From a virus (Duplodnaviria; Caudoviricetes): a stretch of 64,000 nt of DNA. The position numbers and the translations under genes are program-made. The stretch lies in the IMG/VR virus record IMGVR_UViG_3300042868_009047. The stretch is one strand, 5' to 3'. How positions within the stretch are numbered: position 1 is the stretch's first letter; each line of letters starts with the position of its first letter. The notes under the pieces were generated by a model. That model did not search any database. It had not been told where the DNA came from and was given only the letters and a program-made list of their open reading frames with translations. This document shows, piece by piece, positions 1 to 64,000 of the stretch.

Positions 1-363
1 TCAGCTTTTATTGGCCTTGGTAGTGGGTTAAGTTGGTTATCTTGGGCTATTGGAACACCTACGGTTCTTATTTCAGGGTTTAGTTATCCTTTATCAGAGT
101 TTGCTGATTGCGAAAGAATTTTTAATCCAGATGTTTGTAACGGATGTTTTAACAGACATTGGTTAAATCCAGGGGATTGGGAATGGTGCCCAGATCATAA
201 AGACACACCAAGACATTTTGAATGTTCTAAAACTATTAAAACTCAAACAGTTATAGACGCTGTTGATAGACTTTTAAGTAAAAAAGAAGAGATTATTCAA
301 GAAGTTACTGAAGAGGTCTTAGAAAAAAAAGAGAAAAAAAGTTTTTTTGGTAAGTTTTTTTAG
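1..363 (+). CDS. 3' end of an autotransporter-type O-heptosyltransferase-like glycosyltransferase (GT9, TibC/Aah-like); partial, runs off the window
   Basis: Not in the ORF track. Frame 1 reads SAFIGLGSGLSWLSWAIGTPTVLISGFSYPLSEFADCERIFNPDVCNGCFN..WEWCPDHKDTPRHFECSKTI and ends at TAG 361-363. It has the GT9 'GxxSGLSWLxWA..P.VLISGF' motif and a four-Cys cluster like the iron-binding Cys set of TibC. Confidence 0.72.
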   Translation, partial: SAFIGLGSGLSWLSWAIGTPTVLISGFSYPLSEFADCERIFNPDVCNGCFNRHWLNPGDWEWCPDHKDTPRHFECSKTIKTQTVIDAVDRLLSKKEEIIQEVTEEVLEKKEKKSFFGKFF

Positions 364-364
364 G

Positions 365-372
365 TATATTTG
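365..372 (+). promoter_or_regulatory. Bacteroidota-type -7 promoter element (TATATTTG)
   Basis: Matches TAnnTTTG, 27 nt upstream of the ATG at 400. Confidence 0.5.
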
Positions 373-399
373 TTGCTATAATGTAAGATAGCAACAACT

Positions 400-969
400 A
401 TGTTTTATAAATATGATGAAAAACAACTCAGATTTGTTAAGAACAAACTGGGTATAAGAATAGCATTGGGAACCACCATTTTATTGATGGTTGGTTCCTT
501 TTTTCTTGGCAGGTATTTCCAATCAGATGCGTTGGATAATATTGAAAATGAGGTTAAAATAGTTAACCTTCAAAAAGAAAAAGATAAATTTTCAAAAGAA
601 AGATTTATTAGTGAATTAAAAAACAAAAAGGTTAAATTCCCTTACATCGTAATGGCCCAGGCTATTATGGAAAGTGGTTTGGGTAAAAGCAATTTATTTA
701 AAGAAAACCATAATTTGTTTGGGATGCGTTTGGCTAGAAGTAGGATGACAACTGCCGCAGAATCAAAAAATAATTTTGCTTATTATAATAAGTGGCAAGA
801 TTGTGTGTTGGATATGGCTTATTTCCAAGCTTCTTATTTAAACGGAATTAACACCGAAGAAAAATACCTACTATATTTAGGTGCTAATTATGCAGAATCA
901 CCAACTTACATAACAAAATTAAAAAGTGTTATAAACAATCAAAATCTAAAATCGTATTTTAATGAGTAA
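400..969 (+). CDS. GH73 glucosaminidase-family peptidoglycan hydrolase with N-terminal membrane anchor
   Basis: Motifs AQAIMESGLGKS, NHNLFGM, YxxWQDCVxD and YAESPTYITKL. Hydrophobic helix IALGTTILLMVGSFFLG near the N-terminus. Confidence 0.8.
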   Translation: MFYKYDEKQLRFVKNKLGIRIALGTTILLMVGSFFLGRYFQSDALDNIENEVKIVNLQKEKDKFSKERFISELKNKKVKFPYIVMAQAIMESGLGKSNLFKENHNLFGMRLARSRMTTAAESKNNFAYYNKWQDCVLDMAYFQASYLNGINTEEKYLLYLGANYAESPTYITKLKSVINNQNLKSYFNE

Positions 970-1795
970 AGAAAAATTAAAAGATATACTCTCCACCCCA
1001 ACTTATTGTGGGCAAGAACAATATCTTATAGCGAAAATAACAAGATATCTTAGTGAAAGTAATTTAGATTATGTTGTTGATGAACATGGCAATATCTATG
1101 TAACAAAGGGTGTTGCTGATCACTACCCTTGTATTGTTGCCCATACAGATTCAGTCCATAGGATTGTTGAAATGGATATTCTTGAACGTGAGGATGATGA
1201 GGATATTTTATACGCTGTTGAAAAGGGTACAAATAAAAGAACTGGGTGTGGCGGGGATAATAAGGCTGGTGTATACGTTTGCTTGGAATTACTTGAACGT
1301 GTTGAGATTCTTAAAGCCGCTTTTTTTGTTTCAGAAGAATATGGTTGCTTTGGTTCAATACTTTCAGATGAGACATTCTTTGAAAACGTTGGATACACAC
1401 TTCAATTTGATGCACCAGAAAATGATTGGGTAACCCATTATTGTAATGGTGTTAAACTATTTGATGAGGAAGGTGATTTTTATAAAACAATCCAACCAAT
1501 ACTAGAAGATTACATGGGTGATTATTCTTTGGGTAGACACCCGTACACAGACGTAAGCGTTTTAGGAGCTTTTCATGACTTTTCTTGTATCAACTATTCA
1601 GTTGGTTATTACAACATGCATTCAAACATGGAGTATGTCAGCGTTGGTTTTACACAACAAGCCAAAAATATCGCTTTAGAGATCATTTCATCCCTGGGTA
1701 ATATAAAGTATCCGTTTATAGATGAAACCGTCAGAATCGACAAAGAAAAGGCCAGAGAGAGGGCTTTAAAATCACTTAATGGTTTAAGAAAATAA
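962..1795 (+). CDS. M28/M42-clan zinc peptidase
   Basis: Metal and catalytic motifs VAHTDSVH, GGDNKAG, FVSEEYGCFGS, QFD, YTD and YYNMHSNME. Confidence 0.8.
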   Translation: MSKEKLKDILSTPTYCGQEQYLIAKITRYLSESNLDYVVDEHGNIYVTKGVADHYPCIVAHTDSVHRIVEMDILEREDDEDILYAVEKGTNKRTGCGGDNKAGVYVCLELLERVEILKAAFFVSEEYGCFGSILSDETFFENVGYTLQFDAPENDWVTHYCNGVKLFDEEGDFYKTIQPILEDYMGDYSLGRHPYTDVSVLGAFHDFSCINYSVGYYNMHSNMEYVSVGFTQQAKNIALEIISSLGNIKYPFIDETVRIDKEKARERALKSLNGLRK

Positions 1796-1821
1796 AAAAA
1801 GGGGTTTTAAACCCCTTTCTT
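1796..1821. terminator. Bidirectional intrinsic terminator between convergent genes
   Basis: A-tract, GGGGT/ACCCC hairpin, T-rich tail. Confidence 0.7.
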
Positions 1822-1826
1822 ATTTA

Positions 1827-4800
1827 TTATTTTTTTAAATCTTGGATTTCTTTGTCAAGATCTTTTATTGCTTCAATAAGTAGACCAACCAAGTTTGAGT
1901 AAGCTACCCCTAAGTATCCGTCAGATTCTCTTGTTGATATAACCTCTGGGATAACTTTTTGAACTTCTTGTGCAATAACACCCATTTTCAATGATTTGTC
2001 CTCAACGTCATTTCTCGTATAGTTAACACCTCTCATACTTCTAACTTTATTCAAAGCATCGCTAATTGTAACAACATTATCCTTAACTCTTTCATCTGAG
2101 AATGCAATAACATCAGCAGAAGCGTAGATAGTACCACTAACATCCAATGTATATGATGGTGAGGCATTGTTAATACCAAGTCTGTTACTAGTTGTATCAA
2201 CTTTCAAGAAGCTTACACTTTGTACTTGTGTTGCACTTGTTGTTCTAACCAAGTAGTCAGGTTGGTTTGTGAATGAACCACCACTGATACCAGATGTACC
2301 ATTAATAGATTGACCACTTGTTCCAGCAACACCTGTAGTACCATTTGTACCGTTAGCGCCTGATAAACCACCTGCACCGTTGTTACCATTGTTACCAGCT
2401 GCACCATTTGTACCGTTAGAACCATTTACACCTGATAAACCACCTGCACCGTTGTTACCGTTGTTACCAGCTGCACCATTTGTACCGTTAGAACCATTTA
2501 CACCTGATAAACCACCTGCACCGTTGTTACCATTGTTACCAGCAACACCTGAAGTACCGTTTGCACCGTTGTTACCGTTGTTACCAGCTGCACCATTTGT
2601 ACCATTTGAGCCGTTAACACCCGAAACACCACTATTACCATTACCACCGTTAAGACCATTAGCACCACCAGTACCTGTAGAACCATTAGTTCCACTTACA
2701 CCTGAGACACCACCAAGACCAACACCACCATTGTTACCGTTAGTACCGTTTGAACCATTTGAACCTGATAGACCTGATAAACCAGAGTTACCATTGTTAC
2801 CGTTGTTACCTGAAGTTCCGTTAGTACCAGTTGAACCTGAAGAACCAGAAAGTTGACTTATACCTGAAGGAACAGGTAAACCGTTTGTACCACCAGTGCC
2901 CGATGAACCTGAAGAACCACTCACCGCTGAATTACCATTACCACCAGCATTACCATTATTACCAGTTGTACCATTTGTACCTGTTGATCCTGATAGGCCT
3001 GAATTACCACTGTTACCATTAGCACCGTTGTTACCATTTGTACCAGCAGTTCCGTTAGAACCTGAAATACCACTTAAACCACTTACACCATTTCCACCAC
3101 TAGCACCTGATGTACCAGCTGTTCCGTTAGAACCTGATAGACCAGAATTACCTGAGTTACCGTTAGCACCATTATTACCGTTTGTACCATTTGTACCAGT
3201 CGATCCTGAAGAACCGCTCAATCTTGATAAACCAATAGCACCAGCATTACCTGTAGTACCGCTTGTACCTGTAGATCCAGAAGAACCAGATAAACCACTT
3301 ACACCATTTCCAGCACTAGCACCTGATGTACCAGCTGTTCCGTTAGAACCTGAAATACCACTTAAACCACTTACACCATTAGCACCATTGTTACCGTTAG
3401 TACCGTTTGATCCATTGGTCCCACTTAATCCAGAGTTACCTGAGTTACCGCTGTTACCATTGTTACCTGAAGTTCCGTTAGTACCAGTTGAACCTGAAGA
3501 ACCACTCAATCTTGATAAACCAATAGTACCAGCATTACCTGAAGTACCATTTGTACCTGAAGATCCTGAAGAACCAGAAAGTTGACTTATACCTGAAGGA
3601 ACAGGTAAACCGTTTGTACCACCAGTGCCCGATGAACCTGAAGAACCACTCACCGCTGAATTACCATTACCACCAGCATTACCTGTAGTACCTGTAGAAC
3701 CTGTTGACCCTGAAGTACCTGATAGGCCTGAATTACCGTTTCCACCAGCATTACCATTTGTACCATTTGAACCATTTGAACCTGATAAACCTGATAAACC
3801 ACTAACACCATTTCCACCACTAGCACCTGATGTACCAGCTGTTCCGTTAGAACCCGATAAACCAGATAAACCACTTACACCATTAGCACCATTGTTACCA
3901 TTTGTACCTGTAGATCCATTTGTTCCACTTAATCCAGAGTTACCGCTGTTACCGTTGTTACCTGTAGTTCCGTTAGTACCAGTTGATCCTGAAGATCCAC
4001 TATTAGCTGAAGCACCGATGTTACCAGCATTACCATTTGTACCGTTTGTACCTGTTGATCCTGAAGAACCAGAAAGTTGACTTATACCTGAAGGAACAGG
4101 TAAACCGTTTGTACCAGCAGTACCAGTCGAACCAGAGGTACCACTCACCGCTGAGTTACCATTAGCACCAGCATTACCTGTAGTACCATTTGTACCTGTT
4201 GATCCTGAAGAACCACTATTAGCACTTGCACCAATGTTACCAGCATTACCTGAAGTACCATTAGAACCTGAAGTTGCTGAAGAACCACTTAATCGTGATG
4301 AACCTGAAGCACCCGCAGTACCTGAAGAACCAGAAGAACCAGAAGTTCCTGAAGAACCACCCAAACCACTATTACCAGCAGTTCCTGAAGAACCACTTGT
4401 TCCTGAAAGAGCGCTAATACCATTTAATCCAGCCACACCACCTGTACCGTTAGAACCAGTAGAACCAGATGAACCACTTAAAGCCGAAGCTCCGATGTTA
4501 CCCGCATTACCCGATGTACCGTTAGAACCTGTTGAACCAGCAGAACCGCTTAAACCAGATGTTCCGCTAAATCCTGATTGACCTCTAAACCCTGTTGTTC
4601 CTGTTGTTCCTTCCGTACCTGAAGAACCTGAAGAACCAGCTAATCCTGAAGTCGCTGAAGAACCAGAAGTTCCAGAAGAACCTGACAATCCACTTAAACC
4701 ACTCGTACCATTTGTACCAGTTGATCCTGAAGACGCTGAACTACCAGAGTTAGCTGATAAACCATTACCACCGATTATACCTGTAGTACCATTTGTACCA

Positions 4801-7800
4801 GTTGATCCTGAAGATCCACTATTAGCTGAAGCACCGATGTTACCAGCATTACCATTTGTACCGTTTGTACCAGTTGATCCTGAAGAACCTGATAGAGTAC
4901 TTATACCAGAACCAACAGCTAAACCATTTGTACCAGCAGTACCAGTTGATCCTGAAGAACCTGAAGATGCTGAAGAACCACTTAATTGTGATAAACCTGA
5001 GTTACCAGCAGTTCCGTTTGTACCAGTTGAACCTGAAGAACCAGAAGTTCCTGAAGAACCTGAGTTATTACTAGCACCATTGTTACCAACCGTACCAATT
5101 GTACCTGAAGTTGCTGAAGTACCTGAAGTACCCGCAAAACCTGCTATTCTAGAAATACCGTCAGTACCAGCAGTACCAGTACTACCTGAACTACCTGAAG
5201 TACCACTTGATCTACTCAATGAAGACGCACCATCAGTACCATTTGTTCCAGAAGAACCAGAAGTTCCTGAAGAACCTGACGATCTACTTAAACCTGATGT
5301 ACCATTTGTACCAGTTGATCCTGAAGACGCTGAACTACCAGAGTTAGCTGATAAACCATTACCACCGATTATACCTGTAGTACCATTTGTACCAGTCGAT
5401 CCTGAAGACCCGCTTAATGCACTAGCACCTATATTTCCAGCATTACCTGAAGTACCATTAGAACCAGATGTGCCTGATGAACCTGAGTTATTACTCGCAC
5501 CATTATTACCCGCTGTACCAGTTGAACCTGAAGAACCAGCGGTTCCCGAACTTCTACTTAAACCAGACTGACCATCTGTACCATTTGTTCCTGAAGAACC
5601 AGAAGATCCAGAAGAACCTGACAATCTTGATAAACCAGCGGTACCAGCGGTACCTGTAGAACCGCTAGATGCTGAAGAACCACTTAATTGTGATAAACCT
5701 GAGTTACCAGCAGTTCCGTTTGTACCAGTTGACCCTGAACTACCAGATGTTCCTGAAGATCTACTTAAACTAGATTGACCATCGGTACCATTTGTTCCAG
5801 AAGAACCGCTTGTTCCAGAAGAACCAGAAGACCTACTTAAACCAGCAGTACCATTTGTTCCTGAAGAACCACTTGAACCGCTTGACGCACTTGATCCACT
5901 ATTTGAACTTAAACCTGATGTACCATTCGTACCAGTTGAACCTGAAGAACCTGAAGTTCCTGAGCTTCTACTTAAAGCAGACTGACCATCCGTACCATTT
6001 GTTCCAGAAGAACCTGAAGTTCCTGAAGAACCTGAAGATCTACTTAAACCTGAAGTACCATTTGTTCCTGAAGAACCAGAAGAACCTGAAGAAGCAGAAG
6101 ACCCAGACAATTGTGACAAACCTGAGTTACCTGCTGTACCATTTGTACCAGTTGAACCTGAAGTTGCAGAGCTACCTGAAGTTGAACTTAAACCACTATT
6201 ACCAGCATTACCTGATGTTCCATTTGTACCTGTAGAACCACTTGAACCTGAAGTTCCAGCTGAACCAGAACTTCTACTTAAACCTGATTGACCGTCTGTA
6301 CCAGAAGTACCAGAGGTTCCAGCTGTTGCTGAAGATCCGCTTAATCTTGATAAACCTGATGTACCAACCGTACCATTTGTTCCTGAAGACCCCGAAGATG
6401 CGCTAGAACCACTTAACTGAGATAAACCTGAGTTACCAGCGGTTCCGTTTGTACCAGTAGAACCTGAAGTAGCAGAGCTACCAGAAGATGCTGAAGCACC
6501 TGATAAACCAGATGTACCGTTAGTACCAGTTGATCCTGAAGAACCAGCAGTTCCTGATGACCCAGAACTTCTACTTAATCCAGAAAGACCATCTGTACCT
6601 GACGTACCTGTTGATCCAGAACTACCTGAAGTTCCAGAAGTATCACTTAATGCTGATTGGCCATCAGTTCCAGATGTACCTGAAGTTCCAGCTGTTGCTG
6701 AAGACCCACTTAATCTACTCGAACCGTTTGTACCAGCAGTACCAGTTGTTCCCGATGAACCTGAAGAAGCAGATGAACCACTTAATTGAGACAATCCAGA
6801 ATTACCAGCTGTTCCGTTTGTTCCCGTAGAACCAGAGGTTGCTGATGAACCTGAAGATGCTGACGCACCCGATACACCCGCAGTACCGTCAGTACCTTTA
6901 GAACCACTTGAACCAGATGTTCCTGAAGTTCCTGATGTAACAGATATACCACTATTTGCGGCAACACCTGATGTACCAACTGTACCCGAAGTAGCTGAGC
7001 TACCAGAAGTTCCAGCTGAACCACTATTATTACTTGAACCAACTGTACCATTTGTACCCGTAGAACCTGAAGAACCACTTGTGCCTGAACTTCTACTTAA
7101 AGCAGATGCTCCGTCAGTACCTGAACTACCTGTTGATCCTGAACTACCTGAAGTTCCTGAAGTATCACTTAATGCTGACTGACCATCTGTACCAGAAGTA
7201 CCAGATGTACCAGATGTTGCTGAAGACCCAGACAATCTGCCTAACCCAGATGTACCAATTGTACCCGAAGTAGCTGAGCTACCAGAAGTCGCTGAAGAAC
7301 CAGAGTTAGCTGAAGCACCGTTTGTACCAACTGTTCCAGTTGATCCTGAACTACCTGAAGTACCACTTGATCTACTTAGTGATGATTGGCCATCAGTACC
7401 ATTTGTTCCAGAAGAACCAGATGTTCCAGAAGAACCTGACGATCTACTTAAACCTGAAGTACCATTTGTTCCTGAAGAACCAGAAGATGCGCTTGAACCA
7501 CTTAACTGAGATAAACCCGAGTTACCAGCTGTTCCGTTTGAGCCAGATGTACCTGATGTAGCCGAACTACCAGCTGATCCTGAAGAACCACTTAATTGTG
7601 ATAAACCGTTTGTACCCGCAGTACCTGAAGTAGCAGAAGAACCTGATGTAGCTGAGCTACCACTATTCGCTGAAGCACCATTTGTACCGTTCGTACCAGT
7701 ACTACCAGAAGAACCAGATGTTCCTGAAGACCTACTCAATGAAGACGCACCATCCGTACCATTTGTTCCAGAAGAACCAGAAGTTCCTGAAGAACCTGAC

Positions 7801-10800
7801 GATCTACTTAAACCGCTTGTTCCGTTTGTTCCTGAAGAACCTGAAGATGCTGAAGACCCAGACAATTGTGACAAACCTGAGTTACCAGCTGTACCACTTG
7901 AACCAGAAGTTCCTGAAGTTGCTGAAGATCCCGAAGAACCACTTAACGCTGAAGAACCAACTGTACCTGCTGAACCTGAAGTTGCTGATGTACCAGAAGT
8001 TCCTGAAGAACCACTATTTGCACTAGCACCATTTGTACCAGTGGTACCAGTTGATCCTGAACTACCACTTGTACCTGAACTTCTACTTAAAGCAGAAGCA
8101 CCATCTGTACCATTTGTTCCTGAAGACCCAGAAGTTCCAGAAGAACCCGAAGATCTACTCAAACCAGAAGTACCGTTAGTACCACTTGATCCTGAAGTTG
8201 CCGAAGAACCACTTAATTGTGATAAACCTGAAGCACCCGCAGTACCGTTTGTACCTGTAGATCCGCTTGATCCTGATGTTCCAGCTGAACCAGAACTTCT
8301 ACTTAAACCTGATTGACCATCAGTTCCTGAAGTACCAGTCGATCCTGAAGAACCAGATGTACCTGAAGTATCACTTAATGCTGATTGGCCATCAGTACCT
8401 GAGGTACCCGATGTACCAGCTGTTGCTGAAGAACCTGACAATCTTGATGAACCGTTTGTACCAGCGGTACCAGTTGTTCCTGAAGAACCACTTGATGCGC
8501 TTGACCCACTTAATTGTGACAATCCCGATAAACCAGCAGTACCATTTGTACCCGTAGAACCTGAAGACGCTGAAGTACCGCTCGATCCACTATTTGCGGA
8601 TTGACCACTTGTACCAGCGCTACCTGAAGATGCTGATGAACCTGATGAACCTGATGTTCCTGAAGTTGCACTTGATCCAGCACTACCTGAAGATCCGCTT
8701 AACTGAGACAATCCTGATGTACCAACCGTTCCTGATGTTGCTGAAGAGCCTGATGTAGCTGAGCTACCTGAGTTAGCTGAAGCACCTGAAGTTCCGTTAG
8801 AACCTGTAGATCCTGAAGAACCAGATGTTCCGCTTGATCTACTTAATGATGATTGGCCATCAGTTCCTGAAGTACCAGTTGAACCTGATGAACCAGAAGT
8901 TCCTGAAGTATCACTTAACGCTGATTGACCGTCCGTACCTGAAGTACCTGACGTTCCAGCTGTTGCTGAAGACCCACTTAATCTACCCAATCCTGAGGTA
9001 CCATTTGTACCTGAAGTTGCGGAAGATCCTGAAGTTGCGGAAGAACCACTATTTGCTGAAGCACCTGAAGTTCCGTTAGAACCAGTCGATCCAGAAGAAC
9101 CCGATGTTGCTGAAGAACCAGCAGAACCACTTAACGCTGAAGAACCTGCTGTTCCTGAAGTCCCAGAAGAACCTGCGCTACCAGCTGAACCACTTAACGC
9201 TGAAGAACCAACTGTACCAGACGTACCAGAAGATGCTGATGAACCTGAAGTTCCAGCAGAACCTGAAAGTTGACTTAAACCTGAAGTACCGATTGTACCT
9301 GAAGTAGCTGAGCTACCTGAAGTAGCTGAAGAACCGCTATTTGCGCTAGCACCGTTAGTACCGTTTGTACCTGTACTACCTGAACTACCTGATGTACCAG
9401 AACTTCTACTTAATGAAGACTGACCATCTGTACCATTTGTACCTGAAGAACCCGAAGTTCCTGAAGAACCTGAAGATCTACTCAAACCTGAAGTACCATT
9501 TGTTCCTGAAGAACCGCTAGATGCTGAAGAACCGCTTAATTGAGATAATCCTGAGTTACCAGCTGTTCCATTTGAACCGCTTGTACCAGAAGTCGCTGAA
9601 GAACCAGCAGATCCACTTGAACCACTTAATGAACTTAAACCAGATGTACCCGCAGTACCACTTGTAGCAGAGCTACCAGCTGTTGCTGAAGAACCTGAAT
9701 TAGCAGATGCTCCGTTTGTACCGTTTGTACCCGTAGAACCACTTGAACCAGATGTACCAGAACTTCTACTTAACGCTGATGCACCATCCGTACCCGCTGA
9801 TCCTGAAGAACCAGAAGAACCTGATGTACCACTTGTTGCTGAAGTACCCGCTGAGCCTGAGCTACCACTTAATTGTGATACTCCAGATGTTCCAGCTGTT
9901 CCTGATGTTGCGGAACTACCAGCTGTTGCTGAAGAACCACTATTTGAACTTAATCCTGACGTACCGTTTGTTCCAGTTGATCCTGAAGAACCAGCAGTTC
10001 CTGATGAACCTGAAGATCTACTCAAACCAGATTGTCCGTCAGTTCCTGAAGTTCCCGTAGAACCTGATGATCCAGAAGTTCCTGATGTATCACTTAAAGC
10101 TGACTGACCATCTGTACCAGATGTACCAGAGGTTCCAGCTGTTGCTGAAGATCCGCTTAATCTACCCAATCCTGAGGTACCCGCAGTACCACTTGTAGCT
10201 GAACTACCAGAAGTTGCTGAAGAACCTGAATTTGCACTTGCACCTGAAGTACCAGTAGAACCTGTTGAACCACTTGATGCAGATGTTCCTGAAGAACCAC
10301 TATTTGAAGATAAACCAGATGTACCGTTTGTACCAGTTGATCCTGAAGAACCACTAGAACCTGACGTACCGCTTGATTTACTTAATGCTGAAGCTCCATC
10401 AGTACCAGATGTACCACTTGAACCTGAAGAACCAGATGTACCACTTGTTGCAGATGTTCCAGCAGAACCAGAAGAACCTGATAATTGAGACAATCCAGAT
10501 GTACCAACTGTACCTGAAGTGGCAGATGAACCAGAGGTTGCTGATGAACCGCTATTTGCTGAAGCGCCATTTGTACCGTTTGATCCAGTTGAACCACTTG
10601 AACCAGATGTTCCTGAAGATCTACTTAACGATGATTGACCATCAGTTCCTGAAGTTCCTGTTGATCCTGAAGAACCACTTGTTCCAGAAGTATCGCTTAA
10701 AGCTGATTGGCCATCTGTACCTGAAGTACCTGATGTACCAGCCGTTGCTGAAGAACCTGATAATCTACCTAAACCTGAAGTACCGTTTGTACCTGAAGTT

Positions 10801-13800
10801 GCGGAAGAACCAGATGTAGCTGAACTACCAGAGTTTGCCGATAAACCGCTTGTACCAGCTGATCCTGAAGAACCACTTGTTCCCGCTGTTGCTGAAGAAC
10901 CAGCTGAACCACTAGAACCACTTAACGCTGAAGAACCAACTGTACCTGCCGAACCTGAAGTTGCTGATGTACCGCTTGTTGCAGAAGAGCCACTATTTGA
11001 AGATAAACCAGATGTACCGTTTGTACCTGTTGATCCTGAACTTCCACTTGTACCTGAACTTCTACTTAAAGCAGATGCTCCGTCAGTACCAGCTGATCCT
11101 GAAGAACCACTTGATCCTGATGTACCTGAAGTCGCAGATGTACCAGCAGATCCAGAAGAACCTGAAAGTTGACTTAATCCTGATGTACCAATTGTACCAC
11201 TTGTTGCCGAACTACCAGAAGTTGCAGATGATCCAGAATTAGCACTTAATCCTGATGTTCCAGCTGAACCAGTACTTCCTGAAGAAGCTGATGTACCCGC
11301 TGAACCAGAAGATGCGCTTAAACCACTAGAACCTGATGTTCCTGAAGTCGCAGAAGAACCTGCGCTACCAGCAGAACCGCTTAATGCTGAACTACCTGAA
11401 GTACCAGTTGTACCGCTTGTTGCAGAACTACCAGCTGTTGCTGAAGAACCACTATTCGAACTCAACCCTGAAGTACCGTTTGTACCAGTTGAACCACTTG
11501 AACCAGAAGAACCTGAAGTTCCTGAAGATTTACTTAATGCTGATTGACCATCAGTTCCTGAAGTTCCAGTTGAACCACTTGATCCAGATGTACCAGATGT
11601 ATCACTTGTAGCAGAAACACCATCTGTACCTGAAGTACCTGATGTACCAGCTGTTGCTGAAGAACCGCTTAGTCTTGACAAACCTGAAGTACCGATTGTA
11701 CCTGATGTAGCTGAAGAACCTGAAGTTGCTGATGAACCACTATTTGCGCTAACACCTGATGTACCAGCAGTACCTGTAGATCCAGAAGAACCTGAAGTTG
11801 CTGAACTACCACTTAATGCGCTAGCCCCTGAAGTTCCAGCCGAACCACTTGAACCTGAAGTTGCTGATGTTCCAGCTGAACCAGAACTTGCTGATAGACC
11901 TGAAGACCCTGCGGTTCCTGAAGTTGCTGATGTACCAGCCGAACCTGAACTACCGCTTAATGCTGAGCTACCTGATGTACCAGTTGTACCACTTGTAGCT
12001 GAACTACCGCTTGTTGCAGATGATCCGCTATTAGCCGATAAACCTGAAGTACCATTTGTACCAGTTGATCCTGAAGATCCACTTGATCCAGATGTACCTG
12101 AAGATCTACTTAAACCTGATTGACCATCAGTTCCTGATGTACCTGTAGAACCACTTGATCCAGAAGTTCCTGAAGTATCACTTAACGCTGATTGACCGTC
12201 CGTACCTGAAGTACCTGATGTACCAGCTGTTGCTGAAGACCCACTTAATCTACCCAATCCTGAAGTACCATTTGTACCTGAAGTCGCTGATGAACCACTT
12301 GTTGCTGAGCTACCAGAGTTTGCACTAGCACCTGAAGTACCAGCAGAACCTGTTGATCCTGAAGAACCAGAAGTCGCAGAAGAACCTGCGCTACCACTTA
12401 ACGCTGAACTACCAGAAGTACCTGTTGTTCCAGAAGTAGCAGATGAACCTGCGCTCCCCGAAGATGCGCTCAATCCTGAGCTACCAGCTGTTCCTGAAGT
12501 AGCAGAGCTACCTGAAGTTGCCGAAGATCCGCTTAATTGAGATAAACCATTTGTACCAGCAGTACCAGTTGTACCAGAAGATGCTGATGTACCGCTTGAA
12601 CCACTATTTGCAGCTAAACCTGAGGTACCATTTGTACCAGAAGTTGCTGATGAACCAGAAGAAGCTGAAGTTCCTGAAGAAGCAGATGCTCCTGAAGATC
12701 CATTAGAACCTGATGAACCTGCGGTTCCTGAAGTTGCCGATGAACCAGAAGATGAACTTAATCCTGAAGACCCTGCGGTTCCAGAAGTTGCTGAAGTACC
12801 CGCTGAACCACTCAATGCAGAACTACCAGATGTACCTGTTGTACCTGAAGTTGCTGATGAACCAGAAGTTGCTGAAGAACCCGAGTTAGCGCTTAGGCCT
12901 GACGTACCATTTGTACCAGTTGATCCTGAAGATCCGCTAGAACCAGATGTACCACTTGATTTACTCAATGCAGAAGCACCATCAGTTCCTGAAGTACCAG
13001 TCGATCCTGAAGAACCAGATGTACCTGAAGTATCACTTAAAGCAGATTGACCATCAGTACCTGAGGTACCCGATGTACCAGCTGTTGCTGAAGAACCAGA
13101 CAATCTTGATAAACCTGAAGTACCATTTGTACCTGAAGTAGCAGAAGAACCAGACGATGCCGAAGTTCCTGAGGAAGCTGAAGCTCCTGAAGAACCAGCT
13201 GATCCAGCTGAACCTGATGTTCCAGCTGTTGCTGAAGAACCACTTGAAGCACTTAAACCTGAAGATCCAGCTGTTCCTGAGGTAGCCGAACTACCTGAAG
13301 TTGCTGAAGATCCGCTTAATGCACTTAAACCACTCGTACCATTTGTACCTGAAGTAGCTGAACTACCAGACGATGCTGATGTTCCTGAAGATGCCGAAGC
13401 TCCTGAAGAACCTGATGATCCCGTAGAACCTGCGGTTCCTGATGTTGCTGAACTACCAGAACTTGCACTCAACCCTGATGAACCTGCGGTTCCAGAAGTT
13501 GCTGAAGATCCTGATGTTGCTGAACTACCACTATTTGAAGATAATCCTGATGTACCGTTTGTACCTGATGTAGCTGAGCTACCTGATGTACCTGATGAAC
13601 CAGAACTATTACTATTTCCACTCGAACCTGCGGTCCCTGAAGAAGCTGAACTTCCTGAAGAACCTGATGTACCGCTAGTCGCAGATGATCCACTTGTAGC
13701 AGATGATCCCGAATTAGCAGCCAATCCTGAGGTACCATTTGTACCTGAAGTTGCTGATGAACCAGATGATGCCGAAGTTCCTGAAGAAGCTGAAGCACCT

Positions 13801-16800
13801 GAAGAACCATTAGAACCAGTTGAACCTGATGTACCGCTTGACGCTGATGTACCTGAAGAAGCGCTTAAACCTGAACTTCCAGCTGTTCCTGACGTAGCAG
13901 AGCTACCTGAAGTTGCTGAAGAACCACTATTTGAACTCAATCCCGAAGTACCGTTTGTTCCACTTGTAGCAGAAGAACCAGAACTTGCAGATGTACCTGA
14001 AGAAGCTGAAGCGCCTGAAAAACCAGCTGATCCACTTGTACCTGAAGTACCTGAAGAAGCTGAACTTCCAGATGATGCACTTAAACCAGAACTTCCAGCC
14101 GTTCCTGAGGTAGCGGAGCTACCTGAAGTTGCTGAAGAACCCGAGTTAGCGGCCAACCCTGATGTACCATTTGTACCTGAAGTAGCTGAACTACCAGACG
14201 ATGCTGATGTTCCTGAAGAAGCTGACGCACCACTTGACCCAGCTGAACCTGAAGATCCTGAGGTCGCAGAAGTTCCTGAAGAACCAGCTGAACCCGAACT
14301 ACCTGAATTAGCAGCTAAACCTGAAGTACCATTTGTACCTGAAGTAGCTGAACTACCAGACGATGCTGATGTTCCTGAAGAAGCGGAAGCCCCTGATGAA
14401 CCAACAGAACCTGTTGAACCTGAAGTTCCACTTGTTGCTGAAGACCCAGCAGAAGAACTTAAACCTGAAGATCCAGCCGTACCACTTGTAGCAGAGCTAC
14501 CTGAAGTTGCTGATGAACCACTATTACCTGATAAACCACCAGTACCATTTGTTCCTGAAGAACCAGAAGATCCTGATGTAGCTGAAATAGCTGAAATACC
14601 ATCAGCACCATCAACCCCACTTGAACCTGAAGTTCCTGATGAACCAGATGTTTTACTTGAACCAGCTAAACCACTTGTACCTGTTGTACCCGAAGTTGCT
14701 GATGAACCACTTGTTGCTGAAGACCCTGAATTAGCTGATAAACCACTTGTACCAGCTGTTCCTGAAGTTGCAGATGAACCAGATGATGCTGATGTTCCTG
14801 AAGATGCTGATGCCCCTGATGAACCTGATGTACCAGCTGTTCCACTTGTAGCTGAAGAACCTGATGTTGCAGATGTACCTGAAGAAGCTGAAGCTCCACT
14901 TGAACCTGCCGAACCACTAGTTGCAGATGTACCTGAAGAAGCTGAACTTCCAGATGATGCACTTAAACCAGAACTTCCAGCCGTTCCTGACGTTGCAGAC
15001 GAACCAGAAGAAGCCGAAGAACCCGAATTAGCAGCTAAACCTGAGGTACCGTTTGTACCTGAAGTTGCTGATGATCCTGATGTAGCTGAACTACCGCTTA
15101 AAGCAGAAGCCCCACTTGTACCTGATGAACCTGAACTACCTGATGTAGCTGAAGTACCTGAAGTTGCTGATGAACCACTATTTGCACTCAAACCTGAGGT
15201 ACCGTTTGTACCTGAAGTCGCTGACGAACCCGATGATGCACTTAAGCCTGAAGAACCAACCGTACCACTTGTTGCAGAGCTGCCTGAAGAAGCTGACGCT
15301 CCTGATGAACCATTAGAACCTGAAGTAGCAGAGCTGCCTGAAGTTGCTGATGATCCTGAGTTTGCTGATAAACCAGAAGTACCATTTGTACCTGTAGAAC
15401 CAGCTGTTCCTGAAGAACCTGAAAATTGACTTAAACCTGACGCACCAGCAGTACCATTTGTACCAGTTGATCCTGAAGAACCGCTTGATCCAGATGTTCC
15501 TGAAGTTGATGATAAATTACTATCCCCACCAATACCTGATGTTCCAGTTGAACCCGAACTACCTGAGGTCCCTGATGTTGATGATAAATTACTTTCACCA
15601 TCTATACCTGAAGTACCATTTGATCCACTTGACCCTGATGTACCTGAAGAAGAACTATCACCACTTATACCTGAGGTTCCATTGGAGCCGTCAGCTCCTG
15701 AAGAACCGTTTGTTCCAGTTGAACCTGATTCACCTGACAATCCAGATGTACCATAAGACCCATCATTTCCTGAAGATCCATCAGACCCAGTTGACCCAGA
15801 CGTACCTGATTGACCAGATGTGCCATAAGACCCATCATTTCCTGAAGATCCATCAGACCCAGTTGATCCTGATTCACCTGACAATCCAGATGTACCAAAA
15901 GAACCATCAACACCTGATAAACCCGATGTACCGTCTGATCCAGAGACACCTGAAACACCGTTAACACCATTTAAACCTGAAGAACCATCACTACCATTTG
16001 AACCTGACTCCCCACTTCGACCATTTGAACCAAAGGAACCATAAACTCCTGAAGAACCATCTGTTCCATTACTACCAGATTCACCTGAAACACCTGAAGT
16101 CCCATTGGAACCATTATTTCCTGAAGATCCATCGGATCCTGTAGAACCACTTTCACCACTTAAACCTGAAGTTCCAAAACTACCATCATTTCCTGAAGAA
16201 CCGTCAGTACCTGTACTACCAGATTCCCCTGATTGACCAGATGTTCCGAAAGAACCATCTAAACCACTCGATCCGTCTGTTCCAGTTGACCCAGATTCAC
16301 CACTTATACCTGAGGTTCCGTTGGAACCATTATTACCACTACTACCATCTGTACCTGTTGAACCAGATTCACCAGATTGACCTGAAGTTCCAAAGGAACC
16401 ATCGTTTCCTGAAGATCCATAAGTACCATTTGATCCAGATTCACCACTTATACCTGAGGTTCCGTTGGAACCTGAAACACCTGATGTACCATCAACACCA
16501 TCAACACCATCAACACCATTTGTACCACTTGATCCTGATTCTCCGCTTATACCTGAAGTTCCGTTGGAACCATTATTACCACTAATACCATCTGTACCAG
16601 TTGATCCGCTTTCACCAGATTGACCACTTGTACCAAAACTACCATCGTTTCCTGAAGATCCATCGGATCCAGTTGAACCAGACGTACCAGATTGACCTGA
16701 AGTTCCAAAACTACCGTCAGCTCCTGAAGAACCATCTGAACCTGTTGAACCAGACGTACCAGATTGACCTGAAGTTCCAAAACTACCGTCAGCTCCTGAA

Positions 16801-18074
16801 GAACCATCTGAACCTGTTGATCCAGACTCACCTGACAACCCTGAAGTTCCAAAACTACCATCAACACCTGATAAACCCGATGTACCATCTGATCCAGAGA
16901 TACCAGAACTACCATCAACACCATTTAAACCAGAAGTACCAGTTGAACCGCTTTCACCTGAAACGCCACTTGTACCAAAAGAACCATCGTTTCCTGAAGA
17001 TCCATCGGATCCAGTTGAACCGCTTTCACCTGATTGACCTGAAGTTCCAAACGATCCGTCATTTCCTGAACTACCGTCAGATCCTGTACTACCTGACTCT
17101 CCACTTACACCTGAAGTTCCATTGGAGCCATTATTACCACTACTACCATCTGAACCAGTTGAACCAGATTCACCTGATAAACCAGATGTTCCGAAAGAAC
17201 CATCAGCACCCGATAAACCGTCTGTGCCAGTGCTACCACTTTCACCGCTTATACCTGATGTACCAAAAGATCCATCATTTCCTGAAGACCCATCGGATCC
17301 TGTAGACCCGCTTTCTCCACTTATACCTGAAGTTCCGTTGGAACCAGAAACACCACTTATACCTGAAGTTCCGAAGGAACCATCAACACCACTTATACCT
17401 GATGTACCATCAACACCATCAACACCATCAACACCATTTGTACCTGAAGTACCAGAAACCCCTGATGTACCATAAGATCCGTCATTTCCTGATGAACCAT
17501 CACTACCTGTACTACCACTTTCTCCACTTACACCTGAAGTTCCGAAGGAACCATCAGCACCACTTTCGCCTGAAGTTCCTGTGGATCCAGATTCCCCTGA
17601 AACCCCTGAAGTTCCAAAAGAACCATCATTTCCTGAAGAACCATCAGAACCTGAAGAACCTGATGTTCCTGACTCACCTGAAGTACCGTAAGAACCACCT
17701 AAACCTGAATAACCTGAAGTACCAGCGGTACCAGATGTACCTGCTAATAAAGGTGAATAAGAATATTCACCAGTAACTGAATTAAACGACACGAAATAGT
17801 TTGGTGAACTATTTTGGGTCATACCAGTAACAAATAATTGATTTAATGTATAAATACCCTTAAGATCTTGGGTATTTTCCCACTGAAGCGTGGAGTTATT
17901 CCAAACTAGAATATCCCCTTCATTGGGGCCAGCGCCAGCTATTACAACGTCTGATAGATCATCTATACCTAGATTTTCTATAACGTCCTTTATATTTTGG
18001 AAGTTAGCGTCTAATTCCGCGTAGGATAGCGCCCTTCCTAGATCATCCCTAAGATAAATTGTTACTGTTGCCAT
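1827..18074 (-). CDS. Giant (5,415 aa) Gly/Ser/Thr period-3 repeat tail fibre with C-terminal peptidase S74 intramolecular chaperone
   Basis: N-terminus LRDDLGRALSYAELDANF and LSDVVI..GDILVWN resembles phage fibre N-termini. About 5,200 aa of (G/A/x)-x-(S/T/N) triplets follow. The C-terminus FSDERVKDN...GVIAQEVQKVIPE...VAYSNLVGLLIEAIKDL is the S74 chaperone signature, with the predicted cleavage Ser at 2097-2099. Confidence 0.85.
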   Translation of the reverse strand: MATVTIYLRDDLGRALSYAELDANFQNIKDVIENLGIDDLSDVVIAGAGPNEGDILVWNNSTLQWENTQDLKGIYTLNQLFVTGMTQNSSPNYFVSFNSVTGEYSYSPLLAGTSGTAGTSGYSGLGGSYGTSGESGTSGSSGSDGSSGNDGSFGTSGVSGESGSTGTSGESGADGSFGTSGVSGESGSTGSDGSSGNDGSYGTSGVSGTSGTNGVDGVDGVDGTSGISGVDGSFGTSGISGVSGSNGTSGISGESGSTGSDGSSGNDGSFGTSGISGESGSTGTDGLSGADGSFGTSGLSGESGSTGSDGSSGNNGSNGTSGVSGESGSTGSDGSSGNDGSFGTSGQSGESGSTGSDGSSGNDGSFGTSGVSGESGSTGTSGLNGVDGSSGISGSDGTSGLSGVDGSFGTSGLSGESGSTGSDGSSGADGSFGTSGQSGTSGSTGSDGSSGADGSFGTSGQSGTSGSTGSDGSSGNDGSFGTSGQSGESGSTGTDGISGNNGSNGTSGISGESGSSGTNGVDGVDGVDGTSGVSGSNGTSGISGESGSNGTYGSSGNDGSFGTSGQSGESGSTGTDGSSGNNGSNGTSGISGESGSTGTDGSSGLDGSFGTSGQSGESGSTGTDGSSGNDGSFGTSGLSGESGSTGSDGSSGNNGSNGTSGVSGESGSNGTDGSSGVYGSFGSNGRSGESGSNGSDGSSGLNGVNGVSGVSGSDGTSGLSGVDGSFGTSGLSGESGSTGSDGSSGNDGSYGTSGQSGTSGSTGSDGSSGNDGSYGTSGLSGESGSTGTNGSSGADGSNGTSGISGDSSSSGTSGSSGSNGTSGIDGESNLSSTSGTSGSSGSTGTSGIGGDSNLSSTSGTSGSSGSSGSTGTNGTAGASGLSQFSGSSGTAGSTGTNGTSGLSANSGSSATSGSSATSGSNGSSGASASSGSSATSGTVGSSGLSASSGSSATSGTNGTSGLSANSGSSATSGTSATSGSSGSSGTSGASALSGSSATSGSSATSGTNGTSGLAANSGSSASSGSSATSGTAGSSGLSASSGSSASSGTSATSGSAGSSGASASSGTSATSGSSATSGTAGTSGSSGASASSGTSASSGSSATSGTAGTSGLSANSGSSATSGSSATSGTTGTSGLAGSSKTSGSSGTSGSSGVDGADGISAISATSGSSGSSGTNGTGGLSGNSGSSATSGSSATSGTAGSSGLSSSAGSSATSGTSGSTGSVGSSGASASSGTSASSGSSATSGTNGTSGLAANSGSSGSAGSSGTSATSGSSGSAGSSGASASSGTSASSGSSATSGTNGTSGLAANSGSSATSGSSATSGTAGSSGLSASSGSSASSGTSGTSGSAGFSGASASSGTSASSGSSATSGTNGTSGLSSNSGSSATSGSSATSGTAGSSGLSASSGTSASSGTSGSTGSNGSSGASASSGTSASSGSSATSGTNGTSGLAANSGSSATSGSSATSGTSGSSGSSASSGTAGSSGNSNSSGSSGTSGSSATSGTNGTSGLSSNSGSSATSGSSATSGTAGSSGLSASSGSSATSGTAGSTGSSGSSGASASSGTSASSGSSATSGTNGTSGLSALSGSSATSGSSATSGTAGSSGLSASSGSSATAGTSGSAGSAGSSGASASSGTSASSGSSATSGTNGTSGLSRLSGSSATAGTSGTSGTDGQSALSDTSGTSGSSGSTGTSGTDGASALSKSSGTSGSSGSSGSTGTNGTSGLSANSGSSATSGSSATSGTTGTSGSSALSGSAGTSATSGTAGSSGLSSSSGSSATSGTAGSSGSNGSSGASASSGTSASSGSSATSGTNGTSGLAANSGSSGTSASSGTTGTAGTNGLSQLSGSSATSGSSATSGTAGSSGLSASSGSAGSSATSGTTGTSGSSALSGSAGSSATSGSSGSTGSAGTSGASANSGSSATSGSSATSGTNGTSGLGRLSGSSATAGTSGTSGTDGQSALSDTSGTSGSSGSTGTSGTDGQSGLSRSSGTSGSSGSSGSTGTNGTSGLSANSGSSATSGSSATSGTTGTSGSSALSGSSGSAGTSATSGTAGSSGLSASSGSAGTSATSGSSGSAGTSGASALSGSSATSGSSGSTGTAGTSGVSANSGSSATSGSSATSGTIGTSGLSRLSGSSATAGTSGTSGTDGVSATSDTSGTSGSSGSTGTSGTDGQSALSKSSGTSGSSGSSGSTGTNGTSGLSSNSGSSATAGSSATSGTTGTSGSSALSGSAGSAGSSATSGTSGSSGLSASSGSAGTSASSGSTGSAGTSGLSANSGSSATSGSSATSGTIGTSGLSQLSGSSGSAGTSATSGTSGSSGSSGSAGTDGASALSRSSGTSGSSGSTGTNGTSGLSSNSGSSATSGTSATSGSAGTVGSSALSGSSGSAGSSATAGTSGSSGSAGTSGLSANSGSSATSGSSATSGTNGTSGLGRLSGSSATAGTSGTSGTDGQSALSDTSGTSGSSGSTGTSGTDGQSSLSRSSGTSGSSGSTGSNGTNGASANSGSSATSGSSATSGTVGTSGLSQLSGSSGSAGTSATSGTSGSSGSSGTSGTDGASALSKSSGTSGSSGSSGSTGTNGTSGLSSNSGSSGTSASSGSTGSTGTSGASANSGSSATSGSSATSGTAGTSGLGRLSGSSATAGTSGTSGTDGQSALSDTSGTSGSSGSTGTSGTDGQSGLSRSSGSSGTAGSSGSTGTNGTSGLSSNSGSSATAGSSATSGTAGTSGVSQLSGSSGSAGTSATSGTSGSSGSSGSAGTDGASALSRSSGTSGSSGSTGTNGTNGASANSGSSATAGSSATSGTAGTSGLSSLSGSSGSAGSSATSGTSGSNGTAGNSGLSQLSGSSASSGSSGTNGTSGLSRSSGSSGTSGSSGTNGTDGQSSLSRSSGTSGSSGSTGTNGTNGASANSGSSATSGSSATSGTIGTSGLSQLSGSAGTSGSSASSGTSGTVGSSALSGSAGSAGSSGTSGTAGSSALSGSAGSSATSGSSGSTGSNGTSGASANSGSSATSGSSATSGTNGTSGLGRLSGSSATAGTSGTSGTDGQSALSDTSGTSGSSGSTGTSGTDGQSSLSRSSGTSGSSGSTGSNGTSGASANSGSSATSGSSATSGTVGTSGLSQLSGSSGSAGSSATSGTSGSSGSSASSGSAGTSGQSANSGSSGTSASSGSTGTNGTAGLSGLSQLSGSSASSGSSGTTGTAGTNGSSRLSGSSATAGTSGTSGTDGQSALSDTSGTSGSSGSTGTSGTDGQSGLSRSSGSAGTSGSSGSTGTNGTAGASGLSQLSGSSATSGSSGTNGTSGLSRSSGSSGTSGSSGTNGTDGASALSRSSGTSGSSGSTGTTGTNGASANSGSSGTSGTSATSGSAGTVGSSALSGSSGSSATSGTSGSSGTAGNSGLSQLSGSSASSGSSGTNGTSGLSRSSGSSGTSGSSGTNGTDGASSLSRSSGTSGSSGSTGTNGTNGASANSGSSATSGSSATSGTAGTNGLSQLSGSSGSAGSSATSGTSGSNGTAGNSGLSQLSGSSASSGSSGTNGTSGLSRSSGSSGTSGSSGTNGTDGQSSLSRSSGTSGSSGSTGTVGTNGASANSGSSATSGSSATSGTIGTSGLGRLSGSSATSGTSGTSGTDGQSALSDTSGTSGSSGSTGSSGTDGASALSRSSGTSGSSGSTGTNGTVGSSNNSGSAGTSGSSATSGTVGTSGVAANSGISVTSGTSGTSGSSGSKGTDGTAGVSGASASSGSSATSGSTGTNGTAGNSGLSQLSGSSASSGSSGTTGTAGTNGSSRLSGSSATAGTSGTSGTDGQSALSDTSGTSGSSGSTGTSGTDGLSGLSRSSGSSGTAGSSGSTGTNGTSGLSGASASSGSSATSGSTGTNGTAGNSGLSQLSGSSASSGSSGTNGTVGTSGLSRLSGSSATAGTSGTSGTDGQSGLSRSSGSAGTSGSSGSTGTNGTSGNAGNSGLSSTSGSSATSGSTGTNGTAGNSGLSQLSGSSASSGSSGSSGTNGTSGLSRSSGSSGTSGSSGTNGTDGQSALSRSSGTSGSSGSTGTNGTSGLSSNSGSSASSGSSGSSGTNGTAGLSRSSGSSGTSGSSGTNGTDGQSSLSRSSGTSGSSGSTGTNGTAGNSGLSQLSGSSASSGSTGTAGTAGLSRLSGSSGSSGSSGTNGTDGQSGLSRSSGTAGSSGSTGTAGNNGASNNSGSSGTSGSNGTSGNAGNIGASALSGSSGSTGTNGTTGIIGGNGLSANSGSSASSGSTGTNGTSGLSRSSGSSGTSGSSGTNGTDGASSLSRSSGTSGSSGSTGTAGTDGISRIAGFAGTSGTSATSGTIGTVGNNGASNNSGSSGTSGSSGSTGTNGTAGNSGLSQLSGSSASSGSSGSTGTAGTNGLAVGSGISTLSGSSGSTGTNGTNGNAGNIGASANSGSSGSTGTNGTTGIIGGNGLSANSGSSASSGSTGTNGTSGLSGLSGSSGTSGSSATSGLAGSSGSSGTEGTTGTTGFRGQSGFSGTSGLSGSAGSTGSNGTSGNAGNIGASALSGSSGSTGSNGTGGVAGLNGISALSGTSGSSGTAGNSGLGGSSGTSGSSGSSGTAGASGSSRLSGSSATSGSNGTSGNAGNIGASANSGSSGSTGTNGTTGNAGANGNSAVSGTSGSTGTAGTNGLPVPSGISQLSGSSGSTGTNGTNGNAGNIGASANSGSSGSTGTNGTTGNNGNSGNSGLSGTNGSTGTNGNNGANGVSGLSGLSGSNGTAGTSGASGGNGVSGLSGLSGSNGSNGTNGNAGGNGNSGLSGTSGSTGSTGTTGNAGGNGNSAVSGSSGSSGTGGTNGLPVPSGISQLSGSSGSSGTNGTSGNAGTIGLSRLSGSSGSTGTNGTSGNNGNSGNSGNSGLSGTNGSNGTNGNNGANGVSGLSGISGSNGTAGTSGASAGNGVSGLSGSSGSTGTSGTTGNAGAIGLSRLSGSSGSTGTNGTNGNNGANGNSGNSGLSGSNGTAGTSGASGGNGVSGLSGISGSNGTAGTNGNNGANGNSGNSGLSGSTGTNGTTGNNGNAGGNGNSAVSGSSGSSGTGGTNGLPVPSGISQLSGSSGSTGTNGTSGNNGNNGNSGLSGLSGSNGSNGTNGNNGGVGLGGVSGVSGTNGSTGTGGANGLNGGNGNSGVSGVNGSNGTNGAAGNNGNNGANGTSGVAGNNGNNGAGGLSGVNGSNGTNGAAGNNGNNGAGGLSGVNGSNGTNGAAGNNGNNGAGGLSGANGTNGTTGVAGTSGQSINGTSGISGGSFTNQPDYLVRTTSATQVQSVSFLKVDTTSNRLGINNASPSYTLDVSGTIYASADVIAFSDERVKDNVVTISDALNKVRSMRGVNYTRNDVEDKSLKMGVIAQEVQKVIPEVISTRESDGYLGVAYSNLVGLLIEAIKDLDKEIQDLKK
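2359..2543 (-). repeat. 72-bp near-exact tandem repeat (about 2.5 copies) inside the fibre gene
   Basis: Unit cctgataaaccacctgcaccg... starts at 2359, 2431 and 2503; it encodes 24-aa GNNGNNGAGGLSGVNGSNGTNGAA-type units. Confidence 0.85.
2836..3683 (-). repeat. 119-bp exact dispersed duplication inside the fibre gene
   Basis: 2836-2954 is identical to 3565-3683 (729 bp apart, in frame). It encodes the GNAGGNGNSAVSGSSGSSGTGGTNGLPVPSGISQLSGSSG block. Confidence 0.8.
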
Positions 18075-18105
18075 TTATATATACGTTAGTTTAAACATAC
18101 TAACA

Positions 18106-18113
18106 TATAAATA
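18106..18113 (-). promoter_or_regulatory. TATTTATA putative phage late-promoter motif upstream of the fibre gene
   Basis: Same motif recurs 5-35 nt upstream of many starts on both strands (see findings). Confidence 0.55.
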
Positions 18114-18164
18114 GTACTAAAACTCAATAAGGCAACAGTAACAAGCTTTTTTTTATTATTTTTT

Positions 18165-20630
18165 TTACTCGGTAATACTCACGTTTATTTTTTCAGCCTT
18201 AGTATTATAGGTTATAACTATTTTACCAGATTTAGGCATTTGTTTACGTAACATTTCATCAGAAATCGGATCTTCAATATATTTTTGTATGGTTCTTTGG
18301 ATCTCTCTTGCACCATATAATTTATTAAAACCTTTTTCTAAAATAAAATCTTTAGTTTTTTTATCAATTTTAACAGTAAAGCCAATTTCTTTTAAATGAT
18401 TCTCAAAATCTTTTAATTGTAAATCAATGATTTTAATCACATCATCTTGTGTTAAGTAATTAAAATAGACAATCTCATCCAAACGATTAATAAATTCTGG
18501 TTTAAAAGTTTTCTTAAGATTTTTTTCAATAATACTTTTTGAATTAGTATTAGACTCAGTTTCAGAATCGCTAAAACCTATCTTTGTACCAAAATCTTGA
18601 ACTTCTTTTAAACCAATATTTGATGTCATTATAATAATGGTATTTTTAAAGTTAATTTTTCTACCATTAGCATCAGTTAAGAAACCTTCATCCAATAATT
18701 GTAGCATCACATTAAAAATATCTGGGTGAGCCTTTTCAATTTCATCGAATAAAACCAAGGAGTATGGTTTATTCTTAACCTTTTCGGTTAATTGACCACC
18801 TTCGTTATACCCAACATAACCTGGGGGTGCTCCAATTAATTTACTAATGTTAAATTTTTCGGAATATTCTGACATATCAACACGAATAATCGCATCCTTT
18901 GAACCAAAAACTTTTTCAGCTAAACATTTCGCTAACTCTGTTTTACCAACTCCAGTTGGTCCGATAAATAAAAATGAGCCGATTGGTTTAGATTGTTTCC
19001 TAATACCAGTTCTGTTTCTTTTAATTGAAGAAACAACTTTATCAATTGCATCCGACTGACCAATAACACAATTAGCTAACTCACTATCCATTGATAATAA
19101 CTTTGATATTTCATTCTCAGACACTTTACTAACAGGTATACCTGTCATCATTGACACTACTTCTGAAATCATATCATCTGTCACAATATTTCTTTTATCG
19201 TTAATCGATAATTTCCAACTTGAATTTTCTTTATCCAATTCAGTGAGAATCTTTTTTTCCTGATCACGAAGTTGAGCCGCTTGTTCAAAGTTCTGTGTTT
19301 TAACAACCTGTTGTTTTTGATCTTTAATTTCTTTTAGCTTGGCTTCAAGATCTTTGATTTTTTGTGGTGCTTTAACAGCAACCTGTGTTCTAGACCCAGC
19401 TTCATCCATAATATCGATGGCTTTATCAGGGAACTCTCTATTTGTAATGTAACGGTCAGCTAATGTAATAATTTCATCAATAGCCTCTTCAGTATAAGTT
19501 ACTTTATGAAAATCCTCATATTTTTCCTTAATATTCATAAGGATTTCTTTTGTCTCACCCAATTGTGGTGGGTTAACCATAACTTTTTGGAACCTACGAT
19601 CTAAAGCACCATCTTTTTCAATATGTTCACGATACTCATCAAGAGTAGTAGCACCAATACATTGTAGTTCTCCACGAGCCAACGCTGGTTTAAAAACATT
19701 TGCGGCATCCAAAGAACCAGATGAGTTACCAGCACCAACAATTGTATGCAGTTCATCGATAAATAAAATTACATTAGGATTATCTTTAGCCTCATCAACA
19801 ATAGCCTTAATCCTTTCTTCAAATTGACCACGATATTTTGTGCCAGCAACAAGTGAAGTCATATCTAATGTTACGACACGTTTGTTCATTAATGGTCTTG
19901 GGCAATCACCATTAGCAATTTTAATCGCTAAGCTTTCAGCAATTGCAGTTTTACCAACACCTGGATCACCAATAAGGATTGGGTTATTTTTCTTTCTTCT
20001 TGTTAAGATTTGACAAACTCTTTCAACTTCTGATGCACGCCCAATAACAGGATCTAACTTACCTTCTTGTGCTAATACCGTTAAATCACGACCAAAGTTA
20101 TCCAATGTCGGTGTTTTTGACTTAATGTTTTTATTAGCCTCATTTAATGGTTTTCTATCTCTAGGTAATTCATCATCATTAGAAAACACACTTGCTTGTG
20201 GGGTTGATAACTGTTTAATTTTTTTAGCGATAAATGTTTTTGTTAAACCATATTCTTTAAAAAGTTTAACAATAGCATTTTCTTTCTCCATTGAAATAAG
20301 AAAGAAAAGTTCAACTGTAATGTAATCAGTCGGTTTTTTCCTTAAAATACATTCTTTTATTATTTCCTGTAATTCTGGTTCAAAAGGTAATATACCATCT
20401 TGTTTACCACTAGATGAGTCCGATAACCTTTTATTGATATCATTTAAATCATTAACCATGACATCGAAATCCAATACCTTGTTTTTAACAACTTCATATA
20501 TCATATTTTCGGTAGTAAGTATACCGAAAATAACATGCTGTAACCTAAGCATTGAATCATCATACTTAACCGCTACGGATTGGCCTCTAGTAAAGGCGCT
20601 TCTTAATTCGTTTGTCATTCTTTCTTTCAT
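18165..20630 (-). CDS. clpC: ClpC-like AAA+ unfoldase (Clp N-domain, two AAA modules, UVR coiled coil)
   Basis: [50 protein letters not shown] motif [49 protein letters not shown]. Start moved to ATG 20630 because the GTG at 20651 abuts the promoter. Confidence 0.92.
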
Positions 20631-20652
20631 GTCTGAATATATATATTTCACG

Positions 20653-20700
20653 CAAAGATAGGAATAATCTTGACATAACCAAACTTTTTTCTTACTTTTG
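20653..20700. promoter_or_regulatory. Divergent Bacteroidota-type promoters
   Basis: TATCTTTG on minus (20653-20660) before clpC; TACTTTTG on plus (20693-20700) with upstream TTG before ATG 20716. Confidence 0.65.
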
Positions 20701-20715
20701 TTAAAAATAAATATT

Positions 20716-20964
20716 ATGGAAAAAACAACAATCTATTTTAAAGACGGTAATTTTATAGAATATTCTAATTATGACGGGAATAATGCTGTCTCTATGATTA
20801 GTGGAGACCATTTAATCGTAACAACAAAATCAACAGAAGAGACTGAAAATGGGCCATTTATCATTAATAATACCGTAATCTATAACCTAGATACGGTAAA
20901 AAACTTTGTAAAAATAACACCAACAAAAAAATTTAATATCGAAGAAAATGTCAGTAACAAGTAA
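20716..20964 (+). CDS. Hypothetical protein
   Basis: ORF track; start moved to ATG 20716 downstream of the -7 element. Confidence 0.6.
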   Translation: MEKTTIYFKDGNFIEYSNYDGNNAVSMISGDHLIVTTKSTEETENGPFIINNTVIYNLDTVKNFVKITPTKKFNIEENVSNK

Positions 20965-21190
20965 ACAGTATTTGGGTGAGAACGTAGTAGTTTCGTATGA
21001 AAGCTCAAACATTAAAGAAGGTAAGTACAACACCAACACTAAAAAACTACAGGTAACATTTAATAATGGTGCAATATATGAATACGATGATGTACCCCAT
21101 GAAACTTTTGCTGCTATGAATTTAGCGGAAAGTCAGGGTAAATACTTCAACACAAATATCGCAAAATCATTCACTTATAGAAAACTTTAA
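20948..21190 (+). CDS. KTSC domain protein
   Basis: SSNIKEGKYN...LQVTFNNGAIYEYDDVP...AESQGKYFNTNI matches the KTSC pattern. Confidence 0.85.
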   Translation: MSVTSKQYLGENVVVSYESSNIKEGKYNTNTKKLQVTFNNGAIYEYDDVPHETFAAMNLAESQGKYFNTNIAKSFTYRKL

Positions 21191-21193
21191 TAT

Positions 21194-21658
21194 ATGTACG
21201 TTGATATACGCCACGAATCAAGAGCTAACATAACTTTCCATAATATGGCAAAGGTTTCCATACGTGGTAACCAGAATTATTTAGTTAAATGGTACTATAA
21301 CAACGAGTTTTTCGGTGAAATGCCTTTAAACGGTGGAACATGGGGAGCTTATCCGATGAATGAGATAGGTCATTGGAGAGTAGAATTTTGGCAAGAAAAT
21401 AAGTTAATCTATACCTATACCAATATTCTGGAAAAAAATAATATCCTTATATTATTCGATAATGATGGTAATGACTTTGGTAAATTTGCTAGAAAAGTTA
21501 AAGAATATTCCGATGATATATCGAATAAGTTTGGCTGTAACGCCTTTGTCTTCTTTAAAAATTCAGAATTATGTGATTTTACCGATCATAAGGGTATACC
21601 ATTAAGATTAAATGATGATATTAACAGCTTTAAAATTATTTATAACAAAACATTATAA
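21194..21658 (+). CDS. Hypothetical protein, predicted beta-rich N-terminal half
   Basis: ORF track; stop/start overlap with the next gene. Confidence 0.6.
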   Translation: MYVDIRHESRANITFHNMAKVSIRGNQNYLVKWYYNNEFFGEMPLNGGTWGAYPMNEIGHWRVEFWQENKLIYTYTNILEKNNILILFDNDGNDFGKFARKVKEYSDDISNKFGCNAFVFFKNSELCDFTDHKGIPLRLNDDINSFKIIYNKTL

Positions 21659-22323
21659 TGGATAATTTAATTAAAATATACGAAAACGCTATCCCCAGAG
21701 AAGTTTGTGATTTTATTATAAACGAATTTGAAACATCTAAAAACCAAACTGAAGGTATTAGTGGTGCTGGTGTCAATAAACTCGTTAAATCCTCAACAGA
21801 TTTGATGATTCATTTGAATTTAGATAACCCAAACTGGGTTTATATCTATGACTATTTAAGAGAAAATTTATTAGGTAATTTGGTCGATTATATCGAACAA
21901 AACACTTTTATGACAATTACAGGTGGATTTGCGTCAAAAGCTTCTGCTGTAAGAACAGCTCAATCTTGTTATATGGCTGGTAATAACGGTCAACCACATA
22001 TGCAAATGCAAAGATACATTGATGATCAAGGTTACTATGCTTGGCATCATGAAAATGAAGGTGGTACAACCGCTAAAAGAGAATTGTTTTTCATTTATTA
22101 TTTAAATGATGTTGATAACGGTGGTGAGACAGAATTCAAGTTTAACCCAAAAAAGGTAAAACCAGAAGCTGGTAAATTAGTTATAGCCCCAGCTTTATGG
22201 ACACACAAGCATCGTGGTAACCCACCACAAAATGGGCAATACAAATATATTATCACGGGTTGGATCGAAAAAAAGGATGAACACTATATTTCTGAGGAAT
22301 TTGAGGAAGATTACCTAATTTAA
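21658..22323 (+). CDS. 2OG-Fe(II) oxygenase (prolyl-hydroxylase-like superfamily)
   Basis: YYAWHHE, FIYYLNDVDNGGETEF, GKLVIAPALWTHKHRG, KYIITGW. Confidence 0.85.
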   Translation: MDNLIKIYENAIPREVCDFIINEFETSKNQTEGISGAGVNKLVKSSTDLMIHLNLDNPNWVYIYDYLRENLLGNLVDYIEQNTFMTITGGFASKASAVRTAQSCYMAGNNGQPHMQMQRYIDDQGYYAWHHENEGGTTAKRELFFIYYLNDVDNGGETEFKFNPKKVKPEAGKLVIAPALWTHKHRGNPPQNGQYKYIITGWIEKKDEHYISEEFEEDYLI

Positions 22324-22348
22324 CTGAAAATAGAGATATTTATCTCAT

Positions 22349-23092
22349 ATGGACAATATTTTAAAAAGTTTTACTATCCAACCTAGTTTATATTCGGATA
22401 TTTGGGAAAACCCATCATCTGATAATTTTAATGAGATAAAACTTAAAAAAGAAATTAGAGAACGTTTAATTGCGATAGGAAAAGATTTTATTGAAAGTCT
22501 TAGTATTGATAGTTTTGCTATCGAGGATATTTTGTTTGTTGGTAGTTTAGCTAATTATAACTGGTCAGAATATTCTGATATTGATTTACATATTGTTATA
22601 GACAAAAAAGCTGTTAATGATGATAATATTTTAGTTGATGAATTTTTTACAGCTAAAAAAGAGTTATACAATTTAAAACATGATATAAAAATCAAAGGTT
22701 TTGACGTTGAATTATATGTACAAGATGTTGAAGAAGTTTTAGATGCAGCTGATGGTATATATAGCATACTCTATAGTAAATGGAGAAAAGAACCAAGCAA
22801 AGAAAAACCAGAAATAAATAAAAAAGATATTGTTAAAAAAGTAAGAGAGTTTGATAAAAAATTAACGGATATTGCTAATGAAAAGGATGCGGATGCCAAA
22901 ATTTTAAAACTAAAAAAACTAAAAGAAAAAATCAGAGCTTACAGAAAAAGCGGTTTAAATGCAACTGGCGAGTTTAGTACTGAGAATTTAGTTTTTAAAT
23001 ATTTAAGAAGATCTGGGTATATGGATAGATTAGCTGATATGGGTATTGATGTCAAAGATGAATTTTTATCCCTAGAAAATATAGGGTATTGA
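22349..23092 (+). CDS. Pol-beta superfamily nucleotidyltransferase
   Basis: GSLANYNWSEYSDIDLHI (GS..DxD) and a third acidic strand DVELYVQD. Confidence 0.75.
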   Translation: MDNILKSFTIQPSLYSDIWENPSSDNFNEIKLKKEIRERLIAIGKDFIESLSIDSFAIEDILFVGSLANYNWSEYSDIDLHIVIDKKAVNDDNILVDEFFTAKKELYNLKHDIKIKGFDVELYVQDVEEVLDAADGIYSILYSKWRKEPSKEKPEINKKDIVKKVREFDKKLTDIANEKDADAKILKLKKLKEKIRAYRKSGLNATGEFSTENLVFKYLRRSGYMDRLADMGIDVKDEFLSLENIGY

Positions 23093-23150
23093 TATTTTAC
23101 TTTTTTTGCTTATATTTATAAGAAGAATAATTATTTTAAATAACTAAGAT

Positions 23151-24076
23151 ATGAAACCAATAGGTTCTGAAAAAATAGAAAACGTAGACGATAAATTAGC
23201 TAGGATCTTAGAGATCGCTGGTATTAAAAAAGAATTGGTGAATGAAAGCACACCAACTCTTGGTCACTTGTCTAGTGTATTGCACGAAGCTTTAGCGTCT
23301 AACGGTACTGAATATGGTATCGTACAAGAAGAAAAACACGTTTACATTAAATCTAAAAATGAAAACGGTGGATATGATTATTTAACGGGTGTTCAAAATA
23401 TCCACGAACATTCTTACAAATCATATGCGGATGCTTTAAAGCATTTAAACATGATGTTTAGAGAAATTAACGAATCTGTTGATTTTAAAGAAAACATTGA
23501 TGTTTTAAAAAAAAAAGTATAACCGAGCGTTATATCCTAAAACTTAAAAACACTGGTTCCGCACCAGCAGCTGATACAATGGCTGATATGGGTGTGGATA
23601 CAACAACTGCGCCAGCAGAAGAACCAGCTGATTTAGCCACAGATTTTTCAAGCGAAACACCCACCGATGCGGGCGTTGACACAACAGCTGATCCAGGAAT
23701 GGACGCAACAGCTATGCCAGCAGAAGACCCAGCACAAGAAACAGGTGTTGAAAACGTTGATGAACCCATCTTAAAAACGGTTCAAAAACTTACTGGTAAG
23801 TTAACCCAAAAAATGAGAGATGGTGCCCAGGAATTAGAGTCAAAAGATTATAAATACGTTGTTAATTCAATTTTATCCGCAATCGATATGACGAAGATAA
23901 CAGAAGAGGATATGAACGACATGTTAAATAAACTCCAAAACAAAGATTCCGAAGATACAACAGAAGCTGAACCAGGTGCCGAAGAAATGGCTCCAGAAGA
24001 ACAACCAGTTCAAGAACAACCAAGACGATTTAAAAAATCAGTTATAGACGAATTCCTAAGTACTTTAGGTAGATAA
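23151..24076 (+). CDS. Probable single protein split by a -1 frameshift at an A10 run (ORFs 23151-23522 and 23579-24076)
   Basis: ORF1 ends GTT TTA AAA AAA AAA GTA TAA. The -1 frame is open from the run (AGT ATA ACC GAG CGT TAT ATC CTA AAA = SITERYILK) straight into ORF2, giving about 308 aa. Confidence 0.55.
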
Positions 24077-24079
24077 ATA

Positions 24080-24107
24080 AAATCCCCGAAAGGGGATTTG
24101 TTTTTTT
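24080..24107 (+). terminator. Intrinsic terminator
   Basis: AAATCCCC-GAAA-GGGGATTT hairpin followed by a T-tract. Confidence 0.8.
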
Positions 24108-24143
24108 AAAATATTTTTACTATTATTGTACAATAAGTATAAA

Positions 24144-24713
24144 ATGATAGTAGGTATTTTAGGAAAAAAACGTTCGGGTAAAGATACAACAGGCGATTAC
24201 CTTGTTGCTAATAAAAATTTTGTAAAATATAGTTTTGCTAACCCAATTAAACGTGGGGCTATGGAGTTGTTCGGTTTTACCGAAGAACAAGTTTTTGGTG
24301 ATGCTAAGGATGAAATTGACCCAACCTGGGGAATTACACCAAGATTAGTTTTACAAATAATGGGTACTGAGGTGTTTCAATACGATATGCCAAAGTATAT
24401 ACCAGAATTACAAGCATTTGGTCGTGGTTTCTGGGTTAAACGTTTTGAGCAATGGTATGAACAAAACAGACATTTAGATGTTGTTATTTGCGATGTAAGA
24501 TTTCAGCACGAAGTTGATTCTATATTAAAAATGGGTGGTGCTATTTGGTCTGTAAATCGTCCAAATTTAACTGGTGGTGATGAGCATGCGTCTGAAAAAG
24601 AAATGGATTTAATTACTGGCATAACATCTGAGATAATAAACGATCGTACCTTACATGATTTGTACGATAAGATTGATAATCAATTAAATGATTTACGAAA
24701 ATCCGTTAGCTGA
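24144..24713 (+). CDS. Deoxynucleoside monophosphate kinase (T4 gp1-like)
   Basis: IVGILGKKRSGKDT P-loop, SFANPIK, TPRLVLQIMGTE, WVKRF, VVICDVRFQHE, HASE. Confidence 0.85.
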   Translation: MIVGILGKKRSGKDTTGDYLVANKNFVKYSFANPIKRGAMELFGFTEEQVFGDAKDEIDPTWGITPRLVLQIMGTEVFQYDMPKYIPELQAFGRGFWVKRFEQWYEQNRHLDVVICDVRFQHEVDSILKMGGAIWSVNRPNLTGGDEHASEKEMDLITGITSEIINDRTLHDLYDKIDNQLNDLRKSVS

Positions 24714-25074
24714 GATACTATCAGTACATAAGTTTAAAGTTAATAGGGCTACGGCTGAAATGTTATGTTACACTTTTAACAAAGAAGTTAAATGTGAAAG
24801 AAAAATTAATATACAATTATTTAGTAGATTTGCTAAATACAATCCGTTATACATCTTCAGTTATGGTGGGGTATTAAATTATGAAATAAAAGACCAACCC
24901 ATAGCATTACAGGGTGTCGAAATTGTTGTTCCACCTGGAAAAGAGGAAGAGTTTATGGATGAAAATTCTAATTTTATATTCTATGGTGGATCAAACTCTG
25001 GTATAGAATGGTTAGATATGGATGATACTAATAATTTTACTGGTGTATATGGTAGTTGTAGAGTTAACTTTTAG
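24688..25074 (+). CDS. Hypothetical protein
   Basis: ORF track; overlaps the kinase stop. Confidence 0.55.
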   Translation: MIYENPLAEILSVHKFKVNRATAEMLCYTFNKEVKCERKINIQLFSRFAKYNPLYIFSYGGVLNYEIKDQPIALQGVEIVVPPGKEEEFMDENSNFIFYGGSNSGIEWLDMDDTNNFTGVYGSCRVNF

Positions 25075-25342
25075 TTATCTTTAACTTAAGATTACCAGTA
25101 CCTTTTATAACTCTATGCCAATCATGTCTTGCTATTTTTAGTGAGACATTTTCTTTTAAGGGTATTGGCAATTGGTTATCGTATTGAAATTTCCAATCAG
25201 TTGTATTTAAAACTTCAACAACACGATCCTCGTTATCCCTATGCCACATAAGTTCAATTGGATCGATATTCTCGTCAAATTCCCTTACGACATAGTTATC
25301 ACCAATCTCAATGTCTTTATATGGTTTACCAGAATCCACCAA
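25064..25342 (-). CDS. Small cupin-like conserved phage protein
   Basis: WHRDNEDRVV...WKFQYDNQLP...WHRVIKG has two His motifs spaced like a cupin. Confidence 0.5.
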   Translation of the reverse strand: MVDSGKPYKDIEIGDNYVVREFDENIDPIELMWHRDNEDRVVEVLNTTDWKFQYDNQLPIPLKENVSLKIARHDWHRVIKGTGNLKLKITKS

Positions 25343-26273
25343 ATTTAGATTTTAGACCAAGCAAACTAGCATATCTAGGTAATCTACATGACCAATAAGA
25401 TGCTTTTGTTCTATCCTTCTTATTAGCGCAATCATGTCTGGCAGCGAATGATTTACGAGCCGCTGGGTTATTTAATTTAACAGATAAACCAGTTGTATCA
25501 CCAAAAGAAACTTTTTTAATACCACCACCTGGCTTTCTAACATAAACGTAGAATTTTTTAGAACCACCTCTTTTTGGTTTACCTATTTCAACATCTTTAC
25601 CTTGGTATTTAGCTTCAGCGATAAGCTCATCTTCAGCCATATTCTCGGTAAACGGTAAATCCAATGGGACCATTTGATTCTCGTATAAACCAAATCTACC
25701 TAAATCTGTGTTTTCAAATAATTTTGTATCTAACGCTGATAACTTAATGATTTTTTTCTCCCAAAGTTCTCTAGCTTCTTTGATGACCATAGCATGTTTT
25801 TCACTACCAGGTCTGTATTCATTTTCTAATAAAGGTATACTGTTACTAAGGTGATACTTTACGTCTTCAGAAATCATATCTTTTAAAACCCAAGTATCAA
25901 AATTTTCCATTAATTTTTTTTCAATGGATAACTCAAAACACTCTTCGCAAACGACATTTGATTCAGAAACTAATGCTTCAAAGTCCTTATTTTCATACAT
26001 ATCATTAATAACCTCAAAAACAAAAGAAAGATCTTTATATTCTGGGTTTACAACAACATGGTAACAATCATCAGATTTTTCCGTCATTGGTTTACCAAAA
26101 TGTTCCTTATCTTTTGATATATAAAAAGTTGGGTTCTCAGCTTCTTCATGAATCGAAAACAATTCTGAAATCACATCAAGATCCAAACCTTCATCTTTAG
26201 TTGATGATACAGCTTTATTGTTCAAAATTTTGGCCACTTGGCCTTCTGTCATCTTGTATATTTTTTTACTCAT
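25326..26273 (-). CDS. Hypothetical protein with basic, Cys-containing C-terminal domain
   Basis: C-terminus AKYQGKDVEIGKPKRGGSKKFYVYV..KKVSFGD..RKSFAARHDC..YWSC is a pattern I recall from large phages; TATTTATA upstream at 26290-26297. Confidence 0.6.
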   Translation of the reverse strand: MSKKIYKMTEGQVAKILNNKAVSSTKDEGLDLDVISELFSIHEEAENPTFYISKDKEHFGKPMTEKSDDCYHVVVNPEYKDLSFVFEVINDMYENKDFEALVSESNVVCEECFELSIEKKLMENFDTWVLKDMISEDVKYHLSNSIPLLENEYRPGSEKHAMVIKEARELWEKKIIKLSALDTKLFENTDLGRFGLYENQMVPLDLPFTENMAEDELIAEAKYQGKDVEIGKPKRGGSKKFYVYVRKPGGGIKKVSFGDTTGLSVKLNNPAARKSFAARHDCANKKDRTKASYWSCRLPRYASLLGLKSKFGGFW

Positions 26274-26302
26274 TACTATGATATTATAATATAAATACCC
26301 AG

Positions 26303-26857
26303 TTAAATGAATAAATTCTTAAAGTCGTACACATTATTTGGTATAGGTCTTAAACGGTCAAAACCGTAAAACGCACTCATATTTGATTGCTCTCTTATTG
26401 TTTGGTTATTAACCAGCATTTTTGAGTGGAAACTGTCAATTATTCTTGGTGTGGCGTATCCGCATACAATAAATTCGGTGTCACTAATTTTACAAACAAA
26501 AACAGCTTTTTTATACATTGGCCTATAAAAAATTGGAAACTCATTGTAATTGAATATAATAACATCAACCCACTTTTCAAATGAAGTTCTTAATTGCTGC
26601 AACGGTTCAACATTAACGTTATTATAATCCATGATTGGATGTTTTATACGTTTTGAAATGGCTGTTATTGCGCATACTAACGTGAACATATCTTTGTATT
26701 TCTCATTATTTTTATTTAATTTTGTTGTATTATGTTTGTGTTTAACAACAGCCCTAATATAAGAAACACAGTTATGGATATCCTTTTCATCCAACTTAAT
26801 TTTACTAAATTTTTTGATGTGCGTATCAAACGCACCTTTAAATGTTATAATACTCAT
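26303..26857 (-). CDS. Hypothetical protein
   Basis: ORF track; start moved to MSIITFKG (26857), directly below a -7 element. Confidence 0.55.
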   Translation of the reverse strand: MSIITFKGAFDTHIKKFSKIKLDEKDIHNCVSYIRAVVKHKHNTTKLNKNNEKYKDMFTLVCAITAISKRIKHPIMDYNNVNVEPLQQLRTSFEKWVDVIIFNYNEFPIFYRPMYKKAVFVCKISDTEFIVCGYATPRIIDSFHSKMLVNNQTIREQSNMSAFYGFDRLRPIPNNVYDFKNLFI

Positions 26858-26862
26858 GTTTA

Positions 26863-26910
26863 CAAAAGTAAAAAAAAATTTGTTTATAACCAAATAAATT
26901 ACTAATTTTG
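26863..26910. promoter_or_regulatory. Divergent Bacteroidota-type promoters
   Basis: TACTTTTG on minus (26863-26870) and TAATTTTG on plus (26903-26910), each about 5 nt before an ATG. Confidence 0.6.
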
Positions 26911-26915
26911 TAAAC

Positions 26916-28313
26916 ATGAAAGGATACACTAAAGAACAACTTGAGTTTATTGAGTTTAGCGGACCAGAATCCGTAATATTATCAGCAACAGCTGGGAGCG
27001 GGAAAACTCACTCAACAGTAGGTAGATTAAATCACCTATTAGAAAGCGGTGTTGACCCAAGTAGAATAATTTTCTTTTCTTTTACGAATGATGCTGTAAA
27101 TGAATTAAGAAGTCGTATTGATAACGAAGTAAAGATTACAACCATACATAGCTTTACAAGTAGTACATTAGGTAAATTAGGTAAGTTTAAACCAATTGTA
27201 ACCTTTTATGATTTTGTAAGCTGGTATCGTGATAAAAAGAAGCCATCGTTTAAAGACCCAAGAAAAATAAGGGAAGAATATTATGCAACTATTGAAAGAT
27301 TTTATGAAGAGGGTGCTGGTATATCCTCAACATTTTCATCCTATAAACTACAATTCTATGACGGTATCAAAGCGCCTAAACCAAATTTTTATGATCATTA
27401 CGTTGCGTTTTTAAAAGAAACTAATAGCCGTGATTTCTCTGATATGTTAATTGATACCGAAAAATTAACTAGAGACCCTAAGCATAAGGAGTTTTTTAAT
27501 GGTATGTATGATTACATCTTTATTGATGAGTACCAAGATACATCAACACTTCAAATGAAAATCTTATCCGCAATTAACGCAAAACAATATTACCTTATCG
27601 GTGATAAAAACCAATCAATCTACGGTTTTTCTGGGGCAAATTGTGAAAAAATTGAGTCGTTACTAAAACAAAAGAAAACTGTTGTTGAGTTAACCTTAAC
27701 AAAGAATTTTAGGTCACATAAAAAAATTGTTGAGAATGCAAACAAATTTAGCTCTTTAATAGCGATACCCGAATCAAAAGATGATGGTTTTGTTGATGAA
27801 AAATTCATAACAAAAAAGAGATTGTTTGAGATGTTACAAGATGGGAAACCGTTAACTGTGCTTGTTAGGACAAATAATATTATTAAAGAGATTGAAAAAC
27901 AAGCCATGAAGAAAAAGATACCAATGCGTTATTTCAATTACATAACAAAGACGGATCTTGATAACATTAAGAAATCTAACATAACCGATAGTCTCAAAAA
28001 GAAGTTAAATGACGTATTACCTTATTTTTTAAACAACCAAGACTTCGCTGATTTTATTGAATCAAATAGTGACTCCGATGTTTTTGTAACCTCAATACAT
28101 AAAAGTAAAGGTCGTGAATTCCCAAGATGCGTTGTTATTAACTCAGCTGATCCAGACATGTTAATTAAACATGGTAGTTTAACACATAGTTTAACCGAAT
28201 ATTCGTTTATAACAGATGATGGGGATATTGATGAAGAGGGTAGAAATATACATTATGTTGCGGTAACCAGACCAAAAGAAGAACTCTATTTCATGATTTA
28301 CGATGATTTATAA
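26916..28313 (+). CDS. UvrD/Rep-family SF1 helicase (compact)
   Basis: ATAGSGKT, FSFTNDA, TIHSF, FIDEYQDTS, IGDKNQSIYGFSGA, LTKNFRS, TSIHKSKGREF, YVAVTRPK. Confidence 0.9.
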   Translation: MKGYTKEQLEFIEFSGPESVILSATAGSGKTHSTVGRLNHLLESGVDPSRIIFFSFTNDAVNELRSRIDNEVKITTIHSFTSSTLGKLGKFKPIVTFYDFVSWYRDKKKPSFKDPRKIREEYYATIERFYEEGAGISSTFSSYKLQFYDGIKAPKPNFYDHYVAFLKETNSRDFSDMLIDTEKLTRDPKHKEFFNGMYDYIFIDEYQDTSTLQMKILSAINAKQYYLIGDKNQSIYGFSGANCEKIESLLKQKKTVVELTLTKNFRSHKKIVENANKFSSLIAIPESKDDGFVDEKFITKKRLFEMLQDGKPLTVLVRTNNIIKEIEKQAMKKKIPMRYFNYITKTDLDNIKKSNITDSLKKKLNDVLPYFLNNQDFADFIESNSDSDVFVTSIHKSKGREFPRCVVINSADPDMLIKHGSLTHSLTEYSFITDDGDIDEEGRNIHYVAVTRPKEELYFMIYDDL

Positions 28314-28320
28314 AATATAA

Positions 28321-28348
28321 AAGCCACCAATTACGGTGGCTTTTTTTT
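28321..28348 (+). terminator. Intrinsic terminator
   Basis: AAGCCACC/GGTGGCTT hairpin plus T8. Confidence 0.8.
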
Positions 28349-28457
28349 ATAGAGAGTGTTTAAATTTTTGACTTTACTGTGCCATATGTATTGGTTCAAG
28401 AATAATCACAATTAACTCATAATTATTTCCCTACCTGATTTGAATTTATTTCTAAAG

Positions 28458-28619
28458 TTATCTTTTACCTTGACCTCTATTTTGTTTTTTATAATGTTTG
28501 CTATTTTTGCTTTTACTACTTTTATTTTTAGAGTGAACACCCTTTCTGTTTTTTTTGATTTTACCTCTGAACTCCTTAACACTTGCTGAAGAAGTTTTCT
28601 TTTTACCTGATGCTGCCAT
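28458..28619 (-). CDS. 53-aa highly basic small protein (below the ORF-track cutoff)
   Basis: MAASGKKKTSSASVKEFRGKIKKNRKGVHSKNKSSKSKNSKHYKKQNRGQGKR; TATTTAT motif at 28644-28650 upstream. Confidence 0.7.
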   Translation of the reverse strand: MAASGKKKTSSASVKEFRGKIKKNRKGVHSKNKSSKSKNSKHYKKQNRGQGKR

Positions 28620-28707
28620 TTTAATTAGTTTTTAGTATTTTCAATAAATATCTTGATAAAAACAAAAATTAACCTACTATTCTAAATATTTATTAATAAA
28701 CAAACAT

Positions 28708-28866
28708 ATGATTATTTTTTACAATAGATTCGACAAAACCAGAGAGGCGATTGGTAAGACCAATAATCATGCTTCGAGATTAGAAGCTGCAAAATTTTTT
28801 GCTGAAATTAAAAAAATGAGTCTTAAGGATTTTTTGAAAGTATTTACTGTTAGTATAATAAAATAA
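28708..28866 (+). CDS. 52-aa small hypothetical protein (below the ORF-track cutoff)
   Basis: MIIFYNRFDKTREAIGKTNNHASRLEAAKFFAEIKKMSLKDFLKVFTVSIIK; TATTTAT at 28687-28693 upstream. Confidence 0.6.
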   Translation: MIIFYNRFDKTREAIGKTNNHASRLEAAKFFAEIKKMSLKDFLKVFTVSIIK

Positions 28867-28885
28867 AAAAATCAAAAAAAGAATT

Positions 28886-29713
28886 ATGTTATTAAAAGTA
28901 GGTTCAAAAGGAGATGATGTAAAAAAACTCCAAGCGAAATTAGGTACAAGCCCAGACGGAAGTTTTGGCCCTGGTACAGAAAAATTAGTCAAAGAATGGC
29001 AAACTAAAAACGGGTTAACAGCTGACGGTATTGTTGGTGATGGAACTTGGGCAAAAATGGGTTTGAACGAAGGTTCAGTACCAGCTGCTGCACCTGTAGC
29101 TATTCCAGCATCTAGCTTTAAGTTAGAGGCATTAAAAGGTCACGTTCCTGATGCGGTTATTGCTCAGATCCCTGACACAGCAGCTAAATTTGGTATTACA
29201 AACACTTTAAGATTAGCCCATTTCTTAGCGCAATGCGGTCACGAATCAGGTGGTTTTAAAGCTGTAAAAGAAAATTTAAATTATAGTGCTGATGGTCTTA
29301 AAAAAATATTCCCAAAATATTTTCCTGGTAATATAAGTGAGTCTTATTCACGCCAACCAGAAAAGATTGCTAATCGTGTTTATTCATCTCGTATGGGTAA
29401 TGGTGATGAGGCATCTGGTGAAGGTTTCAAATTTTGTGGTAGAGGTTATATCCAATTAACTGGTAAATCAAACTATACAGCGTTTGATAAAATGGTTGAG
29501 GAAAACATCTTACAAAACCCAGAGTTAGTGGCAACTAAATATCCTTTAGCTTCAGCAGCATTCTTTTTTAACTCAAATAACCTATGGTCTATTTGTGATA
29601 AAGGCGCTGACACAGCAACCGTTACAGCTGTAACGAAGAGAGTTAATGGTGGTACAATAGGTCTTGACGATCGTATTAAACACTTTAATGAATTCTATAA
29701 CTTATTGAAATAA
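28886..29713 (+). CDS. Endolysin: N-terminal peptidoglycan-binding domain plus GH19 catalytic domain
   Basis: LKVGSKGDDVKKLQ..DGSFGPGT..WQ..GLTADGIVG (PG_binding_1); AHFLAQCGHESGGF, ENLNYS, GRGYIQLTG, RVNGGTIGLDDR (GH19). Confidence 0.9.
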   Translation: MLLKVGSKGDDVKKLQAKLGTSPDGSFGPGTEKLVKEWQTKNGLTADGIVGDGTWAKMGLNEGSVPAAAPVAIPASSFKLEALKGHVPDAVIAQIPDTAAKFGITNTLRLAHFLAQCGHESGGFKAVKENLNYSADGLKKIFPKYFPGNISESYSRQPEKIANRVYSSRMGNGDEASGEGFKFCGRGYIQLTGKSNYTAFDKMVEENILQNPELVATKYPLASAAFFFNSNNLWSICDKGADTATVTAVTKRVNGGTIGLDDRIKHFNEFYNLLK

Positions 29714-29719
29714 CTTATC

Positions 29720-29923
29720 ATGGCTTTACCTTGCCCAAATTGTCATACTCCTCTAGGCATTAGTTTAGACTTTATTATTAAAAATCCTTTATCGGTATGT
29801 CCGACATGTCAAACCGTGTTTAATTTTGCGGTAAATGACGAAATTATCAAAACTTTTAGGGAAACTTTAAATGAAATAGAGGATATAAAAAAACAATATA
29901 AGGGTATGGTTAAATTCGGGTAA
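29720..29923 (+). CDS. Small zinc-ribbon protein
   Basis: CPNC...CPTC. Confidence 0.65.
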   Translation: MALPCPNCHTPLGISLDFIIKNPLSVCPTCQTVFNFAVNDEIIKTFRETLNEIEDIKKQYKGMVKFG

Positions 29924-29966
29924 TTATCTATAAACAAAAAAATAAAAACAAAAAAAAAACAAAATT

Positions 29967-30566
29967 ATGGCAGCAGACATTTCCGCTCAATTTACAGGTC
30001 TTCCTATTGAAGATCTGATCGTGTCACCTATCGTTGGTATGGCGAAGGGACAAGCAAAATTAAACGATGTAACATGGAAGTACATCAACGAAGTTGCATT
30101 CCAAACAGATAAAGACGGTAATACAACAGCTCGTTCTTTAGACGTTCAAATGCAAAGAGTTATGACCGATCCTACAGATGGAACTCAATCAGTTAAAACT
30201 TTATATTCTAAAGTTGCGATGTTACCTTTGGTTCCACTTCCAGCGTTAGCTATCACATCAGCTGATATCGCTTTTACTATGGAAGTTAAAACATCTGAGG
30301 TAGACAAAACATCAGAAGATAAAAGCGGTAGCTTTAGTGCTAGTGCAACTGGTGGATTCTGGGGTATGAAATATTCAGTTAATATGTCTGGTAGTGTTGC
30401 AACTCACAAAGAGAACACAAGAAGTACAGATAATTCAGCTAAATATGAAGTAAAAGTACACGCAGAACAATTGCCACCAACAGAAGGTATGTTGAAATTA
30501 TCGGATTACCTAACACAAATGTTAGAACCGACTACAATCGCACCATCTGTTAACGCAAACGCTTAA
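29967..30566 (+). CDS. DUF2589-like protein (long member)
   Basis: FTGLPIEDLIVSP, AKGQAKL, VAMLPLVPLPALAITSADIAFTMEVK, SAKYEVKVHAEQ..EGMLKL. Confidence 0.75.
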   Translation: MAADISAQFTGLPIEDLIVSPIVGMAKGQAKLNDVTWKYINEVAFQTDKDGNTTARSLDVQMQRVMTDPTDGTQSVKTLYSKVAMLPLVPLPALAITSADIAFTMEVKTSEVDKTSEDKSGSFSASATGGFWGMKYSVNMSGSVATHKENTRSTDNSAKYEVKVHAEQLPPTEGMLKLSDYLTQMLEPTTIAPSVNANA

Positions 30567-30625
30567 TACCAATAACTTGACTTTATGAAAAAATTTTACT
30601 ACTTTTGTATAAAATTACAACATAT

Positions 30626-31108
30626 ATGTCAAGATTAAATATTGAGGAGTTAGTAGGTGGGCTTTTAGAGGCCGCAATGGTTTCTCAGGGTATAAGTGAA
30701 AGACAGCATATTAATGCTCTCAGAAACTACTTTAATGAAGATGGTACACCCAAACTTCAAACCTTTGTAATAGGGGATAAAACTTTGGATGTACCGCTTT
30801 ATATTTTAGCTGATCACTCGTCTATTGGTTTAGATGAATTAGATATTGAATTTGAAGCTAGACTTATTTTTGGGGATGGTAAGGGTGAGGTATCTGATCT
30901 TAAAAAATCTTTACTAGGTCTTTTTAAAAAGAAGGGGTATCAACACAATATTAAAGGTATTGAAGTTGATTCTGGTAAAAATACCGATAGATCTGGTATG
31001 GCTAAAATAAAAGTAAAATTTAAAGCGGATGAGAAACCTGAAGCTGTTAGTAGATTAGTAGATTCCTATATCCAAAAAATGACAGGAACTGGCACTAAAA
31101 AAAATTAA
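30626..31108 (+). CDS. DUF2589-like protein (short member)
   Basis: LDVPLYILADHSSIGLDELDIEFEA...KVKFK..PEAVSRL. Own -7 element TACTTTTG at 30600-30607, so start moved to MSRLNIEE. Confidence 0.65.
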   Translation: MSRLNIEELVGGLLEAAMVSQGISERQHINALRNYFNEDGTPKLQTFVIGDKTLDVPLYILADHSSIGLDELDIEFEARLIFGDGKGEVSDLKKSLLGLFKKKGYQHNIKGIEVDSGKNTDRSGMAKIKVKFKADEKPEAVSRLVDSYIQKMTGTGTKKN

Positions 31109-31146
31109 TAAAATAAAATAAACAAAAAACTAAAAAAACAATTAAA

Positions 31147-31401
31147 ATGGCATTTGTAAAAAATTTAAACGGAAAAGCTGTAGTATGTGAGTATGAAGAT
31201 GGTGCACAATTAGTACCAGAAACTGGTTATATTGCTGCTATCGTTCAAAATGACGGGATTCAGTTCTATGGCGCTAGTGATGACGCTGGTATTATCGCTA
31301 TTGGATCAACAGCTAACGGAAGCGCAGTTGAGACATTGGCTGAGGCTAAAACGGCTATCGCTACTTTAGGTACACTATTCTTAGATGGTACAGCTATCTA
31401 A
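31147..31401 (+). CDS. Hypothetical protein
   Basis: ORF track; A-rich leader; followed by a terminator. Confidence 0.6.
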   Translation: MAFVKNLNGKAVVCEYEDGAQLVPETGYIAAIVQNDGIQFYGASDDAGIIAIGSTANGSAVETLAEAKTAIATLGTLFLDGTAI

Positions 31402-31420
31402 TTAAAAACTAAAAAAAAAT

Positions 31421-31451
31421 AAAAGGCTTGGTTTTTACCAGGCCTTTTTTA
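31421..31451 (+). terminator. Intrinsic terminator
   Basis: GGCTTGGT/ACCAGGCC hairpin plus T-tract. Confidence 0.75.
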
Positions 31452-31461
31452 TTATTGTATT

Positions 31462-31662
31462 ATGGGTTTTAATAAAAGATATGTTGATAGTGGTAAAATT
31501 TTAATATATAAAGATAGGTTGGAAGACCTCTTTACTAATAAAATAGATGCGTTTATATTTAGTGATAATTTCTCAAAAGAAATATTTGATTTATATGAAG
31601 AAAAAGAATTTGATTTAATTAGGAATCGAATACTTGAATATGAGGCTAAATCTTTGATCTAA
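31462..31662 (+). CDS. Small hypothetical protein (MGFNKRY...)
   Basis: ORF track; 3' end overlaps the convergent gene. Confidence 0.55.
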   Translation: MGFNKRYVDSGKILIYKDRLEDLFTNKIDAFIFSDNFSKEIFDLYEEKEFDLIRNRILEYEAKSLI

Positions 31663-32352
31663 AGGTTGTATATTTTTATTTAATTCAGAACTAATTGTTG
31701 ATAAATAACCCTCGTAAACAAAGCCAATTGATGTTGTTTTAGCTATGGATTTGGTTATTGATAAATTATAATTACCAACAGTATTTCTCGCCCATATTAA
31801 ATCATTAGTTGACGCAACAGCTGGTTGTATTAAAACATTATTTTCAATAGTAATATCTTTAACTTTATATTTTAAACTGTGTCTGTAAGAAGCTCTCTTA
31901 CTACCGAACCAAAGTTTTGATATCTCTGATCTATCATACACATAAGCGAGTGATACACTACCGCCCAATTTATTTGTCTTAAAAGATTTTTTAACACCTA
32001 TACCACCTGAAACACTTAAATCTAAATTTTTAACCAGCGAATGCTCTACTGTTGAGAATAAAATAGCGCTGTAATTATTTTTAATCTCTTTCCAGGAAAA
32101 TATGTTTAACCTAGCGTCTTCAGATTGTTTAATAAACTCATTATTTTTTTGACCATAAAATAAAAAATAATACGGGTTTAAACTAACACCAATATCCTTT
32201 TTTTTATTATTAAGTTCATAACTCATTTTAGACGTTATCTGAACGTTTTTATTGTTTCCTGTAAGTAATACCCCACCTAAGTCAAAACTCTTTATTTGGG
32301 CCTCTAAATGGCCAAAAACGCATATTAATAGTGCTGTTATAAAATATTTCAT
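31615..32352 (-). CDS. Putative outer-membrane beta-barrel protein (DUF481-like)
   Basis: Signal peptide ending HLEA-Q; GGVLLTGN start; many alternating amphipathic strands. Confidence 0.55.
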   Translation of the reverse strand: MKYFITALLICVFGHLEAQIKSFDLGGVLLTGNNKNVQITSKMSYELNNKKKDIGVSLNPYYFLFYGQKNNEFIKQSEDARLNIFSWKEIKNNYSAILFSTVEHSLVKNLDLSVSGGIGVKKSFKTNKLGGSVSLAYVYDRSEISKLWFGSKRASYRHSLKYKVKDITIENNVLIQPAVASTNDLIWARNTVGNYNLSITKSIAKTTSIGFVYEGYLSTISSELNKNIQPLDQRFSLIFKYSIPN

Positions 32353-32353
32353 A

Positions 32354-32842
32354 TTATAATTTACTTATCGCATCAATTATAGCCTTTTTCATCGCAATAC
32401 CTATTGATGATTTACTAAAAGGAACTTTCCCTTCTTTTAATTCAATAAAGGCGTAACTAGCGGTTGTAGCTGACTCACCAATACCATCGACAATTGTGTC
32501 ACCAAAATGAACTTTTAGTAATATTTGTGTCGTTTCCGTTGCCGCACCAATACCAGCAATTCTAAAAGTGGTTGATGGTGTACCAACTCTAATGATTTCA
32601 ACCATAACTGGTATGGTGTTTTTTTCACATAACGAATACTTTTCGGATAAGACTTCTTCAGTGATTTGTTTAACACCAAATAAGATATTTCTATCTTTAA
32701 ATTCTTTTATTTTCATTGTGCTGTAAACTGAATCTACACTAACACAAATTTGAGGGAACACTGAGATCGGTTCACTGGTTTGAGAAAATGCTGAATTTGA
32801 TACTGTGAGTATAAAAATTAGCGTAAAAATAAACTGTTTCAT
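32354..32842 (-). CDS. Exported protein, possibly a short CsgG/TolB-N-like alpha/beta fold
   Basis: Signal peptide ending SAFS-Q; GVKQITEEVL...GIGESAT...FSKSSIGIAMKKA parallels motifs in the 36730 protein. Confidence 0.5.
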   Translation of the reverse strand: MKQFIFTLIFILTVSNSAFSQTSEPISVFPQICVSVDSVYSTMKIKEFKDRNILFGVKQITEEVLSEKYSLCEKNTIPVMVEIIRVGTPSTTFRIAGIGAATETTQILLKVHFGDTIVDGIGESATTASYAFIELKEGKVPFSKSSIGIAMKKAIIDAISKL

Positions 32843-32848
32843 AATTTT

Positions 32849-35131
32849 TTATTGTTTGTAACCTGTTCTTATTATATAAATATTTGTTGCTCCGTTTAAC
32901 ACTAAAGCGTCAAATGTTAATGATTGCGCCCCTGAATAAGTTGGGACTAAATTTGTATTTGATATGTTAATTACCGACCATTGAGCTGAGGTAAATAACC
33001 TGTACGTTGGTATTGTAAATAACCAACTGTTTAAATTAATTTTATAGTAGATTAAATAAACATCTGTTATTGTTAAAATATTATTATTATTAACATCCAT
33101 CCTATAGTAATCTTTAGCGTTAAAAGATTGTGTTAAAACTTTTTGGTTAAAAAAGTTAATATCTGTTATTGTTGGACTTGATAACGGTGCATTGTCAATT
33201 GTTAATCTATAATCATTTAAACTTGAACTGGCTGTCGTTGTTATTGTATATTTACCAGTTGCATCGGTTGTATATGAACTATATAAACTATAGGTTGAAG
33301 AAGTTTTTTGTTTATAAAATAGTTTTACAGTGACGTTTGATACACCTACATTCTCAGCGTTATAAACATAACCTGAGTAAGTAAATGGACCCACTATTAT
33401 CATACCAGAAGCTGAGTAAGCGTATCCACACGAACCACTCTGTAACTGTGCTCTAAATAATGTACCATCCGTCTGATTAGTGTAATTATAAGTTGCCGCT
33501 GTATTAACTATATCGGTCCAAGTAACCCCACTGTTTGTTGACCTTTGCCATTTCACAACCGTACCAGTGTAACCACTTAGTGTTAAAGTCCCAGAGTTTG
33601 TTGACGTTGCATGCGTTGCTGATGAAACCGAACCACCTGTTGGTGGCGTACCTGTTGTAACAGTAATTAATTTACTTGTTGAATAAACAGCACTACCGCA
33701 GTTTGGTGTTTGCACCTCAACACGATAATAATAACTACCTGATGATGATATTGTTTCAGTTAAAGATGTTGTTGTATTTGTTACATCAGTCCAGTTTATA
33801 TTATTTGTAGATCGTTGCCATTTATTAACACTACCTTGTTGGCCAGATAAAGTTAATTCAGCGACCCCACCAGAACATATTGTATTGTTTGCCGCAAACA
33901 CAGACCCAGAAAGAGTTGGTTTTACGGATAAAAATATACTCGATGATGCTAATGAGTTACAACTAACAGGGCTCGTTGAATTTACAATTGCACGGTAATA
34001 AGTTGTTTTTGTTATATTTGAGATTGTTATACTTGATGATGTACTTGTAATTGTCGTACCAGCAGTAAAAAAGTTATCAAATGAAGACTCCCATCTAACA
34101 ACACTACCAGTCATATTGTTAAGTGTCAATGTTGTACTATTTGAACCAGAACAAACATTTATATTACCACCACTGATTGTGCCAGAAGAACCATTACTAA
34201 TCGTAAGATCCCTTGTAAAAATGGTTATGCTTGATGTTAAATCACCTGGCATGTCCCCGTATTCACAAATATAGCCACCTAATGTACTGTTAGCTAAATC
34301 ATTCCATTGCCCATTATTTGATGAATAGAATTGTCCAAACGCTTCTGAGGTACCGTTAGGTTCACCACCAGCCCATTTATGATACATACCTGATACTAAG
34401 GTTGTGCTTGGTGTATTCCCATTTGAAAAGTTTTGGCCTTTTTCAGGACCAGTTACCCAATGCCATTTACCTTCAGATGCAGCTTGGTTAGCGTAAACAG
34501 TTGAACCCTTTGCGGTGTTGATATAACCGTAGTCATCTGAAGCTCCAAACCAAGCATCACTCGACATTAATTTCCAGATAAAGTTGTTCTCCGCTTCAGA
34601 TAATATTGTCGCCAAATAACCAGCCCTACCAAAATAAGATTTAGCTGTTGATACATTATATGCGTTTGTCCAGCTCGTACTACCCGCAACATATTCATAA
34701 AAATGTGATGTTAATGGGTTATAATAAACTGTACCAGCAACAAAAGTAACCCTTCTAAGATTTGCGTAACAAGTTGTTGTTGTTGATTTAAAAGTTACCG
34801 TTCTTAAGAGAGTCTGCCAGTTAGCCGCTGTTGTTGTACCGTTAAAACTTAAAACACCTGTTGTTGAGTTCCAACTTGCCGTTACACCGCTCGGTAAAGT
34901 CCCTGTGTAAGTTAGGACATCCCCAGTGATATATGTTTGTGATATTTGAACCCTAAAACCTGTTATATTACCATTTGCAGTTATTGTTAAATTAGGGTCA
35001 ACAACAGTAGCTGTATTATAAGTTGCGGATAAACTTGATGAGGTACCGCCTAATGTAACAGATGTTGCCTGTGCGTTTAGTTTTACCGCACTTAAGACAA
35101 TCACCAAGAACACAAAAAACTTTTTCATCAT
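32849..35131 (-). CDS. Exported adhesin: Ig-like domain, C-type-lectin-like domain, three Ig-like repeats, B-domain and dockerin-like module
   Basis: Signal peptide ending KLNA-Q. Lectin motifs SWTNA..GYLATILSEAENNFI..W.G..EGKWHW..WAGGEPN..WNDL..YICEYG. Three GxVxxW(Q/E)xS repeats. DYYRMDVNNNNILTITDV (EF-hand/dockerin-like). No T9SS tail. Confidence 0.7.
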   Translation of the reverse strand: MMKKFFVFLVIVLSAVKLNAQATSVTLGGTSSSLSATYNTATVVDPNLTITANGNITGFRVQISQTYITGDVLTYTGTLPSGVTASWNSTTGVLSFNGTTTAANWQTLLRTVTFKSTTTTCYANLRRVTFVAGTVYYNPLTSHFYEYVAGSTSWTNAYNVSTAKSYFGRAGYLATILSEAENNFIWKLMSSDAWFGASDDYGYINTAKGSTVYANQAASEGKWHWVTGPEKGQNFSNGNTPSTTLVSGMYHKWAGGEPNGTSEAFGQFYSSNNGQWNDLANSTLGGYICEYGDMPGDLTSSITIFTRDLTISNGSSGTISGGNINVCSGSNSTTLTLNNMTGSVVRWESSFDNFFTAGTTITSTSSSITISNITKTTYYRAIVNSTSPVSCNSLASSSIFLSVKPTLSGSVFAANNTICSGGVAELTLSGQQGSVNKWQRSTNNINWTDVTNTTTSLTETISSSGSYYYRVEVQTPNCGSAVYSTSKLITVTTGTPPTGGSVSSATHATSTNSGTLTLSGYTGTVVKWQRSTNSGVTWTDIVNTAATYNYTNQTDGTLFRAQLQSGSCGYAYSASGMIIVGPFTYSGYVYNAENVGVSNVTVKLFYKQKTSSTYSLYSSYTTDATGKYTITTTASSSLNDYRLTIDNAPLSSPTITDINFFNQKVLTQSFNAKDYYRMDVNNNNILTITDVYLIYYKINLNSWLFTIPTYRLFTSAQWSVINISNTNLVPTYSGAQSLTFDALVLNGATNIYIIRTGYKQ

Positions 35132-36723
35132 AATGCCAATCTTGTACCAATCATTACCGTATAGTTTAATACGTTATCACCAATAGAATAAGCACCACCA
35201 AAATTAAAATTTAATTTAAATGTTTTTGTAACACCCAAGTTCATACCAACAATTGGTAAAATAACAAATGGTGATTTTAACACCGCATCATCATAATACC
35301 TAACAAACGGTGCATAAACAAATAAAGCCATTGTTTTAATATCAATACGTTTACCCACTTTAAAATCTCTATTACCACCCACAATTGCAGCGGAACCATA
35401 ATAGGATTCTTTATATATTTGTCCAGCTGAGGCTGTAAGCATATAAACAGCTTTAAATTTTTTAATACTTCTCATCTGCCCAAAAGCAATAGTGTTATAC
35501 ATAGACCCACTACCAGTAAAACCAATTGTAACCGTATTAGAAAGTAACGTAATAGCCTTACGATTTATCCAGGCATAATAACCAGTGATATTACCACCTT
35601 GTATTGAAGATGTGTAATCAACCATAACGCCATGTGATCTTAGACCATCATATCTTACTGATGAGTAACCCGCATTAACTTTTGAACCTTTACTAACCTC
35701 ACCTTCATTAAATTGAAAACCAACTAAATCACTACTCATGAGTATAGATGGTCTACCACCGTTTTTACTTGTAGCTGAGCCTTTGCTATTGCTACTACTA
35801 CCACTTTTTACTGCATTAGTTGTCCCACCTACAGCATCCGATTTTTTATCCGAACCACCATCTGTTTGATTTGGTGTAGAACCATTACCAGTCCCGCCAC
35901 CAGAACCTGAGCCGCTTGTGGTGGTACCACCTGAGCCACCAGAACCGTTGTTAGTGGTTCCACCTGACGCACCAGACCCACCAGGATTGTTGTTGGTTGC
36001 ACCACTTGACTCTCCAGTTTTTTCACCTGATCCAGTGGTTCCACCTGAAGCGCCTGATCCAGTTGTTCCACCTGACGCACTTGATCCACCAGCCTGTTCG
36101 CCTGATCCACTTGACCCAGTTGATCCACCTGAAGCACCTGATCCAGTGGTTCCACCTGATCCACTCGACCCATTCGAACCATTATTATTTTCAGTATTAT
36201 TAGAACTACCATTACTTCCGCTACCAGAACCACCAGAAGTTGTTGATCCACTAGAATTGTCCCCATTTTTATTTTCTTTTTTATTGTCAGAAGGTTTGGA
36301 ATCACCTTTACCACCACCAACATTATTTACAGACCCAGCAGCCGCCATTATATTACCCGTACCACTAGATGCCATATCACTAATAGCTGATAAAGCCCCA
36401 AATATACTAATAACATTTAAAGCAGTGCTTTGTGTTTGTGATACAGTAACAGCTGTTCCTATACTACCGCATGGCGAAGCGTTCTTATATTGATTAAAAA
36501 CACCAGCGGCCCAGTTATCGAACGCACCGTTATTAAAATCATTAGCTGTAAACGTATTTACTTGACCGTAGTACGTTACAGCTATTTGATTTTGCCCGTA
36601 AGGAATTGATAAATTGTAAACCTTGCCATTGCAAGGATCGGTGTAAGAATAGTTAAATGTCTGCGCAGTTGTTATATTGCACAGCAAAGATAAAAAAATA
36701 ACTATAAGGAATTTTATTCTCAC
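35128..36723 (-). CDS. Exported protein: N-terminal domain, long Ser/Gly/Thr linker, C-terminal putative beta-barrel
   Basis: Signal peptide ending TTA-Q; about 180-aa low-complexity linker; amphipathic strands ending GTRLAL. Confidence 0.6.
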   Translation of the reverse strand: MRIKFLIVIFLSLLCNITTAQTFNYSYTDPCNGKVYNLSIPYGQNQIAVTYYGQVNTFTANDFNNGAFDNWAAGVFNQYKNASPCGSIGTAVTVSQTQSTALNVISIFGALSAISDMASSGTGNIMAAAGSVNNVGGGKGDSKPSDNKKENKNGDNSSGSTTSGGSGSGSNGSSNNTENNNGSNGSSGSGGTTGSGASGGSTGSSGSGEQAGGSSASGGTTGSGASGGTTGSGEKTGESSGATNNNPGGSGASGGTTNNGSGGSGGTTTSGSGSGGGTGNGSTPNQTDGGSDKKSDAVGGTTNAVKSGSSSNSKGSATSKNGGRPSILMSSDLVGFQFNEGEVSKGSKVNAGYSSVRYDGLRSHGVMVDYTSSIQGGNITGYYAWINRKAITLLSNTVTIGFTGSGSMYNTIAFGQMRSIKKFKAVYMLTASAGQIYKESYYGSAAIVGGNRDFKVGKRIDIKTMALFVYAPFVRYYDDAVLKSPFVILPIVGMNLGVTKTFKLNFNFGGAYSIGDNVLNYTVMIGTRLAL

Positions 36724-36729
36724 GCACCT

Positions 36730-37449
36730 TTAATTCTTGAATAAACCTTTTTTAATTAATTTTACAACAAGTCTAGATGACGCAGTTTCTAACGCCTTTT
36801 TAGTTGATGTTCCTATTGTTGATTGATTAAATTTGATTTCATCCACATCATCTAGAATTGTTGACATTTTTACTGTTTTTGCTTCACCTAAACCAGAACC
36901 AACAATAACTTCACCAGTTTCAGCGTCAACAAATTTAACTTGCATACCTAATCTGGTTGTTTGTGTTGCAGTAGCTTTACCACTAACCTTAACAACTTCA
37001 TCCTCAGATACACTAAAATCATAAACCTCAATGTAAACAAAGTATTTAGCTAATTTAATTTTACCTCTACCATCAACTTTGTTTTCTGTAAAACCTTTAT
37101 CAGATGCTTTAAATTGATTAACCATTCTTTCTTTAATCTCTAATTTATCTTCAGTGAAGACAAACCTATTAGTCATTTCAAGAAATTCGATTACAATATT
37201 AGTTACACCCAAACCAACCCTTTTATCTTTTAATTCAGGGTACATTTCATAAAGTTCTTCGGTAAACCCAATTTTTAATAATTGGATAGGATATTTGATT
37301 GTGTCGGTATAGTTTGAAACAACATCAATTGATTGAGTCTGTTCAAAACTAGCTTTATATTCTTCGGTTTTAACACTACCAATATTCTGTGCCTGAGTTT
37401 TACAAGCACAGAATAATATTGGTAATATAATGAATAATAATTTTTTCAT
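36730..37449 (-). CDS. CsgG/HfaB-family protein
   Basis: GLGVTNIVIEFLEMTNRF, YFVYIEVYDF, RLGMQVKFVDAETGEV, STIGTSTKKALE. Start moved to MKKLLF. Confidence 0.7.
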   Translation of the reverse strand: MKKLLFIILPILFCACKTQAQNIGSVKTEEYKASFEQTQSIDVVSNYTDTIKYPIQLLKIGFTEELYEMYPELKDKRVGLGVTNIVIEFLEMTNRFVFTEDKLEIKERMVNQFKASDKGFTENKVDGRGKIKLAKYFVYIEVYDFSVSEDEVVKVSGKATATQTTRLGMQVKFVDAETGEVIVGSGLGEAKTVKMSTILDDVDEIKFNQSTIGTSTKKALETASSRLVVKLIKKGLFKN

Positions 37450-37450
37450 A

Positions 37451-37843
37451 TTAAACTTCTGTTGTATTCGATAAAGATACACCGTCTTCTTCGTCAACTT
37501 TTTGGATTAACATTTTGTCCCTATCTTCTGAGTTGAACCAGTAGTCAACAACCTTATTTAAATTACCAACAAAGGCACCTAATAAAATTAATAACATTTC
37601 TTTCCAATCCTCACCAATAGATGCACCTAAAAATACAGCTGCGTTGATACCAACAATGATTAATGTGAACAATCCTAATACAATTGCTGTTATTCTCCAT
37701 CTATTAGCTTGCATTTGTTGCAACATGTAATAGAATCTATTTTTATCTTCTACCTGCACAGGGGCTGGTGTACTAACCATATTTTTTAAAGTTTCTTTAA
37801 GTTTCATATCTTCTTCGTTTGTTTTATTTATTTTCTTTTTCAT
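37451..37843 (-). CDS. Two-TM membrane protein
   Basis: Hydrophobic segments ITAIVLGLFTLIIVGINAAVFLG and MLLILLGAFVG; TAATG coupling to the upstream gene. Confidence 0.6.
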   Translation of the reverse strand: MKKKINKTNEEDMKLKETLKNMVSTPAPVQVEDKNRFYYMLQQMQANRWRITAIVLGLFTLIIVGINAAVFLGASIGEDWKEMLLILLGAFVGNLNKVVDYWFNSEDRDKMLIQKVDEEDGVSLSNTTEV

Positions 37844-38172
37844 TACCAAGGACTATCTTCAGTTTCTGATTTTTTAGCTGGTTTTTCTTCTTTAACTGGT
37901 GCAGCTTTTTCAACCACAGTTGTTTTTTCTTTAATGATTGTGTTAGTACCACCACCAGCATTATTTTTAGAAGAGTTATCGACACTTATGTTGATTGCTG
38001 GCGCTGGAGCCGCTTGTTCTGTCTTTGTTTCTTCTTTATCACCACCACCAAATAAAGTTGTGGTAAAGTAAGTACCACCAGCCATAACAGCTGTTGAAAT
38101 GATACCAATTATTGTTTTCTTTAAACCTGACCATGTTCCGTCTGATTCAGGTACGTTTGTTTCTTCTGACAT
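37843..38172 (-). CDS. Single-TM membrane protein
   Basis: IIGIISTAVMAGGTYF helix followed by a low-complexity tail. Confidence 0.6.
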   Translation of the reverse strand: MSEETNVPESDGTWSGLKKTIIGIISTAVMAGGTYFTTTLFGGGDKEETKTEQAAPAPAINISVDNSSKNNAGGGTNTIIKEKTTVVEKAAPVKEEKPAKKSETEDSPW

Positions 38173-38184
38173 TTTTTTTAAATT

Positions 38185-40083
38185 TTAATTTAGTTTTATT
38201 GTTTTATTTGTTTTGGTTTGAGATCCTGTTTGTAAAACACCGTAATATGTACCAGGTGTAACGTTAGTTAAGTCAACTGGATAAAGGTACTTACCTTCAT
38301 ACATTTTACCACTAAAAACCGTGTATACTAATTTTCCGTTTACATCATAAAAACCAACGGTTATCTCACCATCTTCAGGTACGCTAAAACTCACAAGAGC
38401 CAAACCTTCTGTTGGGTTAGGGCATACCATTATTTCACAATCTTTTGTTAATACACCACCACCATTTATTCTGAATATTTTAACAACACCATTTGTTGGT
38501 GTTATTCTTAAATCGGTTGCGTTTGCATCACCAGCATATTTTCTAATAACATATAAAGGACTATTGTTCCAGCTTGTTTGTGGTGATAGTGCTGTGAATT
38601 GTAAAGTTAAAATATTATCACCATCATTAGCTAAATATTTATTATTACTCATATCAGCACCAGCCCATTCAATAACACCGTTGTTAGGGTTTAAGAATGA
38701 CATCCAGTTCATAAATTTTTCTTCAGTTTTAATACCCTTGAACTCCAATAAAGTTTTGTCATAAGCTAAAGCTAATTGAGCTGAACCAACTTGATTACCA
38801 TAAGTTAAAACTTTCATTGGTACGTTTACTAAACTACCTTCAGTGATTTCGATTTTTGGTAAATTAATTTCGATTGTTGATGTAGGGAAATCATACTCAA
38901 CAGTTTCGTCAATAATATATTTAGGAGTTTTGCTTGGGTTTAAAATTTCAATAGGGATTGTACGAGCCATGTTGAATCCAGTACCGTTAGCATCACCACC
39001 ACCTAATACATAATACGTTACTGAGTCTGGTTGACCAGCAATGATATCAAATGTTAGGTTAGTTACACCAGCAATTGATGAGGTATAGTTAGTTGAAGAA
39101 CCGTTGATGGTTCCATATTGTGAAACTGTGAAGAATCTTACATCTTGTACAGAGTTTGGCCATACAGAGAATCTACCCGCTAAACGACCATAGATAGCTG
39201 ATACGTCAGCGATTGTAATACTATTTGATCCGTTAACGTCTGAAGCGTAATAATCAAACCCAGTTGGTGTCATTTCGCCAAGAATATATTTGTTAACTCT
39301 TTGTGCATCAGCAACAGATACCGTGTTACCAACACCCATTGTATCACCCTTAACATATAAATGAGCATCCCAATAAGTTGTATCCAAGATTTCATCAAAA
39401 GCGAAATAACCAGTAAGATCTGTTGTGTCAAGCTTTACTTGAGTCCAAGCACCACTTGATGTCTTAGGTCTTTTCTCAAGAGCAACTGTAATGTTCTTAG
39501 AACCAGAACCTGTTACGTTTGTGAATCTACCGTGGTATTTCAATCTATTCATCTTAAATTCACCACCATAACTGTGTAAAGATAACGTTGTATCCATACC
39601 AGCAATTGTTGAGGCATAAGATGGAAATGTCAAAGTACCAGTTACCTTTAAACTATCAATACTTGTCAAAGCTTGGAAGGCTGTTGAGTTTTGATGGAAG
39701 AACTTTATTTGGAACGCAGTACCAGTAGAATATGTAAATGCGGTGTTTGTACCTGTGTAAGCCAATGTAACAGTAATATTACCGTTAACAGAATCGGCAA
39801 CATATTGCATGTACTGATCAGTAGAACTGTACTGTAAAGTTACAATTGGTTTTGCACCACCAAAAGCTACTTTGTCGTAAAATACACGAAACTGTAAACC
39901 AGCGATTTTAGTCGTTGTTGTGTTGTCATAATAAAGGTTAGCTAAAGTGTAACCTTGAGATTGCGGACCAACATTGTAAGAAGAGTCAACGATAACCCAA
40001 TTACCATTTGATGGTGCGGTTGTTTGTGCATAACCAATTACGGTTACAAACGCCAGCACTAGCGTTAAAAAGAAATTTTTCAT
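38185..40083 (-). CDS. T9SS-secreted protein: cohesin-like domain, B-domain, dockerin-like module, cohesin-like domain, T9SS type A sorting domain
   Basis: Signal peptide ending GYA-Q; AGLQFRVFYD and GSAQLALAYDKTLLEF (cohesin-like); YYASDVNGSNSITIADV (dockerin-like); C-terminus CPNPT...FYDVNGKLV...PGTYYGVL...KTIKLN. Confidence 0.8.
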   Translation of the reverse strand: MKNFFLTLVLAFVTVIGYAQTTAPSNGNWVIVDSSYNVGPQSQGYTLANLYYDNTTTTKIAGLQFRVFYDKVAFGGAKPIVTLQYSSTDQYMQYVADSVNGNITVTLAYTGTNTAFTYSTGTAFQIKFFHQNSTAFQALTSIDSLKVTGTLTFPSYASTIAGMDTTLSLHSYGGEFKMNRLKYHGRFTNVTGSGSKNITVALEKRPKTSSGAWTQVKLDTTDLTGYFAFDEILDTTYWDAHLYVKGDTMGVGNTVSVADAQRVNKYILGEMTPTGFDYYASDVNGSNSITIADVSAIYGRLAGRFSVWPNSVQDVRFFTVSQYGTINGSSTNYTSSIAGVTNLTFDIIAGQPDSVTYYVLGGGDANGTGFNMARTIPIEILNPSKTPKYIIDETVEYDFPTSTIEINLPKIEITEGSLVNVPMKVLTYGNQVGSAQLALAYDKTLLEFKGIKTEEKFMNWMSFLNPNNGVIEWAGADMSNNKYLANDGDNILTLQFTALSPQTSWNNSPLYVIRKYAGDANATDLRITPTNGVVKIFRINGGGVLTKDCEIMVCPNPTEGLALVSFSVPEDGEITVGFYDVNGKLVYTVFSGKMYEGKYLYPVDLTNVTPGTYYGVLQTGSQTKTNKTIKLN

Positions 40084-40212
40084 GTTTAGTTGTTTTGATT
40101 ACTTATAAATATAAAAAAAACTTAAAAAAACCATTTACTTTGAAAAAAAAAGTGTTAAACATGAAATAACTTTTGCAATAAATACGGATATTTATTGATT
40201 AAAAAATAGGGT

Positions 40213-40458
40213 ATGAATAAAATTGCACTTGAATACTTAAAAGAATTACAACAACAGTTAATAATATTAGCTGATGAACAACAAAATAAATTAGGAGAAA
40301 TCAATAATGAGAACTTTAAAGATGATGTATCTGAAAACATTTTTGGCAGAATAGATGATGTCCTTTATGAGATTGAAACTATAATAACCGATATCGAAGA
40401 AGGTTATTATATTAATGAAAAAAGTGAGTTTGATGATGACCAGGATGATGATTTTTAA
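40213..40458 (+). CDS. Acidic helical hypothetical protein
   Basis: ORF track; TATTTAT at 40189-40195. Confidence 0.6.
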   Translation: MNKIALEYLKELQQQLIILADEQQNKLGEINNENFKDDVSENIFGRIDDVLYEIETIITDIEEGYYINEKSEFDDDQDDDF

Positions 40459-40498
40459 AAAAAATTAAAAAAAACTTGTTTATTAAAGGAACTTTGCT

Positions 40499-40506
40499 TA
40501 CTTTTG
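40499..40506 (+). promoter_or_regulatory. Bacteroidota-type -7 element for the tRNA array leader
   Basis: TACTTTTG with TTG about 20 nt upstream. Confidence 0.6.
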
Positions 40507-40530
40507 TACTAATTATAACAATAACGTAAA

Positions 40531-40629
40531 ATGAAAAATATGAACCTACATATCGCAGTGATTAAACCGATGGCAATTTGCCAGTGGTATCGTCATGCCG
40601 TGCCAGGTTCAGACCAAGTATTTTCATAA
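40531..40629 (+). CDS. Putative 32-aa leader peptide
   Basis: MKNMNLHIAVIKPMAICQWYRHAVPGSDQVFS lies between the promoter and a terminator. Confidence 0.4.
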   Translation: MKNMNLHIAVIKPMAICQWYRHAVPGSDQVFS

Positions 40630-40665
40630 TGTTATAGAATAAAACTAAAACTAGAAAACACAAAG

Positions 40666-40696
40666 CCCTGGACCTACAAGTTCAGGGTTTTTTTTT
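40666..40696 (+). terminator. Leader terminator upstream of the tRNA array
   Basis: CCCTGGAC/GTTCAGGG hairpin plus T9. Confidence 0.75.
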
Positions 40697-40726
40697 GCAG
40701 TTCTTTGACGTATTGGTAATTTATTT

Positions 40727-40802
40727 CAGGATATGGGGGAGTCAGGTCGTCCCTACCTGCCTTGGACGCAGGGGATCGCTGGTTCGAATCCAGCTATCCT
40801 GA
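40727..40802 (+). tRNA. trnP: tRNA-Pro(TGG)
   Basis: CAGGATA/TATCCTG acceptor, CCTGC-CTTGGAC-GCAGG anticodon arm, GCTGG-TTCGAAT-CCAGC T arm. Confidence 0.9.
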
Positions 40803-40808
40803 CAAAAT

Positions 40809-40883
40809 GTCTTCGTAGCTCAGTTGGTTTAGAGCACCTCACTTTTAATGAGGGAGTCATGAGTTCGAATCTCATCGGGGACA
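40809..40883 (+). tRNA. trnK: tRNA-Lys(TTT)
   Basis: Full cloverleaf; CCTCA-CTTTTAA-TGAGG. Confidence 0.92.
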
Positions 40884-40888
40884 CAAAT

Positions 40889-40958
40889 GTATAAGTTGAT
40901 CGTGGTGGTCGGTTGGTCTGCAACACCAACGGTGTTGGTTCGATTCCAACCTTATACT
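40889..40958 (+). tRNA. trnC: tRNA-Cys(GCA) with shortened D-loop
   Basis: GTATAAG/CTTATAC acceptor, U73 discriminator, TTGGT-CTGCAAC-ACCAA; D-loop only about 5 nt. Confidence 0.75.
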
Positions 40959-40967
40959 CAAATACAC

Positions 40968-41040
40968 ACGTCTGTAGCTCAGTTGGTAGAGCACTGGTCT
41001 CCAAAACCAGGTGTCGTTGGTTCGAATCCAGCCAGGCGTG
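40968..41040 (+). tRNA. trnW: tRNA-Trp(CCA)
   Basis: CTGGT-CTCCAAA-ACCAG; G73. Confidence 0.92.
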
Positions 41041-41046
41041 CTAAAT

Positions 41047-41126
41047 GCCCTTGTAGGCGAATGGTATAGCCGCTGGTCTTAGAAACCAGAGCGAAAGCAT
41101 TGCAAGTTCGAGTCTTGCCAGGGGTA
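41047..41126 (+). tRNA. trnL: tRNA-Leu(TAG)
   Basis: CTGGT-CTTAGAA-ACCAG; long variable arm. Confidence 0.9.
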
Positions 41127-41131
41127 CACAT

Positions 41132-41204
41132 GCACCTTTAGCTCAGTTGGTAGAGCGCTGCCCTTACATGGCAGATGTCATAGGTTCGAGTCCTATAGGG
41201 TGTA
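41132..41204 (+). tRNA. trnV: tRNA-Val(TAC)
   Basis: CTGCC-CTTACAT-GGCAG; canonical D and T arms. Confidence 0.92.
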
Positions 41205-41207
41205 CAA

Positions 41208-41340
41208 AGGTTGATCGGGGAATGATCACATTAATAGTTCGAGAGTGAATACTGACTGGTGTGATCGGAGTTTGTAGGTATTCACCTAAGTAATGCCGAT
41301 CGTAAAAGAGGATGTCCACTAGACCATCTTCCTCTTTCCT
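41208..41340 (+). ncRNA. Candidate structured RNA of unknown class inside the tRNA array
   Basis: Pairings 41213-18/41296-301, 41245-52/41278-85, 41224-30/41260-66 (pseudoknot) and 41306-11/41331-36; no cloverleaf. Confidence 0.5.
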
Positions 41341-41345
41341 TACTT

Positions 41346-41427
41346 GCCAGTATCGCATAGCGGCAATTGCAGCGGATTGTAAACCCGCTCTCATTTGAGT
41401 TCGGTGGTTCGAGTCCACCTGCTGGCA
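41346..41427 (+). tRNA. trnY: tRNA-Tyr(GTA)
   Basis: GCGGA-TTGTAAA-CCCGC; long variable arm; GGTGG-TTCGAGT-CCACC. Confidence 0.88.
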
Positions 41428-41439
41428 CTATTTATTAGT

Positions 41440-41898
41440 ATGAGAAAACTAATAATAATCATAATGGTTTTATCCACAACGATTTGTAAATCACAAATTG
41501 TAATAGATAAAGCTGGGGATGGTTGGGATCTAAAAGCTGATAGCGCATTAGCGATTATTAAGCAAACAGATACCACAACTTATAAACTTGTGTTACAAGT
41601 TTGTGATAAAATAACTTTTTGGTCTGGTGGTTACTCAACAAATGAGGGTTCTAAAGATACAAAAGGAAGTATAATAATATCATCTACAGATGCTAAGGCT
41701 AAATCCTTAAATAATCTCGCTGCTGTTATTGTACACGAATCTTTACATCTTTATCTTAGACATAGGGGTATTCAAGAATCACCAAGAGAAGAAATACTTT
41801 GTTATTCATATGAGTATGACTTCTTAAGGAAAATACCTAATGTTGAACAGTATCTGTTGACCCATTGTTTAAAACAGATACGTCTTCGACAAAATTAA
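41440..41898 (+). CDS. Exported zincin-like (HEXXH) protein embedded in the tRNA array
   Basis: Signal peptide MRKLIIIIMVLSTTICKS-Q; VIVHESLHL...EEILC; TATTTAT at 41429-41435. Confidence 0.65.
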   Translation: MRKLIIIIMVLSTTICKSQIVIDKAGDGWDLKADSALAIIKQTDTTTYKLVLQVCDKITFWSGGYSTNEGSKDTKGSIIISSTDAKAKSLNNLAAVIVHESLHLYLRHRGIQESPREEILCYSYEYDFLRKIPNVEQYLLTHCLKQIRLRQN

Positions 41899-41899
41899 T

Positions 41900-41972
41900 G
41901 GGGTCATAGCTCAATTGGCTGAGCGCTACCCTTGCAAGGTAGAGGATGTGGGTTCAAGTCCCACTGGCTCCA
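41900..41972 (+). tRNA. trnA: tRNA-Ala(TGC)
   Basis: G3:U70 present; CTACC-CTTGCAA-GGTAG. Confidence 0.92.
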
Positions 41973-41978
41973 CTATAT

Positions 41979-42049
41979 TGTCCTGTGGTGTAAAGGCAGC
42001 ACATCTGGTTTTGATCCAGAGAATAGAGGTTCGAATCCTCTCAGGACAA
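41979..42049 (+). tRNA. trnQ: tRNA-Gln(TTG)
   Basis: TGTCCTG/CAGGACA; TCTGG-TTTTGAT-CCAGA. Confidence 0.9.
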
Positions 42050-42078
42050 CAACTATCTCGCCAGATTGGCGAGAAAAT

Positions 42079-42153
42079 GGCGAGATAGCTCAGAGGAAGA
42101 GCATTCGGCTCATATCCGAAAGGTCGGGATTTCGAAACTCCCTCTCGCTACCA
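42079..42153 (+). tRNA. trnM: tRNA with CAT anticodon (elongator Met; Ile2 not excluded), CCA encoded
   Basis: GGCGAGA/TCTCGCT; TTCGG-CTCATAT-CCGAA; ACCA end. Confidence 0.82.
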
Positions 42154-42158
42154 TACAT

Positions 42159-42232
42159 GGTGTCTGTAGCTCAATCGGGAGAGCATTGGTTTGTGGAACC
42201 AAAGGTAGTGGGATCGAAACCCATCAGTCACC
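42159..42232 (+). tRNA. trnH: tRNA-His(GTG)
   Basis: G-1:C73; TTGGT-TTGTGGA-ACCAA; T-loop ATCGAAA. Confidence 0.85.
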
Positions 42233-42238
42233 CAAAAT

Positions 42239-42312
42239 ACCTTCATAGCTCAATGGATTAGAGTATTTCAATACGAATGAAAGGGTTGGGAGTTCGAGTC
42301 TCTCTGAAGGTA
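42239..42312 (+). tRNA. trnR: tRNA-Arg(ACG)
   Basis: ACCTTCA/TGAAGGT; TTTCA-ATACGAA-TGAAA. Confidence 0.88.
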
Positions 42313-42372
42313 CAATAAACCTGTTTTTGCTACGATAAAGCAACCTACTTTATTGTGCAAAATCTAATTTAT

Positions 42373-42446
42373 CGTCCTGTAGCTCAGTTGGTTAGAGCAT
42401 TTTCCTGATACGAAAAAGGCCGCTGGTTCGAATCCAGCTAGGACGA
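42373..42446 (+). tRNA. trnI: tRNA-Ile(GAT)
   Basis: TTTTC-CTGATAC-GAAAA; GCTGG-TTCGAAT-CCAGC. Confidence 0.9.
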
Positions 42447-42512
42447 CTTAACATTTAAATTACCAGTACCGTCTTTTTTTCATTTATAAAAGTATTTATA
42501 ATAAACGCTTTT

Positions 42513-43874
42513 ATGAAAAAAATTAGTTTAAACGAAGAACTTACCAGAATACAAGAAATGATGGGTGTTACCCATACTAGCCCAGATACCATAAAAGAAC
42601 TTTCCCCTTCAGATATAGTAAACTCAATGAGAGAAGAAGAGATGGGTGAAAACGATGAGGTTAAAGATAAATTCAAAGATCAATACGGTAAAGAAAAAGG
42701 TGAAGAAGTTTATTACGCAACCGCTAATAAACAAGATAGAGATCCAGAAACATTTGAAAAAAATGAAGCGTTTGACCCTAGTGATAGTGATGGTGAAGGT
42801 CTTTCAGATTGTTGTGGTGCACCTATTGTTATGCATGACATTTGTTCTGAATGTGGTGAGCATTGTGAGGCTGAAGAAGAAATAGATGAGAATATTAGTA
42901 AATCAACCGCTATTTTGAATAGACCATCTAACAGGATGACTTTCGAACAGATGGGTATGATTATGGTTCTTGCAGATGAATTGGGTGGGGAAGAAAACAC
43001 TAAAGCCAACGAGTTTGTTTCTGGTGTTGTTACGAAGATGAATGCTGATGAATATATTAAAGAACTTATAACTAAAATTGATAATGAACAAGAAACACCC
43101 AAAGATATCCCTGGGTTCGAAGATACTAGAGACGCATTAGATAATTTAGGTATTAGAGAAGAGGTTGACGAGGAGTCAGCGATCGGTGGTTGGGATCTTG
43201 CTATGGAAAGTATTGATAAATTACAAAAAGAGCTTGAGGAAGAAGAAAAATCTTTTATGGAAACTAGAGGTGGTAAAGATGGTCCAGTTTATGAAAACAA
43301 AGAAATGGGTGAGGCTAGAAAAATCCAACAAGAAACGTATTTTGAGACTCAAGCGGGTGCTTTAGAATCAGCAGAAGAATATGCCACAAATAAAGGTTAT
43401 ACTGTTAATTGGGAAAGTATTAACCCAGAACATGTTGCTTATGGTCAAACGGTTAGTTACAGCGTTGAATTAATGGTTAAAGAGGTTAAAATTAAGGTAA
43501 CTGAATTAGGTATAATTGAATTAAATAAATATGGTGGTTTTACCGCAGATAACTATGAAAAAACTTTTTCGAGTCAATCGGGTGGAAGAACAAAATCGGT
43601 AACGCAACCTACTGATTTCTTTACCAATTCTGGTACTGGAAAGGTTTTTACTTTATCATTTGATTTTAATGAAAATACATTAAAAATGTATTCACAAGGA
43701 GAGTTTCTTGCTTCATTTAAATTTAAATCACTTAAACCTGGCGAAGAAGATGATAGAGGTTGGTTTAAAATAGTGGGAGATTCAAAGGATGGTATGCCAG
43801 CTAGAAAAATGTTACAGATCTCTTTATATAGAATGGAATCTGGTAGATATGAATTAACAAACTACATTAATTAA
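42513..43874 (+). CDS. Acidic multidomain protein carrying the LNE..MMG tag
   Basis: MKKISLNEELTRIQEMMG; CCGAP..CSECGEHC zinc knuckle; C-terminus RKMLQISLYRMESGRYELTNYIN; TATTTATA at 42493-42500. Confidence 0.7.
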   Translation: MKKISLNEELTRIQEMMGVTHTSPDTIKELSPSDIVNSMREEEMGENDEVKDKFKDQYGKEKGEEVYYATANKQDRDPETFEKNEAFDPSDSDGEGLSDCCGAPIVMHDICSECGEHCEAEEEIDENISKSTAILNRPSNRMTFEQMGMIMVLADELGGEENTKANEFVSGVVTKMNADEYIKELITKIDNEQETPKDIPGFEDTRDALDNLGIREEVDEESAIGGWDLAMESIDKLQKELEEEEKSFMETRGGKDGPVYENKEMGEARKIQQETYFETQAGALESAEEYATNKGYTVNWESINPEHVAYGQTVSYSVELMVKEVKIKVTELGIIELNKYGGFTADNYEKTFSSQSGGRTKSVTQPTDFFTNSGTGKVFTLSFDFNENTLKMYSQGEFLASFKFKSLKPGEEDDRGWFKIVGDSKDGMPARKMLQISLYRMESGRYELTNYIN

Positions 43875-43875
43875 A

Positions 43876-44142
43876 ATGATAAATTTCATCAAACTATACG
43901 TGATACCCTTTTTGGTTTTGATGATGTTCCAATGTGGTTTTGCGTATCTTACTTTAGTTTATTTAATCGGTAAAGCAAACCCTTTAGATTGGCACCCAGT
44001 ATTATATACATTATTTTTTCAGTTTGTGTTATTCATAGGTTACACAAGTTATAGGGCTTTAACAGATAATGACGAATTTATTGATATAGAAAGTAATCAT
44101 TTTAATTATAAACACGAAGAAGAAAATAAAGACAAAGATTAA
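43876..44142 (+). CDS. Small two-TM membrane protein
   Basis: Two hydrophobic segments. Confidence 0.55.
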   Translation: MINFIKLYVIPFLVLMMFQCGFAYLTLVYLIGKANPLDWHPVLYTLFFQFVLFIGYTSYRALTDNDEFIDIESNHFNYKHEEENKDKD

Positions 44143-44145
44143 TTT

Positions 44146-44676
44146 ATGGAAAACATTAACGAACAAATATCACGTATAAAAACTATGATGGGTTTAAATG
44201 AGGATGGGTCAACCCCACAATCGCAAAACCCAACTGGTACAACAAAACATAAATGGACTGATAAGGTTGTTCGTGGCCCAGGTAATCCTGTCGGTAATGC
44301 ACCCTCTACCATAAGAACAAACCATGGTCCAGGAAACCCTATTGAATTGGCCGAAGATGAATCAACAAAACTTGAATCATTTGCTGAAACAAGATTGGGT
44401 GGTGCTGAAACAATTGCTGGTAACGCCAAAGAAAAAGGTGGTGCCGCTTTATTAACGTACCACCATTTCGAAGTTAAATTAGAATATTACGAAAAAGCTT
44501 CCAAAGGTGAGTTGGATATGGAAGACGCTAAGAAAGAATACAAAGATTTGTTAGAAAAACTATACACATCCACTAAAGATGATATGGGTATTGAACAAAT
44601 AGATTTTCAAGAACTGCTCGGGAAAATGGAAGTTCTAGGTGAACTAATAATTAAAGAAAATGAAAAAGGAGCTTAA
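44146..44676 (+). CDS. Hypothetical protein carrying the LNE..MMG tag
   Basis: MENINEQISRIKTMMGLNE. Confidence 0.65.
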   Translation: MENINEQISRIKTMMGLNEDGSTPQSQNPTGTTKHKWTDKVVRGPGNPVGNAPSTIRTNHGPGNPIELAEDESTKLESFAETRLGGAETIAGNAKEKGGAALLTYHHFEVKLEYYEKASKGELDMEDAKKEYKDLLEKLYTSTKDDMGIEQIDFQELLGKMEVLGELIIKENEKGA

Positions 44677-44692
44677 AAGCTCCTTTTTTTTT
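44663..44692. terminator. Bidirectional terminator between convergent genes
   Basis: AAAAAGGAGCT-TAAA-AGCTCCTTTTT. Confidence 0.8.
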
Positions 44693-44713
44693 TGTCTTAA
44701 GAAATTGTAATTG

Positions 44714-46378
44714 TTATAATCCGTATTTTGATTTATCCGCATTAAAGTTTTGTAATACTTGTGCTGAGGTAAGCGCTGCGTTGTATAAACGAGTTATACC
44801 AATTTTTCCATCAAAGTATTGAGAGTATTCCCCACCATTATAACTACCTATGTAAAGTGGGTTAGTTGAGTTTAATATACTTGGTAAACTATGACTTACA
44901 CTTCCTATACTTACACCATTTACAAATGTTTCAAGTGTATTAGATGCGACATTAGTAAACACATAAACTATCTGATACCAAGTACCAATCGTTCCAACGT
45001 AGTTTGTACTATTAACAAACAATGATGAACCACTACCACTACCTGAACCCAATTGAGCGTAGTATGTAGTATTGGTTGTTCTGATACTATAACTTACATC
45101 TATAGTTAACCCCCCATTATCAAACTTTCCAAGAACAACATCATTACCTAAAACTGCTTGATTCACCCATACTTCCATAGTCCAATCCCCACTTCCAGGC
45201 TCTAATAATACATTATCCGCAATTGCTATTTGTGATGAAGAACCATTATATGTAAAGTATGGTGATGTATATGTGATATTGGACATTGTACCATTCAAAC
45301 CATTACCTGATAAATCATTAATTGTCGTACCTGTTCCAGGGTAACTTGATAAATTACTTGGGTCATAATATAACCTAAGGTTACTTGTTACAGGTGCCAC
45401 AAATCTTGGGGCCAAATAATTGTATTGTTGTGTTATTTCTCCTAACGTTAATTTCCTATTATAAAAATATAAATTCGCTATGTATCCAAATGGTTGTCCT
45501 GCGGTGACATTATTACCCCATTCTAGATGAGTATCTCCACCCGCACCATAAGCAACCGTTCCAACCTGAGTTCCGTTAATATAAAAAATACTTGATGTAT
45601 CATCTCCGACTACCGCATATTGTACCCACACATCTTCATCTGGTGTAACATCATACCCCGAATCTCGGAATACGGAATCATAGTAACCCAAATTATCAGT
45701 TGCAACTTCAACTAAAAGTGGAACACTATTGTTGGTTCTAAGTAAAGATCTCCAATTAGCAGAACTTGAAATGATTCTTGCCCAAGTAATATATGTGTAT
45801 CCCGAAGTTGGTAAGGTAGGACCAGTTCCATCCACGACAACTCTTTTAGTTCCTGTTGTGCAATCAAAACATTTAATTCCATCAAGCACGGTATATGTAG
45901 CTCCCGTTAAAGTATGGTTATACGAACCACTTTGTAAATTAAATACCGTTGTTCCTGAACCTGGGTAACTATCGGTTTCATTAGCGTCTAATTGCATAAT
46001 AAGTCCCGAAGTTACGAGATTTGGTGTATTAATCAAATAATATTTGTTACTAGCGTTAACCCAGATTACAGCAGCCGCAACCGTATTCAACAAAGCCATA
46101 CCACGTCTGTCGTTTAATTTGTTTACTATCGCTAAAAAATCAGCATCACTGCTAGCCACCCAAAATAAAGGTTTTGCGTTACCTTGCGTGCTAAACCCAA
46201 GCTCATATGAGTTGGAAATCATAACATAATCATTGCTATGTGTGGGTGAGTTATACCAAGTTAAACCACCAGTATTCACCCTATAGTCATTAGCAACCGT
46301 ACCAACTTCATGGTTACCATATTTGGTACCATAAGCTGTTACTGTTCCACTATTATATGCTACGACTTTATTGGCCAT
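44714..46378 (-). CDS. Virion-type protein: shared N-terminal domain plus two LamG/concanavalin-A-like domains
   Basis: LDANETDSYPGSGTT and YDPSNLSSYPGTGTT..DLSGNG; W.Q.V.V...FVNG; IGSYNG..FDGKIG..RLYN.AL...V.QNFNA. Confidence 0.8.
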   Translation of the reverse strand: MANKVVAYNSGTVTAYGTKYGNHEVGTVANDYRVNTGGLTWYNSPTHSNDYVMISNSYELGFSTQGNAKPLFWVASSDADFLAIVNKLNDRRGMALLNTVAAAVIWVNASNKYYLINTPNLVTSGLIMQLDANETDSYPGSGTTVFNLQSGSYNHTLTGATYTVLDGIKCFDCTTGTKRVVVDGTGPTLPTSGYTYITWARIISSSANWRSLLRTNNSVPLLVEVATDNLGYYDSVFRDSGYDVTPDEDVWVQYAVVGDDTSSIFYINGTQVGTVAYGAGGDTHLEWGNNVTAGQPFGYIANLYFYNRKLTLGEITQQYNYLAPRFVAPVTSNLRLYYDPSNLSSYPGTGTTINDLSGNGLNGTMSNITYTSPYFTYNGSSSQIAIADNVLLEPGSGDWTMEVWVNQAVLGNDVVLGKFDNGGLTIDVSYSIRTTNTTYYAQLGSGSGSGSSLFVNSTNYVGTIGTWYQIVYVFTNVASNTLETFVNGVSIGSVSHSLPSILNSTNPLYIGSYNGGEYSQYFDGKIGITRLYNAALTSAQVLQNFNADKSKYGL

Positions 46379-46400
46379 CTTTTAAAAAATTAAAACCTAT

Positions 46401-47255
46401 TTATGGATTTTGATCAACAAACCCAAAACAAACTGTGCAATAGTATTCTGTAACAGTATAAGTAAAACTTACACTAGTTACTGTGCCATCTATACGGATA
46501 ATATTAAATCCTTCTTGTCCAGTAAATTGAGTGTATTGTGTTGGTCCTGATGCATTTTGATAAGTTGTATCCACACCAAAAATTGGTGTGAACGGTGCAG
46601 ATACTTGAACTGGAACCTGTAACCCTGGGTTACCAACACTAGCAAACGCAACCAAAGGATCGGTAACAGGTTGACTAAATGTTGCTGTAAACACACCTGT
46701 TGTGGTGTTTCGGATCTGATCCCCAGTGATTGGTACGCCATATGTTTCTGGGAACGTGCTAGCGCTGTACATACCTGGATTCTCTGTTTGCATACCACCG
46801 TTGCTTTGTGTAATAGAAACGGTAATACCGTTTTGACCCACCCCAGCCGCTGAAGAACTTCCGATACTAGTCATTGTCATCCATTGGAATCCTGAACTAC
46901 CAAAACCAGACCAGCTGCTCCAGTAACCTTGGCCATCTAACCAAATCTTTGCATCCCCGCCTGAATCAAAATTTTGACCAAATTGTGTGTTAACCAACCC
47001 AAGAAAAGATTCTTCTGTTAAAGCACCTGATCTGATAAAACGAACAGAAGCTGTTACACCAGGTATTGGTGTTGGTTGTGTGTTACCTGAAACTGGTAAT
47101 GCGATTGTATAACCCAACTCTTCGTCAGGTCCGTTCCAAAATTGTGGATCATTTGTGAAACCATAATCTGGAAATCCAACTGCTAAATCACCAAGCTGTT
47201 CTGTTCCAGCTATTGGTGATCCAGGATTATATGCGAAAGGTCTTGCTGTTGCCAT
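46401..47255 (-). CDS. Virion-type protein: related N-terminal domain plus a different beta-rich C-terminal domain
   Basis: MATARPFAYNPG..QFWNGPDEELGY resembles the N-termini of the LamG genes. Confidence 0.6.
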   Translation of the reverse strand: MATARPFAYNPGSPIAGTEQLGDLAVGFPDYGFTNDPQFWNGPDEELGYTIALPVSGNTQPTPIPGVTASVRFIRSGALTEESFLGLVNTQFGQNFDSGGDAKIWLDGQGYWSSWSGFGSSGFQWMTMTSIGSSSAAGVGQNGITVSITQSNGGMQTENPGMYSASTFPETYGVPITGDQIRNTTTGVFTATFSQPVTDPLVAFASVGNPGLQVPVQVSAPFTPIFGVDTTYQNASGPTQYTQFTGQEGFNIIRIDGTVTSVSFTYTVTEYYCTVCFGFVDQNP

Positions 47256-47258
47256 GAT

Positions 47259-48179
47259 TTAATTAATTGTTTGTGTTTTAAATAATTCTTCATTATATTG
47301 ACTAATTTTTTCAGTCATACTAATAAGCTCCTCAAAAGCGTCTGCTAACTGATACACTGTCATAGAGTGGTTATCAAGTTGATTTGCTAAGTCATCTAGT
47401 GTTCTAATATTATCTGGGTATTCACCAACTTCATACATCTCAACGATGTCATAAAACTTGTTAAATTTACTCTCAAGGTATTTTCTACTTGCTTCCATTT
47501 TTTGGTGGGCGGCTTTCATTTTTTCCAAGTTTTCAAAAACGCTAACTAGAGATGAATTAACAACCGCTGATCCAAATTTTTCGATCAACGCTGTACCCAT
47601 TTGAATATCTTTTTTTGCCTCAACAATAAACTCATCTATCTTTGATGGGTCGTATGAAATACCCTCTTCGTTTAACGAAGCGGTAATTTCGTTTATTTGA
47701 AAAATCTTTCCACCAGGTTGGTTTATCATCTCAACCTCACGAGCGCTGGTCACAGGCTCTTCGGTATCTCTATAAACAAACGTATCATATTTGTATGGAT
47801 CATATGTTATTGATTTTGAGCTACTTGCTGATGGTATGTCAGTTGATTGGTATGGTTTAAAGTCAACCAAATCCCCAATAACGAATGCATGTACATTCTT
47901 TGACATCTCAGATCTAACTTTTTCCATACCACCTTGTCTAACTCTAAACTCAACGTTATTAAGTTTAACATAGTCAGCATGTGCTATTACCAAACCTTTA
48001 TATTGTATTGAGAATGTTTTTTTATGAAGGTTATAGTATACCATAACCCTTTTACCAATATTAGAATCCTCAGCGGGTGCTTCATCATCTGTACCAGTAA
48101 ACATATCCAGTTGGTCTTCATTCAAACCCATCATGGAACGCATCTTAGATATTTCTTCTGTTAATATTGGTTTTTTCAT
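47259..48179 (-). CDS. Tagged protein with conserved phage domain (VYYNLHKK..KNVHAFV)
   Basis: MKKPILTEEISKMRSMMGLNE; helical acidic C-terminus. Confidence 0.65.
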   Translation of the reverse strand: MKKPILTEEISKMRSMMGLNEDQLDMFTGTDDEAPAEDSNIGKRVMVYYNLHKKTFSIQYKGLVIAHADYVKLNNVEFRVRQGGMEKVRSEMSKNVHAFVIGDLVDFKPYQSTDIPSASSSKSITYDPYKYDTFVYRDTEEPVTSAREVEMINQPGGKIFQINEITASLNEEGISYDPSKIDEFIVEAKKDIQMGTALIEKFGSAVVNSSLVSVFENLEKMKAAHQKMEASRKYLESKFNKFYDIVEMYEVGEYPDNIRTLDDLANQLDNHSMTVYQLADAFEELISMTEKISQYNEELFKTQTIN

Positions 48180-48189
48180 TTAAAATAAT

Positions 48190-49002
48190 TTATTTAGTAT
48201 ATTTAATACCACTTTCTACTTCTTGATCAGCTTTTCTAACAAGAGCGTTTGTATCAACCCCATCATCTTTAAAATATTGAAGACCTAAAACCCATAATGG
48301 GTGCTCTCTACAATCATCCATATTAGCTACTTCTGTACTATAAAGATCTGTTGATATAATTCCATCTTCAGCATCAAAATCATATACTAGATTTTTAGGA
48401 GTTAATCGTTTACTTGTATTAGCCATTCTTTCGCTTTGATAAGCCATTCCAGCGTTCATTATCTTTGCTTCTGTTGGAGACATAGCTCTTTTAAATTTAC
48501 CACCTTGGCTAGTAGCAAATCTATCTAAATTACCAGATGCTGAATCAACATCATATGTTTTTTCACCAGAATCATTTGATGATATTTTAATTTTACTATT
48601 TGTATTCTGCTGATTAGAGATATCATATGTTGTTCTACGAGCCCCAAAATTGTAACCTACACCGCCAGTATCTTTTGTACAAGAAACTAATCCAGTGGCT
48701 AAAATAGTACAAACTATCCCAACCATTAATTTATCTTTTATAGCTTCATCTATGTCCATTACGTTAATATTACCACTTTCGTCTTGGCCCATAGTAACAG
48801 TTTTTTCTTCACCATTATGACCTTCACGTTTATCAATTAACTTAACCTCTACTGGTCCGTTATTACCAGTAATGTATGTTTTCATTGATTTTTTAAGTTG
48901 TGCTAATATATCTTTATCGTCAAACATATCCATTTCAGTTTCTTCTAAACCCATCATGGAACGCATCTTAGATATTTCTTCTTTTAGTATTAATTTTTTC
49001 AT
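48190..49002 (-). CDS. Tagged protein with internal hydrophobic helix and lipobox-like LVSC
   Basis: MKKLILKEEISKMRSMMGLEE; IDEAIKDKLMVGIVCTILATGLVSCTKD. Confidence 0.6.
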   Translation of the reverse strand: MKKLILKEEISKMRSMMGLEETEMDMFDDKDILAQLKKSMKTYITGNNGPVEVKLIDKREGHNGEEKTVTMGQDESGNINVMDIDEAIKDKLMVGIVCTILATGLVSCTKDTGGVGYNFGARRTTYDISNQQNTNSKIKISSNDSGEKTYDVDSASGNLDRFATSQGGKFKRAMSPTEAKIMNAGMAYQSERMANTSKRLTPKNLVYDFDAEDGIISTDLYSTEVANMDDCREHPLWVLGLQYFKDDGVDTNALVRKADQEVESGIKYTK

Positions 49003-49032
49003 TTAACTTTTTTTTAATATTTGCTTTTTCAT

Positions 49033-49791
49033 TTATGAGAACATTTTTGACACATTTTCGTACCAATCTGGGAAATATCCTCTTAAATAATATGTCATGG
49101 CTTTTCTTACTAAACCATCCCTATCGGTATTATATTCTTCCCAATCATCCCAAAAATGATCAACGGCTTTAGCGGACGCAGCTTTTAAATCATCAAACAT
49201 CCCGAAGTTAAATTCTGTTGGTTCATTAAGATTAGAATGAATCATTTTATTCATATATCCTTGATCAGAACTACCCCAATCTTCATCGATTGCACCTGAC
49301 TCAACGTCATCGTAATTTTTTGAAGCGTATTTGTTGGCCTCTTCCTCATCGTGAGCATCGATCATTTCTTGATCCCCTGGTGACATACCATCGGTATCCT
49401 GTGCCAATAAATCATCAAATGAGACCATTTTTTCTTCTGGATCACCTTCAAATAGTTCGCTATCCATTTCATCTTTAGCTTTCATAGGTGAATCATAATC
49501 CTTTAAATCACCAACTGGATATCTCTCCCCAGTTTTAGCATTGTACTTAAAGATTGTTTTACCGTTATCACCATCACCTATAAAGTAATGTACGTTATCG
49601 TCACTAAGACTATAGTATAATGGTCTGTCGTAATCATCAAATTCTCTTTGAGCAACTTCTTCACCACTTGCTGATTCAATGGCCGACTTTTCAAAATTAA
49701 ATTCTTCTTTTGAAGACATTTCAAAGTTTTCGTTAAGACCCATTATTTTACGTAAACGTAAAATCTCTTCATTTAATATTAATTTTTTCAT
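49033..49791 (-). CDS. Acidic tagged hypothetical protein
   Basis: MKKLILNEEILRLRKIMGLNE; TATTTATA at 49812-49819. Confidence 0.65.
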   Translation of the reverse strand: MKKLILNEEILRLRKIMGLNENFEMSSKEEFNFEKSAIESASGEEVAQREFDDYDRPLYYSLSDDNVHYFIGDGDNGKTIFKYNAKTGERYPVGDLKDYDSPMKAKDEMDSELFEGDPEEKMVSFDDLLAQDTDGMSPGDQEMIDAHDEEEANKYASKNYDDVESGAIDEDWGSSDQGYMNKMIHSNLNEPTEFNFGMFDDLKAASAKAVDHFWDDWEEYNTDRDGLVRKAMTYYLRGYFPDWYENVSKMFS

Positions 49792-49880
49792 ATTTAATCT
49801 CATATTATTTATATAAATATCACAAAAATGGTGATAAAACCCATTTTCATTGAATTATTTTTTTTCAGTTATGTTGATTA

Positions 49881-50153
49881 TTATATCCCACCCATTAGTG
49901 GATTTGGATCAGTCCATTCTGGTGTTGCCAAAATTGATAGGATTTCACTATAAGTATAAGGACCTTCTTTGGTTGTTAATGTTGAAATGAATAATGGTTG
50001 GTCACCTTCCCATTTTACAAAAGTTTTTGTGCCGTCCACTGATCTGCGAACCGTTTCTGATGATGTTTCTAAAACCTCTGTGAAGTTAATTTGATTTAAT
50101 TCTGATACATTAAATATCATGAATTGTCTATTTGTATATTCTTGTGTTTCCAT
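49881..50153 (-). CDS. Small protein downstream of the LamG pair (possible assembly partner)
   Basis: FMIFNVSELNQINFTEVLETS..RRSVDGTKTFVKWEG. Confidence 0.6.
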   Translation of the reverse strand: METQEYTNRQFMIFNVSELNQINFTEVLETSSETVRRSVDGTKTFVKWEGDQPLFISTLTTKEGPYTYSEILSILATPEWTDPNPLMGGI

Positions 50154-50159
50154 ATTTTT

Positions 50160-51173
50160 TTATAATCCGAATTTTGTTTTTTGTGCGTCAAAGTTTTGAA
50201 GGACTTCTGATGCAGAGAGGGCTCGGTTATAACTTCTAACAACACCTATTTTACCGTCAAAATGAAGTTGATTATAAGTATAAAAAACACCAATTCTTGT
50301 AACAGCATTTTCCACATACGATATTTCTCTTATTACACTATTTTCTTGCACCCCATTTACATATAAAACATTTAAATTATCGGAACTTCTATGAGTTGCA
50401 ACTATGTGATACCACACACCTACTAATGGTGTCCAAGATGTTGTTAAATATTGACCACTAATCATTGCAGCAATGTTTTGTATGGGACCTATTTGTAAAC
50501 TAAAACCCGTGCCCCAACTTGGCATATTTGAAATAATACCATGCCAATTAATCATAACATCCGTATTAACCCAAGCTTCTTGTGTGATATCGCTATTTAA
50601 TAAACCTATTTTATAACCAATATCTACATAATCATCAACACCATCAAACACAATGGAACCACCGTTGGAAGAATTGTATGTTGGGCTATTGGTTAGTATC
50701 CCGTCATTAGCACCAGCTAAATCATACCAAGTTGTCCCAGAACCAGGGTAAGAACCTTTTTGTGAAGCGTCCACATTCAAAACCAAACCATTGGTCACAA
50801 TGTTATCAAGCGTACCGCTAACCATATTAAAAACACTACTCGCAGCAACCCAAGCAAGAGCTGAGTCAATTGTTGTAAAAGGTGCTTGGTTATTCCTTGT
50901 TGGTAATCCATTTATCATCCTAAGCACATTAGCATCAGTCATATCACCGCTTGCCCAGCAAACTGGTTTAGCGTTAGCCAATGTTGTCATACCCAAACTA
51001 AATGTGTCAGAGTAAATTACATATTGATTGGTGGAGTCAGCTCCATTAAACCAAGTTAACCCACCTGGGTTACTTGAGTAACTATCAGACGCAAGACCTA
51101 TCTCTATCTTATTTTTCTTGATGGAGTTGTTGGTCTTGGTTGAGTTATTAAACGCTATTGGTCTTCTTGCCAT
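50160..51173 (-). CDS. LamG-domain virion-type protein (paralogue 2)
   Basis: N-terminal about 150 aa nearly identical to 51179-52222; divergent LamG C-terminus. Confidence 0.8.
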   Translation of the reverse strand: MARRPIAFNNSTKTNNSIKKNKIEIGLASDSYSSNPGGLTWFNGADSTNQYVIYSDTFSLGMTTLANAKPVCWASGDMTDANVLRMINGLPTRNNQAPFTTIDSALAWVAASSVFNMVSGTLDNIVTNGLVLNVDASQKGSYPGSGTTWYDLAGANDGILTNSPTYNSSNGGSIVFDGVDDYVDIGYKIGLLNSDITQEAWVNTDVMINWHGIISNMPSWGTGFSLQIGPIQNIAAMISGQYLTTSWTPLVGVWYHIVATHRSSDNLNVLYVNGVQENSVIREISYVENAVTRIGVFYTYNQLHFDGKIGVVRSYNRALSASEVLQNFDAQKTKFGL

Positions 51174-51178
51174 AATAT

Positions 51179-52222
51179 TTATAACCCGTATTTAGTTTTT
51201 GATGCGTTAAAGTTTTGTGTAATTTCAGAACCAGATAACGCTTTATTATAGAATCTAACGGCACCTATTTTACCGTTCCAGTAATAATCACCCCAAACAT
51301 ATGTATGACCACCAATCATAACATTATTAGACCTGTTTTGGTTTATCGTTGGGTTTACTGATGTTTTGGAGCCAGCTAATGTCCCGTTAATGTAGAAAGA
51401 ACTTACAGATCCATTCCATGTGTAAACAATATGATACCAAATATTAGCTGTTGGAAAAGCGTTTACACCAAAATCCATATCATTTGTATGACCACCAGCT
51501 GTGTTCCAGTAAACTAAGTTTAAGTTTGAATTATCTTGATAAAACGCCCACTCCCAACTTGGGTATTCTTTTCCTATAATACCGTAATTACCACCAGATA
51601 TTGTTGATGGTCTCATCCAAAAATCAACACTAACCGAATTAGTGTTATTCCAACTCAAATCATAACCACTATCAACATAATCATTAACACCATCAGAAGA
51701 CATAATACCACTGTCGCTGGCGCTATATACTGCACCATTAGTTAATGTTGATGTAACCCCACCAGCTAAATCATACCAACTTGACCCAGAACCTGGGTAT
51801 GAACCTTTTTGTGAACCATCTAAATTAAAAACCAAACCATCGGTAACAATGTTATCAAGCGTACCGCTAACCATATTATAAATCGAACTAGCTGTAATAA
51901 ACTCCAACGCTGAAGCGATGGTTGTAAAAGGTGCCTGATTGTATCTTGTGGGTAATCCGTTAATTGTTCTAAGAACATTTACATCCGTTAGGTCACCACT
52001 AGCCCAGCAAACTGGTTTGGCGTTTGCAAGAGTGGTCATACCAAGACTAAAGGTATCTGAATAAATAACATATTGCGATGTTGAGTCCGCACCATTAAAC
52101 CAAGTTAGCCCACCTGGACTACTTGCGTAGTTATCAGACGCAACACCAACTTCCACCTTATTTTTTTTAATGGAATTAGCGGTTTTTGTTGAATTATTGA
52201 ACGCAATTGGTCTTCTTGCCAT
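51179..52222 (-). CDS. LamG-domain virion-type protein (paralogue 1)
   Basis: MARRPIAFNNSTK..GGLTWFNGAD..; LDGSQKGSYPGSG..WYDL; WYHIVYTWNG..FYING; GKIGAVRFYNKAL; TATTTATA at 52233-52240. Confidence 0.8.
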   Translation of the reverse strand: MARRPIAFNNSTKTANSIKKNKVEVGVASDNYASSPGGLTWFNGADSTSQYVIYSDTFSLGMTTLANAKPVCWASGDLTDVNVLRTINGLPTRYNQAPFTTIASALEFITASSIYNMVSGTLDNIVTDGLVFNLDGSQKGSYPGSGSSWYDLAGGVTSTLTNGAVYSASDSGIMSSDGVNDYVDSGYDLSWNNTNSVSVDFWMRPSTISGGNYGIIGKEYPSWEWAFYQDNSNLNLVYWNTAGGHTNDMDFGVNAFPTANIWYHIVYTWNGSVSSFYINGTLAGSKTSVNPTINQNRSNNVMIGGHTYVWGDYYWNGKIGAVRFYNKALSGSEITQNFNASKTKYGL

Positions 52223-52276
52223 CTTTTTTTATTATAAATATTTACACTTTCCATAAACTTGCTATATTTATACCAG

Positions 52277-52353
52277 ATGCATCGAAAAAAACAAAATAAA
52301 AATAATATAATCATGTGAATGAAAGCCTCTTCCTTTTGAAGAGGTTTTTTTTT
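52277..52353 (+). promoter_or_regulatory. Leader: short ORF MHRKKQNKNNIIM (52277-52318) followed by a terminator hairpin
   Basis: TATTTATA at 52265-52272; CCTCTTC/GAAGAGG stem (52326-52344) plus T9, upstream of ATG 52378. Confidence 0.5.
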
Positions 52354-52377
52354 GCCCTAAAAAAAACAAAAAAAGAA

Positions 52378-53196
52378 ATGAAAAACACAGAAACTTACCA
52401 CGAGCTGGTACAAAAAATGAGAAGCTTCTTCGTCCAAAGAGGATTTAAAGAAGTACCAACACAATCAAGATTATCAATCCTTGCTGCATGTGAGAACCCA
52501 CACTCAGTTAAAACATTTGAGTACAGCGGAGAGATCTGGCCATTGCCTCAAACGGGACAAATGTGGCTTGAACATGAATTATTAATGAACCCTGAATGGG
52601 AAGGTGTGTTCTGCATCTCAACATCGTACAGAGAAGAGAAGAATCCGATCCCAGGTAGACACGAATTAATATTTCCGATGTTTGAATTTGAATCAAAAGG
52701 AACAATGGAAGACCTGATCAAATTGGAAGGTGACCTTTTGGCACATCTTGGATTTGCCGATTCAATGCATGAGGTGCAATACGAAGATGTATGTGAAGAA
52801 TACGGTGGGGTTCCAATCTTGGAAGACGAACACGAATCAAGAATGTGGAAGGAAAAAGGAAACATCATTTCGCTTCAACATTTCCCAGTTAGAACAAATC
52901 CATTCTGGAATATGAAACATGATGAAGATGGAATCTTTAATAAGGTGGATGTTATTATGTATGGACAAGAGACAATCGGATCCGCAGAGAGAAGTTGTGA
53001 CGTGGACAAAATGAAACAAATGTTCTACACAATTGAAAATGGTGGTTACGCCAACAAATTGTTTGAACTATTCGGCAAAGACCGTGTGGAAGCTGAACTT
53101 GAAAAGTTTTTGGAATTTAATTTCTTCCCAAGATTTGGCGGGGGAATCGGAATGACCAGATTGGCAAGAGCTTATGAGTTAATGAAGGGGGAGTAA
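52378..53196 (+). CDS. Class II aaRS catalytic-domain-only paralogue (Asn/Asp-RS-like; candidate asparagine synthetase of the AS-AR type)
   Basis: MRSFFVQRGFKEVPT (motif 1), LPQTGQMWLE, STSYREE..RH..FPMFEFE (motif 2), ETIGSAER, RFGGGIGMTRL (motif 3). No anticodon-binding OB domain. Start moved to MKNTETY. Confidence 0.75.
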   Translation: MKNTETYHELVQKMRSFFVQRGFKEVPTQSRLSILAACENPHSVKTFEYSGEIWPLPQTGQMWLEHELLMNPEWEGVFCISTSYREEKNPIPGRHELIFPMFEFESKGTMEDLIKLEGDLLAHLGFADSMHEVQYEDVCEEYGGVPILEDEHESRMWKEKGNIISLQHFPVRTNPFWNMKHDEDGIFNKVDVIMYGQETIGSAERSCDVDKMKQMFYTIENGGYANKLFELFGKDRVEAELEKFLEFNFFPRFGGGIGMTRLARAYELMKGE

Positions 53197-53211
53197 TCTC
53201 CCTTTTTTTTT
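53185..53211 (+). terminator. Intrinsic terminator
   Basis: GGGAG-TAAT-CTCCC plus T9. Confidence 0.7.
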
Positions 53212-53232
53212 GACTATTTATAGAAAAAAATT

Positions 53233-53502
53233 ATGTCGGAAAATCAAGGCAACATCACGGACACATTCTTTAGCAAACTAAAGGAACAATCATTTACGAT
53301 CATATTATTGGTCGGTATATTATGGTACCAGAATAATACATACAAGTCAAATCTTGCGGATTATAAAGATCAACTTGATAAAAGGGATGAACAGATTATG
53401 AAACTGGTTGATGATGAAAGACAAAGGATTATTGAAAGAAATGAATCTTTGATGAGTCAAAGGGATAAATATGTAGATGAATTGCTTAGTAAAGAGAAAT
53501 AA
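53233..53502 (+). CDS. Small TM plus coiled-coil protein
   Basis: FTIILLVGILWY then heptad-like tail; TATTTATA at 53215-53222. Confidence 0.6.
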   Translation: MSENQGNITDTFFSKLKEQSFTIILLVGILWYQNNTYKSNLADYKDQLDKRDEQIMKLVDDERQRIIERNESLMSQRDKYVDELLSKEK

Positions 53503-53553
53503 CAGGCTCTTTACCTATTTTAAATATATTTATCTTTAGATTATAAAAATTTT

Positions 53554-54192
53554 ATGTACATTAATACACCTTACAAAATTGTCTATGATACTGAAAAGTA
53601 TCCGTTTAAAGAAGTTCTAAAAGAAATCTTTGGGGTTAATAGTTTGGAAAAAATCCACCAACTTGAAAACTACGATTTATTATCAAGAGATAAGGATCAA
53701 TCAACCGCATGGCACAAAGCCTACTATAATAACTTTGAGGAGAAACTCCAACCATTGTATGTTGAATTTGTTAAGCACCTTGCTGAAAAATTTGGTTACG
53801 ATTCAATTATCTACCAAAAAATCCCTACATTCCGTGCACACTTGGTTAATAATCTTGGTGTTGGTGAATGGCATAAGGATAAAACCTATAACCACGGTGT
53901 TGACGAACTTAACTTTTGGTTACCCTTTACAGATACTTATGACACAAATACAATTTGGTGTGAAAGTATTGAGGATCTTGGGGATTACAGATCATATGAA
54001 GTTAAGTACGGTGAGATATTAGTTTTTAGCGGTGCTAACTTAATGCATGGTAATAAAATTAATACAACCGAAGATACACGTGTTTCTGTTGATTTCCGTT
54101 TGGTTGATCCAGCTAAATTTATTAATAACGAAAAACAATCAATAAACGGAATCACCAATTTCACAATAGGTGGTTATTTCGAACAAATCTAA
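53554..54192 (+). CDS. StrG/PhyH-like Fe(II)-dependent dioxygenase
   Basis: YQKIPTFRAHL, WHKD (HxD), NFWLPFTD, LMHGNKIN, TRVSVDFR. Confidence 0.7.
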   Translation: MYINTPYKIVYDTEKYPFKEVLKEIFGVNSLEKIHQLENYDLLSRDKDQSTAWHKAYYNNFEEKLQPLYVEFVKHLAEKFGYDSIIYQKIPTFRAHLVNNLGVGEWHKDKTYNHGVDELNFWLPFTDTYDTNTIWCESIEDLGDYRSYEVKYGEILVFSGANLMHGNKINTTEDTRVSVDFRLVDPAKFINNEKQSINGITNFTIGGYFEQI

Positions 54193-54194
54193 AT

Positions 54195-55037
54195 TTATTT
54201 GATTCCCATTCTCTCTTTTAATTGAGGGAGAAATCTTTGAATCTCAAAATTATCTTCATCATTATACTTGTTTTTGTAAGCGGCCTCATCTGGGTATGTT
54301 CTGCCCCATAATTTATATATGGCTATCTTTTCTTCTGTATAAGCTAAATCTCTGAATGTGTAATGGTTAATAACCATGTTATTCAACACCTGTAATTTTG
54401 TGGAGTATTTATCTGGTGTAATATTATACGGGTTACCCAATGAATCGGTGTGTAAATAATTTGATTTAATTGTACCCCAGTGCACAGATGGCAAGTGAAC
54501 AAACGCTTCCTTCCTCATAAAACATTTTGTATGTCTTTGTTCATCCCATTGGGTTCCGTTATCTTTAAAACTTGATTTTGTTAATTTATCAACGATTAAC
54601 TCCCCCTCACCAAGGGTGTAGTTTGAATTCCCCATTAATCTCCAGTTAACCCCGACTTGACCAATGTTTGATGCATATTTGCTCAACACATCTTTTAAAT
54701 TGTTATCAGTTGGTGGGTATAAAAACTCATCAGCATTTAAATGGATGATCCAATCAGCATCAGCTCCTTTAATATGATTATTGGCAATAACCATTGAATG
54801 TGTTACCAAAGAAACCTCATTATCATATGAGTTTTCACCGTTATTGGTTTCGATTAATAGGTCTGTGATTTTTACAATACCCTTATCAACATAAGGTTGT
54901 AAAACTTCAAGGTAATTATCTTTGCTAAGGTGATTAGTTAAATAAAATTTATCAACCCCAACAAGTAGATGGAATTCAATCCACTCTTTTAGGTATCTTG
55001 CTTCATCTCTAAATTGTGATATAATAGCTACTTTCAT
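54195..55037 (-). CDS. GT-A fold glycosyltransferase (GT92/GT2-like)
   Basis: FRDEARYLKEWIEFH..GVDKFYL, WIIHLNADEFL, HTKCF, INHYTFRD. Confidence 0.8.
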   Translation of the reverse strand: MKVAIISQFRDEARYLKEWIEFHLLVGVDKFYLTNHLSKDNYLEVLQPYVDKGIVKITDLLIETNNGENSYDNEVSLVTHSMVIANNHIKGADADWIIHLNADEFLYPPTDNNLKDVLSKYASNIGQVGVNWRLMGNSNYTLGEGELIVDKLTKSSFKDNGTQWDEQRHTKCFMRKEAFVHLPSVHWGTIKSNYLHTDSLGNPYNITPDKYSTKLQVLNNMVINHYTFRDLAYTEEKIAIYKLWGRTYPDEAAYKNKYNDEDNFEIQRFLPQLKERMGIK

Positions 55038-55073
55038 TTAATAAAAATAAACTTATTTTGGTAAAAAGAAATA

Positions 55074-56111
55074 TTAACCAACAAAATTTGTATTATAACC
55101 CATCTCACCGTTGTTGCTTTCGTTTTCAATCTTTTGAGCACTGGTCTTAATTTTAATATATTCTTTTAAATTATTAACTTTATACTTCCTGAGATCATAA
55201 CCCAACATCTCCATTACAAATTTATATTTAGGCTCCGCTTTTGTTCGCATATTATGAAGTTCAGATGACATAACACTATAATATTCGTAATCATATGCAG
55301 CATTTGGCATCAAATAATTATAAAGTTCTTTTTTATAACCAGCTTCCAAATACTCCAATTCACTCTCATCAAATTTAAAAAAATCTAATATTTTTTTTCT
55401 ATTACTTTCATCATTATGCATTAATAAATATAAAAGTCTATCAACACCATATAACTTATTATCTTTAGGTACATATCTTTCTTCTTCATTCCATGATAAT
55501 ACTTTATAAGGATCCACAGCTTTATCTTTAATTTGATTAAAAAAATACCTACGTTCAGTATAAAAATAAATTGGAATGTTATTCTTCTTTACGTAACTCA
55601 TTAATTCGTCTAATTCATCTTTGTACATTTTACCACCACTTTCAATGGAAACATGTATTTCAATAATGTAATCGCTGGCGTTAGGTATTGTGGGTTTATC
55701 TAAGACAATCCTGTCTTCCAATTCCTTACTCTTTAAAGCGTTAATATAATCAGCCTTATCACTCCAATCGGATTCTTTAGAGGAGTATTGCCAATAATCA
55801 ACAGGGAAACCTTTATATCTTTGATTTAATTTTTTACCATCCAATACAATCTTAACTGGGCTTCTGCCATATCCAGCACCTTTACCCTCACCACCTCTAC
55901 TTCTGGTAGCTGAAAAAAAGAAAAACTTGCCACGACTTGTATTTAAATCAGAAGGGGAACCGATATTTGTTGAAGCGTGAAATTCATTCTGTTTTAATAT
56001 ATTAACTAAATTACGAATATACGTAAAATGATATAGGATATCGCTTAAACCTTCATTAAGACCCATCATCTTGCGCATCTTGGCGATTTCGTTTAATATA
56101 TTTTTTTCCAC
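55074..56111 (-). CDS. Tagged protein with putative ADP-ribosyltransferase-like domain
   Basis: MEKNILNEIAKMRKMMGLNE; LYHFT..IL, FFSATRS, ELEDRI spaced like ART-fold catalytic strands. Confidence 0.5.
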   Translation of the reverse strand: MEKNILNEIAKMRKMMGLNEGLSDILYHFTYIRNLVNILKQNEFHASTNIGSPSDLNTSRGKFFFFSATRSRGGEGKGAGYGRSPVKIVLDGKKLNQRYKGFPVDYWQYSSKESDWSDKADYINALKSKELEDRIVLDKPTIPNASDYIIEIHVSIESGGKMYKDELDELMSYVKKNNIPIYFYTERRYFFNQIKDKAVDPYKVLSWNEEERYVPKDNKLYGVDRLLYLLMHNDESNRKKILDFFKFDESELEYLEAGYKKELYNYLMPNAAYDYEYYSVMSSELHNMRTKAEPKYKFVMEMLGYDLRKYKVNNLKEYIKIKTSAQKIENESNNGEMGYNTNFVG

Positions 56112-56118
56112 AATAAAA

Positions 56119-56607
56119 TTAATCTTCTTTAGGTCTATTTAAAAAATTTTTTAATCTATCATTACTATAGGTTAAACCAAGTTCCTTAGTTAGTTTTTCA
56201 AGGGCTGTAACCACTTGAGTCTTATACGGATCCATATGAGCTCTAACAAAAGAACCAGAACCACGATTAAACATAAAACCGTGTAATCGCTGGTCTATTT
56301 GACTAATAGCATATTTTTTCTTTTCTTCTGGTTCTGTTGGCATTCGGTCAACATACTGTTGATTCGATTCAACAAAATCAGTTACCAGTTTATTAAAAGC
56401 TTCCACAAATTCTCTTGCTTTTGTTGGACTTTCTTGCCAAACATCGTTAACGCTAACGCCTTTAACGGACAAACTTTTAATTATTGGTTCCATAGCTCTA
56501 AAACCGTCATCAATTATTTTAACAGAATCAACAAACTCATTTAAATTTTCATTAAGACCCATCATCTTGCGCATCTTGGCGATTTCATTCAACATATTCT
56601 TTTCCAT
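56119..56607 (-). CDS. Tagged hypothetical protein
   Basis: MEKNMLNEIAKMRKMMGLNE; TATTTAT at 56625-56631. Confidence 0.65.
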   Translation of the reverse strand: MEKNMLNEIAKMRKMMGLNENLNEFVDSVKIIDDGFRAMEPIIKSLSVKGVSVNDVWQESPTKAREFVEAFNKLVTDFVESNQQYVDRMPTEPEEKKKYAISQIDQRLHGFMFNRGSGSFVRAHMDPYKTQVVTALEKLTKELGLTYSNDRLKNFLNRPKED

Positions 56608-56763
56608 AATAATCGATTATAAACATAAATACTTGAAACTTTTTTAAAATTTCCTATATTTATTGAAGACCTTGTGATTGGGTTCCATGCGTACTGGATG
56701 CGTTTGAGTTGGAATTGATGCCAACGATATGGACACCAAATACAAAAAAAAATATAAGGAAAA

Positions 56764-57609
56764 ATGTTATACACGTACATTCATACTGTACCTGCGCCAA
56801 GTGCGTTCATCACAGTAAACAAACAAAGACTCCGTCAAGACGGAAAGTCGGTCTACATGAAAGACCAAACCGAGTTCGAGATCGAACTCTACAATCCCAC
56901 AAAAGAAAAAATAATGGCAATGATCGAAATGAATGGTTCACCCATTTCAGATTCGGGCATCATCTTGAAACCAGGCCAAAGGGTATTCCTTGAAAGGTTT
57001 CTGGACAATGAGAAAAAGTTCCTTTACGAAACTTATGTTGTGAACAATAATAATCAAACCAAGGAAGCTATCCAGAACAACGGAAAGGTAACGGTTAAAT
57101 TCCACAAGGAATCAAAAGCGAGACCAAGAAGCATAATCTACGGATCTGTATTTAATAGCTTTGGAAATGGTTTTGGTTCCAATGATACAACCGTTTACAC
57201 TTACACAACAAATTACGAACCCAAAATTACAACCAATTTTTGTAATGATGTGATAGGAACCATAACCCCATCATCCAACAATATCAGCGCTGCCATCAAC
57301 AGCAGCAGAAAGGTGGAGACGGGTTCAGTTGAGCAAGGTGCAAATAGTAATCAGGAATTAAAATCAAGTTATGGAAACTTTGAATGGTTTTACACATGGA
57401 GTAATGAATGGCAGATCATGCCAAACAGCCAACAACCAGTTCAAGCAAAGGATTTGGTTGATAGATGCACAAAATGCAACACCAAATTAAAATCAAACCA
57501 TAAGTTCTGTCCAGAATGCGGTGAAAAGAACATGGGTAAACAAGATCCAGACGAATTCTTGCAATCATTGACAAAGGAACAGTTGATTGAACTATTAAGA
57601 ACAAAATAA
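56764..57609 (+). CDS. Protein with beta-sandwich N-terminal domain and C-terminal zinc ribbon
   Basis: FEIELYNP..NGSPIS..LKPGQRVFLERFLD..KF.YETY; CTKC..CPECG. Confidence 0.7.
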   Translation: MLYTYIHTVPAPSAFITVNKQRLRQDGKSVYMKDQTEFEIELYNPTKEKIMAMIEMNGSPISDSGIILKPGQRVFLERFLDNEKKFLYETYVVNNNNQTKEAIQNNGKVTVKFHKESKARPRSIIYGSVFNSFGNGFGSNDTTVYTYTTNYEPKITTNFCNDVIGTITPSSNNISAAINSSRKVETGSVEQGANSNQELKSSYGNFEWFYTWSNEWQIMPNSQQPVQAKDLVDRCTKCNTKLKSNHKFCPECGEKNMGKQDPDEFLQSLTKEQLIELLRTK

Positions 57610-57630
57610 AATAAGCTTCACAAGGTCATA

Positions 57631-57655
57631 AATCCCGCCAAAAGCGGGATTTTTT
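57631..57655 (+). terminator. Intrinsic terminator
   Basis: AATCCCGC/GCGGGATT plus T-tract. Confidence 0.8.
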
Positions 57656-57694
57656 GTTGTTTTTGGTGATATATATAGGAAAAAGCCCTATATT

Positions 57695-57892
57695 ATGACA
57701 AATGAAGAGATTACAGAGGAAATCTACCACGAAGCCCACGCCAATGGCTTTATTGAAGAATTAAGACAAAAAATTGATGAGTTTAAGGTTTGCATCCATA
57801 ATCACAAACTTCCGCACCATGAAATGGTCCATAAAGCATATTATATGGTAAAACCAGAGGAAACAAACCAAGATTTAGAAGTATTTATATAG
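57695..57892 (+). CDS. Small hypothetical protein
   Basis: ORF track. Confidence 0.55.
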   Translation: MTNEEITEEIYHEAHANGFIEELRQKIDEFKVCIHNHKLPHHEMVHKAYYMVKPEETNQDLEVFI

Positions 57893-57894
57893 AT

Positions 57895-58746
57895 ATGAGC
57901 GTTTTCGATCAATTAAAGGCCAGACATCCAGAAGTAAGGTTCGAACTTTACCCAACGGTTAAGAGTGACACCAAGCGTGTATACCTTACAGGATTCATGG
58001 TACCTTATAGTATGAGAGGAAAGGGACTTGGAACAAAGTTGATGGAAGACCTTATTGAGGTTGCCGATGAAAACGGATTTAAGATAACGCTTACACCATC
58101 AAGCAGTTACGGTGGCAACGTTACCAGGTTGAAAGCTTTTTACAAAGGATTTGGTTTTGTTGAGAACAAGGGAAAAAACGCAGATTTCTCACACAAAGAG
58201 GGTATGTACAGAGATCCAAAAGGGTTGAACGAACATTTAAGAAGATTAAAGCAGGTAATGGGTATTGTTACAGAAACAAGACAAGGAATGCTTAATTGGT
58301 TAAAAGACAAACTACCAAACACTCCTGAATATGTAATAAGGGATTGGGTTTATAAAATGGTTACACAATCAGATGATATAAGCACAAATGAGGGTATTAC
58401 AGAATGGATTGATGAGTGGGTTAAAAATATGAAATGGGAAACTAAGACAAATTTTCCTATAACAATGGATATTTTTACTGATAATACAAAAAAACAGTTG
58501 GAAAGTAGAATTGGGGGTGAAGTAAGACAAGATGTTGACAAAGATACTGAAAGACACGGAACACAAAAAGAATTATTACAGAGTAAGGGGGTTTCCAAAG
58601 AACCAATTATTCTGTTTAAAACCAAAGATGGTAAATATGAATTAGGTGAAGGTTGGCATAGAACCACACAGACATTTATACAATTCCCCGATGGATTTAT
58701 ACAACCTAATGTGTATATCGGACTAAATGCCAAATGGCTAGATTAA
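57895..58746 (+). CDS. GNAT acetyltransferase fused through an internal tag to a ParB/Srx-like domain
   Basis: FMVPYSMRGKGLGTKLM..RLKAFYKGFGF (GNAT); LNEHLRRLKQVMG linker; PIILFK..YELGEGWHR (ParB-like). Confidence 0.65.
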   Translation: MSVFDQLKARHPEVRFELYPTVKSDTKRVYLTGFMVPYSMRGKGLGTKLMEDLIEVADENGFKITLTPSSSYGGNVTRLKAFYKGFGFVENKGKNADFSHKEGMYRDPKGLNEHLRRLKQVMGIVTETRQGMLNWLKDKLPNTPEYVIRDWVYKMVTQSDDISTNEGITEWIDEWVKNMKWETKTNFPITMDIFTDNTKKQLESRIGGEVRQDVDKDTERHGTQKELLQSKGVSKEPIILFKTKDGKYELGEGWHRTTQTFIQFPDGFIQPNVYIGLNAKWLD

Positions 58747-58765
58747 TTATTAACTTATAAATAAC

Positions 58766-59221
58766 ATGGGAACCGAATTAAAAAAGAAAAAACAGCTGAT
58801 AGAAAGATTAAACAGAAGATTGCTTTCTGAATCTGAAATGGAATGCCCGAGAGCGGCCAAGGATATTGAGTTGAACACCAGAAACAGGGACAAGGCAATA
58901 AAAGCTGACTATATTCAATATGGTCCTCTTAATGTTGACGAACCAGCGGGTTACTGGGATGAGTTGGCCAATCACTGGAATACATCAGTTGAGGCGGCAA
59001 AAAAATCATTGTGCGGAAATTGTGTCGCATTTGATGTCTCACCAAGAATGGAAGAATGCATGCCAGGTGAAATTAGTGATGAGGATGGAAAATTGGGTTA
59101 CTGCTGGATGCACCATTTTAAATGTCACTCAGCAAGAACATGCAGAACATGGGCAAAGGGTGGTCCGATAACTGATAATAAAATATCAAACGACTGGCAA
59201 GAAAGAAACCAAAACGATTAA
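58766..59221 (+). CDS. Cys-rich conserved hypothetical protein
   Basis: CP..NTRNR..YGPLN..CGNC..GYCWMHHFKCHSARTC..W..GG. Confidence 0.6.
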   Translation: MGTELKKKKQLIERLNRRLLSESEMECPRAAKDIELNTRNRDKAIKADYIQYGPLNVDEPAGYWDELANHWNTSVEAAKKSLCGNCVAFDVSPRMEECMPGEISDEDGKLGYCWMHHFKCHSARTCRTWAKGGPITDNKISNDWQERNQND

Positions 59222-59222
59222 C

Positions 59223-60314
59223 ATGGAGCAAATGGATTTGAATAGACTTGTTGAGGTGATGGTCTTTATCAACGATGATTTGGTAATCAAAGAAGGAAAA
59301 AAGAAGAAGGCCGACCGTTGTCTTAAGATTGCGAGAAGGAAATATGATAAGCCATCGGCTTACAGATCTGGTGCCATTGTAAGATGTCGTCAGGGAAAGA
59401 TTTGGAAAGGTTTAAGTGAATCTGATATCAATGATGCTCCTGAGGATGTTAAGGATTTAATATATAAAGCTCACGATGCGATCACCAGACCAAAGGGAAA
59501 AGAATACGCCCCAGACGTTCACGAATTGCAAGATTGGATTAACAATCATATTGAACAACAGTCCCAGGGAATGGACGAGGCAAAAAAGACGGACTTCTCA
59601 AAGGAGAAGAAAAGCGGACTCCACGGATGGTTCTCAAGAAGGGGCGGTGGCGGAAGCAAAGGATGGGTTGATTGCAACACATGCAGAAAGGTTGACGGCA
59701 AAAAGAAATGCAAAGCATGCGGAAGACAAAAGGGTGAAACCAGATCAAAGTACCCTTCATGCAGACCAACGCCAGCATCTTGCGGAACACCAGGAAAAGG
59801 AAAGAATTGGGGAAAGACAAAGGAAGAGTCTTACGATATTATGAATGAAGCTGAAGAAAAGGAAAAGAAAAGAATTGCATTGTTGTTCATTGTGATCGAC
59901 AATAAGGTATTGTTATTCAAGAGAAGCCCAGAGGAAACAACAAACGCTGGAAAATACGGAATGTTGGGTGGACACATTGAAAAGGGTGAATCACCAGAGG
60001 CGGCATTGAAAAGGGAAATCAAAGAGGAAGCGGGAGTTGAATTAAAATCCTTCAAGAAATTAAAGACATATGAATTGGATGGCGTTCAATTGAATGTATT
60101 CTATACAAATGAATTCGACACGGAGAATATCAAGTTGGATAAGAAGGAACATACAGGAAAGAAATTCTTCACACTGGAACAACTGGATGAGATGTCCCCA
60201 GAAGAATGCATTGATACAAATAAAGGAATCGCCAAAGATTACAACAAGAAGGCAAAAGAGGATAAACAGCTCAATGAAACCATTGAGAGAATGAAATCCA
60301 TCATAGGTTTATAA
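59223..60314 (+). CDS. Multidomain protein: basic Cys-rich modules plus NUDIX hydrolase, with C-terminal tag
   Basis: Nudix box GGHIEKGESPEAALKREIKEEAG; ends LNETIERMKSIIGL. Confidence 0.75.
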   Translation: MEQMDLNRLVEVMVFINDDLVIKEGKKKKADRCLKIARRKYDKPSAYRSGAIVRCRQGKIWKGLSESDINDAPEDVKDLIYKAHDAITRPKGKEYAPDVHELQDWINNHIEQQSQGMDEAKKTDFSKEKKSGLHGWFSRRGGGGSKGWVDCNTCRKVDGKKKCKACGRQKGETRSKYPSCRPTPASCGTPGKGKNWGKTKEESYDIMNEAEEKEKKRIALLFIVIDNKVLLFKRSPEETTNAGKYGMLGGHIEKGESPEAALKREIKEEAGVELKSFKKLKTYELDGVQLNVFYTNEFDTENIKLDKKEHTGKKFFTLEQLDEMSPEECIDTNKGIAKDYNKKAKEDKQLNETIERMKSIIGL

Positions 60315-60318
60315 TTCA

Positions 60319-60927
60319 ATGTTATTGAACGAACAAATATCGAAAATGAAAACAATTATGGGCATTTCTGAAGAAATGATAGAGATACCCAATGATAGCA
60401 GTTTAATGAATTTCTTTCATGGTGGCGACTTGGATGAGATCAAATACGATATACAACAAAAAACTGACAGGCAACAATACGGTTCTGGTTTATACCTGAC
60501 AACATATTATGACGTTGCAAAAAAATATGCAAAGGGCAATAGAAAGATGTATTTGGTTTCGGTGCAAAAGGGCATGGATATAAACGATAAGAAGGTGGAT
60601 ATCGAAACTTTAATGCAATTCCTTAATCAAAGCTTCCCCAAAAAAACGGCACAGACCATACTTAATTTAGCTAATTACAGAATACACAATGATGGCATAC
60701 CATTATATTTGGTGAATAACATATTAATAAACCACAATTACCTTAAAGGTCCCAAATCAGTTGCATGGAGAACGTTTCTGGTTGGTTTGGGCGTTGATTA
60801 CGAGATTGTGGATAACGCTTTTGGTTATGGTGACACAATGATGGTTTTATATAACCCAAGTTTAATAAAGAATGTTAAACGAATTGAACCAAAGGATACA
60901 TTGCCCACGTACAATTTAGCGAAATAA
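60319..60927 (+). CDS. Tagged protein with ADP-ribosyltransferase-like (polyvalent-protein type) domain
   Basis: MLLNEQISKMKTIMG; FFHGG..QYGSGLYLTT..VAKKYA..MYLV; terminal MVLYNPSLIK strand. Confidence 0.6.
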   Translation: MLLNEQISKMKTIMGISEEMIEIPNDSSLMNFFHGGDLDEIKYDIQQKTDRQQYGSGLYLTTYYDVAKKYAKGNRKMYLVSVQKGMDINDKKVDIETLMQFLNQSFPKKTAQTILNLANYRIHNDGIPLYLVNNILINHNYLKGPKSVAWRTFLVGLGVDYEIVDNAFGYGDTMMVLYNPSLIKNVKRIEPKDTLPTYNLAK

Positions 60928-60956
60928 AAAGAAAGTTATCAGTAGGCAAAAATAAC

Positions 60957-60984
60957 AACCCTCAGAGAGATCTGGGGGTTTTTT
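60957..60984. terminator. Terminator between convergent genes
   Basis: AACCCTCAG/CTGGGGGTT hairpin plus T-tract. Confidence 0.7.
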
Positions 60985-61504
60985 ATTGTGGTATATGATC
61001 GTTAACGTCCTTTTTAACTTTTGATATCATCTTAAGCATATTGGTGTTATCGGTCTTGATGATGGTCTTTGTCTGAACAACTGGTTCTTCAATTCGCATC
61101 ATGGAAACCTTATGGTCACCATCAGGCTGCTCATCACCACCGAAACGATTTTCATTTCTTCTCTCTTCCAGGATGGTAACCTTGCCGTTGGTCTTTTTGG
61201 CCTCAGCTTCCAGTGAAGATATCATGATAAGAATTTCCTGTTCCCTTTGAACAAATTTATTGGTGCAAGACATCTGACCATCGATGAGTTGATTGTTTAA
61301 CTGCGTCACTCTTTGTGTAAGTGTTTGAATTTCAGCACGTTGGTTCTCCACCTTAATCTTTAGTTCTTCGGTGTCATGGGTTAATGAGTCGATAATCTTT
61401 GGCCCCACAGAGATGAAGGTGATGGAGAGCAATAGGAATATAAGCGCAAGCAGACGCTGGCCGACTGATAATTTTGAAAGGATCTCTGAGATGTGCTTGA
61501 ACAT
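60983..61504 (-). CDS. N-terminal TM plus coiled-coil protein (spanin-like topology)
   Basis: LLALIFLLLSITFISVG then long heptad region; TATTTATA at 61520-61527. Confidence 0.55.
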   Translation of the reverse strand: MFKHISEILSKLSVGQRLLALIFLLLSITFISVGPKIIDSLTHDTEELKIKVENQRAEIQTLTQRVTQLNNQLIDGQMSCTNKFVQREQEILIMISSLEAEAKKTNGKVTILEERRNENRFGGDEQPDGDHKVSMMRIEEPVVQTKTIIKTDNTNMLKMISKVKKDVNDHIPQ

Positions 61505-61530
61505 GGTTTTTGATTTACATATAAATAGTC

Positions 61531-62060
61531 TGTTTACAGTAAACTAACAACTGTAAACATCTTATCGCGACAAATATCGCGACAGTGTGTCGCAATAAGA
61601 TATCGTTTAAAAGGCCGATATTTCGGAATAAAAAATTCCCCAGAAATTTTTTTGAAAAACGGTTTTAGAATAAAAAGGGGGTCATGTTTTGAAAATGGGT
61701 CTTTCGCCAGAATGGGGGTACCGCTCGCAGAGGGGGTCCGAAATTTTGGAAAAAAAATACCTGGAAATTTTTTTTTGGAAAAAGTTCATACGGATATCTG
61801 AGCCCCCCTTTTGGCACGGGGTGGGGGGGTATATGGGGGGGTAAAGGTGAGGGGGGGGGTCATATACTACTTACTGACCAAATAACCTAATATAGTTATC
61901 CACATTGCTGACCAAGTTATCCACAGGGTCTATTAGCCATTTTAAAGCGATTTAAGGGGTTTTTGTTTTAATCTATATAAAGATACCACCCGTATATAGA
62001 TAAGCGAATAGCGGCAAAATAAGGCATAAAAAAAGGGGTGCTTTGTTGCACCCCTCTCTT
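61531..62060. other. Non-coding structured region (inverted/direct repeats, A/T tracts, G-tracts, two DnaA boxes): candidate origin, packaging site or genome-end region
   Basis: TTATCCACA at 61896-61904 and 61917-61925; G4-G7-G7-G9 at 61818-61859; TATCGCGACA twice plus an inverted copy at 61563-61597; 10-bp inverted repeat 61531-61559. Confidence 0.55.
62028..62058 (-). terminator. Intrinsic terminator
   Basis: GGGGTGC/GCACCCC with A7 on the plus strand. Confidence 0.75.
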
Positions 62061-62079
62061 ATCTTTAATAAGCACTTAC

Positions 62080-62628
62080 CTAAAAGGTAAGCACTTGTTT
62101 GTTTGACCTTACTTCTTTGATGCCCTCAATTTTGATAGTCCTAAAAATAACATCGTTTTCCAAGCCTTGATTAACTGCTTTTGCTACCTTTGGTTTGAAC
62201 TGCTTAATAGTTTCAATTTGCTCACTTGTAGCCTCAATACCATTAACATAGTATTGTTTAGTTTCAGCACTATTAACGATGCCCGAAAGGTATCTATCAT
62301 CTACCTTGTTACGATTGCGAACGATTGAACCATTATTGCTATCGTAAACTTTTTCGTGCCAATTTTGTTTGGCTTCAAAATCGGCTTCATTGCCCTCTTT
62401 AATTCGCTTGTTATTTACGGCATTTTCGTAAACACAATTTAAACTAAAATTGTAATTAACCAATTTAGTAATTTCATCATTGGCTAAGGGATTGCCACGC
62501 TTTAATTGTTTTTCGCTTACTACTGCAATAATGTAAGCGAATGTAGCACTACCACCATCGTTGATAGTGTTCATAATTTGTGCCTCTTTTTCAGTTAGGA
62601 CTTTAACGCTGTTTTGTTGATTGTTCAT
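62080..62628 (-). CDS. Hypothetical protein in a promoter-gene-terminator cassette
   Basis: KRGNPL..LNCVYENAVN..KEG..F; bracketed by the repeated promoter and terminator. Confidence 0.65.
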   Translation of the reverse strand: MNNQQNSVKVLTEKEAQIMNTINDGGSATFAYIIAVVSEKQLKRGNPLANDEITKLVNYNFSLNCVYENAVNNKRIKEGNEADFEAKQNWHEKVYDSNNGSIVRNRNKVDDRYLSGIVNSAETKQYYVNGIEATSEQIETIKQFKPKVAKAVNQGLENDVIFRTIKIEGIKEVRSNKQVLTF

Positions 62629-62651
62629 AATACTAATTGTTTAAATTTGTA

Positions 62652-62718
62652 ATGCAAAGAACGGCATAAAAAACTTTACAAACAAATTTATTTTAATTAA
62701 TATCAAAATATTTTTTTT
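62652..62718 (-). repeat. 67-bp promoter-like repeat, copy 1
   Basis: 62/67 identical to 63835-63901; partial third copy at 62784-62807. Confidence 0.85.
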
Positions 62719-62893
62719 CTATGGATCTATAAAGCACCCCAAAAAAAAATTCCCCTATCTTATATTTGATAAAATATGTTATTAAAAGTTTACAAACAAA
62801 TTTATTTGCAATTATTTTTTTATATTAATCAAAACTGATTTTAAGCCGTTTTAAGCCACTTTAATAGTTTAACTGATAAAATACCTATAAAAC

Positions 62894-62920
62894 AAAAAAG
62901 GGTGCATTTAGCACCCCTTT
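62894..62920 (-). terminator. Intrinsic terminator (same GGGTGC/GCACCC stem as 62028)
   Basis: Hairpin with A-tract on the plus strand. Confidence 0.75.
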
Positions 62921-62937
62921 CCGTTCGTTTGTGGCGA

Positions 62938-63807
62938 TTACTTAACCACCTCTGCAAACTGCTCAAACAATCTGCGTTCCTTTTGAGCCACTGAACCAAA
63001 CATTTTGGTATCATCTTTATCAGAACCCAACATATGTGTTGTGTACTTCGTTACACCACTGAATAAACCCCACATTGTTTTACCTTTGTAAGTAGTTTCT
63101 TGAGCCAAGGCATCACGAAAACGCATAATGTTATTTTTGTTTCGTGTGCTGATTGTATCTGCATCTGCTTTAACATCTGCCAAAGATACTGCGAATAACC
63201 CCTTTAAAACTTCATCAACCCACTTGTCTGACATTGGCACTTCTGACAATTTTTTGATAGTTTCAAAGTTTGCCTTTTCCTCTGCTCTCACTTGCTCTGC
63301 TGACTTTAACAAATCATCAATTTTGATTACCATAGATTTAGTATGTTTAATCTTTGAACTCAAACCACGATAAGCACCAAAGAAAGTGTTTTGGCAACTG
63401 ATTGTAGTGGTTGAATGACCGAATGCAAGGCTTGTAGAACCGTCAAATGAATTAACTGCGGTAAGGTATCCTTTTACCATATCGCCATAGGCTAAATTCA
63501 AATCATCAGTTTTTAACTGAATGAATACTTTTGAACCACCACCCAATAAACCCGCATTGTGAATTGGCAAATCTGCTGACTGCGATAATTGAAATAACAA
63601 TTCAGCCATTTGCTGATTTTGGAAAACTTCGTAAGATGCTTTATGCACCCCCAAGATTTTTTGGTTATCCTCACGAACGATAGCAACGCTATCTGTAATG
63701 ATACCACTTGCAGTCTGCAATACTTCTTTGTTTGCTGACCAATTTAAACCTGCTTTTTCTAAAAGCATAAAAGCGTTAACGCTGTCGTTGTTGTTAATGT
63801 AAAACAT
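62938..63807 (-). CDS. DUF932/DUF945-family phage protein
   Basis: LEKAGLNW..AIVREDN..LG..Y..FQN..GLLGGGSKVF..NSFDGSTS..SCQNT..HT..TMWGLFSGVTKY. Start moved to MFYINN. Confidence 0.8.
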   Translation of the reverse strand: MFYINNNDSVNAFMLLEKAGLNWSANKEVLQTASGIITDSVAIVREDNQKILGVHKASYEVFQNQQMAELLFQLSQSADLPIHNAGLLGGGSKVFIQLKTDDLNLAYGDMVKGYLTAVNSFDGSTSLAFGHSTTTISCQNTFFGAYRGLSSKIKHTKSMVIKIDDLLKSAEQVRAEEKANFETIKKLSEVPMSDKWVDEVLKGLFAVSLADVKADADTISTRNKNNIMRFRDALAQETTYKGKTMWGLFSGVTKYTTHMLGSDKDDTKMFGSVAQKERRLFEQFAEVVK

Positions 63808-63834
63808 ATATTTATTTTTTAGTTGTTTAACTTG

Positions 63835-63901
63835 ATGCAAAGTACGACATAAAAAAGTTTACAACCAAATTTATTTTAATTAATATGAAAATATTTTTTT
63901 T
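63835..63901 (-). repeat. 67-bp promoter-like repeat, copy 2
   Basis: Lies 27 nt upstream of ATG 63807; see copy 1. Confidence 0.85.
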
Positions 63902-64000
63902 ATCTTAAACAATTTCTTTCGTATTTCAAAGGTATAAACAAACCTAAACTTGTGGTAATTTGTTTATTGGTGCTAACATCAATTTTAACCCAACCAATGT

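Follow-up and report, generated by a model that had tools for sequence, protein, structure and literature searches.

Why do ten proteins encoded by an uncultured lake-water relative of phage T4 share a peptide of about 20 residues? The original prediction, made on the window (the whole 64-kb stretch of DNA analyzed here), was that this peptide is a capsid-loading and processing tag of the type of the T4 capsid-targeting sequence (CTS). All the computational tests (S77 protease, L/I-x-E bracketing, promoter motif and cargo) agree with this proposal, and from them we infer packaging. Most probably, the tag addresses enzymes to the inside of the capsid, since it is bracketed by T4-type cut-site motifs and is similar to the scaffold protein's tail.

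A six-frame translation of the whole window searched with the regular expression [KR][LIM][KRQ].[LIVM][LIM]G[LIV] gave 10 places, compared to a mean of 0.2 and a maximum of 2 in 100 mononucleotide shuffles. All the copies that had been predicted were thereby found at the same coordinates, and an HMM built from them detected no further match above 5 bits in the window, which therefore holds only these ten. Eight sit at the N-terminus: three of their genes, which begin at 42513, 44146 and 60319, lie on the + strand and five, which begin at 48179, 49002, 49791, 56111 and 56607, on the − strand. The remaining two are an internal and a C-terminal copy. The tagged genes are as follows.

42513..43874, + strand: tagged gene 1, 453 aa, acidic (pI 4.5), no known family; tag 42519-42578
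44146..44676, + strand: tagged gene 2, 176 aa, no known family; tag 44146-44205
47259..48179, − strand: tagged gene 3, 306 aa, Phage_L5_gp82 at residues 41-153 (PF25735, 113.9 bits); tag 48114-48173
48190..49002, − strand: tagged gene 4, 270 aa, no known family; tag 48937-48996
49033..49791, − strand: tagged gene 5, 252 aa, very acidic (pI 4.25), first gene of the unit 49791 to 46378; tag 49726-49785
55074..56111, − strand: tagged gene 6, 345 aa, GTG start, ART fold and helical C-terminal half; tag 56049-56108
56119..56607, − strand: tagged gene 7, 162 aa, no known family; tag 56545-56604
57895..58746, + strand: GNAT-tag protein, 283 aa, GNAT followed by internal tag 58219-58275 and a 150-aa domain
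59223..60314, + strand: NUDIX-tag protein, 363 aa, NUDIX at residues 217-322; C-terminal tag 60264-60311
60319..60927, + strand: tagged gene 10, 202 aa, diphtheria-toxin/PARP-class ART fold; tag 60319-60375

The tag has the consensus x-I-L-N-E-E-I-s-K-M-R-k-M-M-G-L-N-E, and its core is a short helix, E-I-x-K/R-M/I-K/R-x-M-M-G. Tags also occur in related genomes, where they are again clustered (12 in G002 and five in G003); the fragments G004 and G005 carry one weak tag or none. A search of 1.84 billion representative proteins with the tag profile retrieved at least 168 metagenome protein clusters at E ≤ 1e-3. The tag lies within the first ~30 residues in 143 of the best 150 clusters, some matches are built tag-body-tag-body, and the tagged bodies from these database matches fall into at least 65 unrelated groups. 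A strict DNA pattern of the tag matched 17 stretches of IMG/VR sequence and nothing across 596 Gb of genome sequence from bacteria and archaea, and a search for cultured relatives or cultured phages carrying the tag found none. The tag-bearing clade is one of uncultured freshwater T4-like phages, whose hosts are probably Bacteroidota.

The tag is conserved at the protein level and not at the DNA level, non-adjacent copies differing at synonymous sites. Two adjacent pairs depart from this pattern: the tag DNA of genes 3 and 4 (48087-48183 and 48910-49006) is 82% identical over 97 nt and that of genes 6 and 7 (56045-56116 and 56541-56612) 90% identical over 72 nt, indicating recent duplication or gene conversion there. 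Therefore, the description of the ten proteins as otherwise unrelated is slightly overstated: these pairs are recent duplicates in the tag region. Such duplications, as well as the fusion and fission of genes that happen at tags (for example, a 647-aa GNAT-tag-X-NUDIX-tag fusion protein in the relative L017), would also be expected if the peptide had no common partner and were either a duplicated leader spread by recombination, i.e. a scar of cassette shuffling, or a generic helix that helps folding or expression. We consider this highly improbable: the protein sequence of the tag was retained despite synonymous divergence, on all these unrelated bodies and across a clade whose capsid proteins are only ~55% identical, and its M-G and flanking L-x-E are nearly invariant, whereas a neutral scar would decay.

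The expected cargo list was largely recovered. The NUDIX, GNAT and L5 gp82 domains score above the Pfam thresholds, ART is recognized by fold, and acidic bodies are present (half of the window's tagged proteins have a pI of 4.2-5.0); the ParB-like domain is only a weak structural lead (ParB_N-like fold at residues 135-283 of the 57895 protein, TM 0.45-0.49). Structural matches of the 60319 protein, the best being a capsid-internal pre-ejectosome protein of cyanophage A4 and the next an anti-CRISPR protein, support a predicted ART fold of the DT/PARP/AcrIF11-like clade. The N-terminal half of the 55074 protein is supported as a DarT/Tpt1-like ADP-ribosyltransferase fold of the ART-PolyVal kind by homologues with PF18760 and a DarT-like fold. 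In total, at least five of the tagged bodies have enzyme folds (ART, NUDIX and GNAT among them), and cargo domains of such types have been predicted to be packaged and injected with the DNA (PMC5512222). Eight of the 10 tagged proteins have a single body. Only two have two parts: (i) the 57895 protein (GNAT and a second domain), which is devoid of N-terminal tag, and (ii) the 59223 protein, which ends with Q-L-N-E followed by T-I-E-R-M-K-S-I-I-G-L and the stop, and whose N-terminus may be a degenerate tag.

If the tag is removed in the prohead, cut sites should accompany it. Among the database matches, all 149 tags of 149 have [LIVM]-x-E ahead of the basic core; a second such motif comes directly after the Gly in 116 of them and within two residues of it in 138, compared to a background rate of 1.9% per residue. 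These counts are partly circular, since a match at those positions raises the profile score. Homologues of the 55074 ART, 68 in number, were collected independently of the tag profile: their domain nearly always begins directly after [LI]-x-E-G, irrespective of the leader or domain in front of it, and the Glu of this junction is invariant in a 25-row alignment of the family. AlphaFold models the tag of the 55074 protein as a helix (residues 2-15) followed by L-N-E in a segment with pLDDT <50; the second L-x-E is thus predicted to sit in a flexible linker. The first one, before the basic core, falls inside the predicted helix, and in the family of gene 42513 the tag ends MMGV-T-H-T and is devoid of the second L-x-E.

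The sequences of the protease, the scaffold and the N-terminal part of the capsid protein come from L021, a relative whose capsid protein is 93% identical to that of the window. L021 encodes a Peptidase_S77 (63 bits for a cut-off of 27), a Portal_T4 and a gp23-like capsid protein; the gp21-type S77 protease is also present in G002 and G003. The propeptide of the capsid protein contains a clade-wide motif, E-N-Q-A-S-x-[ML]-[LI]-N-E-[SA], which aligns next to the cut site of T-even gp23. L-N-E in the propeptide goes with G-L-N-E in the tags in the window's subclade, and I-N-E with G-V-I-N-E or G-V-I-S-E in G003. The L-x-E that follows the tag therefore matches, in sequence, the conserved L/I-N-E of the capsid propeptide, a correspondence that, like the predicted position of this L-x-E in a flexible linker, is reported here for the first time.

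The tag core itself resembles, at the sequence level, the C-terminal tail of the gp22-like scaffold and, in one subclade, that of the protease, which is also new. In all ~37 relatives, the scaffold ends with [LIV]-x-E-S-x-x-Y-x-N-P-Q-F/L-x-R-M-K-D-L-M-G/S-K-I-K, a tail that is among the best conserved parts of this protein. Comparison by hhalign gave E = 1.2e-3 between the tag and scaffold residues 426-437 of 440, E = 0.02 with the protease tail of one subclade (D-R-M-K-K-L-M-G-x-L-D-x-F-L) and E ≥ 0.06 with seven other head families; these likenesses cover 8-12 aligned residues and their statistics are modest. The two tails share R-M-K-x-L-M-G in that subclade only; in the window's own subclade, the protease ends with …F-L-A-N-L-N-K-F-L-K-F, which lacks the motif. 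Five paralogues adjoining the capsid gene of L078 end with L-N-E-I-R-R-I-K-E-I-M-K. Overall, this likeness provides a concrete rationale for docking.

The same likeness leaves room for another fate of the cargo. Many tagged proteins, the acidic ones especially, may be auxiliary components of the scaffold or inner body that derive from the scaffold gene and are degraded or retained in the head instead of being injected. Half of the tagged proteins of the window are as acidic as the scaffold, and the T4 core contains the acidic gp67 and gp68 (PMC9026906), but at least five bodies have enzyme folds. We regard this as possible although rather unlikely; it is a variant of the capsid-loading explanation in which loading is the same and only the fate differs, and it may apply to a subset of the proteins.

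The tag could also be a recognition peptide for the ClpB/ClpC-like AAA+ unfoldase of the phage (18165-20651) or for another quality-control machine, i.e. a degron or unfolding handle that times activity. Clp adaptors and unfoldases are known to recognize short peptides at either terminus of proteins, and the Clp-like ATPase is kept in G002-G005 with 55-71% identity. However, it is also present in G004 and G005, with at most one weak tag in these fragments, so no specific linkage is seen, and a Clp target would leave unexplained the two L-x-E motifs, the likeness to the scaffold tail and the internal copies at domain junctions. This possibility appears very unlikely, if marginally less so than a recombination scar.

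The expression signals of the tagged genes were also compared with those of head genes. The motif TATTTAT[AG], assumed to be a late motif, lies 13-40 nt upstream of 14 gene starts. In the window it is found ahead of the giant fibre gene and of each of the four tagged units, and in L021 ahead of the genes of the protease, the terminase and a core protein. That every tagged unit begins with a motif also found before head genes is a new observation, late timing being assumed; TATTTAT[AG] is also found upstream of genes that are not necessarily virion genes. The copies heading the tagged units are as follows.

42493..42500, + strand: promoter-like TATTTATA, 20 nt upstream of the start of gene 42513
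49812..49819, − strand: promoter-like TATTTATA, heading the unit 49791 to 46378
56624..56631, − strand: promoter-like TATTTATG, heading the unit 56607 to 55074
57882..57889, + strand: promoter-like TATTTATA, 13 nt upstream of gene 57895 and heading the unit 57895 to 60927

The tagged genes adjoin an array of tRNA genes and a NUDIX gene.

A late-type motif would equally suit proteins that dock on another structure of the virion or its assembly line (tail, baseplate, fibre or exterior of the portal) or on a shared chaperone, and not in the interior of the prohead. LamG-type proteins, which are possibly external, are indeed encoded in tagged transcription units, but they do not carry the tag. Furthermore, the tagged bodies are enzymes (ART, NUDIX and GNAT) and not adhesins, the tag is similar to the C-terminal ends of two proteins of the prohead core and not to those of tail proteins, and prohead-protease motifs flank it. 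Docking elsewhere than in the prohead is therefore improbable, though somewhat less so than a Clp signal.

Taken as a whole, we estimate at roughly 70% the probability that the tag is a T4 CTS-like module for prohead loading and excision; the acidity of most tagged bodies, compared to the basic T4 internal proteins, counts against a T4-type reading. The tag helix would mimic the conserved tail at the C-terminus of the gp22-like scaffold that the phage itself encodes and, during prohead assembly, bring the cargo into the scaffolding core or onto the binding partner of the scaffold tail. The gp21-type (S77) protease would then cleave the L/I-x-E that directly follows the helix, and possibly the one that precedes it as well, and the mature enzyme, freed inside the capsid, would exit with the DNA as T4 Alt and internal proteins do. 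Docking, cleavage, packaging and ejection of the tagged proteins, and disarming of the host by the enzymes, are what we infer from the genes. The module would function N-terminally, between domains and C-terminally, so that cargo domains could be encoded as separate genes or as small polyproteins. A more specific version, to which we give slightly less than even odds, is that the tag is a copied scaffold docking tail forming a unit that is portable and independent of position, made of a cut site, the docking helix, a Gly and a second cut site, whose bearers co-assemble as pseudo-scaffold subunits and are then cut free. If true, a polyvalent arsenal would be split across a clade of freshwater T4-like phages, and its members could be listed from sequence alone.

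The nearest known system is the T4 CTS (PMC3012670, PMC9026906). In both cases, otherwise unrelated and fast-evolving proteins of a T4-type phage share a short leader ending with L/I-x-E, a gp21-type protease is present (here in relatives) and the genes lie beside a tRNA array and a NUDIX gene, as do T4 ipI, ipII and ipIII. The leader also resembles a terminus of the scaffold in both: according to our comparison, the ipII/ipIII CTS MKTYQEFIAE resembles the gp22 N-terminus MLKEQLIAEA, whereas the tag resembles the C-terminal tail. The tag is longer (~20 residues compared to 10), is also internal and C-terminal on sequence evidence, and is attached mostly to acidic bodies or enzymes and not to small basic proteins, with at least 10 tagged proteins per genome region. 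Since it has no alignable likeness to the ipII and ipIII leaders beyond the hydrophobic-x-E pattern, it would be an analogue or a very distant homologue of the CTS.

T4 Alt is a packaged and injected ADP-ribosyltransferase from which gp21 cuts N- and C-terminal propeptides (PMC9026906, PMC5512222). Here too, ART-fold enzymes of a T4-type phage carry terminal peptides ending with L/I-x-E, and C-terminal processing has a precedent; the two ARTs of the window belong, however, to other clades (DT/PARP/AcrIF11-like and DarT/Tpt1-like ART-PolyVal).

In herpesviruses (assemblin/pre-VP22a) and in lambda (C/Nu3), the scaffold and the maturation protease share a C-terminal capsid-docking tail. In the tag clade, the scaffold and, in one subclade, the protease end with a similar short motif that a putative cut site precedes; their genes are separate rather than nested, and many cargoes that are not structural proteins appear to have received copies of the motif. 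The cargo-loading peptides of encapsulins bind the shell directly and are not excised; they are, as the tag may be, short terminal peptides addressing diverse enzymes inside an HK97-fold shell, and differ from it in sequence.

Finally, polyvalent proteins of phages and conjugative elements carry 2 to 15 effector domains per polypeptide, and their delivery along with the DNA has been predicted (Iyer et al. 2017, PMC5512222). The tagged proteins have the same domain repertoire (ART-PolyVal, GNAT, NUDIX, L5 gp82-type and, by a weak lead, ParB-like), and some relatives fuse these domains, as in L017. Unlike polyvalent proteins, they mostly consist of a single domain that is encoded by a separate gene and provided with an address peptide; neither MuF or portal fusions nor a processing peptidase of their own were seen in them, and their release is ascribed to the prohead protease.

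The best reading of the shared tag, a peptide of about 20 residues, is a putative loading and excision module of the type of the T4 capsid targeting sequence (CTS; PMC3012670, PMC9026906), to which we give a probability of roughly 0.7. The original prediction had placed ten copies of this tag in the window, and an ORF listing combined with a strict pattern search found exactly these ten. The pattern [KR][LIM][KRQ].[LIVM][LIM]G[LIV] has 10 matches in the six-frame translation of the whole 64-kb window, compared to a mean of 0.2 and a maximum of two in base shuffles, and an HMM built from the ten copies revealed no further tag in the window. The consensus is x-I-L-N-E-E-I-s-K-M-R-k-M-M-G-L-N-E, and eight copies open a gene, one is internal and one is C-terminal.

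Copies of the tag in the window (gene starts or ORF coordinates)
42513 (+), opens the gene
44146 (+), opens the gene
48179 (-), opens the gene
49002 (-), opens the gene
49791 (-), opens the gene
56111 (-), opens the gene
56607 (-), opens the gene
57895-58746, internal copy that separates the GNAT domain from a second one
59223-60314, copy closing the NUDIX protein, 4 bases ahead of the start of the next tagged gene
60319 (+), opens the gene

Non-adjacent copies differ at synonymous sites in their DNA, and the tag is therefore conserved at the protein level. These differences, together with the copies that lie within an ORF or close one, rule out a DNA- or RNA-level element. The Arg codons of the copies are CGN, and a DNA pattern using ARR for Lys/Arg matched none of them. 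Since the adjacent pairs 48179/49002 and 56111/56607 share 82-90% DNA identity across 72-97 nt, their sequences indicate a recent duplication or gene conversion. That the tag itself is a recombination scar is possible but explains less than a loading and excision module. A secretion or lipoprotein signal was ruled out by inspection, the tag being charged and devoid of a hydrophobic core. Its hydrophobic moment is not significantly higher than that of shuffles (20-24% of them reach the same value) and, therefore, we do not claim an amphipathic helix. Two other N-termini resemble a decayed tag, with scores that are not significant.

58766-59221 (+), untagged protein, N-terminus …K-Q-L-I-E-R-L-N-R-R-L-L-S-E-S-E
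59223-59290 (+), N-terminus of the C-terminally tagged protein, …D-L-N-R-L-V-E-V-M-V-F-I-N-D-D (…V-E-V-M-G-L-I-N-D-D in its counterpart in the related contig L003)

The tag is also found in relatives of this phage. A degenerate DNA pattern matched 17 IMG/VR stretches, every one of them from a relative with one to seven tags; in bacterial and archaeal genomes (596 Gb) it had no match. Further tags, again clustered, were detected in whole-record searches of G002 (12 tags; capsid protein 66% identical) and G003 (five tags; capsid protein 55% identical), both of which encode an S77 protease. At a larger scale, a profile of 46 tags retrieved 168 clusters at E<=1e-3 from 1.84 billion representative proteins. 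Among the best 150 of these 168 clusters, the tag lies in the first ~30 residues in 143, usually from residue 1, and 12 bear a second or an internal copy, usually arranged as tag-body-tag-body. The bodies of the matched proteins form at least 65 unrelated groups, few of which have a Pfam family. In 50,697 phage records, searched for cultured relatives, neither the region (megablast) nor the 60319 protein (tblastn) had any match, nor did the 29-aa tag in a tblastn whose E-value limit only near-identical tags could pass. With the first 40 residues of the 48179 protein as query, a word-index search yielded nothing but orthologues, and a literature search for six heptamers or octamers of the tag returned no paper.

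A contig that shares the first genes of the window begins within a capsid gene, and the IMG/VR relatives of that capsid protein were used as the source of the head module. Among these relatives is L021, with a capsid protein of 93% identity.

Head-module proteins of L021
terminase
T4-type portal (PF07230, 257 bits)
prohead protease, Peptidase_S77 (63 bits, cut-off 27)
scaffold, acidic, 440 aa
gp23-like capsid protein (27% identity to T-even gp23)

In L021, a gene encoding a 307-aa AAA ATPase (6418-7341, +) lies between the portal and prohead protease genes; it is present in G001 and G002, not in G003-G005, and T4 has no such gene at this position. A link between this ATPase and the tag was ruled out, the gene being missing from the tag-bearing G003. 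The window also encodes, at 18165-20651 (-), an 828-aa ClpB/ClpC-like double AAA+ protein (AAA_2 228 bits, ClpB_D2-small, UVR motif) that is 55-71% identical to its counterparts in G002-G005. The tag could be a handle for this ATPase, a possible reading that explains less than loading and excision. TAnnTTTG motifs resembling the -7 box of Bacteroidota precede other genes (400, 20630, 20716 and 26916) and point to a probable Bacteroidota host.

The head protein that the tag most resembles is the scaffold. In all ~37 relatives, the scaffold ends with [LIV]-x-E-S-x-x-Y-x-N-P-Q-F/L-x-R-M-K-D-L-M-G/S-K-I-K, several invariant columns of the scaffold alignment fall in this C-terminal tail, and one relative ends with Q-I-I-R-I-K-E-M-M-G-V-L-K, nearly a tag. 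Profile-profile comparison (hhalign) places tag columns 7-18 on scaffold residues 426-437 of 440 with an E-value of 1.2e-3, compared to 0.06-0.78 for the terminase, portal, two small core proteins, AAA ATPase, protease and capsid protein. The protease tail of one subclade, D-R-M-K-K-L-M-G-x-L-D-x-F-L-S-K, reaches 0.02; this tail differs in the window's own subclade. In L078, the capsid gene is directly followed by five paralogous genes (12386-16745, -) whose products all end with …N-Y-Q-x-M-L-N-E-I-R-R-I-K-E-I-M-K/R/G, a C-terminal form intermediate between tag and scaffold tail. A likeness seen by eye between the first half of the tag and the scaffold N-terminus was not supported by hhalign, whose second-best alignment (E 0.13) falls elsewhere in the scaffold. 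Complex prediction for scaffold residues 1-420 (L021; scaffold alignment A5) with the tag (tag alignment A3) scored 0.00 in a run without controls, which speaks neither for nor against binding. Docking of the tagged proteins onto another structure is also possible, although it explains less than loading onto the prohead. A parallel exists in T4, where the leader of ipII/ipIII (MKTYQEFIAE) is similar to MLKEQLIAEA, the N-terminus of gp22.

Candidate cut sites flank the tag. In each of the 149 tags scored, [LIVM]-x-E stands ahead of the basic core, and it comes directly after the Gly in 116 of them (within two residues in 138) against a background of 1.9% per residue. As the profile itself favours these positions, both counts are partly circular, and we therefore examined a single cargo, the 55074 protein (gene 56111), through its homologues. 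Across 68 of these, the ART domain starts nearly always directly after [LI]-x-E-G, whatever stands before it: a full tag (five cases), a five-residue peptide (e.g., M-N-I-N-E), a different leader, or 70-270 residues of an upstream domain. The Glu does not vary among the 25 rows of an alignment. In AlphaFold models, the tag is helical and L-N-E lies in a low-confidence linker preceding the first strand. The capsid protein carries E-N-Q-A-S-x-[ML]-[LI]-N-E-[SA] across the clade, followed by a variable stretch, and BLAST aligns its [LI]-N-E beside the site at which T-even gp23 is cut (L-T-E/A). The capsid protein has L-N-E and the tags G-L-N-E in the window's subclade, compared to I-N-E and G-V-I-N-E or G-V-I-S-E in G003. 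The tag motif thus seems to co-vary with that of the capsid protein, which, across so few lineages, is only suggestive.

Concerning the cargo, Pfam recognizes NUDIX (62 bits), GNAT (30 bits) and Phage_L5_gp82 (114 bits). The model of the 60319 protein (pLDDT 82) best matches the pre-ejectosome of cyanophage A4 (chain B, E 3.5e-5), followed by the anti-CRISPR protein 6kyf, which we take to be the ART AcrIF11, and then by the catalytic domains of diphtheria toxin and PARP. The 55074 protein has homologues with PF18760, and its best fold matches are DarT and Tpt1 (E 2e-3, probability 1.0). The predicted NUDIX, GNAT and ART-like cargo types are supported, the last by fold for both proteins; the supposed ParB-like domain that follows the internal tag resembles ParB_N only weakly. 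An acidic pI of 4.2-5.0 is seen in half of the tagged proteins. Tagged proteins, these above all, could be auxiliary core proteins rather than effectors, a possible reading that explains less than a packaged effector set. Packaging and injection have been predicted for polyvalent proteins that carry such domains (PMC5512222). In L003, the GNAT gene stops after a degenerate tag; L017 encodes a 647-aa GNAT-tag-X-NUDIX-tag protein, and G002 encodes an N-terminally tagged GNAT. The same bodies are thus split or fused at tags among relatives, which fits the proposal that the set is a distributed polyvalent protein.

The window has 21 TATTTAT[AG] sites, close to what its composition predicts, and 14 of these lie 13-40 nt upstream of a same-strand gene start. 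The motif precedes the first gene of all four tagged transcription units and the gene of a 5415-aa fibre, as well as the terminase gene, a core protein gene and the protease gene of L021. By analogy with the T4 motif TATAAATA, it is a candidate late promoter.

Examples of TATTTAT[AG] sites
18113 (-)
40111 (-)
52240 (-)
53215 (+)
61527 (-)

The tagged genes, one of which encodes the NUDIX protein, directly follow (from 42513) a 13-tRNA array (40727-42447); T4 likewise groups ipII/ipIII, nudE, a tRNA array and ipI (NC_000866, 65.4-73.9 kb). This arrangement may reflect conserved synteny of the internal-protein region. No enzyme family is consistently found beside tag clusters, ruling out linkage to a modifying enzyme; the recurring DUF932 and PcfJ genes look like synteny. 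Other genes in these neighbourhoods are the following.

44714-46378, 50160-51173 and 51179-52222 (-), three LamG (Laminin_G_3) paralogues sharing an untagged N-terminal region of ~70 residues; two are arranged in tandem and share 79% identity across 300 nt
52315-53196 (+), between tagged units, 293-aa class II aminoacyl-tRNA-synthetase-like protein (tRNA-synt_2, 64 bits) of AsnA-like size
62938-63840 (-), DUF932 gene near the window's tag cluster
L110 and L111 (distant contigs of 14.7 kb and 295.6 kb), DUF932 and PcfJ genes beside tag clusters
L111, 3995-5182 (-), TnpB (OrfB_IS605/Cas12f-like) gene next to the tag cluster, as is a sensor kinase/response regulator pair

If the loading and excision reading is true, a packaged and probably injected protein set could be read from the genomes of abundant uncultured lake phages. 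Candidates for host-takeover or anti-defence enzymes would number in the dozens, among them two types of ART, GNAT, NUDIX and many family-less proteins. The reading would also suggest that capsid-targeting peptides arise by copying a scaffold terminus, as the T4 leader and gp22 N-terminus likewise hint, and would link T4 internal proteins and polyvalent proteins via fusion or fission at the tag. The tag module could act as a protein-packaging handle in engineered phages of Bacteroidota. The principle of capsid targeting is already known from T4; what is new is (i) a distinct, longer tag in a separate clade, (ii) its resemblance to the scaffold tail, which suggests its origin, and (iii) its independence of position and enzyme-rich cargo. 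Overall, compared to the T4 CTS, the tag described here has another sequence and another length, resembles the C-terminal tail of the scaffold, and is placed at either end of proteins or between their domains.
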